Part shown: in pieces, positions 1 to 64,000 of the stretch
How positions within the stretch are numbered: position 1 is the stretch's first letter
Layout of the letters: each line of letters opens with the position of its first letter
Origin: a virus
DNA: 64,000 nt
Virus record (IMG/VR): IMGVR_UViG_3300020810_001160
Coordinates: 36,594-100,593 of that record
Strand: one strand, 5' to 3'
Made by a program: the position numbers and the translations under genes
The notes under the pieces: generated by a model
Database searches by the model: none
What the model was told of the DNA's origin: nothing
What the model saw: only the letters and a program-made list of their open reading frames with translations

Positions 1-29
1 GTGGATTGAAAGGAGATGGATTTATTTAA
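1..29 (+). CDS. 3' end of upstream gene (partial, ...GLKGDGFI*)
   Basis: Open frame ending in TAA at 27-29 that overlaps the next ATG (TAATG coupling, as elsewhere in the window). Confidence 0.5.
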
Positions 30-331
30 TGACAGTTTATAATTCATCAAGTCCGTATGCTTCTACACAAATAGTTGATGATCAATATCTTGATCTGTTA
101 ACGATCAGACCAATTCCAGCCAAACCAGATGACATACTTTATACAGTAGAACCTCAATACAATCACAGACCAGACTTGTTGGCTTATGATCTTTACGGCA
201 ATCAAAAATTATGGTGGGTATTTGCTCAACGCAACATGGACACTATTTCAGATCCTGTATATGATCTCGTATCGGGCGTAGAAATTTATCTTCCTCAAGG
301 ACCTGCTCTTAGAGAATTACTAGGAGTATAA
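29..331 (+). CDS. Baseplate wedge protein, T4 gp53/LysM (tail protein X)-like
   Basis: RPDLLAYDLYGNQKLWWVFAQRN motif typical of gp53/LysM-like wedge proteins; position before the hub and spike genes. Confidence 0.8.
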   Translation: MTVYNSSSPYASTQIVDDQYLDLLTIRPIPAKPDDILYTVEPQYNHRPDLLAYDLYGNQKLWWVFAQRNMDTISDPVYDLVSGVEIYLPQGPALRELLGV

Positions 332-332
332 A

Positions 333-2798
333 ATGAGTTATCGAAATAAGTTCGACAAAAAAATAAAATCAACAAAGATCAATGATGCTGTAAAGGTAAT
401 TGACGGGGGAAAGCAAAAAAATTCCGCATTATGGGGATCAGGTAATGGAACTGCTGGTTCTATAGGTGCAGAAACAGAATATTATGTAGATGATAATAAA
501 AAAACAACAGACACAGATAAAAAGAAAAAGCATACAATTACAAATTTATTCACAAGAAATTATGTAAGAAATCCTCTGCATGATTTTCAATCATACAATG
601 TAATTTTTACAGTGGCGGCACTAACTTTGGAAGAAGTTAATTTTCCAGATGTACTTTATAAAAGAGCTCCGTTATTTCCAGTGGCTCAATCAGCAGGTAA
701 AACCGGACCAGAAGTTACATTTTATAAAGACGCAGGATTAAATCTTGAATATTTTGTAGATGATGTTGAAATAAATGCAGTGGTAGGACCATCCAAAAAG
801 AACAAGCACACTCAATTTACAACAATGACATTTAACATCAAGGAACCTTTCAGTATAGGATTATTTTTCCAAACACTTAATATACAAGCCGTAAAAGCAT
901 CTGGCGATGCAGATGTGAATTATCTTAAAGCACCATATGGTCTAATTGTGGACTTTGTAGGTGTAGATGCTGAAGGAAAAAGTTTCAATAATGAAGAATT
1001 AAGAAAAGTTATACCTTTTTATTTTAAGTCAGCACAACTTCGAGCAGATACATCAGGAGCGATATATGAATGTTCTGCAGTACCAGTAACCGAGTATGGT
1101 CTTTTAACAGTTAACAACGCAATTAAACACGATATTACACTGTCTGGTAAAACTGTTTATGAAATGTTACAACAAGGTGATCAAAGTTTAATGGGACAAT
1201 TAAACTTTAAAGGAGAGACCGATAAAAAAGCCAAGAAAAAAACAAAAGTAACCACAGTGCCTACTGATGATTATATTGTGTATTTTCCAAACAATCTTTC
1301 TAGAACAATCACTGAACAACAACGTAAAGTGATTACAGAAGATAGAGCAGTGATCGTTGCCGACAACGCAGAGTACAGCTCGAAATTTGAAACAGAGAAA
1401 AGAGACACCGCAGTAGAAACACTTTTAGGTAACGACGTTATAGTTACTAATGAATTCAACGGCACAGGTGGTAAAGGAATAAGAGTTTTTCAAACAGTAG
1501 AAGAAGATGCTGATTCAGGAACAACGTTTTTAGGAAACGAAATTGGAGAAGCCAAAATGGCTATCGCTCCTGGTAATATGGCTATTATAGGAAAAACGTT
1601 TCCAGAATTTGAAGAAAAATATGACAAAAGGAAAAAAACTTTCACTAGAGACAAAATTACTCTTGATTTGAAAAAAATGACTTTAAGTTTTGCCAAAGGG
1701 TCTTATATCACAGACATAATAGAAACAGTGATCTTGTTGTCAGAATACAGTTTAAATTTAACTAAAAACCCAGATGAAATTAAAAATAAGCCCAAAGGTG
1801 GTCATCCTTGGTTTAGAATTGTAACAAAGTGCTTTGAATTAAAAGATTCATACATACAGTCCTTAATAAAACAAAATCCCAAAGTGGCTGTTTACAGTGT
1901 TGTACCATATATTGTACCAGATGAACTGTTTATTGATCCAGGCACTTATTCAGAAGGAACCACACAGATTAGAAATAATATCATCAAAGGTTACAATTAT
2001 CTATACACAGGGTTGAATGAAGACATACTAGATTTTAGACTGGATTATAATTTTGCTTTTTATAATTCTGTTGTGCCTAAAATGGATAAAAGTTCAAATA
2101 CTTCTGCGGCAGGTAAAGGAAAAACTGCTGAAAACAATGCCACAGTAGAGGTAGAAAAGAATTATGTAATAGAGCCCAGACCAAATGAATTAAAAGGAGG
2201 GGGAGGCAGTCTAACAAACAGACCAGAAGATGATATAATTGCCGGAGAAGAAGGATCAGAAAATGAATCAATTGAATTAAAAATTGCTAGATCCATGAAC
2301 AAAAGAATTATTAATTCAAATGTGGATTTATTAAATTTAGACATGACAATTATAGGTGATCCATATTTTTTACCCAGCAGTGGTATGATGAACACTGATG
2401 AACCTGTGAGAACATATGTGGATAGGAGAGGATTTCGCAATGCGGACGGTTCACTTACAGCATCAGGATCTGTGTATGGAAACGGTAGAGGTGAACTTAA
2501 TTATGTGGACAGAATGTGCTACATAGAAGTCAATTTTCAAACGCCAATTGATGTGCAAACAGGAGGCAATCATATGATATTTCCTACCACGGGCGGATAT
2601 GTTAACGGTATGAACGAATCTGTGCGTTTGGGAGAATTCAGTGGTTTGTATAGAGTACAAAAAATTGTGAATTCATTCAGACAAGGAAAATTTGAACAAA
2701 CACTCACAGTGATACGAAGTGGCAATATGTCAGTGGATGCTAAAGAAGGATCCAATGAAAATAAAAAAACTATCACTGAAACTGAAGGATCAAACTAA
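333..2798 (+). CDS. Baseplate hub protein (gp27/P2 gpD/VgrG-N-like)
   Basis: C-terminal MTIIGDPY...FSGLYRVQKIVNSFRQGKFEQTLTVIR pattern of hub proteins; directly upstream of the spike gene. Confidence 0.65.
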   Translation: MSYRNKFDKKIKSTKINDAVKVIDGGKQKNSALWGSGNGTAGSIGAETEYYVDDNKKTTDTDKKKKHTITNLFTRNYVRNPLHDFQSYNVIFTVAALTLEEVNFPDVLYKRAPLFPVAQSAGKTGPEVTFYKDAGLNLEYFVDDVEINAVVGPSKKNKHTQFTTMTFNIKEPFSIGLFFQTLNIQAVKASGDADVNYLKAPYGLIVDFVGVDAEGKSFNNEELRKVIPFYFKSAQLRADTSGAIYECSAVPVTEYGLLTVNNAIKHDITLSGKTVYEMLQQGDQSLMGQLNFKGETDKKAKKKTKVTTVPTDDYIVYFPNNLSRTITEQQRKVITEDRAVIVADNAEYSSKFETEKRDTAVETLLGNDVIVTNEFNGTGGKGIRVFQTVEEDADSGTTFLGNEIGEAKMAIAPGNMAIIGKTFPEFEEKYDKRKKTFTRDKITLDLKKMTLSFAKGSYITDIIETVILLSEYSLNLTKNPDEIKNKPKGGHPWFRIVTKCFELKDSYIQSLIKQNPKVAVYSVVPYIVPDELFIDPGTYSEGTTQIRNNIIKGYNYLYTGLNEDILDFRLDYNFAFYNSVVPKMDKSSNTSAAGKGKTAENNATVEVEKNYVIEPRPNELKGGGGSLTNRPEDDIIAGEEGSENESIELKIARSMNKRIINSNVDLLNLDMTIIGDPYFLPSSGMMNTDEPVRTYVDRRGFRNADGSLTASGSVYGNGRGELNYVDRMCYIEVNFQTPIDVQTGGNHMIFPTTGGYVNGMNESVRLGEFSGLYRVQKIVNSFRQGKFEQTLTVIRSGNMSVDAKEGSNENKKTITETEGSN

Positions 2799-4282
2799 TG
2801 GCAACACCGTCAAAAAGAAAATCATTTGCAGTAGATCCAAAGAAAGATAAAGGACCTTTTGAAGCCATTGTGAGGAATGTGTTGGATCCCAAATACAGCG
2901 GAGCAATTGAAGTTGAATTACTCAAAACACTGTCATCTGGCAATACCACAACCACAGGACAATTTGTCACTGCCAAATATTTAAATCCATTCTATGGCAC
3001 AACCTATGTGGGCGGCTTAACAAAAAACAAAGATCATAGAGACAGCCAACAGAGTTACGGTATGTGGTTTGTGCCACCCGATGTGGGCAACAGAGTACTG
3101 ATACAATTTATTGAAGGCAATATCAACAGAGCCTATTGGGTAGGATGTATTCCACAGGAACTGATGAATGTGATGATTCCAGGTTCTACACCTGCCATGA
3201 CCAACACTGACACAACAGATTCTGCACATCAAGAAGATCCTGCTGATGCAGATATCAGAGGCAAAAAAATGCCTGTGGGAGATCACAACAAATTAAAATT
3301 TTCCGACAAGCCAGTGGACAAACCATTACAGATCAAAAAGCCTATCAACAGATTATTCAAAGCAGTGTTAGAAACACAAGGCTTAATAGCAGATGAAACC
3401 AGAGGTTTAACCACATCAAGTGCTAGACGTGAAGTGCCTTCCAGTGTGTTTGGAATTAATACACCAGGACCAATAGACAAAGTATTCACACAAAATAAAG
3501 AAGTCGCCACAGCAAGATTGGGCGGAACATCATTTGTGATGGATGACGGTGATGATAAATTTATTAGAAAAACATCTGCAAAAACAGGACCTTTTGATTA
3601 TGTGAATGTTGAAACAACAGAAACAATCACCGAAGGCGAAAAGAATATTCCACACAATGAATTATTTAGAATACGTACTCGTACAGGACATCAAATACTG
3701 TTGCACAATTCAGAAGATCTTGTGTACATTGCCAACGCCAATGGTACAGCATGGATTGAAATGACTGCCAACGGCAAGATAGATTTCTTTGCCCAAGACA
3801 GTGTGAGCATTCACTCTCAAACAGATTTTAATTTCAAAGCAGACAGAGATGTGAATGTGGAGGCAGGACGCAGTATAAATCTTAAAGCAAGAAGCAGTAT
3901 CACAGAAGAATCTCTAGGCAGTCACACAGTGACAGTGGGAACCAATCAAACAATCACAGTTGCTAATTTACAAACTGTGTCGGTGGGAACAACCAATCAT
4001 TATGCCACAGGAAATATCAATCAGGATACTGGTGGAGTGATAAATCTAAACAATGGCTTTGCTGTTGAAACTCCTCCTACACCTTTGAGTACTCATGAAA
4101 ATCCAGGTGAGAGTTACGGTAATATCATGAAGAGGGTGCCTCAGCACGAACCATGGAGTCATCATGAAAATTATGATCCACAAGCAGTTTCTACGGCAAA
4201 AACAGATAGAACCACAATTGAACAAGTGTCTGTGAAAGAACCAAACAATATTCCTGACACATTTAAAAATGCGAGAACATAG
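2798..4282 (+). CDS. Baseplate central spike, gp5/VgrG-like (OB-fold + beta-helix), no lysozyme domain seen
   Basis: YGMWFVPPDVGNRVLIQFIEGNINRAYWVG OB-fold signature; RTRTGHQILL and Val/Thr/Gly beta-helix repeats (SHTVTVGTNQTITVANLQTVSVG). Confidence 0.85.
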   Translation: MATPSKRKSFAVDPKKDKGPFEAIVRNVLDPKYSGAIEVELLKTLSSGNTTTTGQFVTAKYLNPFYGTTYVGGLTKNKDHRDSQQSYGMWFVPPDVGNRVLIQFIEGNINRAYWVGCIPQELMNVMIPGSTPAMTNTDTTDSAHQEDPADADIRGKKMPVGDHNKLKFSDKPVDKPLQIKKPINRLFKAVLETQGLIADETRGLTTSSARREVPSSVFGINTPGPIDKVFTQNKEVATARLGGTSFVMDDGDDKFIRKTSAKTGPFDYVNVETTETITEGEKNIPHNELFRIRTRTGHQILLHNSEDLVYIANANGTAWIEMTANGKIDFFAQDSVSIHSQTDFNFKADRDVNVEAGRSINLKARSSITEESLGSHTVTVGTNQTITVANLQTVSVGTTNHYATGNINQDTGGVINLNNGFAVETPPTPLSTHENPGESYGNIMKRVPQHEPWSHHENYDPQAVSTAKTDRTTIEQVSVKEPNNIPDTFKNART

Positions 4283-4293
4283 AGGAGATTGAT

Positions 4294-5040
4294 ATGTCAT
4301 TTAGTATTCCATCATCTGTCACAGATAGTTTATCCGGTATGCAGGCATCTGCAGGTGATCTTACCAAAGTGGGAGGCGAAGCCTGTGATGTGATGGGCAC
4401 ACTGGGAGCCAGCGTTGGTGGAGACGCCATAGCCAAAGCCAGAGAAGCAGAACTTCAAATACAAGCCAACATTCCAAAACTCACTGCCAACGCAGGACTG
4501 ATGCAGACAGCGATTGCTGATTTAGGACCATTGTTAGAACAAGCAGATTCTTTAATTCCAACAGACTTTGGCGGTAATGCACTATCACCTCAGAACATAG
4601 ACGATGATCAGAGACAGATAATATCTGCGAATGCTCAAGCCATAAATGATGCCATGGCACAGTTTGGCAGTGTGGGAGCAAACATTTCAAGTTCGATGGC
4701 ATCATCAGTAACTGATATGTCGGCTTCTGTGGAAGCACTTAAACCTCAACTCAACGTTGCTGTGCAGACAATCTCAGCAGGAGGATGTAAAGGTGTAGAA
4801 AATCAATTGTCAGGCATAGCAGAAGGAGTGGCTCCACAACTGGACGCAATTAAAACTCAATTGGAGACAAAAACAATTCCCAGTCTAGAACCACAAGTGA
4901 ATGCACTATTAGATCAAGCCAAGGATACAGCCGCTCAGGCAGGCGCGGCATTTGAAGCCAATCAAGGAGCAATCACAGAAGCCGCAGATGCAATGAAGGC
5001 ATCAATCACTTCAGCATTACAAGGAGTACAATTACCATAA
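4294..5040 (+). CDS. Ala/Gln-rich amphipathic helical protein, unknown function
   Basis: 248 aa ORF with AGGAG RBS; no Trp, Tyr or His; repeated xxPQL helix-break motifs. Confidence 0.7.
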   Translation: MSFSIPSSVTDSLSGMQASAGDLTKVGGEACDVMGTLGASVGGDAIAKAREAELQIQANIPKLTANAGLMQTAIADLGPLLEQADSLIPTDFGGNALSPQNIDDDQRQIISANAQAINDAMAQFGSVGANISSSMASSVTDMSASVEALKPQLNVAVQTISAGGCKGVENQLSGIAEGVAPQLDAIKTQLETKTIPSLEPQVNALLDQAKDTAAQAGAAFEANQGAITEAADAMKASITSALQGVQLP

Positions 5041-5041
5041 C

Positions 5042-5365
5042 ATGGCAAGGGGAATAGCAAGAATTGGTGACAGAACAGATGGTACTTGTTATCATCCCAG
5101 TCATCTTGTGCCGCTAGCCACAGGAGGCACCATCATCACAGGATCCAGCAAAGTGGTGTGTGATGGCAATAGATTGGCGGCAACACTGGGAGATGAAGTG
5201 GAAACAGATTGTGGTCACATTGCTTATATTATTACAGCAACAGCCAAAGTGTTGATAGGACACAAGGCTCAATTTGTGGCAAGGCTGGGAGATCAGATTG
5301 ACGATGGCGCTCCCTACAAAGCCAAAATTGTCACGGCAAGCAATAAGACATTTCCACAAGGTTAA
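5042..5365 (+). CDS. PAAR-like spike tip protein (gp5.4-like)
   Basis: Three ARIGD/ATLGD/ARLGD repeats with Cys/His (CYH..H, DCGH) metal ligands. Confidence 0.85.
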   Translation: MARGIARIGDRTDGTCYHPSHLVPLATGGTIITGSSKVVCDGNRLAATLGDEVETDCGHIAYIITATAKVLIGHKAQFVARLGDQIDDGAPYKAKIVTASNKTFPQG

Positions 5366-5368
5366 ATA
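5363..5368 (+). promoter_or_regulatory. TAAATA late-promoter-like motif
   Basis: TAAATA 5 nt before the gp25 ATG; same motif recurs before many block-leading genes. Confidence 0.5.
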
Positions 5369-5373
5369 TCAAT

Positions 5374-5814
5374 ATGGCACATAAAAAATTATACAAAGAG
5401 ATCACAGTAGGACCGAGTATTAGTCCCAAACAACCACCTAGCCAAAGAATTTATAGAGGGATCAGCACAGTTAATCCAGACAACACAAATTTTGCTCTTA
5501 ACGATATTGGTTTAATCAAACAAGACTTATTAAATCATTTTCATATCAGTCAAGGCGAAAAGTTGGAGAATCCAGAGTTTGGCACAATCATTTGGGATTT
5601 GATACATGATCCTATGACACCAGACCTACAAGAAGCAATTAAACAAGATGTGGTGAAAATTATAGAAAATGATCCAAGAATTAGAGCTGATTCTGTGATT
5701 ATTACTCCATTTGAAGCAGGCATACAGATTGAAGTTGAATTAACATATGTCAAATATAATGTGTCTGAAAAATTAAGACTAACATTTGACGAGAATAATG
5801 GATTACTGAATTAA
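5374..5814 (+). CDS. Baseplate wedge subunit gp25-like
   Basis: LIKQDLLNHFHISQGEKLENPEFGTIIWDLI...IENDPRI gp25/GPW motif. Confidence 0.9.
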   Translation: MAHKKLYKEITVGPSISPKQPPSQRIYRGISTVNPDNTNFALNDIGLIKQDLLNHFHISQGEKLENPEFGTIIWDLIHDPMTPDLQEAIKQDVVKIIENDPRIRADSVIITPFEAGIQIEVELTYVKYNVSEKLRLTFDENNGLLN

Positions 5815-5836
5815 ATGCTCACATTATACAAACAAA

Positions 5837-5842
5837 TAAATA
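5837..5842 (+). promoter_or_regulatory. TAAATA late-promoter-like motif
   Basis: Intergenic AATAAATAAC upstream of the AAGGA RBS of the gp6-like gene. Confidence 0.5.
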
Positions 5843-5863
5843 ACACTATTAAAAAGGAAACCA

Positions 5864-8800
5864 ATGTCATCCACAGATAGACAAAATAGATTATTGTTAG
5901 CAGAAGACTGGAAAAGAGTTTATCAGTCATATAAAAATGCGGAATTCAAAAGTTACGACTTTGATACTATCCGTAGAACAATGATTCAATACATAAGACA
6001 GAACTATCCAGAAGATTTCAACGATTACATTGAATCATCAGAGTATCTAGCACTGATAGATTTGGTAGCGTTCCTAGGACAAAACTTGGCTTTCAGAACA
6101 GATTTAAATGCTAGAGAAAATTTTTTAGAAACTGCTGATAGACGTGATTCAATTTTAAGATTAGCAAGACTTATCAGTTACAATCCTACTAGAAATCAAT
6201 GTGCAAATGGTTTGATGAAAATCGTAGGAATAAGCACAACGGAAGATATTGTAGATAGCAATAATTTAAATTTAAGCAATCAAACAATCAGTTGGAACGA
6301 TGCAAGTAACCCAAATTGGTACGAACAATTTGTAAAAGTTTTAAATGCTTCACTTGCCGAAAATGAAAAATTTGGTAGCCCAGTTAAGTCATCAAACATA
6401 GATGCTATACCAACCAGTCAATACAGAGTCAATGCTAACAACACAGATGTTCCTGTTTACTCTTTTACAAAATCTGTAAACGGACAAAGTTTACCTTTTG
6501 AAATTGTTTCAACATCGTTTGACAACGGTGCTATCATGGAAGAGGCTCCGTTAGTAGGTAGACGTTTCAGTTTACTTCATAGAGACGATGGTAAAGGCAA
6601 TGCTTCAAACAATACAGGATTTTTTGTTCATTTTAGACAAGGTGTATTAGATCAAGGTAATTTTTCAGTTGATGTTCCAAGCAATAATCAATCAGTATCT
6701 ATTGAGGCTAGCAATATTAACAATACAGATGTTTGGTTATATCAATTAGATGTGGACACAGGATTAGAAGATACACTTTGGACAAAAGTTGATTCTGTTA
6801 CAGGTAATAATGTAATCTATAATTCAACAGCAAAAAGTGTTAAAAATATTTACACAGTATTGAGTGACACAGACGATTCAATCAGTTTAAAATTTGCTGA
6901 CGGTATATTTGGAAATCTTCCACAAGGAAATTTTAGAACTTACTACAGAAGAAGTAAAAATCAAAATGTTAGAATTGTGCCTGCAGATATGCAGAATGTT
7001 CAAATTGATGTTCAATATGTTTCTGCTAACAATCAAATTGAAGTTTTAACTTTAACAATGGGTCTTCAGTACACAGTGGACAATGCTACAACTTCTGAAA
7101 CAAACAACAACATTAGATTAAACGCTCCAGCAACTTATTACACACAAAATAGAATGATAACAGGAGAAGATTATAATGTTGCTCCGTTGGGAACTAATCA
7201 AGAAATTATAAAAGTAAAAGCAGTTAATAGAACTTCTAGCGGAATTTCAAGATATTATGATTTGATAGATTCAACAGGCAAGTACAGCAACACAAATATT
7301 TTTGGTGCTGATGGATCAATTTACAAAGAAGAAACAGAAAACTTAGATACATTTAGTTTTTCTACACAAACAGATATAGAAGGTGTTATTATTAATCAAT
7401 TGGAACCTTTGTTATCAAAAAATCAAACAAGAAATTATTACATTGAAAAATTCCCTAAAATATTTTTAAATGATTTGAATCCTGTATGGCAACAGGTTAC
7501 TAAATCAACCAATGAATCAACAGGAAAATTAATCGATGCTGTAAACGTTTTAGATTATCAAGTGGGAACATTCACAGCCAGTCAATTGAAATATGTTGAA
7601 CCAGGTGCTATGATTAAGTTTGTGGCTCCCGCAGGACAACATTTTATGGCTGATAATTCATTGATGACAGGTGTAGCGGATCATCCAGGCGCTAAAGATT
7701 ATATTTGGACATCAGTTGTTAGTGTGTTGAATGATGGTGTTGCTAATTCAAGCACAGGAGAAGGTGCTATAAAATTTAACGATGTTATTCCAACAGGTGC
7801 TATTGCTATACAGATATTACCAAAATTTGCAAAACAGTTCACTAACGATATCAAAACAATCATAATAGATCAAGCATTTGCTTATAATAATTTTGGAATA
7901 AGGTATGATGTTGCTAGTAGATCATGGCAAGTGATTGATGAAAATAATTTAGATGTTTACGGTACATTTAGTACAGGTAAAACAGGCGACACATCAAACC
8001 AACAGTTGGACAGCAGTTGGTTAATCAAATGTATTACAAATGGTGCAACATACACCATCACATACAGAGGATTAAGATATGTGTTTGAAAGTAAAAGAGA
8101 AGTAAGATTTTTCTATGATAGTGCTGACAGAAACTTTAATGCTCAAACAGGAGTTACATTACAAGATAAAGTTTCTGTGTTATCGATCAACACAAAACCT
8201 GATGTTGTAGCATCATTTACAAATGATATCAACTTTGCTGTATCAACAGAATACAGAACTTTGAGTGGATATGTAGACAGTTCTAAATTAGAATTAACAC
8301 AGTTTGATTCTGATCAAGATGGTATTGTTGATAATCCAGATGCATTTAACCTTGTTGTAGATCCAGCAACTAATTCTAGCACAAAATATGTTTTCCAAAA
8401 ACTTGTGAGTGAATCAGATGGAACACAAAGATATCAATATGTTAATGCTACAGATGAAAAAATTTATATTAGACAAACTTCAGTAGGTGCTATTGGAGAT
8501 TACACAAACGGATCGATTGTTTACCTGATTGACAGTGACAGTTTCAAACAAATAAACTCCACAACTAATACAACATCAAACATTACAAATTATGTGGCTC
8601 ACGTGGGTAGAGATAATATCAAATTCCAATATGTTCACACTGTGGATGGTAACACAAGATTGGATCCAAGTTCATCTAACATAATAGATATGTATGTTTT
8701 AACAAGAACATATGATATCAATTTTAGATTATGGTTAGCAGGTGTAACAACTACTAAACCTTTATTGCCTAGTAATGATTCGTTATACACAAATTATAAC

Positions 8801-9274
8801 ACACCATTAGCAAAAATTAAATCCATCAGTGATACAATAATATATCATCCTGTCAAATACAAAATATTATTTGGTACACAGGCAACCACTGATGTACAAG
8901 CAACATTCAAAATTGTAAAAAATTCTGATCAAGTTACGAACGATAGTGATATTAAAAGTAGGGTGATTCAAGCAATCAACGAATTTTTTGCTTTAGAAAA
9001 TTGGGATTTCGGTGATACATTTTATTTCACAGAATTAAGCACATACGTGATGAATGAACTAGCACCTGATATCACTACTTTTGTGGTTGTTCCGAAAGAA
9101 GGCACAAAAGCATTTGGCAGTCTTTTTGAAGTTAAATCAGAAAATGATGAAATTTTTATTAGTGGAGCCAAAGTATCTGATGTTGAAATTATTGATGCGG
9201 TGACTGCCTCTAAATTAAAAGCCGACGGTACTATTACCACAAGTTCAACCAGCACTAACACATTGAGCGAGTAG
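5864..9274 (+). CDS. Baseplate wedge subunit gp6-like (baseplate J-like)
   Basis: DFDTIR..YPEDFNDYIESSE..ENFLETA..SILRLARLISYNP N-terminus; FADGIFGNLP; QNRMITGEDY. Confidence 0.9.
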   Translation: MSSTDRQNRLLLAEDWKRVYQSYKNAEFKSYDFDTIRRTMIQYIRQNYPEDFNDYIESSEYLALIDLVAFLGQNLAFRTDLNARENFLETADRRDSILRLARLISYNPTRNQCANGLMKIVGISTTEDIVDSNNLNLSNQTISWNDASNPNWYEQFVKVLNASLAENEKFGSPVKSSNIDAIPTSQYRVNANNTDVPVYSFTKSVNGQSLPFEIVSTSFDNGAIMEEAPLVGRRFSLLHRDDGKGNASNNTGFFVHFRQGVLDQGNFSVDVPSNNQSVSIEASNINNTDVWLYQLDVDTGLEDTLWTKVDSVTGNNVIYNSTAKSVKNIYTVLSDTDDSISLKFADGIFGNLPQGNFRTYYRRSKNQNVRIVPADMQNVQIDVQYVSANNQIEVLTLTMGLQYTVDNATTSETNNNIRLNAPATYYTQNRMITGEDYNVAPLGTNQEIIKVKAVNRTSSGISRYYDLIDSTGKYSNTNIFGADGSIYKEETENLDTFSFSTQTDIEGVIINQLEPLLSKNQTRNYYIEKFPKIFLNDLNPVWQQVTKSTNESTGKLIDAVNVLDYQVGTFTASQLKYVEPGAMIKFVAPAGQHFMADNSLMTGVADHPGAKDYIWTSVVSVLNDGVANSSTGEGAIKFNDVIPTGAIAIQILPKFAKQFTNDIKTIIIDQAFAYNNFGIRYDVASRSWQVIDENNLDVYGTFSTGKTGDTSNQQLDSSWLIKCITNGATYTITYRGLRYVFESKREVRFFYDSADRNFNAQTGVTLQDKVSVLSINTKPDVVASFTNDINFAVSTEYRTLSGYVDSSKLELTQFDSDQDGIVDNPDAFNLVVDPATNSSTKYVFQKLVSESDGTQRYQYVNATDEKIYIRQTSVGAIGDYTNGSIVYLIDSDSFKQINSTTNTTSNITNYVAHVGRDNIKFQYVHTVDGNTRLDPSSSNIIDMYVLTRTYDINFRLWLAGVTTTKPLLPSNDSLYTNYNTPLAKIKSISDTIIYHPVKYKILFGTQATTDVQATFKIVKNSDQVTNDSDIKSRVIQAINEFFALENWDFGDTFYFTELSTYVMNELAPDITTFVVVPKEGTKAFGSLFEVKSENDEIFISGAKVSDVEIIDAVTASKLKADGTITTSSTSTNTLSE

Positions 9275-9298
9275 ATAGAATAGAGGAAATGAATATTA

Positions 9299-12200
9299 AT
9301 GGCATACGATAATGATCAAAAAGATTTCGAATTGCCCGCAGGCAAAGACAATGGTAAAAGAAAGTCTGCTGAATTCTTACCTAAATATTTTAGAACTCCA
9401 GTAAATCAAAAATTTTTACACAGCACACTTGATCAATTAATTTCTCAAGGAACTCTTGAAAAGTTAAATGCTTATTACGGAAGAAAAGTTACAAGTGCTT
9501 ACACTTCAGGTGATTTATATGTGCCTGAAATAAGTGCTGATAGAGAAAACTATAAATTTGAACCATCTGTTGTTCAAAAAGATGATCTAGGAAATGTAAA
9601 TTTTTATTCAGATTATATCGATTTTGTAAATCAAATTGCCAACTATAATGGCGACACATCTAATCACAGTGTTTTGAATGCTCAAGAATATTATGCTTGG
9701 TCTCCTAAAATAGACTGGGACAAGTTTGTAAATTACAGAGAATATTTTTGGATGCCATATGGTGCATCTACAGTATCTATAAACGGACAACAACGAAATG
9801 TTGTCAGCACATACACAGTTACAAAAAGTGATCAAGGTGACAACTATGCTTACATTTTTACTCCAGATGGTTTAACGGCGAATCCTACATTAAAATTATA
9901 CAAAGGACAAACATACAAATTTGAAATTGATGCTGAAGGATTACCTTTGGTTTTTAGAACACAAAGAATATTAGACGAAAGTTATAATTTCAATGATGGT
10001 ATAGATGTTCAAGCAGTTGAAAAAGGCATAATAACTTTTCAGGTAAAAGATTCAACACCTGAAAAATTATATTATGGTTCATCAAATGATATCAATGCTT
10101 GGGGATTAATCCAAGTGTTTGACATTGAAGAGAATTCAGCCATCGATGTTACCAATGAAGTATTAGGTAAGAAAAATTATACCACTGCTGACGGAGTTGC
10201 TCTTTCTAATGGAATGAAAGTTAATTTCAAAGGCACAGTTACTCCAGCACAATATGCCGAAGGAGATTACTATGTAGAGGGTGTAGGCGAAGCAATTCAA
10301 CTTATTAATTCTCAGAATTTAGAAGTGGTCAGTAGTTTTACAAACAGTGTGCCCATTCCATTTGATTCCCAAAATTTTGATACAGTGGGTTTTGGAACAG
10401 CAACATCATATGCTGTCAATAAAGACTATGTGGTCATTAATAGATCATCACCAGAAGGAAGTCCATGGACAAGACACAATAGATGGATACATCGTTCAGT
10501 TATTGAAGCCAGTGCCAGTGCAAATGGTCAAGTTGCAGACATAGATCAAACTTCAAGAGCACGTAGACCTATTATAGAATTTGAAGCAGGTATTAAACTA
10601 TACAACTTTGGAACATCGAGCAAAGGCAATGTAGATTTAATAGACACAGTGACTAAAGATGTAATGAGCGACATAGAAGGATCTGAAGGATTCTACGTTG
10701 ATGGTATTGCTGTTACAAATGGTTTAAAAATATTGTTTACAGCAGATACAGATCCGTTGGTGAAAGATAAAATTTATCAAGTAAAATTTATAGACCTTGA
10801 ACTAAATGGAATAAAAACCAACCAAGTAAGTTTAGTAGAAGTTGCAAATGCTTCACCGAAAGAAGGTGAAACAGTTTTAGTTACTAATGGTGTAAAAAAC
10901 CAAGGCAAATGGTATCATTATAACAATGGTTGGAAAACATCACAAGCGAAAACAAAAACTAATCAAGCACCATTGTTTGATCTTTTTGATAGCAATGGCA
11001 ACAGTTACACAGATGATATATTATACCCAAACAGTTCGTTTCGGGGAAATAAAATATTTTCATATGCAGTCGGAACAGGCACTAACGATACTGAATTAGG
11101 ATTTCCATTAACTTATCAAAACGTTGAAAATGTTGGCGATATTGTTTTCAACTTTGATTTATTAAATCAATCATATGTGTATGAATCACAAACATTAAGT
11201 GGAACACTTGCTTCAGAAACAGCATTTTTAAAAAAATACAATGCTCAAGGACAATTTGCCACAGTGAATGGTTGGTCTAAGGCACCAACAAAAAGTTTTC
11301 AAAAAGTAAACAGACAATATGTAGCCAGCACTAATCAATTGAACGATTTTGCTGTAGACGTGTATGACAAAAGTGGTGATTTAAATGATTTAGGAGTAAA
11401 AGTTTTTGTTAACAACAAAAAGAAAACACAAAACGTTGATTGGTATATTTTAAGAGTAGATTCAGTTGCTTATGTAAAATTTTACACAAATCTAAAAGCC
11501 AATGATGTTGTTTTAATTAGAACAACCAGTGCCACTGACAAAAATGCTAATGGACATTATGAATTTCCAACAAATTTACAGTCTAATCCATTAAATGACA
11601 AAGTAGTTACATTCACAGTTGGACAAGTGACTGATCACGTAAAATCAATCACTAATGAGTTGACAGATATACAAGGTGTCACACCAGGAGTAAGCAATTT
11701 AAGAGATTTTCCAAATGCTACATTGTATGGAAGAAAATTTTTACAACACAGTGGACCAATGGTGTTGTCTTCATATTTGTTGAATAACAAAGAAGTCAAT
11801 TTAATTTCGGCAATATCACAAAGTCAAACAGACTACTACAAATTTAAAAGATCATTTGTGAGTGCTATGGACGATTTGGGATTTGACGGTACATCAGTAC
11901 AAATAGTTGATAAAATTTTAGAAAAACTTAATAAAGACTCCAACGATAATCTTCCTTATTTTCAAACAGATATGTTTGGAGTAGGTGCATATATTAGCAC
12001 AACACACGAAGTATTAGATGTAGACAGTAAATTTTTTGCTTTAAAAAACAGTCATAATCTTTCTACTCTATCAAATAAAGCAGTGTATGTGTATCTGAAC
12101 GGTGATCAATTACTTCACGCACATGACTATATTTTTACTGATGGTTTTGTTCAAGTAACTAAAACTTTAACTTTAGATGACACTATTGTTATTAATGAAT

Positions 12201-15200
12201 TTGAAACAACTAACGGAACATATGTACCACCTACACCGACTAAATTAGGATTATATCCAAAATATGTTCCTAAAAAATATTCAGACACAACCGCTTTAGA
12301 GCCAGTTAATGTTATTCAAGGACATGACGGTAGTATCGTTGTTGCATACAATGATTTTAGAGATGATGTTATTTTAGAACTAGAAAAAAGAATTTACAAT
12401 AATATAAAAGTTGTTTTTGATGAAAATTTATTTGAAATAAAAACTTTTATACCTAGAGCAAATTCAATCAACGAATTTACTGAAGCATCTATCAATAAAA
12501 CATTATTGGGCGATTTTAATGATTGGTTAACATTTATTGGAAACGAAGATTACACAGCCAACACTTACCAGTCTGATGAAAACAGTTTAACTTGGAATTA
12601 TTCTAACATGGTGTCACCGCAAGGGACTAAATTATCAGGATACTGGAGAGGTGTGTACAAATATGCTTATGACACAGACAGACCAAATATTACTCCTTGG
12701 GAAATGTTGGGGTACACAGAAGAACCATCTTGGTGGTCAACAGTGTACGGACCAGCACCATACACCGGAGACAATCTTGTGTTATGGCAGGATTTAGAAA
12801 AAGGAATTGTAAGAGAACCTAATAAAAAAATTATAATCAAAGACAAATATAAAAGACCAGGATTGACATCGCATATTCCAGTGGACAGTAATGGAAATAT
12901 AAAAAGTCCATTTGATAGTGCTTATGCCAGAGGTGCTGTATTACAATTAACTAAAGGAAACTTTAAATTTGGCGATCACGCTCCAATTGAAAATGCTTGG
13001 AGAAGAAGTGCTCATTATCCATTTGCTCTATTAAAAAGTTATATTTTACATAGACCTAATCAAGCAGTTGGTATTGGATTAGACATCAGTAGAACAAAAA
13101 GAAATGCAAGTGGTCAAATTGTTTATAATTCTTTAACAGCAATTAGACCTAAAGACATTGTATTTCCAAGCAGTATTGCAGATAAAACAATAAACTTAAC
13201 AGCAGGATTAATAAACTATATTTTTGAAGTGGTAGAAAACTCACTAACCACCAACTATGCTTCTTACAAAAAACAACTTACTGAATTAACAGTACAGATT
13301 GGATTTAAAATTAGAGGTTATAGCAACAAAAATAATTTCAAATTATTAATTGATAGTAAGACTCCGCTAAACAGTACGTCGTTGTTTGTACCAGATGAAA
13401 ATTATCAATTAATTTACAACGTTTCGGCACCTATCGAAATTTTAACTTATAGTGGACTGATCATAGAAAAATTAGCCAGCGGTTACAGTATAAAAGGTTA
13501 TGATAGAGATGACCCTTATGTAAGATATCACGCAGTGTATGAACAAACCAGTGATCCTGCAATTACAGTGGGAGGCATAAGTGCATCATTTGTAAATTGG
13601 AGCGAAAATAAACGTTACGATAGAGGTGCTTATGTAAAATATTCTGATGAGTTTTATGCTGTAGACGAAACACACGTTTCAGGATCAACATTTGATCTTT
13701 CTAAATTTTTAAAATTAATTGATCTGCCAACAGAAGGTGGCAGAACTGCAATCCTTAGAAAAAAATTCTTAACTGATGCTGTGGTAGAAATTCCATACGG
13801 TACTGTGTTTGATACAATTCAATCAGTTGTTGATGTAATTCTTGGATATGAATCATATCTAAAATCAAAAGGATTTAAATTTGATCAGTTTGATAGTCAG
13901 ACGGAATTAGTATCCAACTGGCAATTAAGTATGAAAGAATTTTTATTCTGGACTACACAAAATTGGGATGAAGGTGCAGTAATCAGTTTAAGTCCAGCCA
14001 GTAAAAAACTTGTATTAGAATCGAAATACTCTACAACTGACAATGTTGTGGATAATTTCTATTCATATGGTGTATTAAAAGAAGATGGAAAAAATTTAGA
14101 CAAAGAAAATTTAAGAATTACTAGAGAATCAAACACATTTGAATTGTTTACAAAAAACACTGTTAATGGAATTTACTTTGCTAAAATTCCTTTAGTACAA
14201 AAAGAACACGTGTGTTTAGTGGATAACTCAACGGACTTTAATGATTTAATCTACGATCCAGCAAGTGGTTACAAGCAAGATAGAATTAAAATGCTTGGTT
14301 ACATCACAGAGTGGGACGGCAGTTTAAATATTCCAGGATTTATCTATGACGAAGCCAAAGTAGTTGAATGGCAACCATACACAGATTATGCTATGAGCGA
14401 TGTGGTTAAACACAAAGAATTTTATTACACAGCCAATACAAAACTTAAAGGCACACAAGAATTTAATGACAATGACTGGCGAAGATTGGATGATAAACCA
14501 CGAAGTAGTTTATTGTCAAATTTTGATTACAAAACTAATCAGTTTGCTGATTTTTATGATCTTGACACAGACAACTTTGATAGTCAACAACAAAAACTAG
14601 CACAACATTTAATTGGGTATCAACCAAGAGAATATTTACGTAATATCATTAACGATGATGTGAGTCAATACAAATTTTATCAAGGTTTTATTAGAGAAAA
14701 AGGAACATCAAATGCTCTTAATAAATTATTTGATGCTTTAGCAAGTGCTGATAAAGAGAGTTTAGATTTCTATGAAGAATGGGCAATACGAAAAGGGCAA
14801 TATGGTGCTGTAGATACATTTGACGAAATAGAATACAATCTTGATGAATCTAAGTTTAGATTGAACCCACAACCTATTTTGTTAACAGATGACTCGGCAA
14901 ACACAGCATCTGATTTGGTTTATAGAATACAGTCTGGACAAACATATCTAGCACCCAAGGATTATACACACACGCCTTTTGCCATTAAGTATGACAAGAA
15001 TACTTACATTAAGACAGCAGGACCAGTTAATCCAATAGATATTTCTCTCACATTATCTCAGTATGAAGATATATTAACAAATTCTAATGTTAAAAATTTA
15101 CTTGAAGGACAATATGTTTGGATTGGAAATTACAATAAAAGTTGGACTGTTTTAAAATATACCAAAACAGAACAGCAAACAGTTTCAGTAGTAAAAACTG

Positions 15201-18200
15201 GATCAACAATCACAGTTAACACATTGAACACTGCTGTTATGAATGTAGGCGAAATTTTTGTAGTAAGTATTGACGGTGAAGATTATGTATTAAAATGTAC
15301 AACAGCAAATTCAACAACAATTCAATGTGAAGATAAAGAAGGATTTGTTTCAATAGATCCAGGAGTTGGTTACATTACACGATTTATAGAATATAGATTA
15401 GGTTCTATTGATGACATCAACACAGTAATAAACAATCAAGGATTAACAGATAATGAAAAATTCTGGATTGATGAAAGTAATGATGGCAAATGGAAAATAG
15501 TGAACAATAAATTTGTTTATAAAACACACAATGAAATAAGTTCAACAAGTACATCAGGCGATGAAAGTTTTGGCACAGTTATAGCCGCTAATAAACAAAA
15601 TTCTATAGTATTAGTAAGTCAACCATCAGATGGTGATGGAAAAATTTATGTTTTTTCTAGAGGATCGGAAAGCGGTTCATTAAAATTATTACAGACTATT
15701 GAAGCACCAACATCAGATTTATTACTAAATTCAGACTTGTTTAGTTCAAACAGTAGTTTTGGAAAAGCAGTGGATATTTCACCAGATGGAAATTTTGTAA
15801 TTATTGGTGCTCCTAATGCCGGAGATTTGAAAACGGAATACAAAGGAGTATACAATCCTGCTTCAAATTACAATGTAGGTAATATTGTTCAATACAAACA
15901 ACAACTTTGGAGAGCAACTAATCAAATAGAAGGTGCAGTGGCATCTGATTTATTTTCAACTTTTGACGCTTCAGCATTTTACAAAGAAAATATTGGTTTC
16001 TCAACAACCTCGCTGTTAATAGGTGACAGTGTATTTTCAAACGAAACCACAGATCACTTACTAATTAGAGGATCAGCAGATCAGTATTCAGCAACAAAAA
16101 TTGGTGACAAATTAATATTAAAATATCTTGATTTCAGTACAGAATATCCTATTGATAGAAACAATTACAACAAATCTGCTAATCAACCATTCAATGGAAT
16201 AGGTGCTCCTACTATTAAAAACAATGTGTTTAGTGGTGCTGAAATTTCAATTCAAGCAAAAGTAGATGAAATACTTCAAGTATCATTGACACTCAGAGAT
16301 GCTCCAGTGTCCAGTGTTGTAAGTACAAGCACAGCACAAGGTACTGTTGTGTACTCGAGAAAAATAGCAGGAAAGACTTTATTGTATTTGAAAGATGTTA
16401 GAGGTGTATTTTCTGCCAGTGGTAGTTTGTTATTGGATACTTTACCGATAGGAGATTACACTAGAGTAAACACAGAAGATTATGATCATCTTGGTGGATG
16501 GTGGAAAGTTGGCATAGGTGCTAGTGTATCCACTGGTGCAGGTGCTGATATATCAACGAACGTTGTAATTCAAGATATTAAATTATTAAATGAAACTAGA
16601 GATAGCAATTTGTTTTTCAGTTCTTTTGAACAACCAATTGTTCCTATAACACCACAAACTCCTTTAGTAAAAGCACAGTTTGGGTTAGGAACATACTATC
16701 AAAGATATTACATTAATCCAGCAAATAATTCTTGGCAAAGTAATTCAACTCCACAAGGAATATTAAGTAACAAATGGTTTGTTAGAACAGGATATGATAT
16801 TGCTCATGATGGTGGACTAAATTCTAGTAATTCAGCCAACAATGTAAGTGTTTGGTTCAATAACGTGGATCAAAATGCATTTGATTTTTCTGGGTTAAAC
16901 ATTGACAGCGATGACACTAACGGTATAAAAGAAGTTGTAGACATTTGGGAAGGTTATATTGATATAGATTCCCAACCAGACAATAATGCAAATTATTATT
17001 ATCCGGAAGCAGGTGTACACACTATATATGATCCTATAAAATTTGTTCAAGCAGATGTTACATTTGTACAGTTTATTGCTTTAGAAAAAATAAGAGTTTA
17101 TTTTAGAAATGCTAGAAACACAGTGGATCCAAATGGTTCAACGTTGTTCAGTCTAGGATCGAATGCAGGACAATCTGCAACCATTCAAAGACTGGGAGGC
17201 GGAGTTGATAGATTAATAGGATCTATTGAACAAGCAGTTCAATCAGGACCCAATGATGGAGATATTTTAGTATTTGAACACACAACACCAATCACAGCAT
17301 CAGGTGATCCTGCCGCATACACTGTGAATGATATAGAGTACTGGATATGGGACGAGTTTGAAAATGTTGCAGGTATTCAGCAACTTGCAAATATTCCTAG
17401 CAGTCAAAATAGAGATTGGTTACAGGTACACAATATTCCTATTGGTGAAGGAACAGCCAGCGGATTAACAAACCAAGGTGCATTTTTAGTTTATAAAAAG
17501 AACACAGCAGGACAATATGCATACAATTCAGCATTCACAGTACCGGACACACAATCTGGATTACGTTTAGGTTCAAAAATTCAAATACGCGATGTTGGGG
17601 ACACAACAGTTGCATTTATCAGTGCTGAAGGAAATGGTTCAAACGCTTTACCAGGTAAAGTTTATTTTATCAAATACAGTTCTACTAAAAATTGGTGGTT
17701 AGGTGTAGATGAAAACTACATGGGGCAGTTTGATCAAGATGCTGATTATTTAAAAGACGAATTAGTAATTTATAATAATCAACTGTACAAGGCAAAAACA
17801 AATATTAGTTCAGGTGCATGGACCAGCGACGTTTGGGAGTTACAAGATAGTCATGCAGATTATTTAGGTTATGTGCCTAACGATAGCGGAATAGAATTAC
17901 AAGGAGATTCAACATTAGATCAAAGTAAATTAATAAAATTTGCAAACACATTTGATGTTGATACAAATGGAGTTAATTTAGTTGTAACAAATCAATACAA
18001 TGACTCGAAACAAGATGTTATTGTTTACAGATTAGATAACAATCATTACACATACAAACAAACTATTTTACCACCGCAAGACTCTACTCCTGTAATTGAT
18101 TTTGGTGCAGATATCAGTATATCAGAAGACGGCGAATTAATTGCTGTAGGATCTCCATTGAAAGATTTAACAAATATTGATATGGGTGTGGTTTATGTTT

Positions 18201-21200
18201 ACAAAAAAGCCAGCAACGATACAGGTCTATACAATCTAAATCAAACACTAGTCAGCCCAGACAAAGAAACATCAGAACAATTTGGAAATACACTGTCATT
18301 CAGTGGCAATGTACTTGCTGTTTGTTCGTTAAAAGGTGATCAACAGGTAGATGATGGATCTACAGTTTTAGATGAAAGATATGATGTTGGTTCTGTACAT
18401 TTATTTGAAAAATTTGAAAGCACTTTACTATATGCTGAAAAATTCAGTTATGACAATTCTTTTACTCAATTTGGTACAAATTTATTAGTCAATAAAAACC
18501 ATGTATACATAGGTTTACCTAAATTACAAATAAATGGAAAACAAATGGGTACTGTGGTTGATTTTAGAAAATCTCCATTAGAGAATAATTGGAACAGTGT
18601 GCATGAAAGCAGTGACGGAATAGATCAACCAGATTTATCAAAAATACAAGGAATTTTCTTATACAACAAACGAACAAATACACTGTTAACAAGATTAGAT
18701 TATGTTGATCCTGTATTTGGTAAAATACCTGGACCAGCAGAATCAGAAATTTATTACAAAACTAATTATGATCCAGCAGTATACAATTCAAATTCAGCAG
18801 TTGGAAATATTGATACAACAAATCATTGGAACAGCAATCAAATAGGAAGACTGTGGTGGAACATCAGCACAGCACAATATTATTATCCTTATCAAAGTAA
18901 TATAATCTTTAATAATTCATACTGGAACAAACTTTTTGTAGGTGCTAGTATTGATGTGCATGAATGGGTTGAATCGGTCTACACACCATCTCAATACAAC
19001 ATTATCAGTCAGTCAGAAGAAGGTGAAGCATTAGGTATTACAGGAACAGTTGTTAATCCAACTGATTATGTAACCACAAAAGTTTATGATGATGTTGCTA
19101 AAGTTTTATCAAACAAATATTATTTCTGGGTTAAAGGCAAAACCACTGTGCCTGAAATGGAATCACGAACATTAAGTGCCAACGCTGTTGAAAATTTAAT
19201 AAAAGATCCAAAAGGTCAAGGATACAAATATGTAACTATTTTTGGCAAAAACAAATTTGCTATTGTTAACTGTGATGAATTTATACAGGACAAAGATACA
19301 GTTATCAGTTTTAGAATCAAAAGAATTGATAGTAAAAATAATGTTCATAAAGAATATGCTTTATTAACTGAAGGTTTAGGAACAAGTACACTACCTAAAG
19401 AAATTGAAACAGTTTGGTTTAACAGTCTAATAGGATATGATGCTCAATACAATCCAGTGCCTGATCCAACATTGAGTGAAAAATTAAGATACGGAACACT
19501 GCAATATCCAAGACAGAGTTGGTTTATAAACAAACAAGAAGCACTAAAACAAACAGTGGAAAGAATTAATTCTGTTTTACTACAAAATCTAATTGTAGAT
19601 GAGGTTGATCTTTCATCGCTTACACAATCAGATCCTGCACCAAAAATAAACACAGGATTATTTGATGTTGCAATTGACACAGAAAAAGATTTAGATTTTG
19701 TAGGTGTTGGATCAGTAAAAACTGCTTCAATTAATATTACAGTTGAAAACGGAAAAATAATTAATGTAACAATCGCAGATCCTGGCAAAGGATACAAATC
19801 TATTCCAACGTACAAAATAAAAAGTATCACAGGAGAAGGTGCTGTAATTGGTTTGACTATAGATATAAATGGTTCAATCAACAGTGCTAGAATATTGTCG
19901 CAAGGTAAAAATTATGCAGATACTACAACAGTTGAAATTAGAAATTACAGTGCTCTTGTACAAGCAGACAGCACAGTTGATGGCAAATGGGCAATTTATA
20001 GTTACAGTGCAACTGATGGTTGGCAAAAATCAAAAATACAAGCCTACAATGTAAATTTATATTGGAACTATGCTGATTGGTATGCAACAGGATACAATCA
20101 ATTCACAGCAATAGACCATGTGATATCTCAAAGTTATGAAATAACCGCAATAGATGATACAATAGGACAAATAGTTAAGATTCAAAACATTGGAGCAGGT
20201 GGTTGGTTACTACTGAAAAAAATCGGTAATCAAGCAGATGTCGATTACACAGTTAATTATGAAACTGTTGGAAGACAAAACGGAACAATTCAGTTCACAG
20301 ATAAACTTTATGTTTACAGTGGAAATGTTGGATTTGATTCTAATAGTTTCGATATTCAATTGTACGATAGACAACCGATTCAAGAAACTAGAACAATATT
20401 AGAAACTGTAAGAGACAAAATATTTGTTGAAGAACTGGCAGTTGAATACAATAAATTATATTTTGCTGGCATTCATTACGCACTATCAGAAAACAAATTA
20501 AATGATTTTGTTTTTAAAACAAGTTTTGTAAAAGCACAACACAATGTGGGCGAACTGGAACAGAAAATAACATTTAAAAATGATAATCTATCTAACTATG
20601 AAGATTATGTTCAAGAAGTAAAACCTTATAAAACTAAAATTAGAGAATATGTAAGTTCATATCAAAAAACAGAACCTACCAATTCTGTAATCACAGACTT
20701 TGATTATCCACCTAAATATGTAAATGGTATAATCACACCGTCAAAAGTTACAGTTGTAAATGACACATTGGTTGGTGCTGAGAATGTTAAGACTTATCCA
20801 GATAAAAACTGGAAAGACAATGTTGGTTTTAAAATTACAGCAATTAATATAGCCAATCCTGGTACATTATATACTAACCCACCTACTGTTAATATTACAG
20901 GTGGCGGTGGAACAGGTGCAACTGCTAGAGCATACATCAAAAATGGTTCAGTGAACAGAATAGTTGTGATCAACACAGGATCTGGTTATATATCGGCTCC
21001 TACAATTACATTGAGTGGATCAACAACAGGCGTTACAGCCAAGGCAAGTGCTGTATTGGGTGAAAGTTTACCTCGTACTACTCACATTGGAATTAAGTTT
21101 GATAGAAACACTGGAACAACATTAATTAGTAATTTACAAAGAACAGAAACATTTGTTGGCAATAACAGTCAGTTAAAGTTCAAATTAAAATGGCCGATGG

Positions 21201-23950
21201 ACTTGCGTACTAATACAATATCAATTTTAATTAATAGTACTCAACAATTAAAAAGCACATTCACGTATGGCAATGAGAAAGATATATCTAAAACATATGA
21301 AAGACAGACAGGATATGTTCAATTTGTATTACCGCCAGCAAATTTATCTAACATTTCAATCACATACAAAATTAATGAAGATACATTAAACACTGCTGAT
21401 AGATTTGATTTATACAAACCTACTGCTGGTATGCCAGGTAAAGAACTTGCTCAAGTGATAGACGGAATTGATTACGGTGGAGTAGAAGTAAGAAGCATAG
21501 GATTTGAAGATACATCAGGCTGGGGTAACGAACCTTTCATGCAAGGTGAATGGGATACCTATGATGAAAGTTACGAAGATGAAGTTTTCTATTTAGACGG
21601 AAGCACACTCACGTTAAATCTTGCTAAAACATTAACACAAGGTGTGGAATACCATGTGTATCAAAATGGTATAAGAGTTGATGATCCTGCTTTTGATGTA
21701 GGAAATCCTACCAATGCGTTAGCACAAATGAATTCAATTGCTGGAGACGGTTCTACAAAAATTGTTGATATCAGTAATCTTGAAACAGAAGACGGTGACG
21801 TTATTATTGTAAGAAAATCCACAAGCGATGGATCATTTTTACCTGATCCAAATGCTGTTGATACATTGATTAAAGGTGGAGATTTAGCATACTCAACAGC
21901 ACAAGGACTTAACGCAGAAGACATCAACATAGATGGCGATGGATTTGTAACACCTACGTCTGCTAAAGGACCGGAGGAGTTTGTGCCAGGACAAGTATTA
22001 GACACATTAGACATTCAAGTTTACGATAGAGGTCCTAACACAGGATCGAAAATTAACAGTTACAATTACATAGGTGATGGAAACACTGTTGAATACTCTT
22101 TTGTTGATAATCCGCAAAGCAACACAGCAATATTTTTAAGTGTTAATAACATTTTAAAAGACAGTAATACATTCCAGGTTGATTATCAAAACAAAAAAAT
22201 AATATTCAATCAAGCACCATTAGTAGGTGAAAAAATAAACTTTATCACAATGGGCAACAATGGTGAATCTATTTTAGATGTTGATACATTTACAGGTGAC
22301 GGTAGCACAATTGAATATGTTACTAGAGCAAAATATACACAAGGAAACATTCAAACATTTGTAAAAGTAAATGGTGTAAATCAAGACTACACAGTGGTTG
22401 AGACTGATTCAGCGTATGCAGTTGCTAATAGAGTAGCAGTAAGATTTGATTCAGCACCTGCTCAAGACAGTGTGATCAATATTGTGGTTTATGAAAGTAC
22501 GTCACAGTCGTTCAGTGAAGTTACACAAAACACTTACACAGGTGACGGTAGTACAACACAATATCAATTGAACCCGACACCTTTTACACAAACACCTTTC
22601 ACAAACAATGTGATTGTTAAAGTTAACGATTCAGTTTTAAGAAGTGGTTTTCATAAAAAATTTACTGTAAGTGTTTTGAGAGAATACGAATTTGAAAATT
22701 GGCAAGTATTACCAGGCACAGTTAATACCACAGATGTAAGAGCATATCTAAACAAAATTGAATTGACATCTGCTGAATACACTTGGAACCCAGGCAATTC
22801 AAGTGTAACATTAACAGGCGGTATAGGAGTTGTTGGAGATGTGTTAGATGTTTATATTGCGAATGGAGAATATTCAGTAACTGATGCTGGTGTATTAAGT
22901 TTAAGTGTTGCTCCTGTTCAAGGTTCAACAATCACATCATATCAATTCAGCAAACACGATGTTCAAGATATAGATAGAACACAATATGATGTGGTGGCTA
23001 AATTATCAATCACAGTGAACACTGATGATTATTATCAGTACAATCAATTAACAAATGGTGTGGTTCAATTGAACAAGCCGGCAGTTGATGCCCAATATGT
23101 TTGGGTAAGTGTGAATGGTGATTGGTTAGCCCCTAGTATTGATTACACAGTTTCAAACAATCAGATGTATTTAAAAATTAATAGAACACTTTCACAAAAT
23201 GATACAATTGATGTGATTCACTTCACAGCACCATCGTTTGTAGGAAAATTTGCTTACCGACAATTTAAAGATGTTATGAACAGAACACACTTTAAGCGTA
23301 TTGGTGATGACAGACAATACTCTTTAGCACAAAATTTAAACTGGTATGACAAGGAAATTGTGTTGTCCGATGCCACAGGTATCACAGTACCGAGTGTTGC
23401 TTCGCAACTGCCAGGTATAATTTTTATAGATGGCGAAAGAATAGAATACTATCAAAAGGATGGCAACAGTTTACAACAATTAAGAAGAGGAACATTTGGA
23501 ACAGGTATTGCAGAAGTACATCTTGCTAATACAGATGTTTACGATCAAAGTGCTTTCCAAAATGTGCCTTATCAAGATCAGTTCATATCTGAGACATACA
23601 CTGGCGCAGATGTGGTAAACAATGTACTGAACATAGGCTTTGTGCCTAACAATGTGAATGAATTTGAACTGTTTGTTGGTGGTAAGAGATTGCGTAAAAA
23701 CGCAATCAGTGTGTACAATCCTACATTGGGACAAGATAGTCCTGAAGCAGATGCAACTGCACCTGCTGAATTCAGTGTGAACGGTACCACAGCCGCAATA
23801 ACATTCACAGTTACACCAGCCGAAAATGCCAAAATAGTGCTGGTACGAAAACAAGGAAGAATATGGCAATCAGGCACAAATCCACTCAGTCAGACGGAAA
23901 ATGATATAGCAAGATTCATACGTCAAAAAGAAGTGGCTTTGCCGCAATAA
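9299..23950 (+). CDS. Giant (4883 aa) baseplate wedge / virion structural protein with CBM5/12-like motifs, FG-GAP propeller blades and GDG repeats
   Basis: Uninterrupted 14.6 kb ORF after gp6; LPKYFRT N-terminus; YREKGT-like FIREKGT; KPYKTKIREY; FG-GAP-like blades; C-terminal IDGERIEY..LRRGTFGT. Confidence 0.8.
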   Translation: MAYDNDQKDFELPAGKDNGKRKSAEFLPKYFRTPVNQKFLHSTLDQLISQGTLEKLNAYYGRKVTSAYTSGDLYVPEISADRENYKFEPSVVQKDDLGNVNFYSDYIDFVNQIANYNGDTSNHSVLNAQEYYAWSPKIDWDKFVNYREYFWMPYGASTVSINGQQRNVVSTYTVTKSDQGDNYAYIFTPDGLTANPTLKLYKGQTYKFEIDAEGLPLVFRTQRILDESYNFNDGIDVQAVEKGIITFQVKDSTPEKLYYGSSNDINAWGLIQVFDIEENSAIDVTNEVLGKKNYTTADGVALSNGMKVNFKGTVTPAQYAEGDYYVEGVGEAIQLINSQNLEVVSSFTNSVPIPFDSQNFDTVGFGTATSYAVNKDYVVINRSSPEGSPWTRHNRWIHRSVIEASASANGQVADIDQTSRARRPIIEFEAGIKLYNFGTSSKGNVDLIDTVTKDVMSDIEGSEGFYVDGIAVTNGLKILFTADTDPLVKDKIYQVKFIDLELNGIKTNQVSLVEVANASPKEGETVLVTNGVKNQGKWYHYNNGWKTSQAKTKTNQAPLFDLFDSNGNSYTDDILYPNSSFRGNKIFSYAVGTGTNDTELGFPLTYQNVENVGDIVFNFDLLNQSYVYESQTLSGTLASETAFLKKYNAQGQFATVNGWSKAPTKSFQKVNRQYVASTNQLNDFAVDVYDKSGDLNDLGVKVFVNNKKKTQNVDWYILRVDSVAYVKFYTNLKANDVVLIRTTSATDKNANGHYEFPTNLQSNPLNDKVVTFTVGQVTDHVKSITNELTDIQGVTPGVSNLRDFPNATLYGRKFLQHSGPMVLSSYLLNNKEVNLISAISQSQTDYYKFKRSFVSAMDDLGFDGTSVQIVDKILEKLNKDSNDNLPYFQTDMFGVGAYISTTHEVLDVDSKFFALKNSHNLSTLSNKAVYVYLNGDQLLHAHDYIFTDGFVQVTKTLTLDDTIVINEFETTNGTYVPPTPTKLGLYPKYVPKKYSDTTALEPVNVIQGHDGSIVVAYNDFRDDVILELEKRIYNNIKVVFDENLFEIKTFIPRANSINEFTEASINKTLLGDFNDWLTFIGNEDYTANTYQSDENSLTWNYSNMVSPQGTKLSGYWRGVYKYAYDTDRPNITPWEMLGYTEEPSWWSTVYGPAPYTGDNLVLWQDLEKGIVREPNKKIIIKDKYKRPGLTSHIPVDSNGNIKSPFDSAYARGAVLQLTKGNFKFGDHAPIENAWRRSAHYPFALLKSYILHRPNQAVGIGLDISRTKRNASGQIVYNSLTAIRPKDIVFPSSIADKTINLTAGLINYIFEVVENSLTTNYASYKKQLTELTVQIGFKIRGYSNKNNFKLLIDSKTPLNSTSLFVPDENYQLIYNVSAPIEILTYSGLIIEKLASGYSIKGYDRDDPYVRYHAVYEQTSDPAITVGGISASFVNWSENKRYDRGAYVKYSDEFYAVDETHVSGSTFDLSKFLKLIDLPTEGGRTAILRKKFLTDAVVEIPYGTVFDTIQSVVDVILGYESYLKSKGFKFDQFDSQTELVSNWQLSMKEFLFWTTQNWDEGAVISLSPASKKLVLESKYSTTDNVVDNFYSYGVLKEDGKNLDKENLRITRESNTFELFTKNTVNGIYFAKIPLVQKEHVCLVDNSTDFNDLIYDPASGYKQDRIKMLGYITEWDGSLNIPGFIYDEAKVVEWQPYTDYAMSDVVKHKEFYYTANTKLKGTQEFNDNDWRRLDDKPRSSLLSNFDYKTNQFADFYDLDTDNFDSQQQKLAQHLIGYQPREYLRNIINDDVSQYKFYQGFIREKGTSNALNKLFDALASADKESLDFYEEWAIRKGQYGAVDTFDEIEYNLDESKFRLNPQPILLTDDSANTASDLVYRIQSGQTYLAPKDYTHTPFAIKYDKNTYIKTAGPVNPIDISLTLSQYEDILTNSNVKNLLEGQYVWIGNYNKSWTVLKYTKTEQQTVSVVKTGSTITVNTLNTAVMNVGEIFVVSIDGEDYVLKCTTANSTTIQCEDKEGFVSIDPGVGYITRFIEYRLGSIDDINTVINNQGLTDNEKFWIDESNDGKWKIVNNKFVYKTHNEISSTSTSGDESFGTVIAANKQNSIVLVSQPSDGDGKIYVFSRGSESGSLKLLQTIEAPTSDLLLNSDLFSSNSSFGKAVDISPDGNFVIIGAPNAGDLKTEYKGVYNPASNYNVGNIVQYKQQLWRATNQIEGAVASDLFSTFDASAFYKENIGFSTTSLLIGDSVFSNETTDHLLIRGSADQYSATKIGDKLILKYLDFSTEYPIDRNNYNKSANQPFNGIGAPTIKNNVFSGAEISIQAKVDEILQVSLTLRDAPVSSVVSTSTAQGTVVYSRKIAGKTLLYLKDVRGVFSASGSLLLDTLPIGDYTRVNTEDYDHLGGWWKVGIGASVSTGAGADISTNVVIQDIKLLNETRDSNLFFSSFEQPIVPITPQTPLVKAQFGLGTYYQRYYINPANNSWQSNSTPQGILSNKWFVRTGYDIAHDGGLNSSNSANNVSVWFNNVDQNAFDFSGLNIDSDDTNGIKEVVDIWEGYIDIDSQPDNNANYYYPEAGVHTIYDPIKFVQADVTFVQFIALEKIRVYFRNARNTVDPNGSTLFSLGSNAGQSATIQRLGGGVDRLIGSIEQAVQSGPNDGDILVFEHTTPITASGDPAAYTVNDIEYWIWDEFENVAGIQQLANIPSSQNRDWLQVHNIPIGEGTASGLTNQGAFLVYKKNTAGQYAYNSAFTVPDTQSGLRLGSKIQIRDVGDTTVAFISAEGNGSNALPGKVYFIKYSSTKNWWLGVDENYMGQFDQDADYLKDELVIYNNQLYKAKTNISSGAWTSDVWELQDSHADYLGYVPNDSGIELQGDSTLDQSKLIKFANTFDVDTNGVNLVVTNQYNDSKQDVIVYRLDNNHYTYKQTILPPQDSTPVIDFGADISISEDGELIAVGSPLKDLTNIDMGVVYVYKKASNDTGLYNLNQTLVSPDKETSEQFGNTLSFSGNVLAVCSLKGDQQVDDGSTVLDERYDVGSVHLFEKFESTLLYAEKFSYDNSFTQFGTNLLVNKNHVYIGLPKLQINGKQMGTVVDFRKSPLENNWNSVHESSDGIDQPDLSKIQGIFLYNKRTNTLLTRLDYVDPVFGKIPGPAESEIYYKTNYDPAVYNSNSAVGNIDTTNHWNSNQIGRLWWNISTAQYYYPYQSNIIFNNSYWNKLFVGASIDVHEWVESVYTPSQYNIISQSEEGEALGITGTVVNPTDYVTTKVYDDVAKVLSNKYYFWVKGKTTVPEMESRTLSANAVENLIKDPKGQGYKYVTIFGKNKFAIVNCDEFIQDKDTVISFRIKRIDSKNNVHKEYALLTEGLGTSTLPKEIETVWFNSLIGYDAQYNPVPDPTLSEKLRYGTLQYPRQSWFINKQEALKQTVERINSVLLQNLIVDEVDLSSLTQSDPAPKINTGLFDVAIDTEKDLDFVGVGSVKTASINITVENGKIINVTIADPGKGYKSIPTYKIKSITGEGAVIGLTIDINGSINSARILSQGKNYADTTTVEIRNYSALVQADSTVDGKWAIYSYSATDGWQKSKIQAYNVNLYWNYADWYATGYNQFTAIDHVISQSYEITAIDDTIGQIVKIQNIGAGGWLLLKKIGNQADVDYTVNYETVGRQNGTIQFTDKLYVYSGNVGFDSNSFDIQLYDRQPIQETRTILETVRDKIFVEELAVEYNKLYFAGIHYALSENKLNDFVFKTSFVKAQHNVGELEQKITFKNDNLSNYEDYVQEVKPYKTKIREYVSSYQKTEPTNSVITDFDYPPKYVNGIITPSKVTVVNDTLVGAENVKTYPDKNWKDNVGFKITAINIANPGTLYTNPPTVNITGGGGTGATARAYIKNGSVNRIVVINTGSGYISAPTITLSGSTTGVTAKASAVLGESLPRTTHIGIKFDRNTGTTLISNLQRTETFVGNNSQLKFKLKWPMDLRTNTISILINSTQQLKSTFTYGNEKDISKTYERQTGYVQFVLPPANLSNISITYKINEDTLNTADRFDLYKPTAGMPGKELAQVIDGIDYGGVEVRSIGFEDTSGWGNEPFMQGEWDTYDESYEDEVFYLDGSTLTLNLAKTLTQGVEYHVYQNGIRVDDPAFDVGNPTNALAQMNSIAGDGSTKIVDISNLETEDGDVIIVRKSTSDGSFLPDPNAVDTLIKGGDLAYSTAQGLNAEDINIDGDGFVTPTSAKGPEEFVPGQVLDTLDIQVYDRGPNTGSKINSYNYIGDGNTVEYSFVDNPQSNTAIFLSVNNILKDSNTFQVDYQNKKIIFNQAPLVGEKINFITMGNNGESILDVDTFTGDGSTIEYVTRAKYTQGNIQTFVKVNGVNQDYTVVETDSAYAVANRVAVRFDSAPAQDSVINIVVYESTSQSFSEVTQNTYTGDGSTTQYQLNPTPFTQTPFTNNVIVKVNDSVLRSGFHKKFTVSVLREYEFENWQVLPGTVNTTDVRAYLNKIELTSAEYTWNPGNSSVTLTGGIGVVGDVLDVYIANGEYSVTDAGVLSLSVAPVQGSTITSYQFSKHDVQDIDRTQYDVVAKLSITVNTDDYYQYNQLTNGVVQLNKPAVDAQYVWVSVNGDWLAPSIDYTVSNNQMYLKINRTLSQNDTIDVIHFTAPSFVGKFAYRQFKDVMNRTHFKRIGDDRQYSLAQNLNWYDKEIVLSDATGITVPSVASQLPGIIFIDGERIEYYQKDGNSLQQLRRGTFGTGIAEVHLANTDVYDQSAFQNVPYQDQFISETYTGADVVNNVLNIGFVPNNVNEFELFVGGKRLRKNAISVYNPTLGQDSPEADATAPAEFSVNGTTAAITFTVTPAENAKIVLVRKQGRIWQSGTNPLSQTENDIARFIRQKEVALPQ

Positions 23951-23953
23951 ATA
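23948..23953 (+). promoter_or_regulatory. TAAATA late-promoter-like motif
   Basis: Overlaps the stop codon of the giant gene, about 20 nt before the next ATG. Confidence 0.5.
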
Positions 23954-23974
23954 CAATGGTAGAACGGAGCAAAA

Positions 23975-24586
23975 ATGAGTAAAATTAACGAAAACAGCGG
24001 TGTACTAATACAAGGACACATTAAGATACACGATCCAGAATCTAAGACGATTTTTGTAAACAAACGCAATGCTATTCATTATGAAAACATGAGTGTAGCA
24101 TTAGCAGAAAGTGTAGCCAACCAAGGTCAAGGATTTATTAATTCAATGGCATTTGGTAATGGTGGTACATCAGTTGATCCAACAGGAATTATCACATATC
24201 TAACTCCGAACAGTACAGGTACAAATGCTACACTGTACAATCAAACCTACAGCAAAATTGTTGATGACAGATCAGTTTCTAATTTGGATCCACAAAGAAA
24301 TAAAATTGAAACAAGACACGTGAATGGAACAAACTACACAGATGTACTGGTAACTTGTTTGTTAGATTACGGTGAACCAAATGGACAAGATGCTGTTGAT
24401 GCCGCAAGTGCTTCAAACAGTTTATATGTTTTTGATGAACTAGGACTTGTGAGTTATTCACCATCAGGCACAGGCAAATTACTAACTCATGTAATTTTCC
24501 ACCCTGTACAAAAAAGTTTGAATAGATTAATACAGATTGATTACACAGTAAGAGTACAAAGTTTGACAGGTTTTAACGAAGGGTAG
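23975..24586 (+). CDS. Baseplate/tail-fibre attachment protein
   Basis: MAFGNGG...FDELGL...LLTHVIFHPVQKS..IQIDYTVRV resembles fibre-anchor (DUF3751-like) proteins; position before the fibres. Confidence 0.5.
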   Translation: MSKINENSGVLIQGHIKIHDPESKTIFVNKRNAIHYENMSVALAESVANQGQGFINSMAFGNGGTSVDPTGIITYLTPNSTGTNATLYNQTYSKIVDDRSVSNLDPQRNKIETRHVNGTNYTDVLVTCLLDYGEPNGQDAVDAASASNSLYVFDELGLVSYSPSGTGKLLTHVIFHPVQKSLNRLIQIDYTVRVQSLTGFNEG

Positions 24587-24589
24587 TAA

Positions 24590-26617
24590 ATGGCATATAC
24601 AATAAGTTTTTCTGATGCTGTTAACAAAGGTACAATCACCATTGAAGACAACACAGTAAACAACGAAACCAGCATTAATTTTCCAGGTAAGAACACAACT
24701 TCTTATGGCACAGTTATTGCAGAAAACTTTTTACAAATATTAGAAAATTTTGCTAACAGTTCAGCACCTTTAAGACCAATCGAAGGACAACTTTGGTTTG
24801 ATACCACAGCAGGCGTTAATCAATTAAAAGTTTATGATGGTGCCAACTGGGTAGCATCGGGTGGTTTAAAGAAAGCATTGAATCAACCAAGTGCTTCTGA
24901 AAGTATATCAGGTGACCTTTGGGTCGATACAAATGCTCAACAACTTTATTTGTTTACAGGATCAGGATGGACACTGATTGGTCCACAATACAGTAAAGGA
25001 TTAACCACTGGAGCAACTCCTGTTACAGCAACAGGAACAGATGATTTAACATACAGCATTGTTCAATTAGAAGTTGATGCTAAAGTGGTGGCGATCATTG
25101 CTAAAGATTCATTCACTCCAAAAATTAATATTCCAGGATTTTCACAATTAAAACCAGGTGTTAATATTAGTTCTACAAATTTTGGATCAGCCATTAATAA
25201 AGTTTACGGTATTTCAGAAAAAGCAGAAGCACTACTTGTTGGAAACACAACAGTAGCCGCAGGTAACTTTTTAAGATCAGACACTACATCACTCACTGAC
25301 TTTCCAATTAAAGTAAAAACAGATGATGGTATCGAAGTTGGAGCCGCTGGCTCTTTCAAAATGTTTGTGGAAAATCAAGCAGGTATTATTCAATTAGGAA
25401 CTTTAGATGAAGAAATAGATTTTAGATTAAACAATCAAGGTTCAACAACCACAGTGATGAGAATCAGTTCTCAGAGACAAGTAGGAATAAACAAAACAAA
25501 TCCTACAGAAGCATTAGATGTATCTGGAAATATTTTATCATCAGGCACAATTACTTCCAACAGCACTACTCCGTCGATCAATGTAGGTTCAGGTGCAGTT
25601 GTTTCTAAAGGTGGATTAGGTGTAGCATTAGATGCCAACATTGGTGGATCGGGTACGTTTGGAGGCAACATAACAGCAAACACAATAACTCCGTCACAAA
25701 ATTTAACTTATAATTTAGGATCATCTTCAAATAGATACGCAACTGTGTGGGCAAATCAAATTCAAGCCAGCAGTGTTATAACAGACAGTATTACAGGAAA
25801 TGCTTCAACAGCCACACAGGCTAATAGACTTGCTCAGGCAACAACATTTAGAATGACGGGCGATGTTACAGCAACAGATGTGTCTTTCAGAGGTGACGAT
25901 ATAACACCAAGAACTTTTACAACCAGTATTAGCAACACATTCATTGGCAATCAAACACTGACAACAACCAGCGAAGTAAGTGATGAAATAATTATTAACA
26001 GGACTGCTGGTATCACAGGAATTTACAAAACAACAGTTGGTGCAATTACAAATTCAATTCCAACACCACCAGTAGGATCAATGATGGCGTTTGCTGGAGC
26101 AACTGCTCCTACAGATTGGTTATTCTGTGATGGTGCTGAAGTGCAAAGAGCAGTTTACAATACTTTATTCCAAGTGATTGGAACACAGTATGGTACTCCT
26201 TCAAATTCGTCAGTATTCAAACTGCCTGATTTAAGAGGAAGATTCCCATTAGGTAAAGACAATATGTCTAACCCAGGTTTAGGACAAGGTTCAGCAGATA
26301 GAGTTACATCACCAACAGCAGATGGTTTAGGTCTAGGTGCAGGCAATGAGAAGAAAACTATTACGAAAGAAAATTTACCTAATCACGAACACACATTAAA
26401 AGCAAACAATGGTGATCAATTCTTTGCCGCAAGAAATATTGCAGGTGCTTCTACAGATCCAGAAGTTACCACAACAAGTGGTCCAGATTTAGCAAACACT
26501 AATGGTGCTCAACAATTGCCTAATTCAGGTGGAATTGACGGCACAATAGGACAAGCAATGGATGTGATGAATCCATACTTAACATTGAATTACATAATTT
26601 ACACTGGAGGAGCGTAA
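24590..26617 (+). CDS. Tail fibre with C-terminal tail-collar domain (gp12/short fibre-like)
   Basis: PVGSMMAFAGATAPTDWLFCDG..LFQVIGTQYG..FKLPDLRGRFPLG collar motif; MNPYLTLNYII end. Confidence 0.85.
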   Translation: MAYTISFSDAVNKGTITIEDNTVNNETSINFPGKNTTSYGTVIAENFLQILENFANSSAPLRPIEGQLWFDTTAGVNQLKVYDGANWVASGGLKKALNQPSASESISGDLWVDTNAQQLYLFTGSGWTLIGPQYSKGLTTGATPVTATGTDDLTYSIVQLEVDAKVVAIIAKDSFTPKINIPGFSQLKPGVNISSTNFGSAINKVYGISEKAEALLVGNTTVAAGNFLRSDTTSLTDFPIKVKTDDGIEVGAAGSFKMFVENQAGIIQLGTLDEEIDFRLNNQGSTTTVMRISSQRQVGINKTNPTEALDVSGNILSSGTITSNSTTPSINVGSGAVVSKGGLGVALDANIGGSGTFGGNITANTITPSQNLTYNLGSSSNRYATVWANQIQASSVITDSITGNASTATQANRLAQATTFRMTGDVTATDVSFRGDDITPRTFTTSISNTFIGNQTLTTTSEVSDEIIINRTAGITGIYKTTVGAITNSIPTPPVGSMMAFAGATAPTDWLFCDGAEVQRAVYNTLFQVIGTQYGTPSNSSVFKLPDLRGRFPLGKDNMSNPGLGQGSADRVTSPTADGLGLGAGNEKKTITKENLPNHEHTLKANNGDQFFAARNIAGASTDPEVTTTSGPDLANTNGAQQLPNSGGIDGTIGQAMDVMNPYLTLNYIIYTGGA

Positions 26618-28821
26618 TGAGTTATAAGTTAAACAAAACAGATGGTAGTTTACTTGTAGATTTAGTTGATGGTCAACTGGATACTTCTTCCAGCGACTTA
26701 ACACTGATCGGCAGAAATTATTCTGGATTTGGAGAAGTATTAAATGAAAACTTTATTCAATTACTAGAAAATTTTGCCAACACATCTGCTCCTATTAATC
26801 CTATCAGAGGACAGTTATGGTATGATACATCAGAAAATAGATTAAAAGTTTATAACGGTTCAGCATTTACATCATCAGGCGGAACAACAGTTGCTTCGCA
26901 ACAACCAAACATGGTATCAGGAGACCTTTGGATTGACAGTACAAAAAGTCAAATGTATTTCTTTGACGGTATTAGACTTCAGTTAGTTGGTCCGGATTAT
27001 TCAACAGCACAAGGAACATCAGGTTTTCAAGTTGACAGCATTATCGATACACAAAACATCACGCAGACTGTGGTTAAAATGTATGTGGGAGGCAATCTTG
27101 TCGGAGTTCACTCTAATGCTCAGTTCACACCAATTGCTACAGAAAGAATCAATGAATTAGTAACAAATGCTAATCCATTAGGAACATTACAAAAAGGTTT
27201 CAACACTGTAGGTGTAGATTACAAATACGTTGGCACATCGACTATTGCTCAATCTTTAATTGATGGAAATGGTGTTGTAAGAACAGCAGATCAATATTTG
27301 GTTTCCAACACTGACGATACAACTGTAGGTGCTCTTACAATTCAAAACAATGCTGGTTTGACAATAGGATTAAACAATAACACAAAATTACAATTTACTA
27401 ACAACGCATTCACAATAGCAAATCAATTATCAAATCAAGATGTAGAAATCAAAGTGAGAACACCGGCTGAAGTTTCAGCATTTAAGATTGATGCTTCTGC
27501 TAACGCAGTAGGAATTTACAAAGCAAATCCAACAGCAACATTAGATGTTGGTGGAAATGTTAATATTGATGGAAATTTAGTTGTCGGCGGAACAACCACT
27601 TCTATTGATACTGTTAATTTAAGAGTAGAAGATAAAAATATAGAATTAAACATCACCAGCTCTGGTGTAACCACAGATGATGCTGGAGCAAATGGCGGAG
27701 GAATCACTTTAAAATCTGCAGATGGTGATAAAACTTTTTCTTGGTACAATGGTACTGATGCTTGGACAAGTTCAGAATGGTTAGACTTTGCTGTGGGCAG
27801 AGGTGTTAAAATTAATACAAACACAGTATTGACTGAAACAGCGTTAGGTGGCACAGTAGTTCAATCATCATTAACGTCAGTAGGTACATTAGGCAATTTA
27901 GATGTTGATGATGTAAATGTAAATGGATCAACAATAACCAGTCAAAATGGACAATCTTTAAAAATAACATCAGCAACAAATGTTATCGAAGTCACAGGCA
28001 ATAAAAGAATCACAGGAGTTGCTACTCCGGTAAATGCTTCAGATGTTGCCACAAAAGAATACACAGATGGTTCTACAATCATCAGTTTACAATTAGATGT
28101 TTCTAACTTTACACAAAACGCAGTGGGCAATAACTATTTGAACACAAGAGAAGTGCTAGAAAAATTATATCCTGTGGCAGGATACAATTCAGGTTCTGCA
28201 GAACCACCATTATTAGTTCCAGGCAGTGTGATACCAGCAAGAAATCAAGGAGCATTAGCAAGAGTACTCACAGTTAATTACGGTGCAGGCGGTGGATTTA
28301 CTATTCCTACTTTAGATTTCTCAACATTGAAAAATTTTACTCAGGTGGATCAAACAATCACTGTACAACAGAGAACAATTTCTTCAGTAACATTTGGTGC
28401 ACAAGATCCAAGTCTTGGTGCTACAACAAAAATTACTACAACCGCCTCTCATTTCTATGAAGGTTTACAACAGATTGTAATCACAGGTACTACTGTGGTT
28501 AATGGTGTAACAGCAAACATTGACGGAAACTACATAATACAGGCGGCAGAGTTTCCAGCAGAACAACCAAACTATGTGAGTTTCACAATAAATTTAGACA
28601 CATCAGCGGCAGGATGGTTAAGTGCTACTTGTACTGTAGGTACAGTGGAAAGAACACCGATAGTGGGTGCGTCAAACAGACAGGTAATAGAAGATTTATC
28701 AAATGCGACCAACATAACAGGTACAATTAATTTTGCTCCTACAAGACAATTATTACAATTTGTGGTGAACAACGGTGCTTGGGCATTTGATAGAGAAATT
28801 ACATTATCACTAACACCATAG
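26617..28821 (+). CDS. Tail fibre paralog 2
   Basis: Shares N-terminal GRNYSGFGE..NENFIQLLENFA..PIRGQLWYDT module; fibre motifs VEDKNIEL and ASDVATKEY. Confidence 0.8.
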   Translation: MSYKLNKTDGSLLVDLVDGQLDTSSSDLTLIGRNYSGFGEVLNENFIQLLENFANTSAPINPIRGQLWYDTSENRLKVYNGSAFTSSGGTTVASQQPNMVSGDLWIDSTKSQMYFFDGIRLQLVGPDYSTAQGTSGFQVDSIIDTQNITQTVVKMYVGGNLVGVHSNAQFTPIATERINELVTNANPLGTLQKGFNTVGVDYKYVGTSTIAQSLIDGNGVVRTADQYLVSNTDDTTVGALTIQNNAGLTIGLNNNTKLQFTNNAFTIANQLSNQDVEIKVRTPAEVSAFKIDASANAVGIYKANPTATLDVGGNVNIDGNLVVGGTTTSIDTVNLRVEDKNIELNITSSGVTTDDAGANGGGITLKSADGDKTFSWYNGTDAWTSSEWLDFAVGRGVKINTNTVLTETALGGTVVQSSLTSVGTLGNLDVDDVNVNGSTITSQNGQSLKITSATNVIEVTGNKRITGVATPVNASDVATKEYTDGSTIISLQLDVSNFTQNAVGNNYLNTREVLEKLYPVAGYNSGSAEPPLLVPGSVIPARNQGALARVLTVNYGAGGGFTIPTLDFSTLKNFTQVDQTITVQQRTISSVTFGAQDPSLGATTKITTTASHFYEGLQQIVITGTTVVNGVTANIDGNYIIQAAEFPAEQPNYVSFTINLDTSAAGWLSATCTVGTVERTPIVGASNRQVIEDLSNATNITGTINFAPTRQLLQFVVNNGAWAFDREITLSLTP

Positions 28822-28823
28822 GA

Positions 28824-28834
28824 ACGATAAATAT
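28824..28834 (+). promoter_or_regulatory. Extended late-promoter-like motif ACGATAAATAT
   Basis: Identical to the minus-strand copy at 46054-46064. Confidence 0.6.
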
Positions 28835-28851
28835 AACAAACAAAGGGTATT

Positions 28852-30321
28852 ATGGCATATATTGTTAACAAATTTGATGGAACACTGATAGCAACCGTGG
28901 AAGACGGTACTATTGATAGTACAACAAACCTACGTTTTATAGGTAAAAATTACGCTGGATACGGTGAAATTCAAAACGAAAACTTCTTACATTTATTAGA
29001 AAACTTTGCTAGTGGCAGTCAGCCTTCAAGACCCATCAGTGGACAGATATGGTTTGATACATCCAACAGCAAATTAAAGTTTTATGATGGTACAAAATTT
29101 AGAACAACAGGTGGCGCTGAAGTAAGCGGAACTGCTCCGGCAGGTTTAACAACAGGGGACTTTTGGTGGGACAACGCAAACAATCAATTGTATGCTTGGG
29201 ACGGCACAAGTTTTATTCTTGTAGGTCCACAAGGTGTAGGTGCAACAGTTACTCAATTTGTTTCAAGACAGATTAAGGATACTTTAAATGCTAACCAAGT
29301 AATCATCGAAGGTAAAGTTAACAACACAACAGTGATGGTGTTCAGTTCAACAGCATTCACTATTGGTACATCAGATCCTAGCAACACAATCACAGGATTT
29401 GACGTTGTCAAAAAAGGTATCACACTAATAAACACACAGGCTTCGACCAACGGTGTAACATCAGATGATCATAGATTTTGGGGTACAGCATCAAACTCAG
29501 ATAGATTGGGCGGATATCTAGCATCAGATTTTATTAGAGCAGGCTCAAGTGCATTTTCAAGCATTGTTAGATTTGGAGATGTAGGATTCACAGTAGGTGA
29601 TTCGAACGATTTAAAAGTTTCAATCGAGAATGGTAGCGATGGTTCAATATCAAATGAAATCGGAAACAAAATTTCTTTAAAAGTAAATGACGGCGGCGCA
29701 ATAACTGAAATAGCGTATGTTGGTACAGATGGAATCATTCCAGGATTAGGTAATAAAAATTTAGGTATTACCACTGACAAATGGTATGAAGTACACGCAA
29801 ATTATTTCAAAGGTTTGGCAGATAATGCATCAGGTATATATTTTGGTAATCAAAGTTATTTAGGTGCAACCACAGCCGTTAACAACACAGTAGCATTAAG
29901 AGACGCCACTGGTAAAATTACAGCAAATACATTTGATGGTGTTGCAACAAGTTCACAATATGCTGACTTGGCAGAAGTTTATACAACAGATAAAACTTAT
30001 GAAGTTGGAACAGTGATGGCAATAGGCGGAGATGCTGAAACAACAGCATACTTTGATGGTGGGTCAGTGTTTGGAGTTATTTCAGAAAATCCAGGATTTT
30101 TAATGAACAAAGAGGCTGACGGACAAGCGATTGCTTTTGTAGGACGTGTACCAGTAAAAGTAAAAGGTCCTGTTGAAAAAGGAAATAGAGTTTGGGCGGC
30201 AGATTACGGTATAGGAACAACTACCAAAAAAGGTGAATTGATTGGTTTCGCTCTTGAAACAAATCTAGATGAATCCATAAAGTTAGTCGAGGTGGCACTA
30301 AGGTTAATAAATAAATTGTAG
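28852..30321 (+). CDS. Tail fibre paralog 3 with C-terminal autoproteolytic/chaperone (peptidase G2-like) domain
   Basis: Same N-terminal module; C-terminal QYADLAE..GVISENPGFLMN..GRVPVKVKG. Confidence 0.75.
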   Translation: MAYIVNKFDGTLIATVEDGTIDSTTNLRFIGKNYAGYGEIQNENFLHLLENFASGSQPSRPISGQIWFDTSNSKLKFYDGTKFRTTGGAEVSGTAPAGLTTGDFWWDNANNQLYAWDGTSFILVGPQGVGATVTQFVSRQIKDTLNANQVIIEGKVNNTTVMVFSSTAFTIGTSDPSNTITGFDVVKKGITLINTQASTNGVTSDDHRFWGTASNSDRLGGYLASDFIRAGSSAFSSIVRFGDVGFTVGDSNDLKVSIENGSDGSISNEIGNKISLKVNDGGAITEIAYVGTDGIIPGLGNKNLGITTDKWYEVHANYFKGLADNASGIYFGNQSYLGATTAVNNTVALRDATGKITANTFDGVATSSQYADLAEVYTTDKTYEVGTVMAIGGDAETTAYFDGGSVFGVISENPGFLMNKEADGQAIAFVGRVPVKVKGPVEKGNRVWAADYGIGTTTKKGELIGFALETNLDESIKLVEVALRLINKL

Positions 30322-30333
30322 GAATAGAATTCA

Positions 30334-31200
30334 ATGGCTTTAGTAACTGCAAATAGATTTAACACATTAAGACAACAGATAGACAACGTACTAGGAAATG
30401 GTTCAGGTGATTCTGGCTATGGACAAACACTTGTTACTCAATCTGTACAGGTGGGAGATTTGATTGATGCAACAAACATCAACAATGCTTACGAAGATTT
30501 AAGAAAAGCATACAAACATCAAACAGGAGGTAATCCTGCCAATTCAGTTATTCAAGCAGTAAATCAAGGTGATCTGATCAAAGAAAATGACGGTGTAAGT
30601 TACACAGGTTGGGATCAGTATGAAGCACTAGCCAGTTTAGTCAGCACAAACAGATTGACGGTTGACTCTGCTCAACAAGACATACAAGCAACTCTTCCAA
30701 ATAATAGAAGTTCTTGGAACAGCACAATCACAATGATTGTTAATGTTAATTTTACAGATGCTGATGCTAGACGTCATTATTTTAATGCTGGAGGATTTAT
30801 TAGAATATCCTCAAACACAACTGATACTAGTTCAAAAGGAAATTCATGGAATACAGTAATGGGTGGTAATCTTGATTTTGGTGCTCACAGTACAACGTCA
30901 ACAGGCGGTGGAACAGTGGCAAGTGCCGTAGGAAATTATGAGTTGGATGGCACTGTTCAAAGAATTTATTCAAACCTAGATGCTGGCGGAGGAGCATATT
31001 CTGCCAATGATTACTATGTAGATGTACAGCAAACTGCGGCAAACCAAATTCAATTCACAATGACTTGGCGAGATGAAGCAGGCGGAAATCCGGATGAAAA
31101 TGTTTCGAATTTGAATTGCGATATCTATACTGCTACTGCTATCACAGACGTAATTGGTACAACACCCGGTGTAGTGCGTGGTTCTGGTGATAATTTCTAA
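30334..31200 (+). CDS. Putative virion structural/tail protein
   Basis: Gly/Ser/Thr/Asn-rich 288 aa protein ending the tail operon; GYGQ and ARRHYFNAGG motifs. Confidence 0.55.
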   Translation: MALVTANRFNTLRQQIDNVLGNGSGDSGYGQTLVTQSVQVGDLIDATNINNAYEDLRKAYKHQTGGNPANSVIQAVNQGDLIKENDGVSYTGWDQYEALASLVSTNRLTVDSAQQDIQATLPNNRSSWNSTITMIVNVNFTDADARRHYFNAGGFIRISSNTTDTSSKGNSWNTVMGGNLDFGAHSTTSTGGGTVASAVGNYELDGTVQRIYSNLDAGGGAYSANDYYVDVQQTAANQIQFTMTWRDEAGGNPDENVSNLNCDIYTATAITDVIGTTPGVVRGSGDNF

Positions 31201-31208
31201 TCAAAAAT

Positions 31209-31237
31209 TTGACTTCTACTCAAAAATCAGTTATAAT
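31209..31237 (+). promoter_or_regulatory. sigma70-like promoter TTGACT-N17-TATAAT
   Basis: Near-consensus -35 (31209-31214) and perfect -10 (31232-31237) with 17 nt spacing, in the only gap before the enzyme island. Confidence 0.8.
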
Positions 31238-31249
31238 ATCTAATATATT

Positions 31250-31585
31250 ATGAATAATTCCTTAACCGAATCGCTCGAATTCGCAAATCGAATGAAACAG
31301 TACAATAACCAATTACGGTTGTTAAAAGAAAAATGTCTTGAGAACAATGTCTATTACACTCAAGGACATCAGTTCACAATCGATCTTGCCTTAATAAACT
31401 ATTGTTTAACATTCATTAATGTGAAAAAAACAAACGAAGCAATATTTTTAGATGATTATAATCTGCCTGTCAAAATTACAGATGTTCAAAATTTTTATGA
31501 CAACATTATTGATCAATATCAAAATAATCTCAACTCGTATTTTGTCGAATACAATCAATTGGTGAAAGACAAAGGTGAAATATAA
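31250..31585 (+). CDS. Hypothetical protein
   Basis: 111 aa ORF directly after the promoter. Confidence 0.65.
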   Translation: MNNSLTESLEFANRMKQYNNQLRLLKEKCLENNVYYTQGHQFTIDLALINYCLTFINVKKTNEAIFLDDYNLPVKITDVQNFYDNIIDQYQNNLNSYFVEYNQLVKDKGEI

Positions 31586-31587
31586 CA

Positions 31588-32397
31588 ATGTCAAAAGGTG
31601 TACTACTGTTTGCTCACAACAACAGCACTGTGGACTATGTTAAGCAGGCTGACTTTTGTGCTAAACAGATTCAAAAACATTTAAAACTACCAGTGTGTCT
31701 GATCACTTCCAATGAAGTGTGTGAACAAAATAATTTTAATCATGTTATTTTTGTAAAGTCTCCAGATCAAATACAAAAACGTTCATACTATGATGGCAAC
31801 GAGCATCACAAAGACTTCTGGAATAACCAGTCGAGACCAGATGCTTATAAGTTAACCCCATATGAAGAAACTATTGTGATGGATACTGATTATATTGTAT
31901 CCAACGACAGTTTGAACAAAGTGTTTGACAGTAAAGAAGATTTTTTAATTAATTACAAAGCACAACACGTAGATTTTAATTCTAAATACACAGACGAGAT
32001 GAAATACGTGAGTGACACAGGTATTGAAATGTGCTGGGCAACAGTTTTTTATTTTAAAAAAACTGAAAGAACACGAATACTATTTGAATTAATAGATCAC
32101 ATAAGGAACGAATGGGAATTTTATAGATTCAAATATCAAATCACAAACACAAATTATAGAAACGATTTTGCTTTTGCGATTGCTTTACACATGATGAATG
32201 GTTTTGCCGAATCCCAATGGCCCAAACAACTGCCTTGTAAGTTATTTTATGTTACTGATAAAGATGTTGTAGAATCATACAGTAATAATCAATGGCATTT
32301 CACATTGCAAAGCGGTTTAAAATGTAAATTACAAGATATGAATATTCATATCATGAATAAAATAGGTTTAAACAAAATAATAGAAGCACATGAATAA
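31588..32397 (+). CDS. GT-A fold nucleotide-diphospho-sugar transferase (GT8-like)
   Basis: KGVLLFA start, TPYEETIVMDTD (DxD), RNDFAF. Confidence 0.7.
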   Translation: MSKGVLLFAHNNSTVDYVKQADFCAKQIQKHLKLPVCLITSNEVCEQNNFNHVIFVKSPDQIQKRSYYDGNEHHKDFWNNQSRPDAYKLTPYEETIVMDTDYIVSNDSLNKVFDSKEDFLINYKAQHVDFNSKYTDEMKYVSDTGIEMCWATVFYFKKTERTRILFELIDHIRNEWEFYRFKYQITNTNYRNDFAFAIALHMMNGFAESQWPKQLPCKLFYVTDKDVVESYSNNQWHFTLQSGLKCKLQDMNIHIMNKIGLNKIIEAHE

Positions 32398-33211
32398 AGG
32401 AATTGTATTATTTGTCCAACAAAACAGTAAGACTGATTATTTAAAACAGGCTGTGGCGTGTGCTTTGAGTATTAAAAAATTTAATCCAACAGAAAAAGTT
32501 TGTTTGATTACAGATATAGAAGTACCTAGCAAATATCAATCTGTGTTTGATGTTATAAAAGATATTCCAGGAGAGGATTTCGCTAAAGCAAGTGATTGGA
32601 AAGTGGAAAATAGATGTAAAATTTATGATATTGCTCCATTTCAAAAAAATATTGTGCTTGATGTTGATATGTTGGTGTTAGAAAATATAGAACATTGGTG
32701 GACAGCATTAGAAAACTATGAATTATATTACACAAACAAAGTTAGAACATATAGAAATGAATGGGTAACCAGCAATTATTATAGAAAAGTTTTTGAAGAG
32801 AATCAGTTGCCAAACGTATATTGTGGTTTTCATTACTTTATCAAGAATGAAAACAATAAAAAGTTTTATGATACTCTTAAAGAAGTTGTCACAAACTACA
32901 AACAGTTTGCTAATAAATTTACAATACATCACACACAAAAATGGTGCAGTATGGATGTGGCAACTGCTATTGTAGTGAAAATGTTAAACAAGGAACACCA
33001 AGTATTTTCAAATCACAAATTTTTAACATTTACACATATGAAGCCTAAATGTTTAAATTGGAAAAGTTCTGTAAATCATTGGAACGAACAATTAGATTAT
33101 ATGATGAATAAAAATTGTGAACTATTTGTAGGTAATATTAAACAACAAGGAATTTTTCATTATGTTGAAGACAGTTTTTTAACAGAAGAAATTATGGAGT
33201 GTTTAAAATGA
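32390..33211 (+). CDS. GT-A fold glycosyltransferase (GT8-like), paralog of the previous gene
   Basis: KGIVLF start, APFQKNIVLDVD (DxD), HMKP, FHYVE. Confidence 0.7.
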   Translation: MNKGIVLFVQQNSKTDYLKQAVACALSIKKFNPTEKVCLITDIEVPSKYQSVFDVIKDIPGEDFAKASDWKVENRCKIYDIAPFQKNIVLDVDMLVLENIEHWWTALENYELYYTNKVRTYRNEWVTSNYYRKVFEENQLPNVYCGFHYFIKNENNKKFYDTLKEVVTNYKQFANKFTIHHTQKWCSMDVATAIVVKMLNKEHQVFSNHKFLTFTHMKPKCLNWKSSVNHWNEQLDYMMNKNCELFVGNIKQQGIFHYVEDSFLTEEIMECLK

Positions 33212-33804
33212 ACATCAGACCACCTTTAACATTTGATGTAATTAAACCTGATGTAACACATTACATACATTTTAACCCTGAAACGGGTATACCGACTGGG
33301 TGTAGTGTTGAACAAAAAGGACACAGTGTTAAAATATCTGAAGAACTTGCCATACAAATTAAAAAAGGATACAAAAATTTATTAGATTATAGAGTGAAAT
33401 TAGTAAACAACGAGTTTGTAGTTGAAACAAAAAATGCTTTACAAAATGTTACTCATAATCAAACGCACAGTAATTTGATAGAAAATAGAACAGTATATGA
33501 AATTAAAAAGAATAATAAAGATTCTTGTATAAGATTTGTATTAGATCTCAAACAAAAAGTTTGGAATGTAAGCATAGATACAGAACTAAAAAACAGTCTA
33601 AAAAATACGTTAAAGTCTCTAGATACTGTATATAAATTTTTTACAACATCAACAGACAATTCAGCATTGTTAGACTATGAATTTCTAATAGATATCAAAG
33701 AATTAATGTCTAAAGAAACATTAACTATGCCACATCAATCAGACAGTATACCAAGATTGTTTTGTAGAAAAGTTTACAACTATTCATATGAGGTACACCA
33801 ATGA
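33208..33804 (+). CDS. Hypothetical protein
   Basis: ORF coupled by an ATGA overlap (alternative GTG start at 33199). Confidence 0.6.
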   Translation: MNIRPPLTFDVIKPDVTHYIHFNPETGIPTGCSVEQKGHSVKISEELAIQIKKGYKNLLDYRVKLVNNEFVVETKNALQNVTHNQTHSNLIENRTVYEIKKNNKDSCIRFVLDLKQKVWNVSIDTELKNSLKNTLKSLDTVYKFFTTSTDNSALLDYEFLIDIKELMSKETLTMPHQSDSIPRLFCRKVYNYSYEVHQ

Positions 33805-34700
33805 TATTAAAAACATCAGATATGGATTTTATATTTTTAAGTTTAGATGAACCTAATGCAGATAAAAACTTTGCTGATCTAAAACGCAAAGTTCCATGGG
33901 CAAAACGTGTACACGGAGTAAAAGGATTTGATACTGCTCATAAACGTGCGGCTGAAATATCTGAATCAGAAAGATTTATAACTGTCGATGCTGATACGCA
34001 GATAGATGAAGAGTTTTTAAATGTGTTAGTAGACCTTAATTCGTTGGGAGTTGATGACACTTATCAATTTAGTTGGTGTGGTAGAATTGATCTTAATGGT
34101 TTAAAGTATGGAAATGGCAGTTTAAAATGCTGGACAAAATCATTTGTAAAAGATATGAAAACACACGAAAACCATGACGGTAAAAATAAAAACGTGATTG
34201 AATTTTGTCATTTTCCTAATTACTATCAATTTAATGAAAACTATTCTATCAGTTATATTGACGGATCACCTTATCAGGCTTGGAGAGCAGGATTCCGTGA
34301 AGGTGTTAAAATGAGTTTAGACAAAAATGTAAGACTGCCATTAAAACAGTTATGGTGGCAAAATTACCAAAGACTATTAGTTTGGATGTCAGTGGGCATG
34401 GATAATCCATTAGGAGTATATGCTATTCACGGAGCGAGAACAGGCTGTTATCTAACAACTTGTACAGATTGGGATTTTACTCAAGCAAATGAATATAGAT
34501 ATTTTGAAAAATATTGGAGATTTGAACTGCATGATGATAAAACCACAGATTTTTATAAAGATAGTATTGAACTAGGTAGGAAAATTACTGCCGAGCATGA
34601 AATTGAATTGTCTATTGAACCATTGAGTGCTGAACAAAGTAAATTTTTTAAACAAGTATATCTTAATACACCAAGAATATGGAAAAGGAGAACGCTGTAA
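33801..34700 (+). CDS. GT2-like glycosyltransferase
   Basis: FIFLSLDEPNA, RVHGVKG, ITVDAD (DxD), YGNG, AWRAGFREGVK. Confidence 0.7.
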   Translation: MILKTSDMDFIFLSLDEPNADKNFADLKRKVPWAKRVHGVKGFDTAHKRAAEISESERFITVDADTQIDEEFLNVLVDLNSLGVDDTYQFSWCGRIDLNGLKYGNGSLKCWTKSFVKDMKTHENHDGKNKNVIEFCHFPNYYQFNENYSISYIDGSPYQAWRAGFREGVKMSLDKNVRLPLKQLWWQNYQRLLVWMSVGMDNPLGVYAIHGARTGCYLTTCTDWDFTQANEYRYFEKYWRFELHDDKTTDFYKDSIELGRKITAEHEIELSIEPLSAEQSKFFKQVYLNTPRIWKRRTL

Positions 34701-35398
34701 TGTATGATATTGTGTTCATAAGTTATAATGAGCCATTGGCTGATCACAATTACAAAACATTGTGCGAACGTTTTCCTATTGCCCAAAGAGTTAATAACGT
34801 TAAAGGAATTCATCAAGCACATATAGAAGCCGCCAAGTTAGCATTAACAAAAATGTTTTGGGTGGTGGATGGAGATGCTGTGATAGAAAAAGATTTTATG
34901 TTTAATTATGCAGTGCCAGAAAAAGATTTAACAGCAGTTCATGTGTGGCGCAGTCGCAATCCAATCAACGATTTACAGTATGGATATGGTGGTGTTAAAT
35001 TATTACCAAGACGTATGACACTAGAAATGAACACAGATACCACAGACATGACAACCAGCATATCAAATAGATTTAGAGCAATGGAACAAGTTTCAAACAT
35101 CACAGCATTCAATTCAGATCCTTTTAGTGCTTGGAAATCAGCATTCAGAGAATGTGTTAAGTTGAGCAGTCGAGTGATTGATAGACAAGAAGATCAAGAA
35201 ACAGAAAAAAGATTGGATGCTTGGTGTACTCTTGGAGCAAATAGACCATACGGAGATTTTGCTATGGACGGTGCTCAGCAAGGTAAAAAATATGGTGAAC
35301 AGAACAAAAACAATCCTGCACAATTAAAGTTGATCAACGACTTCGATTGGTTGCAGAAATATTTCAAGGAGACGTGCAGTGTCAGTGAATATTACTAA
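34700..35398 (+). CDS. GT2-like glycosyltransferase, paralog of the previous gene
   Basis: IVFISYNEP, RVNNVKG, WVVDGD, YGYGGVK, AWKSAFRECVK; start set at the TAATG overlap with an AAGGAG RBS. Confidence 0.7.
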   Translation: MYDIVFISYNEPLADHNYKTLCERFPIAQRVNNVKGIHQAHIEAAKLALTKMFWVVDGDAVIEKDFMFNYAVPEKDLTAVHVWRSRNPINDLQYGYGGVKLLPRRMTLEMNTDTTDMTTSISNRFRAMEQVSNITAFNSDPFSAWKSAFRECVKLSSRVIDRQEDQETEKRLDAWCTLGANRPYGDFAMDGAQQGKKYGEQNKNNPAQLKLINDFDWLQKYFKETCSVSEYY

Positions 35399-36464
35399 TA
35401 TACCTTTTGATAACATTGTGCGTTTTGGACAACAAACTATGCTTGATAGAAAATTGTTCAATGTGAGTTGGATATTGGGCAGATTCTGTAATTATAATTG
35501 TTCGTATTGTTGGCCATATGCTCACAGTAAAAATGTTGATCACAGACCATTACAGGTTTACAAAAATACTATTGATGAAATAAAATCCCAAGCAAGAGCA
35601 AACGGGTTTGATAGTTTTCATTTCAGTTTTTCAGGAGGAGAGCCCACAGCATACAAAAGATTTTTATCTGTTATTGAGCATTATGCCAACGACTCTATTG
35701 CAACATATCAAAGTTTACACATGACTACAAATGCTTCACCAGGATTCAAATGGTGGAACATTTGGCTCAAAGCCACAGAACGTCTTGCACGTAGAAGCAT
35801 CACAGCCAGTTTCCATCATGAGTTTGCTGACGAAGATGTATTTGGAGACAAATTACTAATGTTACAGGACTCAGCAGTATACGTCACAATTAATCAAGTG
35901 ATGGTACCACACTTATTTGATGAACTGTATGAACGATGTGATAGGTTGCATAAACGTGGTATAAACGTAACTTTAAAACCACAAAGCAATGAATCAGCCA
36001 GTGAAATAGTAGATGGATACAATGATGAACAAATCAAATTGATGAGAACAGGATTTCCTTTGAAATATAATGGAGTTTCGGCACAACAAATTCAGTTGAC
36101 TGACCACAAAGGTACAAGTTATAATATAGATCAAGCAGAACGTTTTAATGCTTTTGGATTCAATAAGTTTAAAGGCTGGAATTGTCATGCTGGATATCAA
36201 AGTTGTATCATAAGAGAACCAGGTGGAGAAATAAAAAGAGCATACAGTTGTCATGATGAACCGTTAGGAACTATAGACAAAGGTTTTAAATTGTTTTCTA
36301 AACCGAATGCTTGTATCACGCCATCTTGTGTTAGTTCTGCAGACAGTAAAATTCCTAAGTTTAGAAAAATGGACTTTTTAGAAAATGCTTTACAAGAACA
36401 AGAAATGTTGGAAATTAGTAGGCAACAATCTGTAAGAAATAAAAAGGAAAGAGCAAATGTATAA
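35379..36464 (+). CDS. Radical SAM enzyme with C-terminal Cys-rich (SPASM/twitch-like) domain, type B
   Basis: CNYNCSYC, SGGEP, TTN, GWNCHAG..SC..C..SC. Confidence 0.85.
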   Translation: MSVNITNIPFDNIVRFGQQTMLDRKLFNVSWILGRFCNYNCSYCWPYAHSKNVDHRPLQVYKNTIDEIKSQARANGFDSFHFSFSGGEPTAYKRFLSVIEHYANDSIATYQSLHMTTNASPGFKWWNIWLKATERLARRSITASFHHEFADEDVFGDKLLMLQDSAVYVTINQVMVPHLFDELYERCDRLHKRGINVTLKPQSNESASEIVDGYNDEQIKLMRTGFPLKYNGVSAQQIQLTDHKGTSYNIDQAERFNAFGFNKFKGWNCHAGYQSCIIREPGGEIKRAYSCHDEPLGTIDKGFKLFSKPNACITPSCVSSADSKIPKFRKMDFLENALQEQEMLEISRQQSVRNKKERANV

Positions 36465-37443
36465 GTTAACAGACATAAGAGATGTACACTTGGAAATAAC
36501 CAGCAAGTGTCAAGCCAAGTGTCCTATGTGTCCTCGTAGAATACAAGGTGGACCGTTAAATCCTTTTATACATTTGGATGAAATCACATTGGATAGATTC
36601 AAACAATGGTTTCCTGATAATTTTATACAGCAATTGGACAGTATGTTTATGTGTGGTAACTTGGGAGATCCTATTGTGAGCAAAGACACACTGGAAATAT
36701 ATCAACACCTAAGAACTGTAAACCCTAAAATAAGATTGGCGATGCACACCAACGGCAGTGCTAGAGACACAGACTGGTGGACTAAACTAGCAAAATTACA
36801 GGTAAAAGTAACTTTTGGTATAGACGGACTTGCAGACACTAATCATTTATATCGTGTATCCACAGACTTTGAAAAAATTATCGATAATGCCAAAGCATTT
36901 ATACAAGCAGGCGGGTTTGCCAAATGGCATATGTTGGTTTTCAAACACAATGAACATCAGGTGGAAACAGCAGAACAGATGTCAAAAGATTTAGGATTTA
37001 AAATGTTCACCACAAAACACACTTCAAGATTTAAAGGAGATTACCTACAAGTGATAGATGAGCAAGGTCGTCCCACACACAGATTGGAACCCACGCAAAA
37101 AAGTCGAGATATGATTCCATTGGTAGAACAATCACAGCAAGAAACAACACCTACCATTGTGTGCAAAGCAGTTAAGAACAAACAGATTTATGTGAGTGCT
37201 TGTGGTAATGTGTCACCTTGTTGTTGGTTGGATATGGAGTGGATACCACCCATGCAGGAGAGCAGAATAGACTATATGACTAGAATTGGCGAGTTTCCGA
37301 ATTTAAATACAAGTAGTCTAAAAGAGATATTTGAAAACGGTTATTTTGACAAGATTGAACAAACATGGAGTCACTCACCGCTACAAGAATGTGGCAAACA
37401 GTGTGGATCATTTGACAAACTAGGAGCTCAATTTGAGAATTAA
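36457..37443 (+). CDS. Radical SAM enzyme with SPASM-like domain
   Basis: CQAKCPMC, GNLGDP, HTNG, IDG, C..IYV..GNVSPCC..C...C. Confidence 0.85.
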   Translation: MYKLTDIRDVHLEITSKCQAKCPMCPRRIQGGPLNPFIHLDEITLDRFKQWFPDNFIQQLDSMFMCGNLGDPIVSKDTLEIYQHLRTVNPKIRLAMHTNGSARDTDWWTKLAKLQVKVTFGIDGLADTNHLYRVSTDFEKIIDNAKAFIQAGGFAKWHMLVFKHNEHQVETAEQMSKDLGFKMFTTKHTSRFKGDYLQVIDEQGRPTHRLEPTQKSRDMIPLVEQSQQETTPTIVCKAVKNKQIYVSACGNVSPCCWLDMEWIPPMQESRIDYMTRIGEFPNLNTSSLKEIFENGYFDKIEQTWSHSPLQECGKQCGSFDKLGAQFEN

Positions 37444-38047
37444 TATAAGAGATGTACTGTATTGGATGGATGCCATCAGACAATCTGATGACAGATATCG
37501 TACATTAGAAAGTTTCTGGAAAGGGCAGATCAACAGCAAAGTATGGCTGATTGACAACTTAAAGAATTATTTTCAAAGAGTACCGTACGAGATATTGATA
37601 TGTGGGGGTTGGAATGGAGTAATGTCAACATTATTGTTTAATAGTGAATTGGATATAGCAAGAGTAACATCAATGGATAAAGATCCTACTTGTGAGTCCA
37701 TAGCAAATACAATGAACAAAGAGTATGAAATACGCAGTCAATTTAAAGCAATCACTATGGATATGTTAGAGTATAGAAACTATCACAAACACAATTTGAT
37801 CATCAACACTGCTTGTGAGCATATGTCAAAAGAAGAATATGCCGAATGGATTTCATTACTGCCAAACAACACAAAAATTATAATACAGAGCAATAACTAT
37901 TTTGATCACAAAGAACACGTGAATTGTAAAGCAAGTTTAGAAGAATTTGAAAAAGATTGCGGATTAACTGTAAAATTTTCTGCTGAATTACCAACAGAAA
38001 AATACAAACGATTTATGATAATAGGAGCAAAAAATGATAATGACTAA
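37433..38047 (+). CDS. Class I SAM-dependent methyltransferase-like protein
   Basis: ILICGGWNG glycine loop, acidic SMDKD, INTACEH; TTG start overlapping the upstream gene. Confidence 0.65.
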   Translation: MRINIRDVLYWMDAIRQSDDRYRTLESFWKGQINSKVWLIDNLKNYFQRVPYEILICGGWNGVMSTLLFNSELDIARVTSMDKDPTCESIANTMNKEYEIRSQFKAITMDMLEYRNYHKHNLIINTACEHMSKEEYAEWISLLPNNTKIIIQSNNYFDHKEHVNCKASLEEFEKDCGLTVKFSAELPTEKYKRFMIIGAKNDND

Positions 38048-38738
38048 CAAAGACATTGAAGAATATCATAATATCGGATTAGACACAGCAACAAAAGTTT
38101 TTAACAGATTTAAAGATGGCACATTGCCTTGGCTTGAACTAGACTTAGATTTTGGTGCGTACACAAATCATACAGAGTTTGCAAAAATTGAACCTTACTA
38201 TGTGCCGCACAGAGAAGATGAAACGCACAAAGGATGGGAAAGTTGTTGTCTTCATGGATTAGACATAGACAAAACCAGAGTGGCAAAGGAATACGGCTAT
38301 GATGATGAATTAAATGCTCCATACAAATGGACAGAACTTTCGGAGTTGACTCCAAATGCTAAACAGTTTTGGGACAAGTTTCCAGCAGAAAAATACAGCA
38401 GAATAAGATTTATGAAATTAAATCCAGGAGGAAAAATAGATTGGCACAATGACGATCCTGGAACACCGTTGCCAGAAGATTTATGCGAACATCTTATTCC
38501 CATTAATGTAGCAGTGATTAATCCAGGAATGTGTTATATGGAAATAGAAGATCATGGCATAGTACCTTGGAAACACGGCAAAGTATTTTTGATTAATATT
38601 TTAAAAAATCATACAGTGGTTAACAATGCTAATGTGGAAAGAATACACATGATTGCTCAAGCACATATAGGCAATCATAGAAAACAATTTAATGAGTTAC
38701 TTGAAAGGAGTTTAGAGAAAAATGGCATTTCAATTTGA
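38034..38738 (+). CDS. 2OG-Fe(II) oxygenase, Asp/Asn beta-hydroxylase-like
   Basis: RIRFMKLNPGGKIDWHND (HxD) ... HTVVN...RIHMI. Confidence 0.8.
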   Translation: MIMTNKDIEEYHNIGLDTATKVFNRFKDGTLPWLELDLDFGAYTNHTEFAKIEPYYVPHREDETHKGWESCCLHGLDIDKTRVAKEYGYDDELNAPYKWTELSELTPNAKQFWDKFPAEKYSRIRFMKLNPGGKIDWHNDDPGTPLPEDLCEHLIPINVAVINPGMCYMEIEDHGIVPWKHGKVFLINILKNHTVVNNANVERIHMIAQAHIGNHRKQFNELLERSLEKNGISI

Positions 38739-40110
38739 CGCACAAAACAAGAAGCACGATATAATTTTTATTTTGGAAACTAATTTCCATCAGATAAAGA
38801 ATGCTTCTGCTAAAGAACTGATACAAAATATTGCTGAATATCAAATAGGCAAACTTAATACTATGGGTTATGATGTTATGATATCCTTGGCAGAAGATTC
38901 TACACTTGCTAAAGCAGTTGACAAATATGATTATGCTGTGGTGTACAGTGCCGACACAGAGTTTCAAGGTGGTGCTTTTTTTAAACATTTACACAAACTT
39001 ATTGAACAGGATTTTTATATAGCAGGACATATTTTAGATCGTAAAGAAGGCTATTACGAACTGCATGAACAATGTTATGTTATTAATTTAAAAAAACACA
39101 AAGAATTTGAATGTCCTCCTATAGGAGAAATGAAGCGAGATGCCAAACATTTCACATCAGAGCCAATAAGAAGTGAAGAAAACTTTCACGATGATTATAC
39201 TCCTTTATGGATCAAGCCAGGAACAGAGTTAAAAAACTATACTCATAAGTGGCACGGTTGGAACATTATCACAGTCGCTTTGGACAATAAAGAAAATATT
39301 ATTGTGTTTGATGAAGATATTCGTCTAAGTAAACGATGTTACTATGCTAAACACGAAACAGATTTTATAGAACACAGCAAACAAATATATAAAAAATATA
39401 ATCAAAGTGCCAACAGATTGTTTTATCCTATCAATACAGAAGAACTTCAAACAATAAGCATAGCAGGTAATATAAAACAATTAATAATTCCTGCCAGCGG
39501 ATTTAACTGGTTAAAATATTTAGAAAAATATGGATATGATGAAGATACAGAAGTGATATTTTATGATTATAATCCAAATGCTTTATTCTATATGGAAGAA
39601 ACTATAAAAAATTTTGATGGAGGAGACTATCATAAATTTTTAAAGTCTAAAAATAGACACAAAACGCCTGACTGGTTAAACTCTAAATTAGAAATTGCTG
39701 AACATTTTCAAACAATCAGTCATCTATGGCACATAAAATCAAAAATAAAATTTAATTTTATCGAATGTGATTTATTAAATGAATTCACAATAAAACCTAA
39801 AAATCATAGCAACGTGATTTTACACATCAGTAACATATTTGGTTATGAACCTACTGTACCTTTTGTGCCTACTAAACAGAGAATAATGCAACAAAATCAA
39901 CTTATAAAACATCTTAAAGAAAAATATAATAAAATTCAGTTAATAGTTTCACAACACGCATGGGCAGGATTTGTTGAATATGATATAGATGCAGGACCAA
40001 TTGAAAAATTTTATGAAGTTGATTTAGAAAGTTTAAAAGCACCTATGTGGAGATTTGGAACAGAATGGAAAACACCAAAAGATTCAATGGAGGAACATGA
40101 CGAAGAATAG
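38722..40110 (+). CDS. Hypothetical two-domain enzyme; C-terminal half possibly a SAM-binding Rossmann fold
   Basis: PASG..VIFYDYNPNAL..ECDLL..ISNIF pattern; weak assignment. Confidence 0.4.
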   Translation: MAFQFDAQNKKHDIIFILETNFHQIKNASAKELIQNIAEYQIGKLNTMGYDVMISLAEDSTLAKAVDKYDYAVVYSADTEFQGGAFFKHLHKLIEQDFYIAGHILDRKEGYYELHEQCYVINLKKHKEFECPPIGEMKRDAKHFTSEPIRSEENFHDDYTPLWIKPGTELKNYTHKWHGWNIITVALDNKENIIVFDEDIRLSKRCYYAKHETDFIEHSKQIYKKYNQSANRLFYPINTEELQTISIAGNIKQLIIPASGFNWLKYLEKYGYDEDTEVIFYDYNPNALFYMEETIKNFDGGDYHKFLKSKNRHKTPDWLNSKLEIAEHFQTISHLWHIKSKIKFNFIECDLLNEFTIKPKNHSNVILHISNIFGYEPTVPFVPTKQRIMQQNQLIKHLKEKYNKIQLIVSQHAWAGFVEYDIDAGPIEKFYEVDLESLKAPMWRFGTEWKTPKDSMEEHDEE

Positions 40111-41365
40111 TTGTACATTTTGTATGCACCCTTTTACGGGTTTGGCTACTAGAGAAGATGGCGCTATAAAAGTTTGCTGTCGTAGTCTTCCTATTGGCAA
40201 TATAAAAGATATGAGTTTAGAAGAAGCATGGAACTCAGACAAAATGAAAGAAGTAAGACGTCAAGTATTAAATGATGAACGTCCAGATGTGTGCGAACCT
40301 TGTTTTTATTTAGAAGATCAAGGTGTGCAAAGTTTACGTCAGCGACACATCACAGATGCTTCTCCAGAAAGCAGAATTAATTTATATCCAGATGTATTGG
40401 ATAAATTGGCAGATGATTATTCAATGCCGTTTGAGTTACCCACAATAGAAATTAAAATTAATAATCTTTGTAATTTAAAATGTCGTATGTGTAATCCTTT
40501 GGATTCTACACAATGGAAAGATTGGAATGCCATTGTGGATCATTACAAAAAAGAAGGCAACTATCTTGTGGATGCTGTGGAAAGTTTAGGACTTACACGA
40601 GCACCGTATGTGGGAATATTTGAAGACAAGGATCATTTTTGGGATAATTTGGAAAAACTATTACCACACTTTAAACGTGTTGAATTTGCAGGCGGAGAAC
40701 CTCTAATGGATCCTGTGCATTATAAAATATTAGACTTACTGTCTAAGAATGGAAAAAACATCGAAATAAAATATGCTACTAATGGTACAACACTGGGCAT
40801 CAAAGGTGGTAGAACTGTACACGATTATTGGCCCAAGTTTAAAAGTGTGGCTGTGAATGTTAGCATAGACGGGTTACACGATGTTTATGAATATATTAGA
40901 GGTAACGGTAAATTTTCAGATGTAGAATATAACATTAAAGAAATGAAAAAAATACCCACAGTAAGTAGAATAGTAGGAGCATTCACAGTACAAGCCAACA
41001 ACATATTACAAATAGACAAAGTGATAGACTATTTCTTACGTGAAATGAAGATTGTGTTTTATAGTCACAGAGTAAACTACCCAAGAGCACTGTCGGCACA
41101 GGTACTGCCCAAAGTATTAAAAGATCAAGTGATTGCTAAACTGGAAGCAATGAAACCTCGCATAAAAGATTACGACATAGTCAAAGAGCACCCTGTTTTA
41201 GAAAAGATCACACAACAACAAATACAAGACAATATAAACTTTTTACAAGCCAAAGACCTACATCAGTATTGGCAAGATTGTATAGACTTCAATAGAAAAC
41301 TTGATCTTACACGAAACCAAGGACCATTTGAAAAGATTAATCCGGAGTTTCAAGATTATGTTTAA
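40097..41365 (+). CDS. Radical SAM enzyme with N-terminal twitch/SPASM-like domain, type A
   Basis: N-terminal FCMHPF..DG..KVCC..CxxC, then CNLKCRMC, FAGGEP, TNG; start at 40097 after GGAGG. Confidence 0.85.
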   Translation: MTKNSCTFCMHPFTGLATREDGAIKVCCRSLPIGNIKDMSLEEAWNSDKMKEVRRQVLNDERPDVCEPCFYLEDQGVQSLRQRHITDASPESRINLYPDVLDKLADDYSMPFELPTIEIKINNLCNLKCRMCNPLDSTQWKDWNAIVDHYKKEGNYLVDAVESLGLTRAPYVGIFEDKDHFWDNLEKLLPHFKRVEFAGGEPLMDPVHYKILDLLSKNGKNIEIKYATNGTTLGIKGGRTVHDYWPKFKSVAVNVSIDGLHDVYEYIRGNGKFSDVEYNIKEMKKIPTVSRIVGAFTVQANNILQIDKVIDYFLREMKIVFYSHRVNYPRALSAQVLPKVLKDQVIAKLEAMKPRIKDYDIVKEHPVLEKITQQQIQDNINFLQAKDLHQYWQDCIDFNRKLDLTRNQGPFEKINPEFQDYV

Positions 41366-42254
41366 AGTAGAACATTTATATCCACACATACAACAAAGTG
41401 TCAAAGTGGAATGGAATCTTGGCAAACGATGCAACTATGATTGCTCATATTGTCCTGCGGTGATTCATGACAATACCAGTCCGCACACCGACATTGAAAT
41501 ATTGAAACGTGCTGTGGATGAATTGGCCAAAATTAAAAACACAAGAATAAGTTTCACAGGTGGAGAACCTTGTGTACATCCAAAAATTTTAGAACTGCTG
41601 GAGTATGCTAAACCAAAAGTGACTTGGCTGAATGTTACCACCAATGGTACCAGAACAGCAGAATTTTACACAGACATTTTGGACAGATTGATCAACCATA
41701 TTGTGTTCTCTATACACTTTGAATATGATCATCAAAAGGTGATAGAAACCGTTTTAAACGTCTCACAGCAAACAAAAAATAAAAATATACTTGCACACGT
41801 AATGATGTTGCCAGGGCATTTAAACGACGTCTCTGACGCTTGTAGACGCCTAAAAGAAGCAGGTATTAACTATGCACTGCGTCCAATTCGCTGGACTGAA
41901 ACACACGATATTTTTGAGGATATGGAACGTTATTCTGAAGAAGAAAAACAGTTTTTGGTAACAGAAAATCACACACCACCACACAACACATTGATAGATG
42001 AAACTGAATCCTGCAACACCAATGATCTACTGATTGAGAAAACAAATCAATTCAAGGATTGGAAATGCAATGCCGGATTAGAAAGTTTAATGATTAATTG
42101 GGACGGTGAGGTTCACAGAGCCACTTGTAGAGTGGGCGGACCTATCGGCAACATTTATGAAGGCACTTTTGTTCAACCTAAAGAAGCAATTACTTGCACT
42201 AGACAATGGTGTACCTGCGCCGCAGATATCAACATAACAAAAATTAAAGTTTAA
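41358..42254 (+). CDS. Radical SAM enzyme, type B
   Basis: CNYDCSYC, TGGEP, TTNG, WKCNAG..RATC..C..WCTC; start at 41358 after GGAG. Confidence 0.85.
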   Translation: MFKVEHLYPHIQQSVKVEWNLGKRCNYDCSYCPAVIHDNTSPHTDIEILKRAVDELAKIKNTRISFTGGEPCVHPKILELLEYAKPKVTWLNVTTNGTRTAEFYTDILDRLINHIVFSIHFEYDHQKVIETVLNVSQQTKNKNILAHVMMLPGHLNDVSDACRRLKEAGINYALRPIRWTETHDIFEDMERYSEEEKQFLVTENHTPPHNTLIDETESCNTNDLLIEKTNQFKDWKCNAGLESLMINWDGEVHRATCRVGGPIGNIYEGTFVQPKEAITCTRQWCTCAADINITKIKV

Positions 42255-43206
42255 ATTTATCCAACAAACTTTCAGGCTGACACATACAGGTGTTGCGTTT
42301 GTCACAGATTTTAGGTTTAATATCAGGATTGAATTTGTTCACAAAATCTTTATCATATATGTTGTAGTTTTCAAACAGTCTTGTTCTACAAGCACCTGTG
42401 ATTGTACCAGCAGGATCAATCATCATACTGTCCACGCCAATATTACACTGCCAACCAAAAAAATCATTCTGTTTGTTTAGCACTAGCCAATTACGATTCA
42501 CAGTTTTAATTTTGCCATCTGCAAATTTAACTTTAGGATTATCTTTTAGATGCATTCTATTTTTCCATATGTGCCACAAACTGGGTCTTCTTTTTGTTGG
42601 CTTGGCAACATATGCTCTTTGTTCTTCTGTGTAATTGATAGTTTCGTGCATCACTTCCATGGCACTGATAAACCAACTGTGTTTGCTTTTTTTGAACTGT
42701 TCAATTAGATCCAAACAGGTATTCCAAGCAGTGGGATCCATCAACACCATCACATTGGGACTTCTACCTATGCGATGCAGTGTGTCTGCCACTTCAATAA
42801 AGTGTGGCACATCTATCTGTTTCCAATGAGCACTCAACAATATTTTGTCAAACACTGTGCCAAACTTTTCCCACCAACGCACAGTTCTACTGCCGTTGGA
42901 ACTGATTGTGATGTATGAAGGAATTGTTTTTCGTATCTCAGTAACAAACTCTCCCAACTTGGGCCACAGCGTGGGTTCGCCTCCCACTATGTGCAATTCT
43001 AATTTCTTTTTGCCTATCTTCTTGTACTGTTCAAATAGATGTTTAAAATTTAACACCAATTGTTCCATGTCATCAGTCCAACGATGTGTGCCTTCGTGTG
43101 ATCCTTTAAAGCAATACCAACAAGAATAGTTACAGGTATTACCTATCATAAACTCTACACGCAATATATCTTTGGGCTGTGGATTGAATACTTGTACTAT
43201 GTTCAT
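42244..43206 (-). CDS. Radical SAM enzyme, type B
   Basis: CNYSCWYC, GGEP, SSNG, GWQCNIG..AC..C..CMC. Confidence 0.85.
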   Translation of the reverse strand: MNIVQVFNPQPKDILRVEFMIGNTCNYSCWYCFKGSHEGTHRWTDDMEQLVLNFKHLFEQYKKIGKKKLELHIVGGEPTLWPKLGEFVTEIRKTIPSYITISSNGSRTVRWWEKFGTVFDKILLSAHWKQIDVPHFIEVADTLHRIGRSPNVMVLMDPTAWNTCLDLIEQFKKSKHSWFISAMEVMHETINYTEEQRAYVAKPTKRRPSLWHIWKNRMHLKDNPKVKFADGKIKTVNRNWLVLNKQNDFFGWQCNIGVDSMMIDPAGTITGACRTRLFENYNIYDKDFVNKFNPDIKPKICDKRNTCMCQPESLLDKFKL

Positions 43207-44621
43207 AACAAATGAGCCAACTCAGGAAAAACTGATTTAGCATCAACTCCTCTAATAGCATCTAATTTTGTTACATATTCCTTGAACCCTGGCAATAAGA
43301 ATGAGTGATCATTTTCGTTCATGTGTTTTAACACAGCCTCCCAACGTCTCCATCCATAAGGATTTGTTTTCCAGAAATTGTCATCCTGTCTGTAGTTTTG
43401 CCACAGCCAATCCTTAAATTCCATAAAACGCTGTTCAACTTCTTGTTTGTCTTCCTTGGGCAATATCTGTATGCTTAAGAATGTAGGAATGTACAGTAGG
43501 TGCATATTGACCAATCCGCCACCCATCTGTACTCCGCCAGGCACTGTGCCTGCATTTAATTTTTTAAAACCGCTCTGCACCTTCCACTTCATAAAGTCTG
43601 GCAAGTGTTTCACATTGAATATCTGTATGGCTGTTGCCAAACTGGTTTGTATATTGTCTGGTGTGTTGTCCAACATATGTAAATTCTTTTCCACTGTGTC
43701 CCAGTTGGTAGGAAAACGTATGTACTCATCACGTTTGCCCATGGCGTCCATACTCACAGCAAACTTAACTTTTTTAAATTTACTCCACAGTTCAATCAAA
43801 TCTTCATCTACCAATATACCATTTGAATTGTATCGCAATAATATCTTGTCTTGATAGCCTTGACGTATGATCTCTTCTATGAACTGTTTGTGTTCACGAA
43901 TCATCAAAGGTTCGCCACCGGCAAAGTAAACCTGTTTCAAGTTGGGAATCTGCTTGTACATCTCTTCCCAAAACTCAGGCTTCTCATGCCAGAAGTTGTT
44001 GAATTCTTTTTTGTCCCATTGCAGTTGTTGTTTAACATCTTTATTCTGTAATTGTGGCATCAACTGTTGCCAATCCTTAACCCATTTTGAACTGTCGTGC
44101 GGTGAACACATCACACATTTGATATTACAAGTGTGTCCCAATCTTAAATCCAAGTACATCAACTGTTCAGGCACTGTGCCATCTTCTTTGGTTTGACGTA
44201 TCAGTTCAGGAATGTCCACACCGTCCTTGTACCATGTGCCTGTTTCCCATATGCGTTTTGAAACTACTCCAACCTTTTCTTCTTGAAAACATTTACGACA
44301 ACTGTTAGGTATTTTACCATCCAACATTGTGGTACGCACACTTTTCATATAGTTGTTGTTCCAAGCAGTCATAGGTGTATCCTTGCCAAAGTTAGCAGGC
44401 TTGCCGTCCTCTTTTTTGACGAGGCCCACTTCGTGGTCGGAACCAGCGCCGCTGGCGTTCGCTGAACAGCACAGTCTCATATCACCATTGGGTCTAGTAG
44501 CAAAATGTATCCAAGGCAATATACAAAATGTGGAACTGCCTGCAACAGATTCTAATTCTCTCTGCCATTTGCCCAGTTCTGTGTCTTCTGGATTCATCCA
44601 GTATTCATTATGATCTGTCAT
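43203..44621 (-). CDS. Radical SAM enzyme with N-terminal twitch/SPASM-like domain, type A
   Basis: FCILPW..NG..RLCC..CRKC, then CNIKCVMC, FAGGEP, NSNG. Confidence 0.85.
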   Translation of the reverse strand: MTDHNEYWMNPEDTELGKWQRELESVAGSSTFCILPWIHFATRPNGDMRLCCSANASGAGSDHEVGLVKKEDGKPANFGKDTPMTAWNNNYMKSVRTTMLDGKIPNSCRKCFQEEKVGVVSKRIWETGTWYKDGVDIPELIRQTKEDGTVPEQLMYLDLRLGHTCNIKCVMCSPHDSSKWVKDWQQLMPQLQNKDVKQQLQWDKKEFNNFWHEKPEFWEEMYKQIPNLKQVYFAGGEPLMIREHKQFIEEIIRQGYQDKILLRYNSNGILVDEDLIELWSKFKKVKFAVSMDAMGKRDEYIRFPTNWDTVEKNLHMLDNTPDNIQTSLATAIQIFNVKHLPDFMKWKVQSGFKKLNAGTVPGGVQMGGGLVNMHLLYIPTFLSIQILPKEDKQEVEQRFMEFKDWLWQNYRQDDNFWKTNPYGWRRWEAVLKHMNENDHSFLLPGFKEYVTKLDAIRGVDAKSVFPELAHLL

Positions 44622-45231
44622 TTAGTATCCTATACATTTTGTCACTTAATAATTGATTACTTTCAATACCAGGGTGTAAATCGTCTGTGGCTTTGTCCAC
44701 ATATTCTATTCCGCTGTTGTAATAATTTTGAATATCTATAAAATCCAATTTGTGTGTGTCTAATTCTTTAGGCGTTGCAGGATAATGAATATATTTTACA
44801 CCTTGTTTTTGTAGATGCAAATCTGCGTGATGAATATGTAGCCAACTTTTCATAGCATAATCTTTTTCACTCAAATATTCTGCCCATTTTCTTTCTTGAT
44901 GTGTTTTTGCCCAAGGACCCAATCTATCTCTAAAGAATGGATATTTGTATGATACTGTAAACAACATATCTCTAACGTAATGAGTCCACATCACAACCAC
45001 AGTGTCGCCCCATTTATAATCGTATTTTAATATATTGTACATAATTTCTGTATTGCTGGATCCAGGAAAAGATTCATTCACCAGTTCGCAATTTAATTTT
45101 TCTGCCAACAATGCCGCCCAACCCATTTTACTTGGTTGTAAACTGTGTAATTTGTCAAACAGCCAATTACGACAGTCAGGTAATCCTGTGCCATAAGTGT
45201 AAGAACATCCGAAAGTGATTAATCTTGACAT
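44608..45231 (-). CDS. SGNH/GDSL hydrolase-like protein (esterase or acyltransferase)
   Basis: FGCSYTYG block I, PGSSN block II, DDLHPG block V; start after a GGGGAG RBS. Confidence 0.7.
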   Translation of the reverse strand: MSRLITFGCSYTYGTGLPDCRNWLFDKLHSLQPSKMGWAALLAEKLNCELVNESFPGSSNTEIMYNILKYDYKWGDTVVVMWTHYVRDMLFTVSYKYPFFRDRLGPWAKTHQERKWAEYLSEKDYAMKSWLHIHHADLHLQKQGVKYIHYPATPKELDTHKLDFIDIQNYYNSGIEYVDKATDDLHPGIESNQLLSDKMYRILNDRS

Positions 45232-46040
45232 TTGCTTACTCCCCATTCTCGTTCTTTACACCAAAAACATTTACCACACACTGGCACGGGCGACCCTGGA
45301 ACATATGTCTTGTAATCTAAGTCTCCAAAGATTTCAGGATATGTTTCTCGGTCACCTTCGCAACTGCGTGTAAGATTGAATAGGTCCATTATGCCTAATT
45401 TTTTATATTGAGCAACTATCCAATCTTTTTGAACATATGCGAATGGGTGACAAGCGTAGCCGCCCATGTGTGCTTTGATTAGTTTGTCTAGTGTAGCATC
45501 TGAAAGACTGTCTGCGACAACATCTCTGTCCACTAAACGTTCATCAAACTGTTTGTCTGGATTCTTGGTTACTCCGCAGTACCAAGCATCTAACTTTTCT
45601 TTATGAGCCACATACTCTGCGTGTGCTCTTAATTCTATTTGATTTCCACTTTTTAATTTTCCATATTCATCTGTGATATTGGGTCCTACCGAACCCCATT
45701 CTAAATCAGGTGCAATAAAATTCTCATGTCTTTTAAACTGTATATTTGGAAATGCTGAGGACAACCAATTGTAAACATCTAAACTGTTTTGATGTTGCCA
45801 AGGTCTGGTTTTCCAACATCTCACATTGGTAATGATGTGTACTTTGGTATCTGTTTTAAGTTGTGATACAATACTACACAACAGCACACTCATCAAGGCA
45901 CTGTCGGCTCCTCCGCTTACACTGATACCAATATTTTTCCATTTAGGAGAAAACGGAAATATAACTCCATTTATGTCGTGGAGAATATCCTTATAGGTGC
46001 TGGATTGATAAATCGACTTTATTGTTTCTAAATTAGACAT
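45219..46040 (-). CDS. QueC-like PP-loop ATPase
   Basis: SVSGGADS PP-loop; TRSC...CGKCFWCKER Zn motif. Confidence 0.7.
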   Translation of the reverse strand: MSNLETIKSIYQSSTYKDILHDINGVIFPFSPKWKNIGISVSGGADSALMSVLLCSIVSQLKTDTKVHIITNVRCWKTRPWQHQNSLDVYNWLSSAFPNIQFKRHENFIAPDLEWGSVGPNITDEYGKLKSGNQIELRAHAEYVAHKEKLDAWYCGVTKNPDKQFDERLVDRDVVADSLSDATLDKLIKAHMGGYACHPFAYVQKDWIVAQYKKLGIMDLFNLTRSCEGDRETYPEIFGDLDYKTYVPGSPVPVCGKCFWCKEREWGVSKCQD

Positions 46041-46053
46041 TTTATGGACAAAG

Positions 46054-46099
46054 ATATTTATCGTTATTAAGTACGCACATTATAATTTACGATAAGTAT
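46054..46099. promoter_or_regulatory. Divergent late-promoter pair forming an inverted repeat (ATATTTATCGT ... ACGATAAGTAT)
   Basis: 11-bp inverted repeat with one mismatch between divergent genes; each arm reads ACGATAARTAT toward its gene. Confidence 0.65.
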
Positions 46100-46105
46100 A
46101 GTAAT

Positions 46106-46780
46106 ATGTTAGAAAAATTAGATACCAAAACTGATTCCAAAAAGTTATACGAATTGTTAAAACATTTACCAGAAGGTAAGAATGTACTAAACAAACCAAC
46201 TGGAAATTTTTTCTATGACCCTTGGGAGATAGTACCAGAATATAAAGACACTGTGTTGGATGAATTGTTACAGCAGTTGCCAGATCACGGAGAAGCCAGA
46301 CTGATTGTGATGAAGCCAGGCGAAAGTTATTCTGCTCACGCTGATATAGATGATAGATATCATGTGACCCTAGATGCCGAACACAGTTACCTACACGATA
46401 TAGAAAATGAAGTCATGTTTCCAAACCAAGCAGACGATTGTGTGTATCTAATGAATACAGGATTACTACATTCAGCATCTAATTATGGATACAAGAATAG
46501 ATATCAATTAGTGATACGTAAAAGATTAAAAAATAACTCAATGATGAAAGATCCAAGACAGGTGTTAATGACTGTAAAAAATCCTGTGTACAATATGAGA
46601 TATCTTTTCGATAGTTCATTTTCGAGAATGTTAAACAGATTTGTAAAAGAAGGAAAAGTGAATAATTTTGCTAGAATAAATGAAACCACAGTAAAATATC
46701 TTTGCGAAAACGACAGTATAAATGAAATATTAAAAATGCAACAGATATGTGGATTTGAAATTGATATTGTGTATGGCTAA
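46106..46780 (+). CDS. 2OG-Fe(II) oxygenase, Asp/Asn beta-hydroxylase-like
   Basis: ARLIVMKPGESYSAHAD (HxD)...LHSASN...RYQLV. Confidence 0.75.
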   Translation: MLEKLDTKTDSKKLYELLKHLPEGKNVLNKPTGNFFYDPWEIVPEYKDTVLDELLQQLPDHGEARLIVMKPGESYSAHADIDDRYHVTLDAEHSYLHDIENEVMFPNQADDCVYLMNTGLLHSASNYGYKNRYQLVIRKRLKNNSMMKDPRQVLMTVKNPVYNMRYLFDSSFSRMLNRFVKEGKVNNFARINETTVKYLCENDSINEILKMQQICGFEIDIVYG

Positions 46781-47393
46781 TTGGAATAATTTTTATAAAT
46801 TTAAAGGAGGACTTGCTGTTACAAATATGCTGTACGAACCTCTTGTGAGTAACAATAAAAAAATCTTTTGTATGAACTGGAACGCCAACAAATATTTTGA
46901 GAACAAGGAAATGACTGATGAACTTTACAACTATTGGTTTAATCAAGAAGTGAAATATCTGTTTAAATTAAAAAACAAAAAATATATTCCTGAAATTATT
47001 AATATAGATTATACAAAAAGAACAATTACTTTCCGTTGGTACGACAAAAGTCTACATTGGTTGTTAGAAACAAGACAAATCGACATTGTACCAAATTGGC
47101 AAGATAAAATAAAAGCCATAAAAGATGATTTAGAAAAGGACAACATATACAAAATCAATATGTATCCGCACACCTTTTATTTTGATGATGAAGATAATGC
47201 CTATATCATGGATCTATACGGTTGCACAGATGTTGATACAAAATTTTTAGATATAGAGTTTCTTAAACCTCTGATACGCAATGATAGATTTGATAAATTT
47301 ATACATAACAATCAATTAAACACACATGAATTATACAATGAAACAATCCGTACAAACTATGCTGAATGGCCAGGAGACTTTTTAAATGCTTGA
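46773..47393 (+). CDS. Protein-kinase-like fold protein with a degenerate catalytic loop
   Basis: FNQEVKYL (alphaC Glu), IPEI, IYKINMYPHTF in place of HxDxxxxN, IMDLYG in place of DFG. Confidence 0.5.
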   Translation: MANWNNFYKFKGGLAVTNMLYEPLVSNNKKIFCMNWNANKYFENKEMTDELYNYWFNQEVKYLFKLKNKKYIPEIINIDYTKRTITFRWYDKSLHWLLETRQIDIVPNWQDKIKAIKDDLEKDNIYKINMYPHTFYFDDEDNAYIMDLYGCTDVDTKFLDIEFLKPLIRNDRFDKFIHNNQLNTHELYNETIRTNYAEWPGDFLNA

Positions 47394-47922
47394 GTTTGTA
47401 GGAAACTGTAATCATATCCTTAACTGGAATGAAATTATAAATGAAGTGAAAGATCAAGAAGGTAAATGTGCCTGCAAATATCTTCCGGTTTCAGAAGTTC
47501 CAGAATTAAAAGAAATTAATGATGCACTGGGAAATTATTGTGAAACATCTATAGAATGGATCAATTATTATCCTGGCAAAGAGTTTTCAATGGAAGTAGC
47601 AGAGAAGTTTGGCGAGTTTGTTGGAGCACCAAAAATGATTAAATGTTGGATATCTAAAGTTTATCCAGGTAAAACTGCTCCATGGCATTGGGATTGGGAC
47701 GTGGATTGGGAAAAGTATGTAGCACAAGGAAATCCTGTTAGATTCACAGCAATGATTAATAAGCCTGCACCAGGTCAGGTTTTTATAGTAGGTGATCAAG
47801 CACTTTACAATGAAAAACAAGGAGATGTTCATAAGTGGCCAGACTTTAAATCATATCATGGCGGAACCAATTGTGGACTTGAACCTAAATTTAATTTTAA
47901 TTACTTGGCATACGCAGAATGA
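47386..47922 (+). CDS. 2OG-Fe(II)/cupin oxygenase-like protein
   Basis: PGKTAPWHWD (HxD)...YHGGTNCG..PK. Confidence 0.7.
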   Translation: MLEFVGNCNHILNWNEIINEVKDQEGKCACKYLPVSEVPELKEINDALGNYCETSIEWINYYPGKEFSMEVAEKFGEFVGAPKMIKCWISKVYPGKTAPWHWDWDVDWEKYVAQGNPVRFTAMINKPAPGQVFIVGDQALYNEKQGDVHKWPDFKSYHGGTNCGLEPKFNFNYLAYAE

Positions 47923-48473
47923 AACAATACATAGGCAATTGCAGTGACGTGATAGACTGGACATCGGTTGTAGAATCTATAAAAAGTTCTAAACCAGCAT
48001 ATCAAGGACCAAGACACACCAAGGATGATGATCTACCAGGCATTAAAGAAATAAGTGAAGCGTGGAATAAAGCAGGGTATAAGTTAGCATCAGAAGGCGG
48101 AACTGTGGGTTGGGATATGTGTATACCTGAAACAAACTTTGATAAGAGTGTTGTGGACAAATTTGCTGATTATGTTGGTGTTGATTCATTAAGTTGTTGG
48201 GTAAGTGTGATACATCAAGGTTATCATGCTCCGTGGCACTGGGACACACAAGATAATGAAGAAGAATTACGAAAATTGAATAACATTGAAAGATTTCATG
48301 TACACATGGAAGACACACATCCAGGACACATATTAATTGTGGAAGATGAATTATACTATAATGCCAAAGCAGGTGATGTGTACAAATGGCCAGACAGAAA
48401 TGCTTGGCACGCCGGATCTAATTGTGGTCAAAGACCCAAATACATTTTTAATTTCTTTGGAACTAAAAGATGA
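47919..48473 (+). CDS. 2OG-Fe(II)/cupin oxygenase-like protein, paralog of the previous gene
   Basis: GYHAPWHWD...WHAGSNCG..PK; collinear with 47386-47922. Confidence 0.7.
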   Translation: MKQYIGNCSDVIDWTSVVESIKSSKPAYQGPRHTKDDDLPGIKEISEAWNKAGYKLASEGGTVGWDMCIPETNFDKSVVDKFADYVGVDSLSCWVSVIHQGYHAPWHWDTQDNEEELRKLNNIERFHVHMEDTHPGHILIVEDELYYNAKAGDVYKWPDRNAWHAGSNCGQRPKYIFNFFGTKR

Positions 48474-49045
48474 ACAAAACATTAAAGTTTGATTACTTTC
48501 CTTTATTGAGATCAAATTATGATGCCAACGAATTGGTCACAGACGGTTTATTAGTGGATCAATTGAACGTGCATTGGAATGACAACAACATTTTTAAAGA
48601 CATTCAGTCCAGCAAAGAAACTGCCGAAAAAGGTTCCATCAATAGAACTATAGATATAGAAGTTAAAGATAGCAATAAAATGTTGTTACAAAACAAACAA
48701 GTTTGGAATGAAGACAGTATAGAACTTAAGGCTGAAATTGATTTAACATCAAAAGGAAATGATATATGGAACTTAAAGTTTGTGTATAACTTAACAACCT
48801 GTGCTGATCAAGATTATGAAAATTTTAACAAAAAGTTTGGCATTAATGATGAACTATTTCATTTCAAACTTAACGGAGAAGCCTTGATATACAATGAAGA
48901 AATTAGAGGCGGTAAAAATATGACAGCACAAAAAGATTTCTATTGGAGAGGGAAAAATCCTATATTGTTCGAACTAGAAGAATATGGCACAGGGATAGAT
49001 AGAGACAGTAGATTTATTCAAATAGTGAGATTTACAATTATATGA
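48470..49045 (+). CDS. Hypothetical protein
   Basis: 191 aa ORF coupled on both sides by ATGA overlaps. Confidence 0.6.
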   Translation: MNKTLKFDYFPLLRSNYDANELVTDGLLVDQLNVHWNDNNIFKDIQSSKETAEKGSINRTIDIEVKDSNKMLLQNKQVWNEDSIELKAEIDLTSKGNDIWNLKFVYNLTTCADQDYENFNKKFGINDELFHFKLNGEALIYNEEIRGGKNMTAQKDFYWRGKNPILFELEEYGTGIDRDSRFIQIVRFTII

Positions 49046-49596
49046 AAATAGTAATAACAGGCAGTACATCACCAATGGGTAAAGCAGTGTACGAACATTA
49101 TTCAAAAGAACATGAATGCTTAGGAGTCAGCAGAAGCACAGGGTATGATTTAACTAACGCAGAAGATCAAAACAGATTGGTATCGGAGACATTGGCACGT
49201 GATGTATTTTTGAATATAGCCCACATTGGCACTGCTCAGTCTACGTTGTTATTGAAATTAAAACAACGGTGGTCTCCAGAAGCACCGCTGAAAAAAGTTA
49301 TCACAATAGGATCACTGGCAACCAAAGTACCCAAGAAATTATTAGATCAGGTGGGTATTGATAAACAATATCTCAGAGACAAACATCACATAGATGCCGT
49401 ACACAATTCGTTAGCCAATGAAATGCCTTTTGGTTCTCAATTACAATTCAGTCTTGTAAGAGTACTCAACTACGGAGAAAAAACTGGAGAACGATCTGGT
49501 GAACCCACTTGTACAGTTAAAGATATTGTACGTACCACTGATTATTTGATTAATGAACCTATGTATATTTCTACTCTAGACGTTCGACGTTTTTAA
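49042..49596 (+). CDS. Short SDR-like NAD(P)-binding protein
   Basis: IVITGSTSPMG, SRSTGYDL, DVFLNIA, YLRDK (YxxxK). Confidence 0.7.
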   Translation: MKIVITGSTSPMGKAVYEHYSKEHECLGVSRSTGYDLTNAEDQNRLVSETLARDVFLNIAHIGTAQSTLLLKLKQRWSPEAPLKKVITIGSLATKVPKKLLDQVGIDKQYLRDKHHIDAVHNSLANEMPFGSQLQFSLVRVLNYGEKTGERSGEPTCTVKDIVRTTDYLINEPMYISTLDVRRF

Positions 49597-50219
49597 AATA
49601 CAACATCTTTAAATAGAACAAGTGCGTCCTCAAATTGTATATGAGTATTGTCTTCTATTGTTAGTAAATGATAACTTAACGTCCAACGCGGTTCACTGGT
49701 ATTAAAATTATGTGTCGAATGTAATTGTCCTACATTAAGCAAACTAGGATGATTAATCACCGCTTCATGTACCACATCACAGTCTTCCACTTCCGCATGA
49801 TAAAATTTATCTACAGGAATATCGACATCTATGTCTTTAAAATAAACCTCTTTGTGATAATCTGTGTTATCTCGCTCTGTTTGTATTAGTGATTCGTCTT
49901 TAACTTTGTACCATCTTACAATACTGTCTTGTGGTCCCCATGTAAAATTAATGTTTGATGAATTGTTCAACGTAGGAGCGTCATTGTGCATTGGTAACCC
50001 GCCACCATTAGGACCATTATAAAATGCTTCACACACATTTGAAGGTTTTAATCCAAACCCCTTTAACCAATCAACAAATCTTTCGTCCCAATGTTCTCTT
50101 GTAGCACACCATTCATGCCAATTTTCACCACGCATATTTTCTGGCTTTGATTTGAAACAGTCTGGAAACTTATGCTCAAATGGCAATTTTACATAACGGT
50201 GATATATGTTTTTATTCAT
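49593..50219 (-). CDS. 2OG-Fe(II)/cupin oxygenase-like protein
   Basis: LPMHND...NFTWG...NVGQLHSTHN...RWTLS. Confidence 0.65.
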   Translation of the reverse strand: MNKNIYHRYVKLPFEHKFPDCFKSKPENMRGENWHEWCATREHWDERFVDWLKGFGLKPSNVCEAFYNGPNGGGLPMHNDAPTLNNSSNINFTWGPQDSIVRWYKVKDESLIQTERDNTDYHKEVYFKDIDVDIPVDKFYHAEVEDCDVVHEAVINHPSLLNVGQLHSTHNFNTSEPRWTLSYHLLTIEDNTHIQFEDALVLFKDVVF

Positions 50220-50823
50220 ATGTAACTTCCTTGAATATATTTAATGCTTTTTCAAACTGTAAATGTTTATAATCTTTATCAAGTAAAAAATAACACAACG
50301 ACCAACGCCCTTGTACGGGGTCTGGATTGTATGTAGAGTGCAGTTGTCCAACATTAATCAAACTGGGTTGATTTATGACTTTTTCACATACTAATTCACA
50401 TTGATCTTCACTTTCGCAAATTAATTCTTTGTGTACACCGTTGCTATCAAAATGATCCACAATGTCTGGTTTAACTGTTTCTGTTATGTGTGAACTATCT
50501 GTGATATCCGTTTTTAAATATGATTCATCTTTAACATTCCACCATCTTGTGGTGCTGGTATCCGGACCCCAAGTAAAATTAATTTTTGTAGCATTGGTTA
50601 TTGTGCTGGTATCATTGTGTATGTGCACCTTTCCTTGATTAGGAGGAGTATAGATACCTTCTGTAACATTAGAAACAATTACTTCAAAGGATTCAATCCA
50701 ATCTATTACTGATTGATCTAGATCCGTTTTGGGAACAAATATCACTTCCGATTGAGAAGGTTCATAGGAAAAACAAGATGGCTTTTTGTGTTCCTTAGGT
50801 ATTTTTACATATCTATGATACAT
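50212..50823 (-). CDS. 2OG-Fe(II)/cupin oxygenase-like protein, paralog of 49593-50219
   Basis: HIHND...NFTWG...NVGQLHSTYN...RWSLC. Confidence 0.65.
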   Translation of the reverse strand: MYHRYVKIPKEHKKPSCFSYEPSQSEVIFVPKTDLDQSVIDWIESFEVIVSNVTEGIYTPPNQGKVHIHNDTSTITNATKINFTWGPDTSTTRWWNVKDESYLKTDITDSSHITETVKPDIVDHFDSNGVHKELICESEDQCELVCEKVINQPSLINVGQLHSTYNPDPVQGRWSLCYFLLDKDYKHLQFEKALNIFKEVTYE

Positions 50824-50824
50824 T

Positions 50825-51631
50825 TTAATAATTGGATAAATGATCTATGCCTATCTGCTTTCTGAACTTGTCTGTGAATACACAATCAATACGTAGTCCG
50901 TATTCTTGTTCATTGCTGACATCACCACCATGCCAATCTTGATCATTCCAAAATGCCGCGTTGGCATTGATGTAGGTTTTGTTTTTTGCTTCAGGATTCC
51001 AAATATAGAATCCTCTTTTTGTGCTGTGCCTAATGTGTATGAATTCATTGCGATGATCAGTATAACCTTGATCATCACCGTGTTTGCCATCAAGGTCTCT
51101 GTGTTCAAATGGTTTACCATCATGTTCGCAGTGGAAAAATATCACTCTACCTATGCTTTCAATGATGCCCGTGTTTACTAATTCTTTGATCCAAGCAACC
51201 ACACCTGGAAAATATTTTGCTTCTTCTGTGATGTTTCGTTCAGCATTTCTATGATCCCAATCTCCTTCTTCCCAAAGGAAATAATATATGTAAGGATCAT
51301 TGGCTCCTAACACAGACTTCAAATATCTTGTGAATTGATTTCTGGTTTTGTAATCTTTAATATTGTTGTACAAGTCGTCACCATTTTTTCTAATAGGATG
51401 ATCCTGAGGCAGTGCTTTGTATTCTTCCAAAGCCATATAAATTGGTTTCCAATTCAGAGTGTAACTCATGTCTTTAGGATCAAATCCTGGTGACATCCAG
51501 GTGCCTTCTTTGGCATATTCTCGTGCGAGAGCAAAACCTCTACATATTTCTGGATGTAGTTGTTTGAAACTGTCTATGTCTATGTGGTCATCTAGACTGA
51601 TGTATGGTTTACCGCCAATTCCTCTAATCAT
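50825..51631 (-). CDS. 2OG-Fe(II)/cupin oxygenase-like protein
   Basis: GRVIFF..EHRD (HxD)...DWHGG...LRID; start moved to ATG 51631 because the longer ORF overlaps the divergent gene. Confidence 0.55.
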   Translation of the reverse strand: MIRGIGGKPYISLDDHIDIDSFKQLHPEICRGFALAREYAKEGTWMSPGFDPKDMSYTLNWKPIYMALEEYKALPQDHPIRKNGDDLYNNIKDYKTRNQFTRYLKSVLGANDPYIYYFLWEEGDWDHRNAERNITEEAKYFPGVVAWIKELVNTGIIESIGRVIFFHCEHDGKPFEHRDLDGKHGDDQGYTDHRNEFIHIRHSTKRGFYIWNPEAKNKTYINANAAFWNDQDWHGGDVSNEQEYGLRIDCVFTDKFRKQIGIDHLSNY

Positions 51632-51636
51632 CAAAG

Positions 51637-51652
51637 TATTTACTTTTAAATA
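51637..51652. promoter_or_regulatory. Back-to-back TAAATA motifs (bidirectional late-like promoter)
   Basis: TATTTA at 51637-51642 (minus) and TAAATA at 51647-51652 (plus) in a 39-nt divergent gap. Confidence 0.55.
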
Positions 51653-51670
51653 CAGTACAAATAAATTATC

Positions 51671-52243
51671 ATGGCTTTTAAATTGGTACCATATTCTGAC
51701 GACTTGAATCTTGAAACATTTTATCAAACAGCCAAACAAAAAGGATTTGTCAACAACTCAACCAAAAAAATGTTGGTAGATTCTCTGTCCCGAGAAGACA
51801 GATATCAGGTTTGGATGCTGTTGTGGAATGACAGAGTGATTGGATCCACAGCGGCACATTCATTTCCTGAAATGGGTCCTGACAGTTATCGTATTGCTTG
51901 TCGTATCTGCACATTCACTGATGAACTGCCGAAAGAGTATCAAGTGGTGCGTACTAGAGACACCATAAGAAATCATCAAACTACCACGCAACAATTTTTT
52001 CAACCAGCAGGCATACGTTGGGCAGGTGAAAATAAAAATTACTATGTGACCACAAATGAAAACGCAGAAGGCACACAACGACTGGTACATTCTATTGTGG
52101 CTCCTACTCTGGAAAGTGTGGGTGTTTATACCAGAGTGAAAGATATGGATTACAGAGGTACACTTCAAACTGTGTGGCGTGTGAACGCTGATGTGTATTT
52201 TAAACAACTTGAACAAGTAAAACAATGGCCCACTTATGAGTGA
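51671..52243 (+). CDS. GNAT-like acyltransferase (tentative)
   Basis: VWMLLWNDRVIGSTAAH..YRIACR beta-strand pattern and ~190 aa size; weak. Confidence 0.4.
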   Translation: MAFKLVPYSDDLNLETFYQTAKQKGFVNNSTKKMLVDSLSREDRYQVWMLLWNDRVIGSTAAHSFPEMGPDSYRIACRICTFTDELPKEYQVVRTRDTIRNHQTTTQQFFQPAGIRWAGENKNYYVTTNENAEGTQRLVHSIVAPTLESVGVYTRVKDMDYRGTLQTVWRVNADVYFKQLEQVKQWPTYE

Positions 52244-52922
52244 TTTCAAATACTATTACAACAATGTGCCAGGCAAAGGACTGTGTAGAAACAATTTAAT
52301 TTATACCAGTCTAATCAACGAAGATGCCACAGAGTTTTGTATGTGGTTTCACAATGATTCAGAATATCATAAAGGTCACAATGAAGTGGTGGATCCTGCA
52401 CTGATGGAAATGAAGTACCATAGAGAAAAAGATTTCTTACTGTGGTTGGATATTGATCACAAACAGTTGATCCCTCGCACCACACGTTTTGATCCAGATG
52501 ATCAAAAGATATATTTTGAAATACAAGGTGTAGATTTTTGGGAACAAAGCCATGGCAAAACATATGCTGACGTATTGCCTAATTGGCAAGAGCAGATGCT
52601 GTACATAATGGAAACACACAAACAGTTGGGCATATACAAATACAGTCTACATCCTAGCAGTTATTTTGTTATTGATGGAGAATTAAGAACAATCAATTAC
52701 TTCTTTGCTTACAGAAAGGACGAAACACCCATCACAGTACAAGAACACATGAGTCATATTTCCAAAGAAAGACAAAAAGAACTGTTGCCTAAAATGAAAC
52801 AGATGGGTATAGAAATGGACAATACATATCCATTTGATCAACTACAGATACTGTGTCTGGAAAGTTTTAGAAATGTATACCCAGACAGTTTTATTGACAA
52901 GGCAATTTCACTCTATAAGTAA
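52236..52922 (+). CDS. Protein-kinase-like fold protein, paralog of 46773-47393
   Basis: Shared NNLIY..L..FCM, YHREKDFL, LIPR, PNWQ, LGIYKYSLHPSSYF. Confidence 0.5.
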   Translation: MSDFKYYYNNVPGKGLCRNNLIYTSLINEDATEFCMWFHNDSEYHKGHNEVVDPALMEMKYHREKDFLLWLDIDHKQLIPRTTRFDPDDQKIYFEIQGVDFWEQSHGKTYADVLPNWQEQMLYIMETHKQLGIYKYSLHPSSYFVIDGELRTINYFFAYRKDETPITVQEHMSHISKERQKELLPKMKQMGIEMDNTYPFDQLQILCLESFRNVYPDSFIDKAISLYK

Positions 52923-52926
52923 TAGT

Positions 52927-54069
52927 ATGCAGGATACAAAAACCACAAGCCTATGCCACATATGTTATCGTCACTGTGAAGCAGAACGAGTGACCAAAAC
53001 TGATGGAGTATATTTGATAAAGACTTGTCCAGAGCACGGAACTTCAAGTTATTTGGTAGAACAAGACATAGATTTCTATAATTCATTGATTTATGATAAA
53101 TCAGGATATTCAATACCTCAAGGCATAATGATTGAAGTTACAGATAAATGTAATTTGAATTGCCCACACTGTTATCATAAACCAGACAACAAAACACAAG
53201 ATAAACCTGTAGAACAAATACTTTACCAAATAGAACATAGATTTAATGCTGACGCAGGTGCTGTGATATTAGCAGGTGCTGAACCAACTGTGAGAAAAGA
53301 TTTACCTGAATTAATTGTACAAATTAAAAAATTACTTAAAAAATTAGGAAGACCTGAAGATGTGTGTATTCTTACAAATGGTGTAAAACTCTCCGATAGA
53401 GCATGGGTTAAAAAAATTGCTGAAGCAGGCACAAACATGGTTATGATAGGTATGAATCATCACTCTTATCAAGGTAAGAAAGTACATGAGAAACAATTAA
53501 AAGGAATTGACAATTGTATTGCAGAAGGAATATTTGTCTACTATGTTGGATATACGTTGGAACACATTGACCATATGGAAGAAGTACTGGAAGAAATACA
53601 AGCATTAGGTAATCGTGCTTGGCAATATAGAATTAGAGCAGGTTCAGATATTGGCAGAGCACCAGATGAACCTCAATTCTTTTTGAGCAGACACGTTGCT
53701 AAGATAAAAGAAATTTGTGATCGCAAAGGTTGGACTTGGGAAAAGAAACCTGCTGATGATAATTTATATCACTTCATGGTAAACATAAATGGTATCACTC
53801 ATAGAATTATACAATGGAGTGATCCTAAAACAATTGATATGGAACAATTACAATGTGGTCCTTGGTGTGATTTTGTACCCGGCAAACCTGTTACAAATTT
53901 CTTACATCAAATCATGTTGCGTGATGCTGTGGTCAATGAAGGCCAGACTTTGCATGACACTGTGCCAAACAAATACTTGTTTCAACCTGAAAATGTTGAC
54001 TACGAAGTTACAGAGTGGACATTTAAGAGTTGGGACGATTCCAAACAAAAGCAGAAAAAAACTATTTAG
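52927..54069 (+). CDS. Radical SAM enzyme with an N-terminal CxxC...CPEHG domain (MJ0619/Tes/GDGT-MAS-like architecture)
   Basis: TSLCHICYR..YLIKTCPEHG, then EVTDKCNLNCPHC, GAEPT, LTNG. Confidence 0.8.
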   Translation: MQDTKTTSLCHICYRHCEAERVTKTDGVYLIKTCPEHGTSSYLVEQDIDFYNSLIYDKSGYSIPQGIMIEVTDKCNLNCPHCYHKPDNKTQDKPVEQILYQIEHRFNADAGAVILAGAEPTVRKDLPELIVQIKKLLKKLGRPEDVCILTNGVKLSDRAWVKKIAEAGTNMVMIGMNHHSYQGKKVHEKQLKGIDNCIAEGIFVYYVGYTLEHIDHMEEVLEEIQALGNRAWQYRIRAGSDIGRAPDEPQFFLSRHVAKIKEICDRKGWTWEKKPADDNLYHFMVNINGITHRIIQWSDPKTIDMEQLQCGPWCDFVPGKPVTNFLHQIMLRDAVVNEGQTLHDTVPNKYLFQPENVDYEVTEWTFKSWDDSKQKQKKTI

Positions 54070-54652
54070 GTTTGTAATCTAATTGTGTAGCATCAACAGT
54101 TACACTCTGAAAATACATAGTTTCACACAGTAACATTTTAATGATCCATTTGGAAAGTTCTTTAGGATCTATTTTATTTCCTTGTAGGTACTCACTAATC
54201 TGTGTGTCAGTGCATCCTAATATAACATTTAATATGTGTGGTCCATACACATTGATACGGTTTTCTATAATTCTATTTTGTTCTTTTTTAGCATTGCCAT
54301 AATTTTCCATAAAATCATTTGTATCTGAATTATTGTAACAAGACTTAGAACTTAAATTTAATATTTTTTTATCTTTATCGCCTTCCCAAACATTGATCAT
54401 TAATTTTAACATTTCTGTTTGTCCATTAAATTGATCTATCTCTGTCATAGGAAGATCACCGTCGGGCCAAGCACAATTGATGAATATGTCTGCGTGTTTG
54501 GATTGTTCTAAAATACTCTGTCTTGATTCGGCAATGCTGATATCAAATCCATTACTTCGGGAGAAACCTTGTACATCATGACCCGATTGAATAAGATCGT
54601 TATATAAACACTTGCCTATGCCTTTGGAGTGTCCAGTTATTCGGACTATCAT
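54062..54652 (-). CDS. Short SDR-like oxidoreductase
   Basis: ITGHSKGIG, SRSNGFDI, DIFINCA, YGNAK. Confidence 0.75.
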   Translation of the reverse strand: MIVRITGHSKGIGKCLYNDLIQSGHDVQGFSRSNGFDISIAESRQSILEQSKHADIFINCAWPDGDLPMTEIDQFNGQTEMLKLMINVWEGDKDKKILNLSSKSCYNNSDTNDFMENYGNAKKEQNRIIENRINVYGPHILNVILGCTDTQISEYLQGNKIDPKELSKWIIKMLLCETMYFQSVTVDATQLDYKPK

Positions 54653-54656
54653 TGGA

Positions 54657-55784
54657 TTATATTAGGTTAGCCCAACCGCCGTTTTCGTAACCTTGAAATT
54701 TATTATCGTCTGAGTTGTAAATGATCATTCCATTTGCAGGAGTTAAAGCATTTCTTTCAGCAGTTGTGAGTGAGCCAAACTGTACAAAGCCTGATGTTTT
54801 AATATTACCAACAACATCTAATTTTTCTGCTGGAGTTAAAATATTAACACCTAAATTACCATCTTTGTTTATTACAACAAACTTATTTGTTACACCATTG
54901 TCTGGAGTTGTTCCCATCACAATGTTTCCTGGAACAGCACCTGCTCCTACACTTGCTTGTGAATCAACACCTGCCACAATAAAACTTGATTGAACATATT
55001 GTGAACCGTCATGTCCGTAATTAATATAACCAAATAGCGAATCGTCTGCGGCATTGGCTGTTGGAGTTACAATTGAACCTTTAGATGTGTATGTTTCAAT
55101 TGAGTTGAATGTGTTAGCATTACCATCATCTGAATAAATTCTTAGTGCATTTCTGGCTGTGTGATCTGTGTTGTAAATTTCTAAACCAACACCTTGTGCA
55201 GAACTGTTTGTTCCTATTTGAATTCCGTTGCCTGATTGCAGTGTAATTACATTGCCATCAAAGTCTAACACACTGTTTGTGATTCTGTCTGAAGCGCCGT
55301 CTATTCTTAATGAGTTATCGTCAGCATTCACTGTGCCTTTGTGTACACCAACTGTGGTTGCTGTAACTGTTTTTGCTGTGTGATCAACGATAGTTGTATC
55401 ATCAGAAGCAAGTAAGTCACCTTTAGATGTTGCTGTAACTCTACCGTTACTAACATTAACTAATACTGATGAATCATTACCTACCACATTACCATTGATT
55501 GATACTGCTGTGATTTCTTCGTCTACTTGTAAACCTTGAAAATAACCTGTTCTCCATTTTGCTGATGTAGAACCAATGTCTCTTGAATTAGATGCGTCTG
55601 GAGTTATATTGCTTGGAACGGCTAGATATTGTGCTGATAATGTTGTGTCTACTTGATTTCCACCAGCAGTTACACCATCTCCAACATATAGTTTTTTTGT
55701 GTCTGTAGTATAGATTAATTCACCCGCTAAAGGTGTAATTCCTTGTCTTTCTGCGTCTGTTCCACGTCTAATTTGTAGTGCCAT
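54657..55784 (-). CDS. Tail fibre/spike-like protein with an Mtd/hyaluronidase-type N-terminal domain
   Basis: MALQIRRGT..AGELIYTTDTKKLYVGDG; GNLGVN..PAEKLDVVG; LTTAERNAL..NGMIIYN. Confidence 0.75.
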   Translation of the reverse strand: MALQIRRGTDAERQGITPLAGELIYTTDTKKLYVGDGVTAGGNQVDTTLSAQYLAVPSNITPDASNSRDIGSTSAKWRTGYFQGLQVDEEITAVSINGNVVGNDSSVLVNVSNGRVTATSKGDLLASDDTTIVDHTAKTVTATTVGVHKGTVNADDNSLRIDGASDRITNSVLDFDGNVITLQSGNGIQIGTNSSAQGVGLEIYNTDHTARNALRIYSDDGNANTFNSIETYTSKGSIVTPTANAADDSLFGYINYGHDGSQYVQSSFIVAGVDSQASVGAGAVPGNIVMGTTPDNGVTNKFVVINKDGNLGVNILTPAEKLDVVGNIKTSGFVQFGSLTTAERNALTPANGMIIYNSDDNKFQGYENGGWANLI

Positions 55785-55816
55785 TTTGTGCTATGCTCCT
55801 AACATCTAATATAGTG

Positions 55817-55822
55817 TATTTA
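55817..55822 (-). promoter_or_regulatory. TAAATA late-promoter-like motif
   Basis: Intergenic, upstream of the AGGAG RBS of the fibre gene. Confidence 0.55.
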
Positions 55823-55847
55823 TTCCGCTTGATGAATTGCTGAGTTA

Positions 55848-56177
55848 CTATTTTCGCTTTTTAAGGAAGGATTTAGTACGTTTCTGTATATCTGCTTTGA
55901 CCTTGTTGGTATCTATCCTAAAATCCACGTTTTTGATGTCATTTCCGTAGTGTTCAAACAATTCTTTGATGTTGGTCTCCAGTTGTTTATTGGTTAATTT
56001 TTGACGGTTAGGTTTTACTTTGATTTCCCATTGTTTGCCATCCTTAAATTGCACTTTAAGTGCCAGCAAATATTGTACAGGGATAGAGTCAATGCGTAAG
56101 TCATTGAACACTTCAGGCCAATGAGCTACAACTTCCTTAGGCAGTTTCTTTTTAGTAAACTTGACCACAACAGACAC
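55848..56177 (-). CDS. Hypothetical basic protein
   Basis: 109 aa ORF in the operon. Confidence 0.6.
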   Translation of the reverse strand: MSVVVKFTKKKLPKEVVAHWPEVFNDLRIDSIPVQYLLALKVQFKDGKQWEIKVKPNRQKLTNKQLETNIKELFEHYGNDIKNVDFRIDTNKVKADIQKRTKSFLKKRK

Positions 56178-56185
56178 TTGATGCT

Positions 56186-56758
56186 TTACTTAGATTTCTT
56201 TGTTTTAGTTGGCGACAATTCTTCCGCTTCTGTGCGTAATCTAGCCGCTTCTTTGTACAAACGATCAGCATCACTTCTCATACGAGCCGCCAAGTCCTCA
56301 TCTGATAGAGGTTTCTCTGCAGATGGTATGTTAGCCACTTGTGATGTTGCCACAGGTGTTGCTTGAGCTGTTGGCTGAACTGCTAATTGATCCACAGTTA
56401 CACCTTTTTGTTTTGCAATCATTTCATTAAGTTCATCCAATGAAATCACTGTGTCAGTGTTTGGAATCATTTCAACTTCAGAAGTTGCAACTTTTCTAAA
56501 AGATCCACTCTGGTGAAATTTAACCAACATATTCTGACCGTCTGGTGTATTGCTTCTTTGAAGTGCTTCGTGCAGTTCAAAAGACGTTTGTCCACGATTG
56601 CTTTCGATCACACTGATTAAAGCGTCATGATCTGGAGCATCTAACTTTGTTGTTTCGATTACTAGTGCAGATGATGAATCTCCAGGAAGTGTTCTGTAAG
56701 CCACAGCCACTTTCGCTCTAGATTTTTTCATTCTGCCTACGTGTTTGATATCAGGCAT
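56186..56758 (-). CDS. Hypothetical protein
   Basis: 190 aa ORF, TAATG-coupled to the upstream gene. Confidence 0.7.
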   Translation of the reverse strand: MPDIKHVGRMKKSRAKVAVAYRTLPGDSSSALVIETTKLDAPDHDALISVIESNRGQTSFELHEALQRSNTPDGQNMLVKFHQSGSFRKVATSEVEMIPNTDTVISLDELNEMIAKQKGVTVDQLAVQPTAQATPVATSQVANIPSAEKPLSDEDLAARMRSDADRLYKEAARLRTEAEELSPTKTKKSK

Positions 56759-57075
56759 TATTTTGTCTCCGCTGGTTTATCACCTGCTGGTGCTGATGAT
56801 TTGTTTGCTTCTTTTTGAGATTGTTCTACAATCTTTAAGAAAGTTTCTAGTTTGTTATAAGTTGCACCTACCATTGCCATTTCATTGGCTTTGAATGCGC
56901 CTCTTTGACTAGCAACGTCGATGATTGTTTTTAAAACGTTTAAGTCTTGAACAGTTAACTCTGCTCCAGCACCTGCTTGAGTTTTAGGTGCCTGACTTGC
57001 TCCGTCTTGTCCAACAACTTGATCCTGTGTAGGAGTCGTTGCTGTTTTGGTTTGATTTGTATCTGTCATTTTCAT
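56758..57075 (-). CDS. Hypothetical protein
   Basis: 105 aa with AAGGAG RBS; ELTVQDL..IIDVASQRGAFKANE core. Confidence 0.7.
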   Translation of the reverse strand: MKMTDTNQTKTATTPTQDQVVGQDGASQAPKTQAGAGAELTVQDLNVLKTIIDVASQRGAFKANEMAMVGATYNKLETFLKIVEQSQKEANKSSAPAGDKPAETK

Positions 57076-57105
57076 GAGCTCCTTTTATATTTGTATATAC
57101 AAAAG

Positions 57106-57111
57106 TATTTA
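57106..57111 (-). promoter_or_regulatory. TAAATA late-promoter-like motif
   Basis: Overlaps the stop of 57109-57396, upstream of the next gene. Confidence 0.45.
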
Positions 57112-57396
57112 ATGACGTTTGATAAATGGGCAACTAAGATTGAATAAAGAAAGTTCTTTTGAGTTTTCGAATCCTACCAAAATATAATTTTGTATTTTTC
57201 CATCTCTATCCACATCAAGATGTTTACCAATATAGAATCTTCCTTTTAGGTTTTCCAAAATCCATTTCTCCAACAATTCTTCATTGTCGTTCCAGTCGTA
57301 ATTTAATTTTAGAAATTCTAAACCTTTTGGTTTTTTGGAAAATTTTCTACAATCGAAGTAGTTTAATGGATTTACTTGATTAGTTTTGGCAAACAT
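57109..57396 (-). CDS. Hypothetical protein
   Basis: 95 aa ORF, TAATG-coupled to the vWA gene. Confidence 0.6.
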   Translation of the reverse strand: MFAKTNQVNPLNYFDCRKFSKKPKGLEFLKLNYDWNDNEELLEKWILENLKGRFYIGKHLDVDRDGKIQNYILVGFENSKELSLFNLSCPFIKRH

Positions 57397-58646
57397 TATT
57401 CGTAATGTACCGTAGTACCAAAAGGTGCTTCCATGTTCTTATCATGATGACCATTTATCACAAACAGTGTGTCACAATAGTTTTCGTCGCCCCAAGTGTC
57501 CCAAGGATAACCATCTGTGAACATAATAAACTTCTTAGGTACTATGTCATTTTCTTTCATATAATTCCAGTTAGCCATAAAATCTGTACCACCGCCACCT
57601 TCTATTTTGTACGAATCCATAGATTCTCCTGATGCACCAAAGTCTTGTTCATTGTGTACTTCTGTATCAAAACACCATATTTTAATGTTATAATCTTTGT
57701 ATTGTTCCATAATACCTTGCACTTCACCTAGGAAATCTTGCACTTGTTCATTGTGTATTGAACCTGAAGTATCAATAGCAATACAGACATCAATAGTTTC
57801 ATCATAGTTTGTGCCTGGTAATATCACACCTGAGTGCCAACCTTTTCTGCTGGGTCTTGCAAATGTGTAATCATTTTTAATAACACTCTGAATCTGTTGT
57901 TGTAATAATTCTCTCCAGTTCATTTTAGGTTCTGTAAACTGTTGAATAATTCTTTCAATCTCTTTAGGCAGATTACCTGCACCAGCCGCCTGTGCCGCCG
58001 CCATCATAGACTCTTTTATTTCATTTTTAATTTGTTCTAATTCTTCTTTAGAGTAAGCAGGACCTTTACCTTTTTGTTTGCTGTTAGGGTCTTGTTTTGT
58101 TCCACCTGTGCTTTCACCTTTTTCCCAATCAATATGTTCATCAAGCAATTTACCTAACTGTTCCATTGCCTTCTTACCTTTTTTATAGATGTCATCATAC
58201 ACTGCCTCACTTGCCCAACCATCATATTTCCAATCTTGGAATATCTGCACATCCTTAGGTTTCTCACCAATGTTGTCTCTTACCAATGTGTTGTTAACAA
58301 TGTAATCACAAGCGATGTTATGTAATTGAGGATCTCTATCTTCACGTCTTGTCATGTGATCAAACACACAATGAAGTATTTCGTGTGCAATAACAAATTC
58401 AATTTCTTTGCTAGACATTTTACTAAAAAATTCTGTATTAAAAAATAAATTTCTGCCATCAGTTGCGGCAGTTGGACACCAGTCATCACATTCTTTAATT
58501 TGAAGTCTTGTTGCCATGTTACCGAAAAAAGGATGTCTCAACAACAGTCCAACTCTTGCAACCACAATTTTATCGATAACTTCTGCTCTTAATTGCTTTA
58601 ATTCTTCTGGACTTAATTCTTTCTTTTCTAAAATCTCTGTGCTCAT
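57396..58646 (-). CDS. vWA-domain protein with N-terminal HExxH metallopeptidase-like domain (DUF2201-like)
   Basis: TAATDG, AHEILH, MIDAS DTSGS, GGGGTDF, FTDGY. Confidence 0.85.
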   Translation of the reverse strand: MSTEILEKKELSPEELKQLRAEVIDKIVVARVGLLLRHPFFGNMATRLQIKECDDWCPTAATDGRNLFFNTEFFSKMSSKEIEFVIAHEILHCVFDHMTRREDRDPQLHNIACDYIVNNTLVRDNIGEKPKDVQIFQDWKYDGWASEAVYDDIYKKGKKAMEQLGKLLDEHIDWEKGESTGGTKQDPNSKQKGKGPAYSKEELEQIKNEIKESMMAAAQAAGAGNLPKEIERIIQQFTEPKMNWRELLQQQIQSVIKNDYTFARPSRKGWHSGVILPGTNYDETIDVCIAIDTSGSIHNEQVQDFLGEVQGIMEQYKDYNIKIWCFDTEVHNEQDFGASGESMDSYKIEGGGGTDFMANWNYMKENDIVPKKFIMFTDGYPWDTWGDENYCDTLFVINGHHDKNMEAPFGTTVHYE

Positions 58647-58652
58647 ATTATT

Positions 58653-58681
58653 ATAATACTTTCTTTTGGTAAATTAGTCAA
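58653..58681 (-). promoter_or_regulatory. sigma70-like promoter TTGACT-N17-TATTAT
   Basis: -35 at 58676-58681 and -10 at 58653-58658 with 17 nt spacing. Confidence 0.7.
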
Positions 58682-58692
58682 CCGTTTTTTGG

Positions 58693-58721
58693 TATAGGGC
58701 ACCGGTAAAGAGTGCCCTATA
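58693..58721. other. Perfect 10-bp hairpin (TATAGGGCAC-N9-GTGCCCTATA) after the ATPase gene
   Basis: Inverted repeat seen directly; no U-tract in the direction of transcription, so a terminator role is uncertain. Confidence 0.6.
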
Positions 58722-58731
58722 TTCAACACTT

Positions 58732-59844
58732 TTATTTGATGCTTTGAGCGGCAGTAATATATTTGCCGTATTTTTCATGGAATTCATCAAAACATTTGAC
58801 TGCATCAGGATCAATCGGTAATTGATACTGAGTTAATGCCATCTTGATACCCATAACAACAAGTTCTGTATCGAAGTTGTCCATCATAAATCTAAGAAAC
58901 TTATTAACTTTGTCATTAAATTTCTTATCTTTTTTGTCATTTGCTTCTTTGAGTTCATAACATAACGAAACCGTAAGGGAGTACATTGCTGATATTTCTT
59001 TCGATTTCAGTTCTGTTATTTTGCCTTCAAGTATTTCTGAAGGATTAGGTAACTGTGAAGCCACCTTTCTATGAGCCATGAACTTGACTGCAAGTCCTTC
59101 GCCCACTGCACCACTGACCAAGTCGGTCACAGTGTTTTCATCTAAATCATCCGATAACAACTCACTTACGAATGACCAAGATCTTGGAGTAGCAAAAGAA
59201 CGACTTGGTGATCTAGGATCAAAGTCATACAAGTCCTTCTTGCTAAAAGTTAGATATCCAACAACGTCTTTACTGATGTTGTTAGCCACTGCCCATTCAA
59301 ACCAATCATCAAATTCTGGTTTCATTTCTAAATGGACGAATCTGTTTGCCAACGGAGCAGGCATTCTGTACACAACTCCTTTGTCAGCCTCTCTGTTACC
59401 AGCCGCAACAATTAATACATTGTCTGGTAATTCATATTGACCAACTTTTCTGTTTAGGATCAATTGATATGCCGCCGCCTGTACTGAAGGTGCCGCAGAA
59501 TTCATTTCATCCAAAAACAACACAATGTTCTTGTGTTTCTTTGCCATCTGTTCTGTAGGCAATTCTGATGGAGATGCCCAAACCATATTGTTTTCTTTTG
59601 AATTGTAGTATGGAATACCTTTAATATCTGTAGGCTCCCATAAACTTAATCTGATATCGATCACTTTGGCATCGATAGTTTTGGCAATTTGATGTATAAC
59701 ATCTGATTTACCAATACCAGGGCCGCCCCATAAAAATATTGGTCTCTTAATTTTTAATGCGTGTAATATGCTCGCCTTTGCTTTGTTAGGCGACAATTGT
59801 CTGGTTGTAATGCCAGTATCTTGTGTGCTTTTTTGTTTTACCAT
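58732..59844 (-). CDS. MoxR-like AAA+ ATPase
   Basis: GGPGIGKS Walker A, LFLDE Walker B, AAGNR, PLANRF, TPRSW. Confidence 0.9.
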   Translation of the reverse strand: MVKQKSTQDTGITTRQLSPNKAKASILHALKIKRPIFLWGGPGIGKSDVIHQIAKTIDAKVIDIRLSLWEPTDIKGIPYYNSKENNMVWASPSELPTEQMAKKHKNIVLFLDEMNSAAPSVQAAAYQLILNRKVGQYELPDNVLIVAAGNREADKGVVYRMPAPLANRFVHLEMKPEFDDWFEWAVANNISKDVVGYLTFSKKDLYDFDPRSPSRSFATPRSWSFVSELLSDDLDENTVTDLVSGAVGEGLAVKFMAHRKVASQLPNPSEILEGKITELKSKEISAMYSLTVSLCYELKEANDKKDKKFNDKVNKFLRFMMDNFDTELVVMGIKMALTQYQLPIDPDAVKCFDEFHEKYGKYITAAQSIK

Positions 59845-59878
59845 TTTGTACTCCTTAATAAATTGTTGTTATGTTTTA

Positions 59879-59907
59879 ATAATACATTCTGGCAATCAAA
59901 AAGTCAA
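59879..59907 (-). promoter_or_regulatory. sigma70-like promoter TTGACT-N17-TATTAT
   Basis: -35 at 59902-59907 and -10 at 59879-59884; a second TTGACT at 59918-59923. Confidence 0.7.
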
Positions 59908-59946
59908 TACCTAAAGAAGTCAAGGTTTATGCGGATTTTTAGGGTC

Positions 59947-59955
59947 TGTGGATAA
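59947..59955 (-). promoter_or_regulatory. Consensus DnaA-box sequence TTATCCACA
   Basis: Exact 9-mer in the intergenic region upstream of the promoter; a single copy could be chance. Confidence 0.3.
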
Positions 59956-59956
59956 C

Positions 59957-60346
59957 TTATTCGGGAGATTCTAGTCTAGAAAGTGCTTTATTCAAACCGT
60001 ATTTTCGTATATCACCAGAAAACAACATCAATTCCATTGCTTTCTTTTCATTGGTCACAATCACACCATCATCTGCTAGGTAGTATGGACAGTCTATATA
60101 TTTGTCTAAAAATATTATGGTTTGTGTGGTTAAATTGAAATCGTTCGGAAATGGTACATCGTATGTTTGAAGTTGCAGTTTATCTTTAATAAATGACAAT
60201 CCTTCATCTGTAAGACGCAGTCCACCTGAACCTTTGTTTCTACTGTTCTTCCACCATGTAGGCATATACTCCCTCATAGTATTTTCACCTATGCTGATAT
60301 TAGCCTGCTTTAAGAATATTTTGGTGTAGGTTTCTTTCCAATTCAT
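59957..60346 (-). CDS. Hypothetical protein
   Basis: 129 aa ORF, ATGA-coupled. Confidence 0.7.
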   Translation of the reverse strand: MNWKETYTKIFLKQANISIGENTMREYMPTWWKNSRNKGSGGLRLTDEGLSFIKDKLQLQTYDVPFPNDFNLTTQTIIFLDKYIDCPYYLADDGVIVTNEKKAMELMLFSGDIRKYGLNKALSRLESPE

Positions 60347-60633
60347 TTTTCACTGACAGTTTCACCCTGAGTCAATTTGACCACAGTGAATTCTTCAGTG
60401 TTGAACATGGTGTTCAATTTCTTGGCTAGATTGAATGCGTGTCCAGGATTTGAAAAACTTACTTTTTTGTATTTTGGACCCGGGTAATTGTTTAACTGAT
60501 TTGCTGATTTTAGGTTGAATGGTTTGTTCTGGTAAAACACTGCCCATATGCCTTCAGCCGCCAGAACTTGTTCGCTCTTATAAGTTTTGCGATCGGTGTT
60601 TTCTAGTAGTATAGTCGGTTTAGGTCTACTCAT
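60343..60633 (-). CDS. Hypothetical protein
   Basis: 96 aa ORF preceded by TAAATA (60644-60649, minus). Confidence 0.7.
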   Translation of the reverse strand: MSRPKPTILLENTDRKTYKSEQVLAAEGIWAVFYQNKPFNLKSANQLNNYPGPKYKKVSFSNPGHAFNLAKKLNTMFNTEEFTVVKLTQGETVSEK

Positions 60634-60666
60634 ATAATATGAGTATTTATCTAAAATGAATCGGTA

Positions 60667-60906
60667 TTATAGATTACCGCCGTCTACTTTGACTTCTATT
60701 GTTTGAGCCTCTGTGCTGTCTTTTTGTGCTATTAGACCCTCATAGTCGCCCGCTAAACGGGCCAGCACTGTGGCTAGTGCATATGTGACTTGTTTGGCTG
60801 TATTGATGTCTAACCGCACTTCTTTTTGATTGCTGAGGTCAGCACCTTTCACTTGTTGAATAAATTGCTGTAAACTGGCTGTATTAATAGGGTCTTTTAT
60901 TGGCAT
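60667..60906 (-). CDS. Hypothetical protein
   Basis: 79 aa ORF with GGAG RBS. Confidence 0.6.
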   Translation of the reverse strand: MPIKDPINTASLQQFIQQVKGADLSNQKEVRLDINTAKQVTYALATVLARLAGDYEGLIAQKDSTEAQTIEVKVDGGNL

Positions 60907-61381
60907 TGCTCAACTCCGTTTTCATTTCTAATGATGTTCTAAATGGACCTTTAAAAGGATAACTTTCCAATGTTAACAATTTGGGACAATAACTTCGTAC
61001 CCATCCTTTTTCAAACTTAATTATATAGTATCCAGCACAATATAAACTTTTGGATTTTTTACTCTTGTTAAACAATGGCAGTTTCTTTTTTACATCAAAT
61101 ACCATATTGTAAGGTTTAAACTTGCTCGGATAATCATACACAGAATTATCTTCATTTTCTTTTTCTTCTTTAGGCGCACTAACTGTGGATCCCCACATCC
61201 AATCTCCGTTGAAATTCTTTTGAAGTTGCTGTTGATTATCGAAGATTCTAGTACCGTCAGAACAACTGAACATATATCTTCTGTCTTCTTGTCTACAAAT
61301 TGTGCCTACTTTTTGACCATCAGATTCCAGTATCCAGAATCTATTTGCTAGTATAGGCTTCGCAAAAAATTTAGTTGTCAT
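60884..61381 (-). CDS. Hypothetical protein
   Basis: 165 aa ORF, ATGA-coupled to the exonuclease gene. Confidence 0.7.
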   Translation of the reverse strand: MTTKFFAKPILANRFWILESDGQKVGTICRQEDRRYMFSCSDGTRIFDNQQQLQKNFNGDWMWGSTVSAPKEEKENEDNSVYDYPSKFKPYNMVFDVKKKLPLFNKSKKSKSLYCAGYYIIKFEKGWVRSYCPKLLTLESYPFKGPFRTSLEMKTELSNANKRPY

Positions 61382-62376
61382 GCCATTACCTCTTCTTTCT
61401 GTTTGTATTTCGCATTTAATGGTTCAGCATAAGTTTGCGGGTATTCAGCAATTTTTTGCATATCCCATTTAGCACAAAATTTAATTAATTTTAATCCAAC
61501 CTGTTCTATTGTTTTAGGCTTAACGGAATTGATTGTTTCTTTAATAATACTTTTAATTTCTTCTGGTTGTGCTGTTAAATCACACAGTGTTACATTTCTT
61601 TGATAGTCATCCACAACTCTATGTTCTTCACCATTATGGTCCAACCAACGTTGTAACATCATATTGTTCCAGTTATATCCTTTGGAATTTCTATCTTCAA
61701 ATGCTTCAGTTAATCCAACTTTCTTTTTGGTACCTTTGGTCCTAACACCAGGATATGCAGAAAATACATTGTCAGCAGTATCACCTCTCATACATTTTTC
61801 AAACAACAACCATTCTGGATTTGGTGCTGGCTTATCTTCGCCAGTTTTCTTATCTTTGACTCTGTTACCTTTTGCGTCAAAATAGCCTTCATGTGTTATG
61901 GTAGTTTCTGTAATACCATTGTATTGACACACATTAGGAGCAATCAATTGAGCAAAATCGCCATCTGTGCTAATAATGATGTGATTATCATTAGGATGTG
62001 CTTGTACCCAACCAGCAATTAAATCGTCTGCTTCTAATTGAGAGTGTTGCAGTGTTGTACAATTTGTTTTTGTGTCTATAAATTCTTTAAAGTTGTCAAA
62101 AGTTTCCCAAAATATTGTATCTTCTTCCACTTCTTTTTCTGTTCTAGCCTCTCTAGCCTCACTTCTGTTTCTTTTGTATGGAGTATAGAAGTCTTTACGC
62201 CAACTTCTTCCTTCCAAACAGAATACCACGTGATCTCCTTTGAAGTCTTGCCATACTTTTCTAATACTGTTGAATGTGATATGTAGAGCCATACCTACTT
62301 TAGAATCCAAATCGCTCTGTATGGCGTGTTTGGCTCTAAAAAATGTATTGGCTGTGTCTACTAATATATAATTCAT
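61378..62376 (-). CDS. rnh: T4 RNase H-like 5'-3' exonuclease (FEN/PIN fold)
   Basis: ILVD, SWRK..YKRNR, LEADDLIA, ISTDGDFAQL, GDTADNV. Confidence 0.9.
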   Translation of the reverse strand: MNYILVDTANTFFRAKHAIQSDLDSKVGMALHITFNSIRKVWQDFKGDHVVFCLEGRSWRKDFYTPYKRNRSEAREARTEKEVEEDTIFWETFDNFKEFIDTKTNCTTLQHSQLEADDLIAGWVQAHPNDNHIIISTDGDFAQLIAPNVCQYNGITETTITHEGYFDAKGNRVKDKKTGEDKPAPNPEWLLFEKCMRGDTADNVFSAYPGVRTKGTKKKVGLTEAFEDRNSKGYNWNNMMLQRWLDHNGEEHRVVDDYQRNVTLCDLTAQPEEIKSIIKETINSVKPKTIEQVGLKLIKFCAKWDMQKIAEYPQTYAEPLNAKYKQKEEVMA

Positions 62377-62379
62377 ATT

Positions 62380-62478
62380 TTATAATTTTATAAACAAGTA
62401 ATACCACAAAACAATTAGAGCTCCACCTGATCCCAGTATCATTATTATTGCGGCGATTTCTTGTAAAATTGATATCAT
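62380..62478 (-). CDS. Small single-pass membrane protein, 32 aa (not in the ORF track)
   Basis: MISILQEIAAIIMILGSGGALIVLWYYLFIKL*; TAATG-coupled to the upstream gene and fills the gap. Confidence 0.65.
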   Translation of the reverse strand: MISILQEIAAIIMILGSGGALIVLWYYLFIKL

Positions 62479-62858
62479 TAACTGATCTCCGATTTATCCT
62501 CACTTAAATTTTTTGTATTGATATATCCAGCACCTCTTGTGGGATCCATGCCTTCTTCTTGAAGAATGTTTCTTGCTATGGTTTTAAACCAAGCATCCAC
62601 AATCTGTTCATTGCTTTCACCTTTATAACCAGCATCCAACAGTTTTTCAATGAATTCATTATTCCAATCCAGTTCAAAGAAACCATTTTTGATATTGTCT
62701 TCATTTATTTTTGTGTCCAACACAGCCACCCAAGGTTCTCCTTTTGCTGTGGCTTGTTCTTTTTCTTTCAACAGTGCTTCTAATCTTGGATTAGATTCTT
62801 CAGTTGTTGTTTCTTTCTTTTTAACAAATATGTCTTTTACTTTTTTTATTATATCCAT
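62478..62858 (-). CDS. Hypothetical protein
   Basis: 126 aa; KEQATAKGEPWVAV..GFFELDWN. Confidence 0.7.
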   Translation of the reverse strand: MDIIKKVKDIFVKKKETTTEESNPRLEALLKEKEQATAKGEPWVAVLDTKINEDNIKNGFFELDWNNEFIEKLLDAGYKGESNEQIVDAWFKTIARNILQEEGMDPTRGAGYINTKNLSEDKSEIS

Positions 62859-62915
62859 TTTCTTATCTCCGATATTTCTTTTAATCTTTGTTCTTCTCTA
62901 TCCTTCATCATCTCC

Positions 62916-63815
62916 TTAGGTACCCCAGGCATTTCCGAATATGTCGACATGGAGTCTTGGAGTGTATCTCCATCCTCTTTCCATTGCGAGCTCGGCGACC
63001 TTTCTTGTGTTGAGTGTGTATGTTTCGGATCTTCCACCCAGTGGCATAATATATACGGGAACGTTGATTCCAGCGTCACGAAACTCGGCAACTGCCTTCG
63101 TAACTTCATCCACATCGGTTGCATCAGCAACCACAAATTTAAAATACATTTGACTGCGAGGAATCCCATAATAAGACCTAGCAATCTCAGGCTTGATAGC
63201 AGTGTGCCAAGGTTCACCTGATACGGAAAGTTTTGGAGAGCAACTCCAAGTGACTTCGAATCTGTTTTGTTTTCTAAGATAATCTTCAAAATCCTTGTGT
63301 AAAATCTGCGTTGTATTTGTTTCGAATGTAACATTTTTCAAGTCTCCCATTTTTGGATGTTCAAATAGATCAATATAAAATCTTTGCCAACCTAGCAAAG
63401 GTTCTCCGCCTGTTAAGATAAAGTGTACGTCTTGTCCATTAGACATTGTCCATTTTCCTTCTGGCGTTAAAGATAGTATGTGTTCCACAACTTCATCGAT
63501 AGTTCTATCTTTCATATACTTTTTAAACTCTGGATATATGCTGGCGTAAGTATCACAACCTGTGTGTATGATTGGCAAGTCTTCAAATTGTTTAACTTTG
63601 TCCAATACTCCATCATCTAAAAGTTTTTTTACTTCTGGATTGTATTTGATGCCTTGTTTTAATTTTTCTTCTCTGTCTGGATGTCTATCCAATCCAAAGT
63701 TCATGCATCTAAAATTACAACCAAAAGTTCGTAAGAATACACTGGGTACTCCTACAAATCTTCCTTCTCCTTGTACAGAGTAAAATGCTTCTGAATATCT
63801 AAGTTTTTTAGTCAT
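62916..63815 (-). CDS. queE: 7-carboxy-7-deazaguanine synthase (radical SAM) with a long insertion in the cluster motif
   Basis: EAFYSVQGEG, FLRTFGCNFRC...GCDT, TGGEP, ETN, SPKL, RLHV. Confidence 0.9.
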   Translation of the reverse strand: MTKKLRYSEAFYSVQGEGRFVGVPSVFLRTFGCNFRCMNFGLDRHPDREEKLKQGIKYNPEVKKLLDDGVLDKVKQFEDLPIIHTGCDTYASIYPEFKKYMKDRTIDEVVEHILSLTPEGKWTMSNGQDVHFILTGGEPLLGWQRFYIDLFEHPKMGDLKNVTFETNTTQILHKDFEDYLRKQNRFEVTWSCSPKLSVSGEPWHTAIKPEIARSYYGIPRSQMYFKFVVADATDVDEVTKAVAEFRDAGINVPVYIMPLGGRSETYTLNTRKVAELAMERGWRYTPRLHVDIFGNAWGT

Positions 63816-63999
63816 GACCTTTCATACTCATACAGATATCATAAAACTCTTTCTTAAGTGGTGGGTGTTTATCAAACGCACCCAACATAATAGCAGTTGT
63901 CATATCTGATTGATGTTCTTTAACTCCTCTGTGTGTCATACAGTGATGTTCTGCTTTGATCAACACAGCCACGTTTGGAGTTTTAGCATATTTCTGTAA
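63808..63999 (-). CDS. folE: GTP cyclohydrolase I, C-terminal part (runs off the window; not in the ORF track)
   Basis: Manual translation LQKYAKTPNVAVLIKAEHHCMTHRGVKEHQSDMTTAIMLGAF...EFY* matches the FolE HxCMxxRGV motif; overlaps the queE start. Confidence 0.85.
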   Translation of the reverse strand, partial: LQKYAKTPNVAVLIKAEHHCMTHRGVKEHQSDMTTAIMLGAFDKHPPLKKEFYDICMSMKGHD

Positions 64000-64000
64000 T

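Follow-up and report, generated by a model that had tools for sequence, protein, structure and literature searches.

The window and its phage

The window, the whole stretch of 64,000 nucleotides that was analysed, belongs to a contig of 100,593 bp that makes up about a quarter of a genome (27% by CheckV estimate), has a low G+C content of 35%, and carries no visible lysogeny genes on the fragment. Its source is an uncultured jumbo T4-like myovirus, marine and of salt marshes, whose capsid is of the Rak2/PA5oct type. The DNA occurs in public runs of salt-marsh, aquatic, and seawater metagenomes, and the nearest isolate is Vibrio phage 2.275.O. For comparison we used about 80 related IMG/VR loci (L-series) and the large relatives G001 to G009, one of which, G005, is complete (328 kb).

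Genes at the right-hand end of the window include a metallopeptidase/vWA-like gene and a MoxR-type ATPase gene, followed by two genes with similarity to deazaguanine synthesis enzymes (Table 1). The preliminary description had named the latter folE and queE, and both are present, as a C-terminal fragment of FolE and a gene for a QueE-like radical SAM protein. Against the NCBIfam QueE models, only the N-terminal QueE motif of this protein matches, below the cut-offs. In a related locus (L008), a full-length FolE adjoins QueE, and QueD is present in G001 and G002. QueC is absent from the contig and has only weak matches, in two relatives.

Table 1. Features of the 64-kb window, with positions counted from its first nucleotide.
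Feature	Position	Strand	Evidence
Stretch free of GCAGC and GCTGC	1..64000	both	0 observed, compared with codon-preserving shuffles; whole contig likewise free
AGCT survivors (10 in window)	665..668, then 1377, 5685, 27658, 37425, 56124, 56366, 57077, 62419, 62989		all GAGCT or AGCTC
GCGC survivor (one of 13 in window)	4943..4946		26/26 GCGC in the contig are GGCGC or GCGCC
Ala run GCG-GCG-GCA ... GCG-GCT in DUF2201 metallopeptidase/vWA-like gene (57396-58646)	57984..58004	-	string located; gene assigned by family
CAG GCG GCG GCA in MoxR-type AAA ATPase gene (58732-59844)	59470..59481	-	string located; gene assigned by family
QueE-like radical SAM gene, 299 aa	62916..63815	-	phrog_2076 "QueE-like radical SAM domain", E 4.6e-50, full length
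FolE (GTP cyclohydrolase I), C-terminal 63 residues, cut by contig end	63808..63999	-	NCBIfam FolE models, E ~5e-11

GCWGC is absent and has been removed by synonymous recoding

The pentamer GCWGC does not occur in the window, where 36.9 ± 3.9 copies (minimum 26) are expected from 200 codon-preserving shuffles and about 65 from a maximal-order Markov model. Across the 100.6-kb contig, the count is again zero, against 83.1 ± 5.6 expected from codon-preserving shuffles (minimum 70, z = -14.9), and the word is missing from all three reading frames and from intergenic DNA. The window-wide avoidance that the preliminary description had noticed by eye is thus real, with an observed-to-expected ratio of 0 rather than near 1.

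Codon choice records how the word was lost. Before a non-alanine residue, the alanine codons of the contig are GCA (983), GCT (623), GCC (247), and GCG (89), so that 83% are GCA or GCT, whereas the first codon of the 89 Ala-Ala pairs is GCG (67) or GCC (22) and never GCA or GCT. Thirty-five of these pairs sit in window genes. The same description had stated that Ala-Ala pairs always start with GCC or GCG while other alanine codons are mostly GCA or GCT; both statements hold for the entire contig, and the two alanine-rich strings that it quoted exist (Table 1). In the frame xxG-CWG-Cxx, CAG and CTG are never used. At homologous positions, GCAGC of a sister lineage aligns with GCGGC or GCCGC of this contig. 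GCWGC has therefore been removed by synonymous substitution. The counterpart GCSGC is 2.6-fold over-represented (106 versus 40), an excess explained by the Ala-Ala recoding, which alone predicts about that much. Ala-Ala pairs themselves have an observed-to-expected ratio of 0.70, a mild effect at the protein level, by which a defence pressure acting on DNA has slightly reshaped the proteins.

A reading without selection on the word itself, in which base composition, codon-pair preference, or mutational bias produces the absence as a side effect, has virtually no chance of being correct. GC-rich pentamers are rare at a G+C content of 35%, but the shuffles keep both protein sequence and codon usage and still yield some 83 copies per contig. 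This reading is refuted by the shuffles, by the switch of the first Ala-Ala codon from 83% GCW to 100% GCS, by the absence of the word in all frames and between genes, and by a sister lineage of equal composition in which GCWGC is near expectation.

Surviving copies of other purged words abut a G-purine step

At least seven palindromic words are purged from the contig. Besides GCWGC these are HAGCTD (0 versus 217 expected), HGCGCD (0 versus 31 expected), RCATGY, RCTWAGY, RCGCGY, and MGGCCK, all with a count of zero. RCATGY is the specificity of NspI, and we know of no enzyme whose specificity matches HAGCTD or HGCGCD. GGCC as a whole is depleted to an observed-to-expected ratio of 0.3 in the contig.

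For AGCT, GCGC, CATG, CGCG, and CTWAG (and, in relatives, for CASTG), all surviving copies have a G-purine step at the edge of the site. In four genomes, the class lacking this boundary step was exactly 0 for every flank-limited word, whereas unpurged words with and without the step did not differ. When eight boundary rules were compared in 57 sequences (1.78 Mb), G|R accounted for 99 sequence-word cases and the others for 0 to 14, the sole counts above 1 (14 and 4) belonging to complements of G|R; the rule had been derived on this contig before it was tested on relatives, which are not independent. Sparing is graded, with two sides stronger than one and GG stronger than GA. By increasing dose, AGCT gives 0/193, 12/81, and 5/8, and CASTG in G005 gives 0/108 without a flank, 1/129 and 6/72 with one, and 4/39 to 6/12 with two. 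CATGG is spared whatever base comes next (A, T, and G as well as C), and CATGA and CATGGC are thus not the sole spared forms. GCWGC is never spared by context: both of its Gs precede C, and a preceding G gives no help, as GGCWGC (0 versus ~198 expected over four genomes) is as absent as any other GCWGC. The T4-like pelagiphage HTVC008M also has G-flank sparing, by GG only and not by GA (TCGA 0/65). The G-purine context decides which copies of the other purged words survive, and what is new here is that a single such rule governs the survival of many restriction words in widespread uncultured giant ocean phages.

Purged words among relatives

GCWGC has a count of zero in about 70 of the 80 related marine loci, and observed over expected is 0/140 in G001, 0/170 in G003, and 0/232 in the complete G005. 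The purge of GCWGC, RCATGY, HGCGCD, and RCGCGY, and for the most part that of RCTWAGY, extends over relatives with a median protein identity of only ~40%; host restriction repertoires are usually less stable than this, which counts against a host-restriction origin. Other members of the purged set differ by lineage (AGCT; GTWAC, 0/443 in G003; CASTG in G005; TGCA in G001), as is expected with changing nuclease repertoires. In one sister lineage (L070-L078), GCWGC, AGCT, GCGC, and RCATGY are all near expectation, and the purges are thus relaxed. The pelagiphages HTVC008M and HTVC010P were isolated on one host strain and have disjoint purge sets; what a phage purges is thus not necessarily a reflection of the host it was isolated on and could be intrinsic to the phage.

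Probable selection by restriction-type nucleases

Elimination of restriction sites in phages is textbook knowledge, and Sharp, Karlin, and Rocha reportedly did the classical work on it. We consider it probable that Type II-like endonucleases with specific target words exert a constant selection on the DNA of this contig, and that host restriction-modification systems would be their likeliest source. We infer both that the agent is a nuclease and that it belongs to the host. For GCWGC, the agent would be a TseI/ApeKI-type nuclease (or BbvI, GCAGC). Each copy of the word would lower fitness and synonymous changes would delete it, turning Ala-Ala into GCS-GCN and confining Gln or Leu between G and C to CAA, TTR, or CTH; with every copy costly and removable in this manner, the equilibrium count would be zero. 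What sets GCWGC apart from the other purged words is that no sequence context spares it. FolE and the QueE-like protein are not needed for this explanation and have no demonstrated link to it. Observations that weigh against the explanation are that HAGCTD and HGCGCD match no enzyme specificity of which we are aware, and that GGCC and TCGA are moderately depleted even though each contains a G-purine step.

Total elimination of Type II sites occurs in about a tenth of phage genomes, and GCWGC is among the avoided sites listed (Rusinov et al. 2018, PMC6286503). As the TseI specificity, it was used in an assay of the m4C methylase M.AbaBS3I from freshwater Chloroflexi (PMC6329791), and GCWGC methylation was found in a marine Chloroflexi MAG (PMC8919816). 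The words of TseI/ApeKI (GCWGC), BbvI (GCAGC), and M.AbaBS3I are identical to the purged GCAGC and GCTGC, and such systems exist in aquatic bacteria, but Chloroflexi are not established as hosts of these phages. As in virulent dsDNA phages that avoid restriction sites, a Type II word has been eliminated synonymously and several palindromes are affected at once. Here, however, several words are simultaneously missing altogether from 100-328 kb of sequence; the elimination is conserved across a deep and abundant marine clade, and for most words it is conditional on flanks by one G-purine rule, which the surveys do not mention. The preliminary description had proposed strong selection by a host restriction system or by the phage's own nuclease. 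Strong restriction-type selection on a DNA word is supported, given the Type II word, its synonymous removal, the many palindromes, the sharing of the purge by most relatives, and the relaxed sister lineage.

Alternatively, the purged words could be targets of methylase-less restriction-type nucleases that the phage itself or competing phages direct against host or rival DNA, from which a site-free phage would be safe. We regard this as unlikely, despite the purging of the same words over deep divergence and the wholly different purge sets of two phages from the same host strain, which both speak for it. At least seven separate words would demand several such nucleases, and in the sister lineage every purge is relaxed together, for which a host switch is the simpler account. 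Pfam scans of nearly all contig ORFs of at least 100 aa returned no restriction-nuclease family, in a set in which many ORFs have no family and from a contig that covers 27% of the genome. The PvuII, Bsp6I, and MspI families (PF09225, PF09504, and PF09208) were absent from the contig and from four to six large relatives. Scanning took in a minority of the relatives' ORFs, which, together with the incomplete genome, makes this a weak test.

Possible protection of spared sites

Sparing itself may reflect protection of the phage DNA, to which we give somewhat less than an even chance. By this extension of selection by restriction-type nucleases, a phage-borne, DpdA-independent protection would mark G-purine steps, and GCWGC and TGCA would be purged as unable to carry the mark; we hold it possible, though short of evenly balanced. 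The candidate mark might be carried by the G, by the C opposite it, or by the G-p-R phosphate, and would block 4-5-bp cutters when in the site or just beside it. Across 57 related sequences, a single dinucleotide rule accounts for the purging of seven words by flank, no other rule competes with it, and it is the same in lineages that purge different words. Words whose terminal G would be marked (CATG, CGCG, CTWAG, and CASTG) are always spared, and where the marked G would lie one base outside, GCGC is always spared, AGCT sometimes, and GCWGC and GTWAC never, which is how a base modification would behave. The dose dependence for AGCT and CASTG points the same way, and even with a G flank both words remain strongly depleted, which agrees better with a 4-5-bp cutter that is partly blocked than with an enzyme that strictly reads 6-7 bp. 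Against this, no candidate enzyme was found, and RCATGY at least, as the specificity of NspI, needs no shield; the unrelated podovirus HTVC010P depletes it too (2/37 versus 59/99). Moreover, GGCC, TCGA, and GASTC contain the G-purine step internally and are still moderately depleted, the restriction of sparing to GG in HTVC008M makes the rule non-uniform among T4-like phages, and the rule came from this contig before its test on relatives, which are not independent.

The preliminary description had offered a specific chemistry, in which a Fnu4HI-type (GCNGC) enzyme is countered by a preQ0-like 7-deazaguanine, made through FolE and QueE and placed at GA and GGC, so that GCSGC is shielded and the unmodifiable GCWGC purged. 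FolE and the QueE-like protein in the window and QueD in relatives are compatible with it, the surviving copies of AGCT and GCGC are all GAGCT and GGCGC, respectively, and a GCNGC enzyme plus shield cannot be told from a GCWGC enzyme by sequence. In phage CAjan, the first G in GA and in GGC carries preQ0, which blocks HaeIII and EcoRV (PMC7544227). DNA deazaguanine contexts are GA and GGC for CAjan (PMC7544227) and GA for iggy (PMC10484667), with DpdA1-4 as the enzymes (PMC10516641), and the clade resembles these systems in having FolE, QueD, and a QueE-like protein and in the short G-centred context (G then A or G) that decides restriction protection. Nevertheless, this chemistry is very improbable here. 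Cui et al. 2023 (PMC10516641) found that all phages with deazaguanine in their DNA have a DpdA, but PF01702 had no match at E <= 1 in the contig, G001-G004, G006-G009, the complete G005, or Vibrio phage 2.275.O, a search that very remote homologues could escape; PF20314 had no match in G005 or G006, and in the contig and G001-G004 nothing matched phiST DpdA3. No member of any DpdA subfamily was thus found, even in a complete relative, and QueC is lacking from the contig; Vibrio phage 2.275.O has QueF, QueC, FolE, QueE, and QueD without a detectable DpdA. Read from sequence, the context fits G-purine and not the pair GA and GGC: CATGG is spared before A, T, or G just as it is in CATGGC, GGCC is depleted although it always contains GGC, and GGCWGC, which overlaps GGC, is not spared. 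The excess of GCSGC amounts to the recoding of 89 Ala-Ala pairs, a GCWGC-specific enzyme spares GCSGC without any modification, and HTVC008M has G-flank sparing and no QueE-like gene. The deazaguanine part of the proposal is therefore not supported. Its companion idea, that only unshieldable sites are fully purged, stays alive, because a G-centred context does govern the survival of the other words.

Mom of phage Mu introduces a partial adenine modification in a short degenerate context and confers broad anti-restriction. The concept would be shared, a partial modification that shields just those sites containing its context, although Mom modifies a different base from the one proposed here and serves purely as an analogy. 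More tentatively still, we suggest that jumbo T4-like phages of a large clade abundant in the sea might carry an undescribed DpdA-independent G-purine protection with a specificity readable from the surviving words, GCWGC having been erased as the commonest word that it could not cover. If the rule is a DNA modification, its specificity will have been deduced purely from sequence, and, given that DpdA is absent, the modifying enzyme would be a new one. Should nuclease specificities underlie the rule instead, it predicts several new recognition sequences (HAGCTD, HGCGCD, RCTWAGY, and RCGCGY) in marine microbes. Under either reading, the purge lists are a fingerprint of the nucleases that these phages meet.

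Absence of GCWGC and its codon signature

The viral contig, of which bases 36,594–100,593 form the window, is 100,593 bp long, has a G+C content of 35%, and is estimated by CheckV to be 27% complete. GCAGC and GCTGC both have a count of zero, in the window as suspected by eye in the preliminary description and in the whole contig. For the window, a maximal-order Markov model predicts ~65 GCWGC sites and codon-preserving shuffles predict 36.9 ± 3.9; for the contig, shuffles predict 83.1 ± 5.6, with a minimum of 70 in 200. The proposal that every Ala-Ala pair opens with GCC or GCG extends to 89 of 89 pairs in the contig (GCG 67, GCC 22), and both examples quoted for it were located in the sequence. 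Ala codons followed by another residue are GCA 983, GCT 623, GCC 247, and GCG 89 times. Similarly, Gln and Leu are never written CAG or CTG where the preceding codon ends in G and the following one starts with C. GCSGC is 2.6-fold over-represented (106 versus 40 expected), which needs no further explanation since the recoding of ~74 Ala-Ala pairs predicts about that much. The proteins also show a mild depletion of Ala-Ala (89 versus 146 ± 10 by residue shuffling). The observed/expected ratio of Ala-Ala is 0.70 in the contig, 0.69–0.90 in three purging relatives, 0.83 in a sister lineage with relaxed avoidance, and 1.14–1.17 in the phages KVP40 and HTVC008M, both of which keep GCWGC. These counts confirm that the absence of GCWGC is a strong, clean avoidance of a restriction-type site.

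Purged words in the contig and its relatives

We enumerated all palindromic IUPAC patterns of 4–7 bases, kept the maximal patterns with zero counts, and took expectations from codon-preserving shuffles. Seven patterns are absent from the contig.

Patterns absent from the contig
Pattern	Observed	Expected
HAGCTD	0	217
GCWGC	0	83
RCATGY	0	42
HGCGCD	0	31
RCTWAGY	0	22
MGGCCK	0	12.7
RCGCGY	0	7.9

TGCA, GGCC, CCGG, and TCGA are reduced to ~0.3–0.6 of expectation, ACGT (0.85) and CTAG (0.84) fall only slightly short of it, GTAC and GANTC show no depletion, and GATC is slightly above expectation. The surviving AGCT sites all lie in GAGCT or AGCTC (17 of 17), and the surviving GCGC sites in GGCGC or GCGCC (26 of 26). 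Coding constraint was rejected as the cause, as synonymous escapes exist in every frame.

IMG/VR contains more than 599 relatives of the QueE-like protein, and ~70 of 80 fetched loci have no GCWGC (summed expectation ~600). The same holds for the large relatives G001 (148 kb; 0/140), G003 (182 kb; 181,867 bp, L103–L112; 0/170), and G005 (IMGVR_UViG_3300020477_000990; 0/232). G005 is complete at 328,149 bp with terminal repeats, and its median protein identity to the contig is only ~40%. RCATGY, HGCGCD, and RCGCGY are also absent from all three. Other words vary: RCTWAGY is absent from G001 and G005 and kept by G003; G003 lacks AGCT (0/606) and GTWAC (0/443), the latter having normal frequency in the contig and G001; G005 lacks RCASTGY (0/108); TGCA is reduced to 0.25 in G001; and CATG is absent from L064, another relative. 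Such mosaic sets are expected under changing sets of sequence-specific nucleases. GTWAC is a methylated motif of marine MAGs that is missing from REBASE (PMC8919816); many of the G003-specific ORFs, listed in search of a gene tied to its purge, belong to no known family.

In the sister lineage (L070–L078; QueE 76–78% identical), GCWGC, AGCT, GCGC, and RCATGY are near expectation. Blastn of whole loci showed that 5 of 11 alignable GCAGC sites of this lineage are GCGGC or GCCGC in the contig; in the QueE codon alignment, the lineage has no GCWGC. Because the purge relaxes quickly once lifted, it must still be ongoing. In the contig and its relatives, it matches the site avoidance surveyed by Rusinov et al. 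(PMC6286503).

A G-purine step at the site edge spares purged words

Every occurrence of a palindromic word was classed by whether G followed by A or G spans either site edge on either strand. Where AGCT, CATG, CGCG, GCGC, or CTWAG is purged, and likewise for CASTG in G005, not one copy lacking this step is left, and copies with the step persist. The two classes differ little or not at all for words under no strong purge (ACGT, GTAC, CAWTG, and roughly CTAG). We compared all eight possible boundary rules in 57 related sequences (1.78 Mb): the G-purine rule accounts for 99 sequence-word cases over seven words and the others for 0–14, the only counts above one (14 and 4) belonging to its complements. 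Sparing is graded, and GG is better than GA. For AGCT in the contig, observed/expected is 0/193 without a G flank, 12/81 when one is present, and 5/8 when both are. CASTG in G005 stands at 0/108 for unflanked sites, 1/129 (GA) and 6/72 (GG) for sites flanked on one side, and 4/39, 7/44, and 6/12 for those flanked on both. Sparing is invariable if the feature would fall on the word's own terminal G, varies from case to case if the G lies one base outside, and never extends to GCWGC or GTWAC. It is this rule that merits further study. We rejected a UV-type mutational bias at YC/GR by reasoning: its action would eliminate G-purine contexts, not keep them.

Proposed sources of the cutting and of the sparing

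Host restriction is our default reading for the source of the presumed cutting, and GCWGC-specific systems are possessed by aquatic bacteria (PMC6329791, PMC8919816). The preliminary description also considered a nuclease of the phage itself, which we regard as unlikely. It would fit the purging of identical words across very divergent relatives, and also the disjoint purge sets of HTVC008M and HTVC010P, although one Pelagibacter strain served for the isolation of both phages: HTVC008M (L094, 1–50000) lacks TCGA (0/65) and, without a G flank, GATC (0/74) and GANTC (0/85), which are spared only if G precedes, and HTVC010P (L210) is low in CTNAG (0/132), GGCC (0/26), GTSAC (0/35), and ACGT (3/29). 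No restriction-nuclease family was found in the contig or its large relatives, a weak test since most ORFs belong to no family; the PvuII, Bsp6I, and MspI families gave no match. In the first 50 kb of KVP40, GCWGC is not avoided, and 6-bp palindromes are purged instead.

For the G-purine rule, we tentatively propose a putative phage-borne protection that is partial and context-dependent, a reading with somewhat less than even chances. Three features point to it: sparing is graded, the rule stays constant while the purged words change, and AGCT and CASTG are strongly depleted even when flanked by G. GGCC and TCGA, however, are not fully protected by the G-purine steps inside them. Alternatively, the pattern would reflect several nucleases whose specificities are extended; RCATGY is a known specificity (that of NspI), and the unrelated podovirus HTVC010P depletes it as well. 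We found no C5 or Dam-type methylase family in the contig or four relatives; a single N6/N4 methylase is present, in G001 only.

The tolerance of GCSGC had been tentatively ascribed to preQ0 at GA and GGC, made via folE-queE. The window does encode a full-length QueE-like radical SAM protein, with only the C-terminus of FolE; a complete FolE adjoins QueE in the relative L008, two relatives have QueD, and QueC was not found in the contig. Cui et al. (PMC10516641) report a DpdA in every phage with 7-deazaguanine DNA. A search with Pfam TGT (E ≤ 1) detected none in the contig, eight large relatives including the complete G005, or Vibrio phage 2.275.O, which encodes QueF, QueC, FolE, QueE, and QueD. 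DUF6610 had no match in G005 and G006, DpdA3 of Cellulophaga phage phiST had no similarity in the contig or four relatives, and BLASTP of a 272-aa ORF of no known family beside FolE in L008 against this DpdA3 gave nothing significant. The CAjan motif, the first G of GA and of GGC (PMC7544227), was rejected as a strict rule: CATGG is spared regardless of the next base, GGCC is reduced to 0.3, and GGCWGC is never spared (0 versus ~198 expected in four genomes). Moreover, no QueE-like gene was found in HTVC008M, which shows G-flank sparing. This evidence is stronger than the pathway genes found, and a deazaguanine link is not supported; GCSGC tolerance requires no modification because a GCWGC-specific enzyme explains it.

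Gene content of the contig

The contig encodes a T4-type major capsid protein, portal, prohead protease, gp46/47-type nuclease, and baseplate parts. The capsid protein is 66–70% identical to those of Rak2/PA5oct/GAP32-group jumbo phages and Vibrio phage 2.275.O. Blastn with a 4.2-kb structural stretch gave no match to cultured phages; near-identical DNA occurs in assembled contigs of salt-marsh, aquatic, and seawater metagenome runs from 2016 to 2025. No tRNA genes were found in the window.

Features of the contig and of the relative L008
Feature	Location	Strand	Support
Single 4,883-aa ORF among virion genes	window 9299-23950	+	
Radical SAM island, at least 8 genes in ~20 kb	window 35379-54069, also 62916-63815		
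375-aa protein with Mtd_N domain (major tropism determinant)	window 54657-55784	-	E 6e-12
DUF2201 metallopeptidase/vWA-like protein adjoining MoxR-type AAA ATPase	window 57396-59844	-	
Two very large fibre-like proteins, 4-7 chitin-binding CBM5/12 repeats	L001:3-6385	-	
HemB (ALAD) amid structural genes	L001:18992-19795 (contig, upstream of window)	-	E 8e-43
Weak HemD-like ORF amid structural genes	L002:12296-12865 (contig, upstream of window)	+	
Phosphoribosyltransferase-like ORF, ~3 kb upstream of FolE	L008:6230-6733	+	phrog_8995, E 3e-19

The Mtd_N protein is a candidate target of a diversity-generating retroelement. The giant ORF has a counterpart of 4,641 aa in G003 (37% identity), and the DUF2201/vWA-like protein and its ATPase form a conserved pair. 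In L008, a 2OG-Fe(II) oxygenase gene and the phosphoribosyltransferase-like ORF lie close to FolE and QueE. Several genes of the radical SAM island have SPASM domains, and two Asp/Arg-hydroxylase-like proteins and an epimerase-like gene lie alongside; G003 has no such island, and its synteny with the contig skips over that stretch.

Follow-up and report, generated by a model that had tools for sequence, protein, structure and literature searches.

The window analysed here is a stretch of 64,000 nt from an uncultured, giant, T4-like phage, whose source record of 100,593 bp (100.6 kb) is about 27% complete, and the question that it raises is why the tetranucleotide AGCT has nearly disappeared from it while the few remaining copies all stand next to a G. 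An exact search found 10 AGCT sites in the window, against 163 ± 12 expected from dinucleotide shuffles and 148 from an order-2 Markov model, and 17 in the whole record, where about 244 were expected. The ten have the very coordinates that had been listed by eye in a preliminary description of the sequence, with no extra site, and its further statement that the 14.6 kb gene at 9299-23950, encoding 4883 aa, is free of AGCT was borne out by exact search (0 sites). All the survivors are G-flanked, i.e. they lie in GAGCT and/or AGCTC, with a G directly 5' of the site on at least one strand (10/10 in the window and 17/17 in the record), as that description had claimed; given a background flank frequency of 0.31, the chance of such a pattern in the record is 2e-9. 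By megablast, the window had no match among the GenBank phages.

The depletion also stands under a synonymous codon shuffle, the third null applied to AGCT. The coding sequences of this record (denoted G000) contain 14 AGCT sites, against about 299 expected, and the exact counts by flank context, which the preliminary description had proposed to compare with expectation, are graded: 0 observed against about 212-213 ± 12 expected (lowest shuffle 179) with no flanking G, 11 against about 80.8-81.5 with one, and 3 against about 4.1-4.8 with two. Read from the sequence, the surviving sites are distributed over all three reading frames. Their coordinates, together with those of the genes discussed below, are collected in Table 1.

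Table 1. Surviving AGCT sites and selected genes in the window (positions count from the first nucleotide of the window).
Feature	Position	Strand	Remarks
AGCT-depleted region	1..64000		Entire window; extends through the remainder of the 100.6-kb record
Surviving AGCT, GAGCTC	665..668		Flank G on both strands; within gene 333-2798
Surviving AGCT, CAGCTC	1377..1380		Flank G on minus strand only
Surviving AGCT, GAGCTG	5685..5688		Flank G on plus strand only
Surviving AGCT, CAGCTC	27658..27661		One flank
Surviving AGCT, GAGCTC	37425..37428		Overlaps Shine-Dalgarno-like AGGAG, just upstream of TTG start codon at 37433
Surviving AGCT, GAGCTA	56124..56127		One flank
Surviving AGCT, GAGCTG	56366..56369		One flank
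Surviving AGCT, GAGCTC	57077..57080		Reads AAGGAGCTCATG on the minus strand, where gene 56758-57075(-) has its ribosome-binding site and start
5'-3' exonuclease gene	61378..62376	-	PF02739, E 8e-21; neighbourhood marker only, outside the proposed mechanism
Surviving AGCT, GAGCTC	62419..62422		Lies in the gap on the upstream side of the exonuclease gene
Divergent QueE-like radical SAM gene (7-carboxy-7-deazaguanine synthase family), 299 aa	62916..63815	-	phrog_2076 full-length match, E 6e-52
Surviving AGCT, GAGCTC	62989..62992		Inside the QueE-like gene
folE (GTP cyclohydrolase I) 3' end, last 60 codons	63820..63999	-	Cut by the record end

Several related lineages show the flank rule too, and at sites that are not orthologous. 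Close relatives hold different AGCT sites, each of them G-flanked, which indicates gains and losses with the rule kept, and because the sites turn over in this way the rule does not reflect the inheritance of a few shared sites. With sites classed by the number of G-purine steps at their edges (0, 1 or 2) and counts given as observed/expected under the codon-aware null, AGCT in the relative G007 amounts to 0/307, 3/97 and 1/6.3; the relative G010 has 0/91 without a flank G and 9/30 with one, and G006 has 19/203 and 56/69, respectively. Retention of one-flank AGCT sites varies from 0.03 to 0.9 among the lineages. As an exception, G001, which encodes folE and QueE, has lost AGCT wholly, GAGCT included (0/61 with one flank, 0/3.6 with two). 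AGCT counts are normal in L010 (33/34; 81% portal identity), in most of the relatives whose portal is about 70% identical, and in G004 and G005, so the avoidance is lineage-specific rather than clade-wide. L256 as a case lacking flank tolerance was dropped after its whole 148-kb record had been analysed, and the complete genomes of PA5oct and Vibrio phage 2.275.O proved uninformative as positive footprints, there being little avoidance in them.

The rule extends beyond AGCT. GCGC and GGCC obey the same 5'-G rule, and CATG is kept only where a purine comes after its last G; in general, sites survive if a G-purine step touches the site edge. In the same classes as above, GCGC pooled over G000, G001, G006 and G007 gives 0/130, 80/152 and 10/18. 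CATG pooled over G000, G001 and G007 gives 0/158 without an edge step and 457/475 with one, GGCC in G007 gives 17/108 and 36/35, and pooled CGCG without an edge step is absent (0/37). A flank G that forms GC or GT has no effect (CGCG, CCGG, CATG, TGCA), and all the wholly absent 6-mer palindromes are without a G-purine step. The avoided motifs assort independently across lineages, as is expected if they reflect separate host enzymes. GCWGC is an exception to the rule, being missing even where it is G-flanked (0/24 in G000 and 0/18 in G001), and AGATCT and TTCGAA contain GA yet are depleted about 3-fold, which counts against shielding by GA. Avoidance of CviJI-type RGCY sites was ruled out, AGCC and GGCT showing no notable depletion, as was a set of 6-bp enzymes (HindIII, PvuII etc.), asymmetric hexamers such as AAGCTG and CAGCTT being missing too. 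The strong lineage-specific loss of AGCT, GCGC, GGCC, CATG and GCWGC by synonymous changes resembles plain restriction-site avoidance by phages, but here it depends on the flank. The plain form is seen in GAP32, a clade member that lacks the deazaguanine pathway and our single negative control, where GCGC is absent whatever the flank (0/255; among the flanked sites, 0 of about 105).

The end of the window falls within a cluster of deazaguanine-precursor genes, consisting of a divergent QueE and the truncated 3' portion of folE. The CAjan protein used as positive control is also matched in the phrog_2076 search that identified the QueE-like protein; against the NCBIfam QueE models only the N-terminal 34 aa match, at E ~1e-8 and below the cut-offs. 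The protein carries the motif SVQGEG...GCNFRC with the third cluster Cys displaced, shares 30% identity with PA5oct gp162 (E 7e-30), and has the gp162 gene neighbourhood of QueE, small ORFs and exonuclease; the order from QueE to exonuclease is common to PA5oct, G001, G004, G005 and L251. The FolE fragment matches NF006824/TIGR00063 (E 4e-11 to 8e-11) over model positions 161-215 of 219 and phrog_2197 (E 7e-15), contains the motif EHHCM..RGV, and is 46% identical to FolE of Vibrio phage 2.275.O. QueD, which has no match in the 100.6-kb fragment, was found in G005, G007, G008, PA5oct, Phosso and Vibrio phage 2.275.O. QueC was found only in Vibrio phage 2.275.O, the other records giving weak partial matches only, and since it is missing from most members of the clade the product may be CDG, or something derived from it, and not preQ0.

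A candidate for the enzyme that would insert the modified base is the family of PA5oct gp168, which is most likely a transglycosylase of tRNA-guanine transglycosylase (TGT) fold with about 520 aa. For a family member, the AF2 model (pLDDT 88.7) retrieves tRNA-guanine transglycosylases as every one of its 50 best Foldseek hits, with probability 1.00; residues D101, S102, G104, D146 and D294 are invariant in the family, and G103 and Q106 nearly so. The family was found in every complete genome that has the pathway (PA5oct, Phosso and Vibrio phage 2.275.O) as well as in G004-G007 and G010, and the two genomes that lack the pathway, GAP32 and fHe-Yen9-04, have no member of it. In L251 the gene lies about 8.6 kb upstream of QueE, and this QueE shares 91% identity with that of the window. 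The present 100.6-kb fragment ends within folE and does not contain the gene, and its presence in this lineage, like that of QueD, is extrapolated from the relatives. Only the fold search recognised the TGT relationship: a sequence profile of the family had no match in the PDB, no clade record matches the canonical DpdA models phrog_887 and phrog_7068, both of which match the CAjan control, and CAjan DpdA as query gave nothing significant by tblastn, phmmer or hhalign against the gp168-like profile. A search with PF01702 misses CAjan DpdA itself, so that its negatives are uninformative. A protein of 272-286 aa adjoining folE was rejected as the transglycosylase, having no family matches and a poor AF2 model (pLDDT 57), and a radical-SAM island was discarded as the source of the trait, being partly common to G001 and to G004, whose AGCT counts are normal. 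As to the proposed check whether the AGCT pattern tracks with dpdA/que genes across relatives, the pattern does not simply follow the que genes: G005 and PA5oct have them with no avoidance, or almost none in PA5oct.

Known phage systems of 7-deazaguanine modification offer several likenesses. CAjan encodes DpdA and the preQ0 pathway, is modified at GA and GGC, and blocks HaeIII (PMC7544227), and iggy carries 7-deazaguanine modification at GA only (PMC10484667). The present clade likewise has FolE, QueD, QueE and a TGT-fold transglycosylase, the target would be sequence-specific and set by the base 3' of G, and the modification would protect against restriction enzymes. It differs in its transglycosylase, which goes unmatched by PF01702, phrog_887, phrog_7068 and the CAjan DpdA comparison. 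Furthermore, the target inferred here is G before any purine, and protection would act from outside the recognition site, combined with site avoidance. The specificity is not that of CAjan (GA and GGC): GGCC is protected in CAjan, but unflanked GGCC is here depleted 5-10 fold (13/62.5 in G000). As each GGCC has an internal GG step, a modified G within this site would have to fail to protect while an extra G at position -1 would have to do so. The nearest experimental parallel is PA5oct, a Pseudomonas jumbo phage (Wroclawvirus) and therapeutic candidate, which belongs to the same clade (capsid 67% identical), has a homologous QueE in the same neighbourhood and encodes the TGT-like gp168. In the available part of a 2025 preprint (PMC12191111), its DNA is reported to resist EcoRI, BmrI, XbaI and BsaI, from which the authors deduce that G is modified at GA and/or GG, and they note QueE gp162 and PTPS gp230; that part of the text names no inserting enzyme. 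The GA/GG context reported there is the one inferred here. PA5oct differs in having almost no site avoidance, and the footprint is thus unreadable from its genome.

The observations are probably best explained by two layers acting together, avoidance of host restriction enzymes and a shield in which G before a purine carries a modification of 7-deazaguanine type. Hosts of the lineage would carry enzymes that cut short palindromes, such as AGCT (AluI type), with other combinations of host enzymes targeting GCGC, GGCC, CATG, CGCG and GCWGC, and selection would purge these palindromes through synonymous changes. The phage would replace or modify a G followed by a purine (GA, GG), most likely with a 7-deazaguanine derivative made from GTP via FolE, QueD and QueE, which the divergent TGT-fold transglycosylase would insert after replication. 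Where a modified G stands just before AGCT, GCGC or GGCC, or closes CATG or CGCG, that strand would become a poor substrate, and such sites would then cost nothing and persist. Shielding would be strand-wise, with AGCT eliminated when no strand is shielded, partly tolerated with one and fully tolerated with two; sites of the one-strand class are retained at about 0.14-0.18 of expectation here and about 0.8-0.9 in G006. Removal of the other AGCT sites would presumably be pointless unless the survivors, about 60 if their number is scaled up to a full genome of some 370 kb, resist cutting. Our literature search turned up no report of cleavage being blocked by a deazaguanine that lies outside the recognition site. 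A more specific version, about which we are slightly more doubtful than confident, is that the gp168-family transglycosylase, an enzyme so far overlooked, and FolE/QueD/QueE, mostly without QueC, place a CDG-derived 7-deazaguanine at every G before a purine throughout a large aquatic and soil clade of jumbo T4-related phages, which would stop restriction enzymes even when it sits one base pair beyond the site, so that the specificity can be read from the sites that are kept, without any chemistry. The sequence-specific deazaguanine shield of the preliminary description is partly supported: it gains from folE and QueE in the window, the TGT-fold gene in the closest relatives, the GA/GG report on PA5oct and the flank rule at GCGC, GGCC, CATG and CGCG, and loses from the lack of GAGCT in G001 and the loss of G-flanked GCWGC. 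If the shielding model is true, one could deduce which sequences a DNA hypermodification targets in uncultured phages from composition alone, provided that restriction avoidance gives the contrast, and a widespread jumbo-phage clade would have a candidate inserting enzyme that current DpdA sequence models miss. A modified base could moreover guard a restriction site without lying in the recognition sequence, which would alter the reading of digestion resistance and of effective restriction targets, and phages would pair partial modification with site avoidance instead of using one alone.

The pattern might instead arise with no modification at all, from host enzymes with degenerate 6-bp specificities or flank preferences (HAGCTD, HGCGCD, HGGCCD, RCATGY), a G at -1 weakening each half-site. 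We regard this as unlikely, though deserving serious weight: a homodimer that reads half-sites would give just such a graded response to none, one or both flanks, and RCATGY is a known restriction specificity (NspI type), so that the CATG result does not separate the two models. The flank-tolerant (G000, G006, G010) and flank-blind (G001) avoidance of the same motif, all in carriers of QueE, also favours it, and requires enzyme differences under any model; so do G005 and PA5oct, with the pathway and without the avoidance. On the other hand, three or four unrelated enzymes would have to share the exclusion of one base at one flank position, and we know of no HAGCTD, HGCGCD or HGGCCD specificity that has been described. 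The single rule of a G before a purine covers five motifs as well as the absent flank effect at GC/GT junctions, in a phage that carries the pathway genes, and it agrees with the GA/GG motif that the available part of the PA5oct preprint infers experimentally (PMC12191111).

Another modification that needs the G at -1, such as N6-adenine methylation at a GA motif or cytosine methylation by a phage or host methyltransferase, is improbable. An m6A enzyme of GAGC type would protect GAGCT strand-wise, and methylation within AGCT is reported to block AluI-type enzymes; however, one methyltransferase cannot cover GAGCT, GGCGC, GGGCC and CATGR together, no C5 or N4/N6 methyltransferase was found in G000-G004, which are fragments, and the genes actually found are deazapurine genes. 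It is also improbable that the phage's own host-DNA-degrading nuclease has shaped the sequence, the phage avoiding or shielding its targets. T4-like phages do degrade host DNA, and a GIY-YIG nuclease is conserved at genome positions 31255-31686, but it is also conserved in G004 with its normal AGCT counts; no restriction-like nuclease gene was found, and five or more independently assorting motifs suit variable host restriction systems better. An artefact of codon usage, amino-acid composition or the shared ancestry of a few sites, or plain chance, is refuted by the codon shuffle (0/213 ± 12), the flank probability, the spread over reading frames, the turnover of sites between relatives and the normal counts in L010 and in most of the relatives with a portal about 70% identical. 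The survivors at 37425 and 57077 overlap Shine-Dalgarno-like GGAG, and a few sites may therefore be held by other constraints.

The tetranucleotide AGCT is almost eliminated from this DNA: the window holds 10 copies against 163 ± 12 expected from dinucleotide shuffles and 148 from a Markov model, and the whole record (G000) holds 17 against ~244. An exact search of the window returned the same ten positions that the preliminary description had listed, and its statement that every survivor lies in a GAGCT or AGCTC context holds throughout the record (17/17; P = 2e-9 at a background flank frequency of 0.31). The hexamer counts that it had proposed to set against expectation are graded by the number of flanking Gs, i.e. 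Gs directly 5' of the site on either strand, being 0/169 (observed/expected) with none, 12/68 with one and 5/6.9 with both (GAGCTC) in the record. Under a stricter null, in which synonymous codons were shuffled within each gene, the counts were 0/213 ± 12, 11/81 and 3/4.8, respectively. The surviving sites represent all three reading frames, and at 37425 and 57077 they share bases with a Shine-Dalgarno-like GGAG.

The same dependence is seen in other motifs. All 26 GCGC sites of the record are GGCGC or GCGCC (0/28.5 without a flanking G, 21/29.9 with one, 5/7.8 with two), and GGCC shows the effect in a softer form than GCGC. On CGCG, CCGG, CATG and TGCA, where the junction would be GC or GT, a flanking G makes no difference. 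CATG is missing only if its terminal G precedes a pyrimidine on both strands (0/44.7) and is at expectation in the remaining classes (112/113.5 and 46/54.7); CGCG has a similar pattern, dependent on the base after its terminal G. A single rule describes AGCT, GCGC, GGCC, CATG and CGCG, namely that a site survives when a G-purine step touches its edge, and no 6-mer palindrome that is wholly absent contains such a step. An exception to the rule is GCWGC, which is missing from the window and the whole record (0 vs ~112 expected under a Markov model, or ~80 codon-aware) and is not rescued by a flanking G (0 vs ~24 expected G-flanked copies); it is also absent from the related records G001, G006 and G007, and stands at 63/220 in a fourth, G004.

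The record, a viral contig of 100,593 bp from IMG/VR of which the window is the final 64 kb, has ~36% GC and a CheckV completeness of 27%. Judged by its gene content, it belongs with the T4-related jumbo phages typified by Rak2, GAP32 and PA5oct: its gp23 capsid protein shares 67-69% identity with its counterparts in Sinorhizobium phage Phosso, Vibrio phage 2.275.O, Yersinia phage fHe-Yen9-04 and Pseudomonas phage PA5oct, and it also encodes a gp20 portal, gp21 protease, gp46/47, baseplate, spike and PAAR proteins, a 4883-aa fibre-like protein and a radical SAM gene cluster. The comparison used IMG/VR loci with the portal, QueE or gp168 gene at their centre, plus several whole records. Loss of AGCT is lineage-specific, with normal counts in L010 (a locus with 81% portal identity), in the related records G004 and G005, and in most relatives of ~70% identity. 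The surviving AGCT sites differ among G000, its relatives G002 and G003 and shorter contigs, and each gained site is G-flanked. In G006 (124 kb, the record of locus L327), unflanked AGCT stands at 24 vs 209 expected, and flanked AGCT at expectation (75/80). In at least nine more lineages unflanked GCGC is zero and flanked GCGC is retained, irrespective of AGCT, GCWGC or RCATGY status; therefore, the avoided motifs assort independently and the flank rule recurs. This independent assortment is as expected from separate host restriction systems.

Codon-aware counts (observed/expected) in related viral records, classed by number of edge G-purine steps
Record	Motif	0 steps	1 step	2 steps
G007	AGCT	0/307	3/97	1/6.3
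G007	GCGC	0/38	21/44	2/5.4
G007	GGCC	17/108	36/35	0/2.6
G010	AGCT	0/91	9/30	0/1.8
G006	AGCT	19/203	56/69	2/3.8
G001	AGCT	0/205	0/61	0/3.6
G001	GCGC	0/37	32/39	3/3.1

Two genes of the 7-deazaguanine precursor pathway lie at the end of the window, the QueE-like one being its last complete gene. The QueE-like protein has diverged: only its N-terminus is matched by NCBIfam models, with scores under their cut-offs, and an insertion seems to displace its third cluster cysteine. FolE, QueD and QueE are present in PA5oct, Phosso and G005, with QueC and QueF in addition in Vibrio phage 2.275.O; none of these five was found in the genomes of GAP32 and fHe-Yen9-04. Searches for the DNA transglycosylase DpdA with PF01702, the Pfam TGT model, gave no match and were discarded because the model also misses the annotated DpdA of the control phage CAjan, which phrog_887 and phrog_7068 do detect; a negative PF01702 search should not count as absence of a phage DpdA. 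PA5oct carries a second QueD-like gene, a candidate that could encode a DpdL-type CDG decarboxylase (described in 10.1101/2023.04.13.536721).

A presence/absence screen pointed to gp168 of PA5oct, a ~520-aa hypothetical protein encoded near QueE, whose family matched nothing in Pfam or PHROG. In the family alignment D101, S102, G104, D146 and D294 are invariant and G103 and Q106 near-invariant, a set that we take to resemble the TGT catalytic signature. A confident AF2 model (pLDDT 88.7) has tRNA-guanine transglycosylases as all of its top 50 PDB hits (probability 1.00), at moderate TM-scores of 0.35-0.52. The family occurs in every pathway-positive complete genome, plus G004-G007 and G010, and is missing from both pathway-negative genomes. 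In locus L251, whose QueE is 91% identical to that of the window, the gene lies ~8.6 kb upstream of QueE at the head of a same-strand array, in which HhH-GPD-like, PRTase-like and HIT-domain genes are also found; the corresponding region of G000, where the gene would be expected, falls just past the contig end. The PRTase-like and HIT-domain proteins could point to a nucleotide-level step in the chemistry.

Features in the window, the record and related phages
Feature	Location	Strand	Remarks
QueE-like radical SAM protein	window 62916-63815	-	full-length PHROG model match, E 6e-52; CAjan control positive
FolE C-terminus	final 180 bases of window		EHHCM..RGV motif; interrupted by contig end
Radical SAM island	window 35379-54652		dense; 7 or more radical SAM genes, several of them SPASM-containing; two Asp/Arg-hydroxylase-like genes, one epimerase-like gene
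12-gene block	window 46106-54652
Radical SAM protein, HMPTM-type zinc ribbon	window 52834-54069		within 12-gene block
Protein with N-terminal Mtd (major tropism determinant) domain	window 54657-55784	-	E 6e-12
MoxR-type AAA ATPase, DUF2201 metallopeptidase/VWA protein	window 57396-59844	-
Delta-aminolevulinic acid dehydratase (hemB)	L001:18992-19795 = genome 18992-19795	-	E 8e-43; amid virion genes
Same-strand module, past the G000 contig end	L251:1584-9312		ahead of FolE and QueE; conserved in homologous stretches of L254, L256, L285, L302; GFO/IDH-like and ADH-like oxidoreductases, ClpP, small HhH-GPD glycosylase-like protein (E 4e-5, below cut-off), PRTase-like and HIT-domain proteins, unknowns of 358, 272 and 200 aa
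FolE, QueD, three genes, second QueD-like gene (gp231, gp230, gp226)	PA5oct (NC_071039) 168449-171971

That AGCT was lost through restriction avoidance is well supported. A set of 6-bp enzymes is ruled out as the cause, because AAGCTG, CAGCTT and other asymmetric hexamers are absent from the record as well. The flank rule most likely reflects modification of G at G-purine steps, in which a modified G would shield the sites next to it or overlapping it, each strand separately; a literature search found no published case of a modified base outside the recognition site blocking cleavage. The survivors are argued to be refractory because a genome with ~60 sites still open to cutting would gain nothing from the removal of the rest. 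In CAjan, preQ0 has been confirmed at GA and GGC (Kot et al. 2020, PMC7544227), GA being the target that the preliminary description had named; CAjan DNA blocks HaeIII and EcoRV, and sites with only GC, GT or GGT are cut (PMC7544227). Phage iggy has a strict GA motif (Olsen et al. 2023, PMC10484667), and for PA5oct a GA and/or GG context of the modified G has been inferred from experiment (PMC12191111). The PA5oct genome has only 2 GTGCAC sites, a scarcity that alone may explain its ApaLI result.

The main rival, restriction enzymes with an intrinsic H...D flank specificity, we consider rather unlikely. Modification is favoured on parsimony, because one rule covers the five motifs together with those without a flank effect; because pathway genes lie in the window and a TGT-fold gene in close relatives; because the rule matches the context inferred for PA5oct; and because GAP32, without the pathway, lacks GCGC in any context. 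Against modification stand G001, in which AGCT is gone even when flanked, and GCWGC; moreover, unflanked GGCC is depleted despite its own GG, some GA-containing hexamers are partly depleted, and neither a transglycosylase nor a QueD gene is present on the contig. The deazaguanine shielding of residual sites proposed earlier is partly supported: the pathway genes speak for it, and the exceptions G001 and GCWGC limit it.

The whole genome of Cronobacter phage GAP32 (NC_019401) has GCGC at 0/255 and many 6-mer palindromes at zero, among them CTGCAG (0/74), CCATGG (0/40), GGATCC (0/34) and CAGCTG (0/36); restriction avoidance of the classical kind is extreme here, in a member of the clade that lacks deazaguanine genes. 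The radical SAM island of the window is partly common to G001 and G004 and does not track the AGCT trait; its 12-gene block has nearly no counterpart in either (one weak 26% match). From its domain, the Mtd protein may be the target of a diversity-generating retroelement or bind a receptor. The hemB gene is found in G002 and G003 and not in G001 or G004. The MoxR-type ATPase and DUF2201 proteins show 66-77% identity in G001 and G004, and the FolE and QueE genes of Vibrio phage 2.275.O have a gene for a vWA protein between them.
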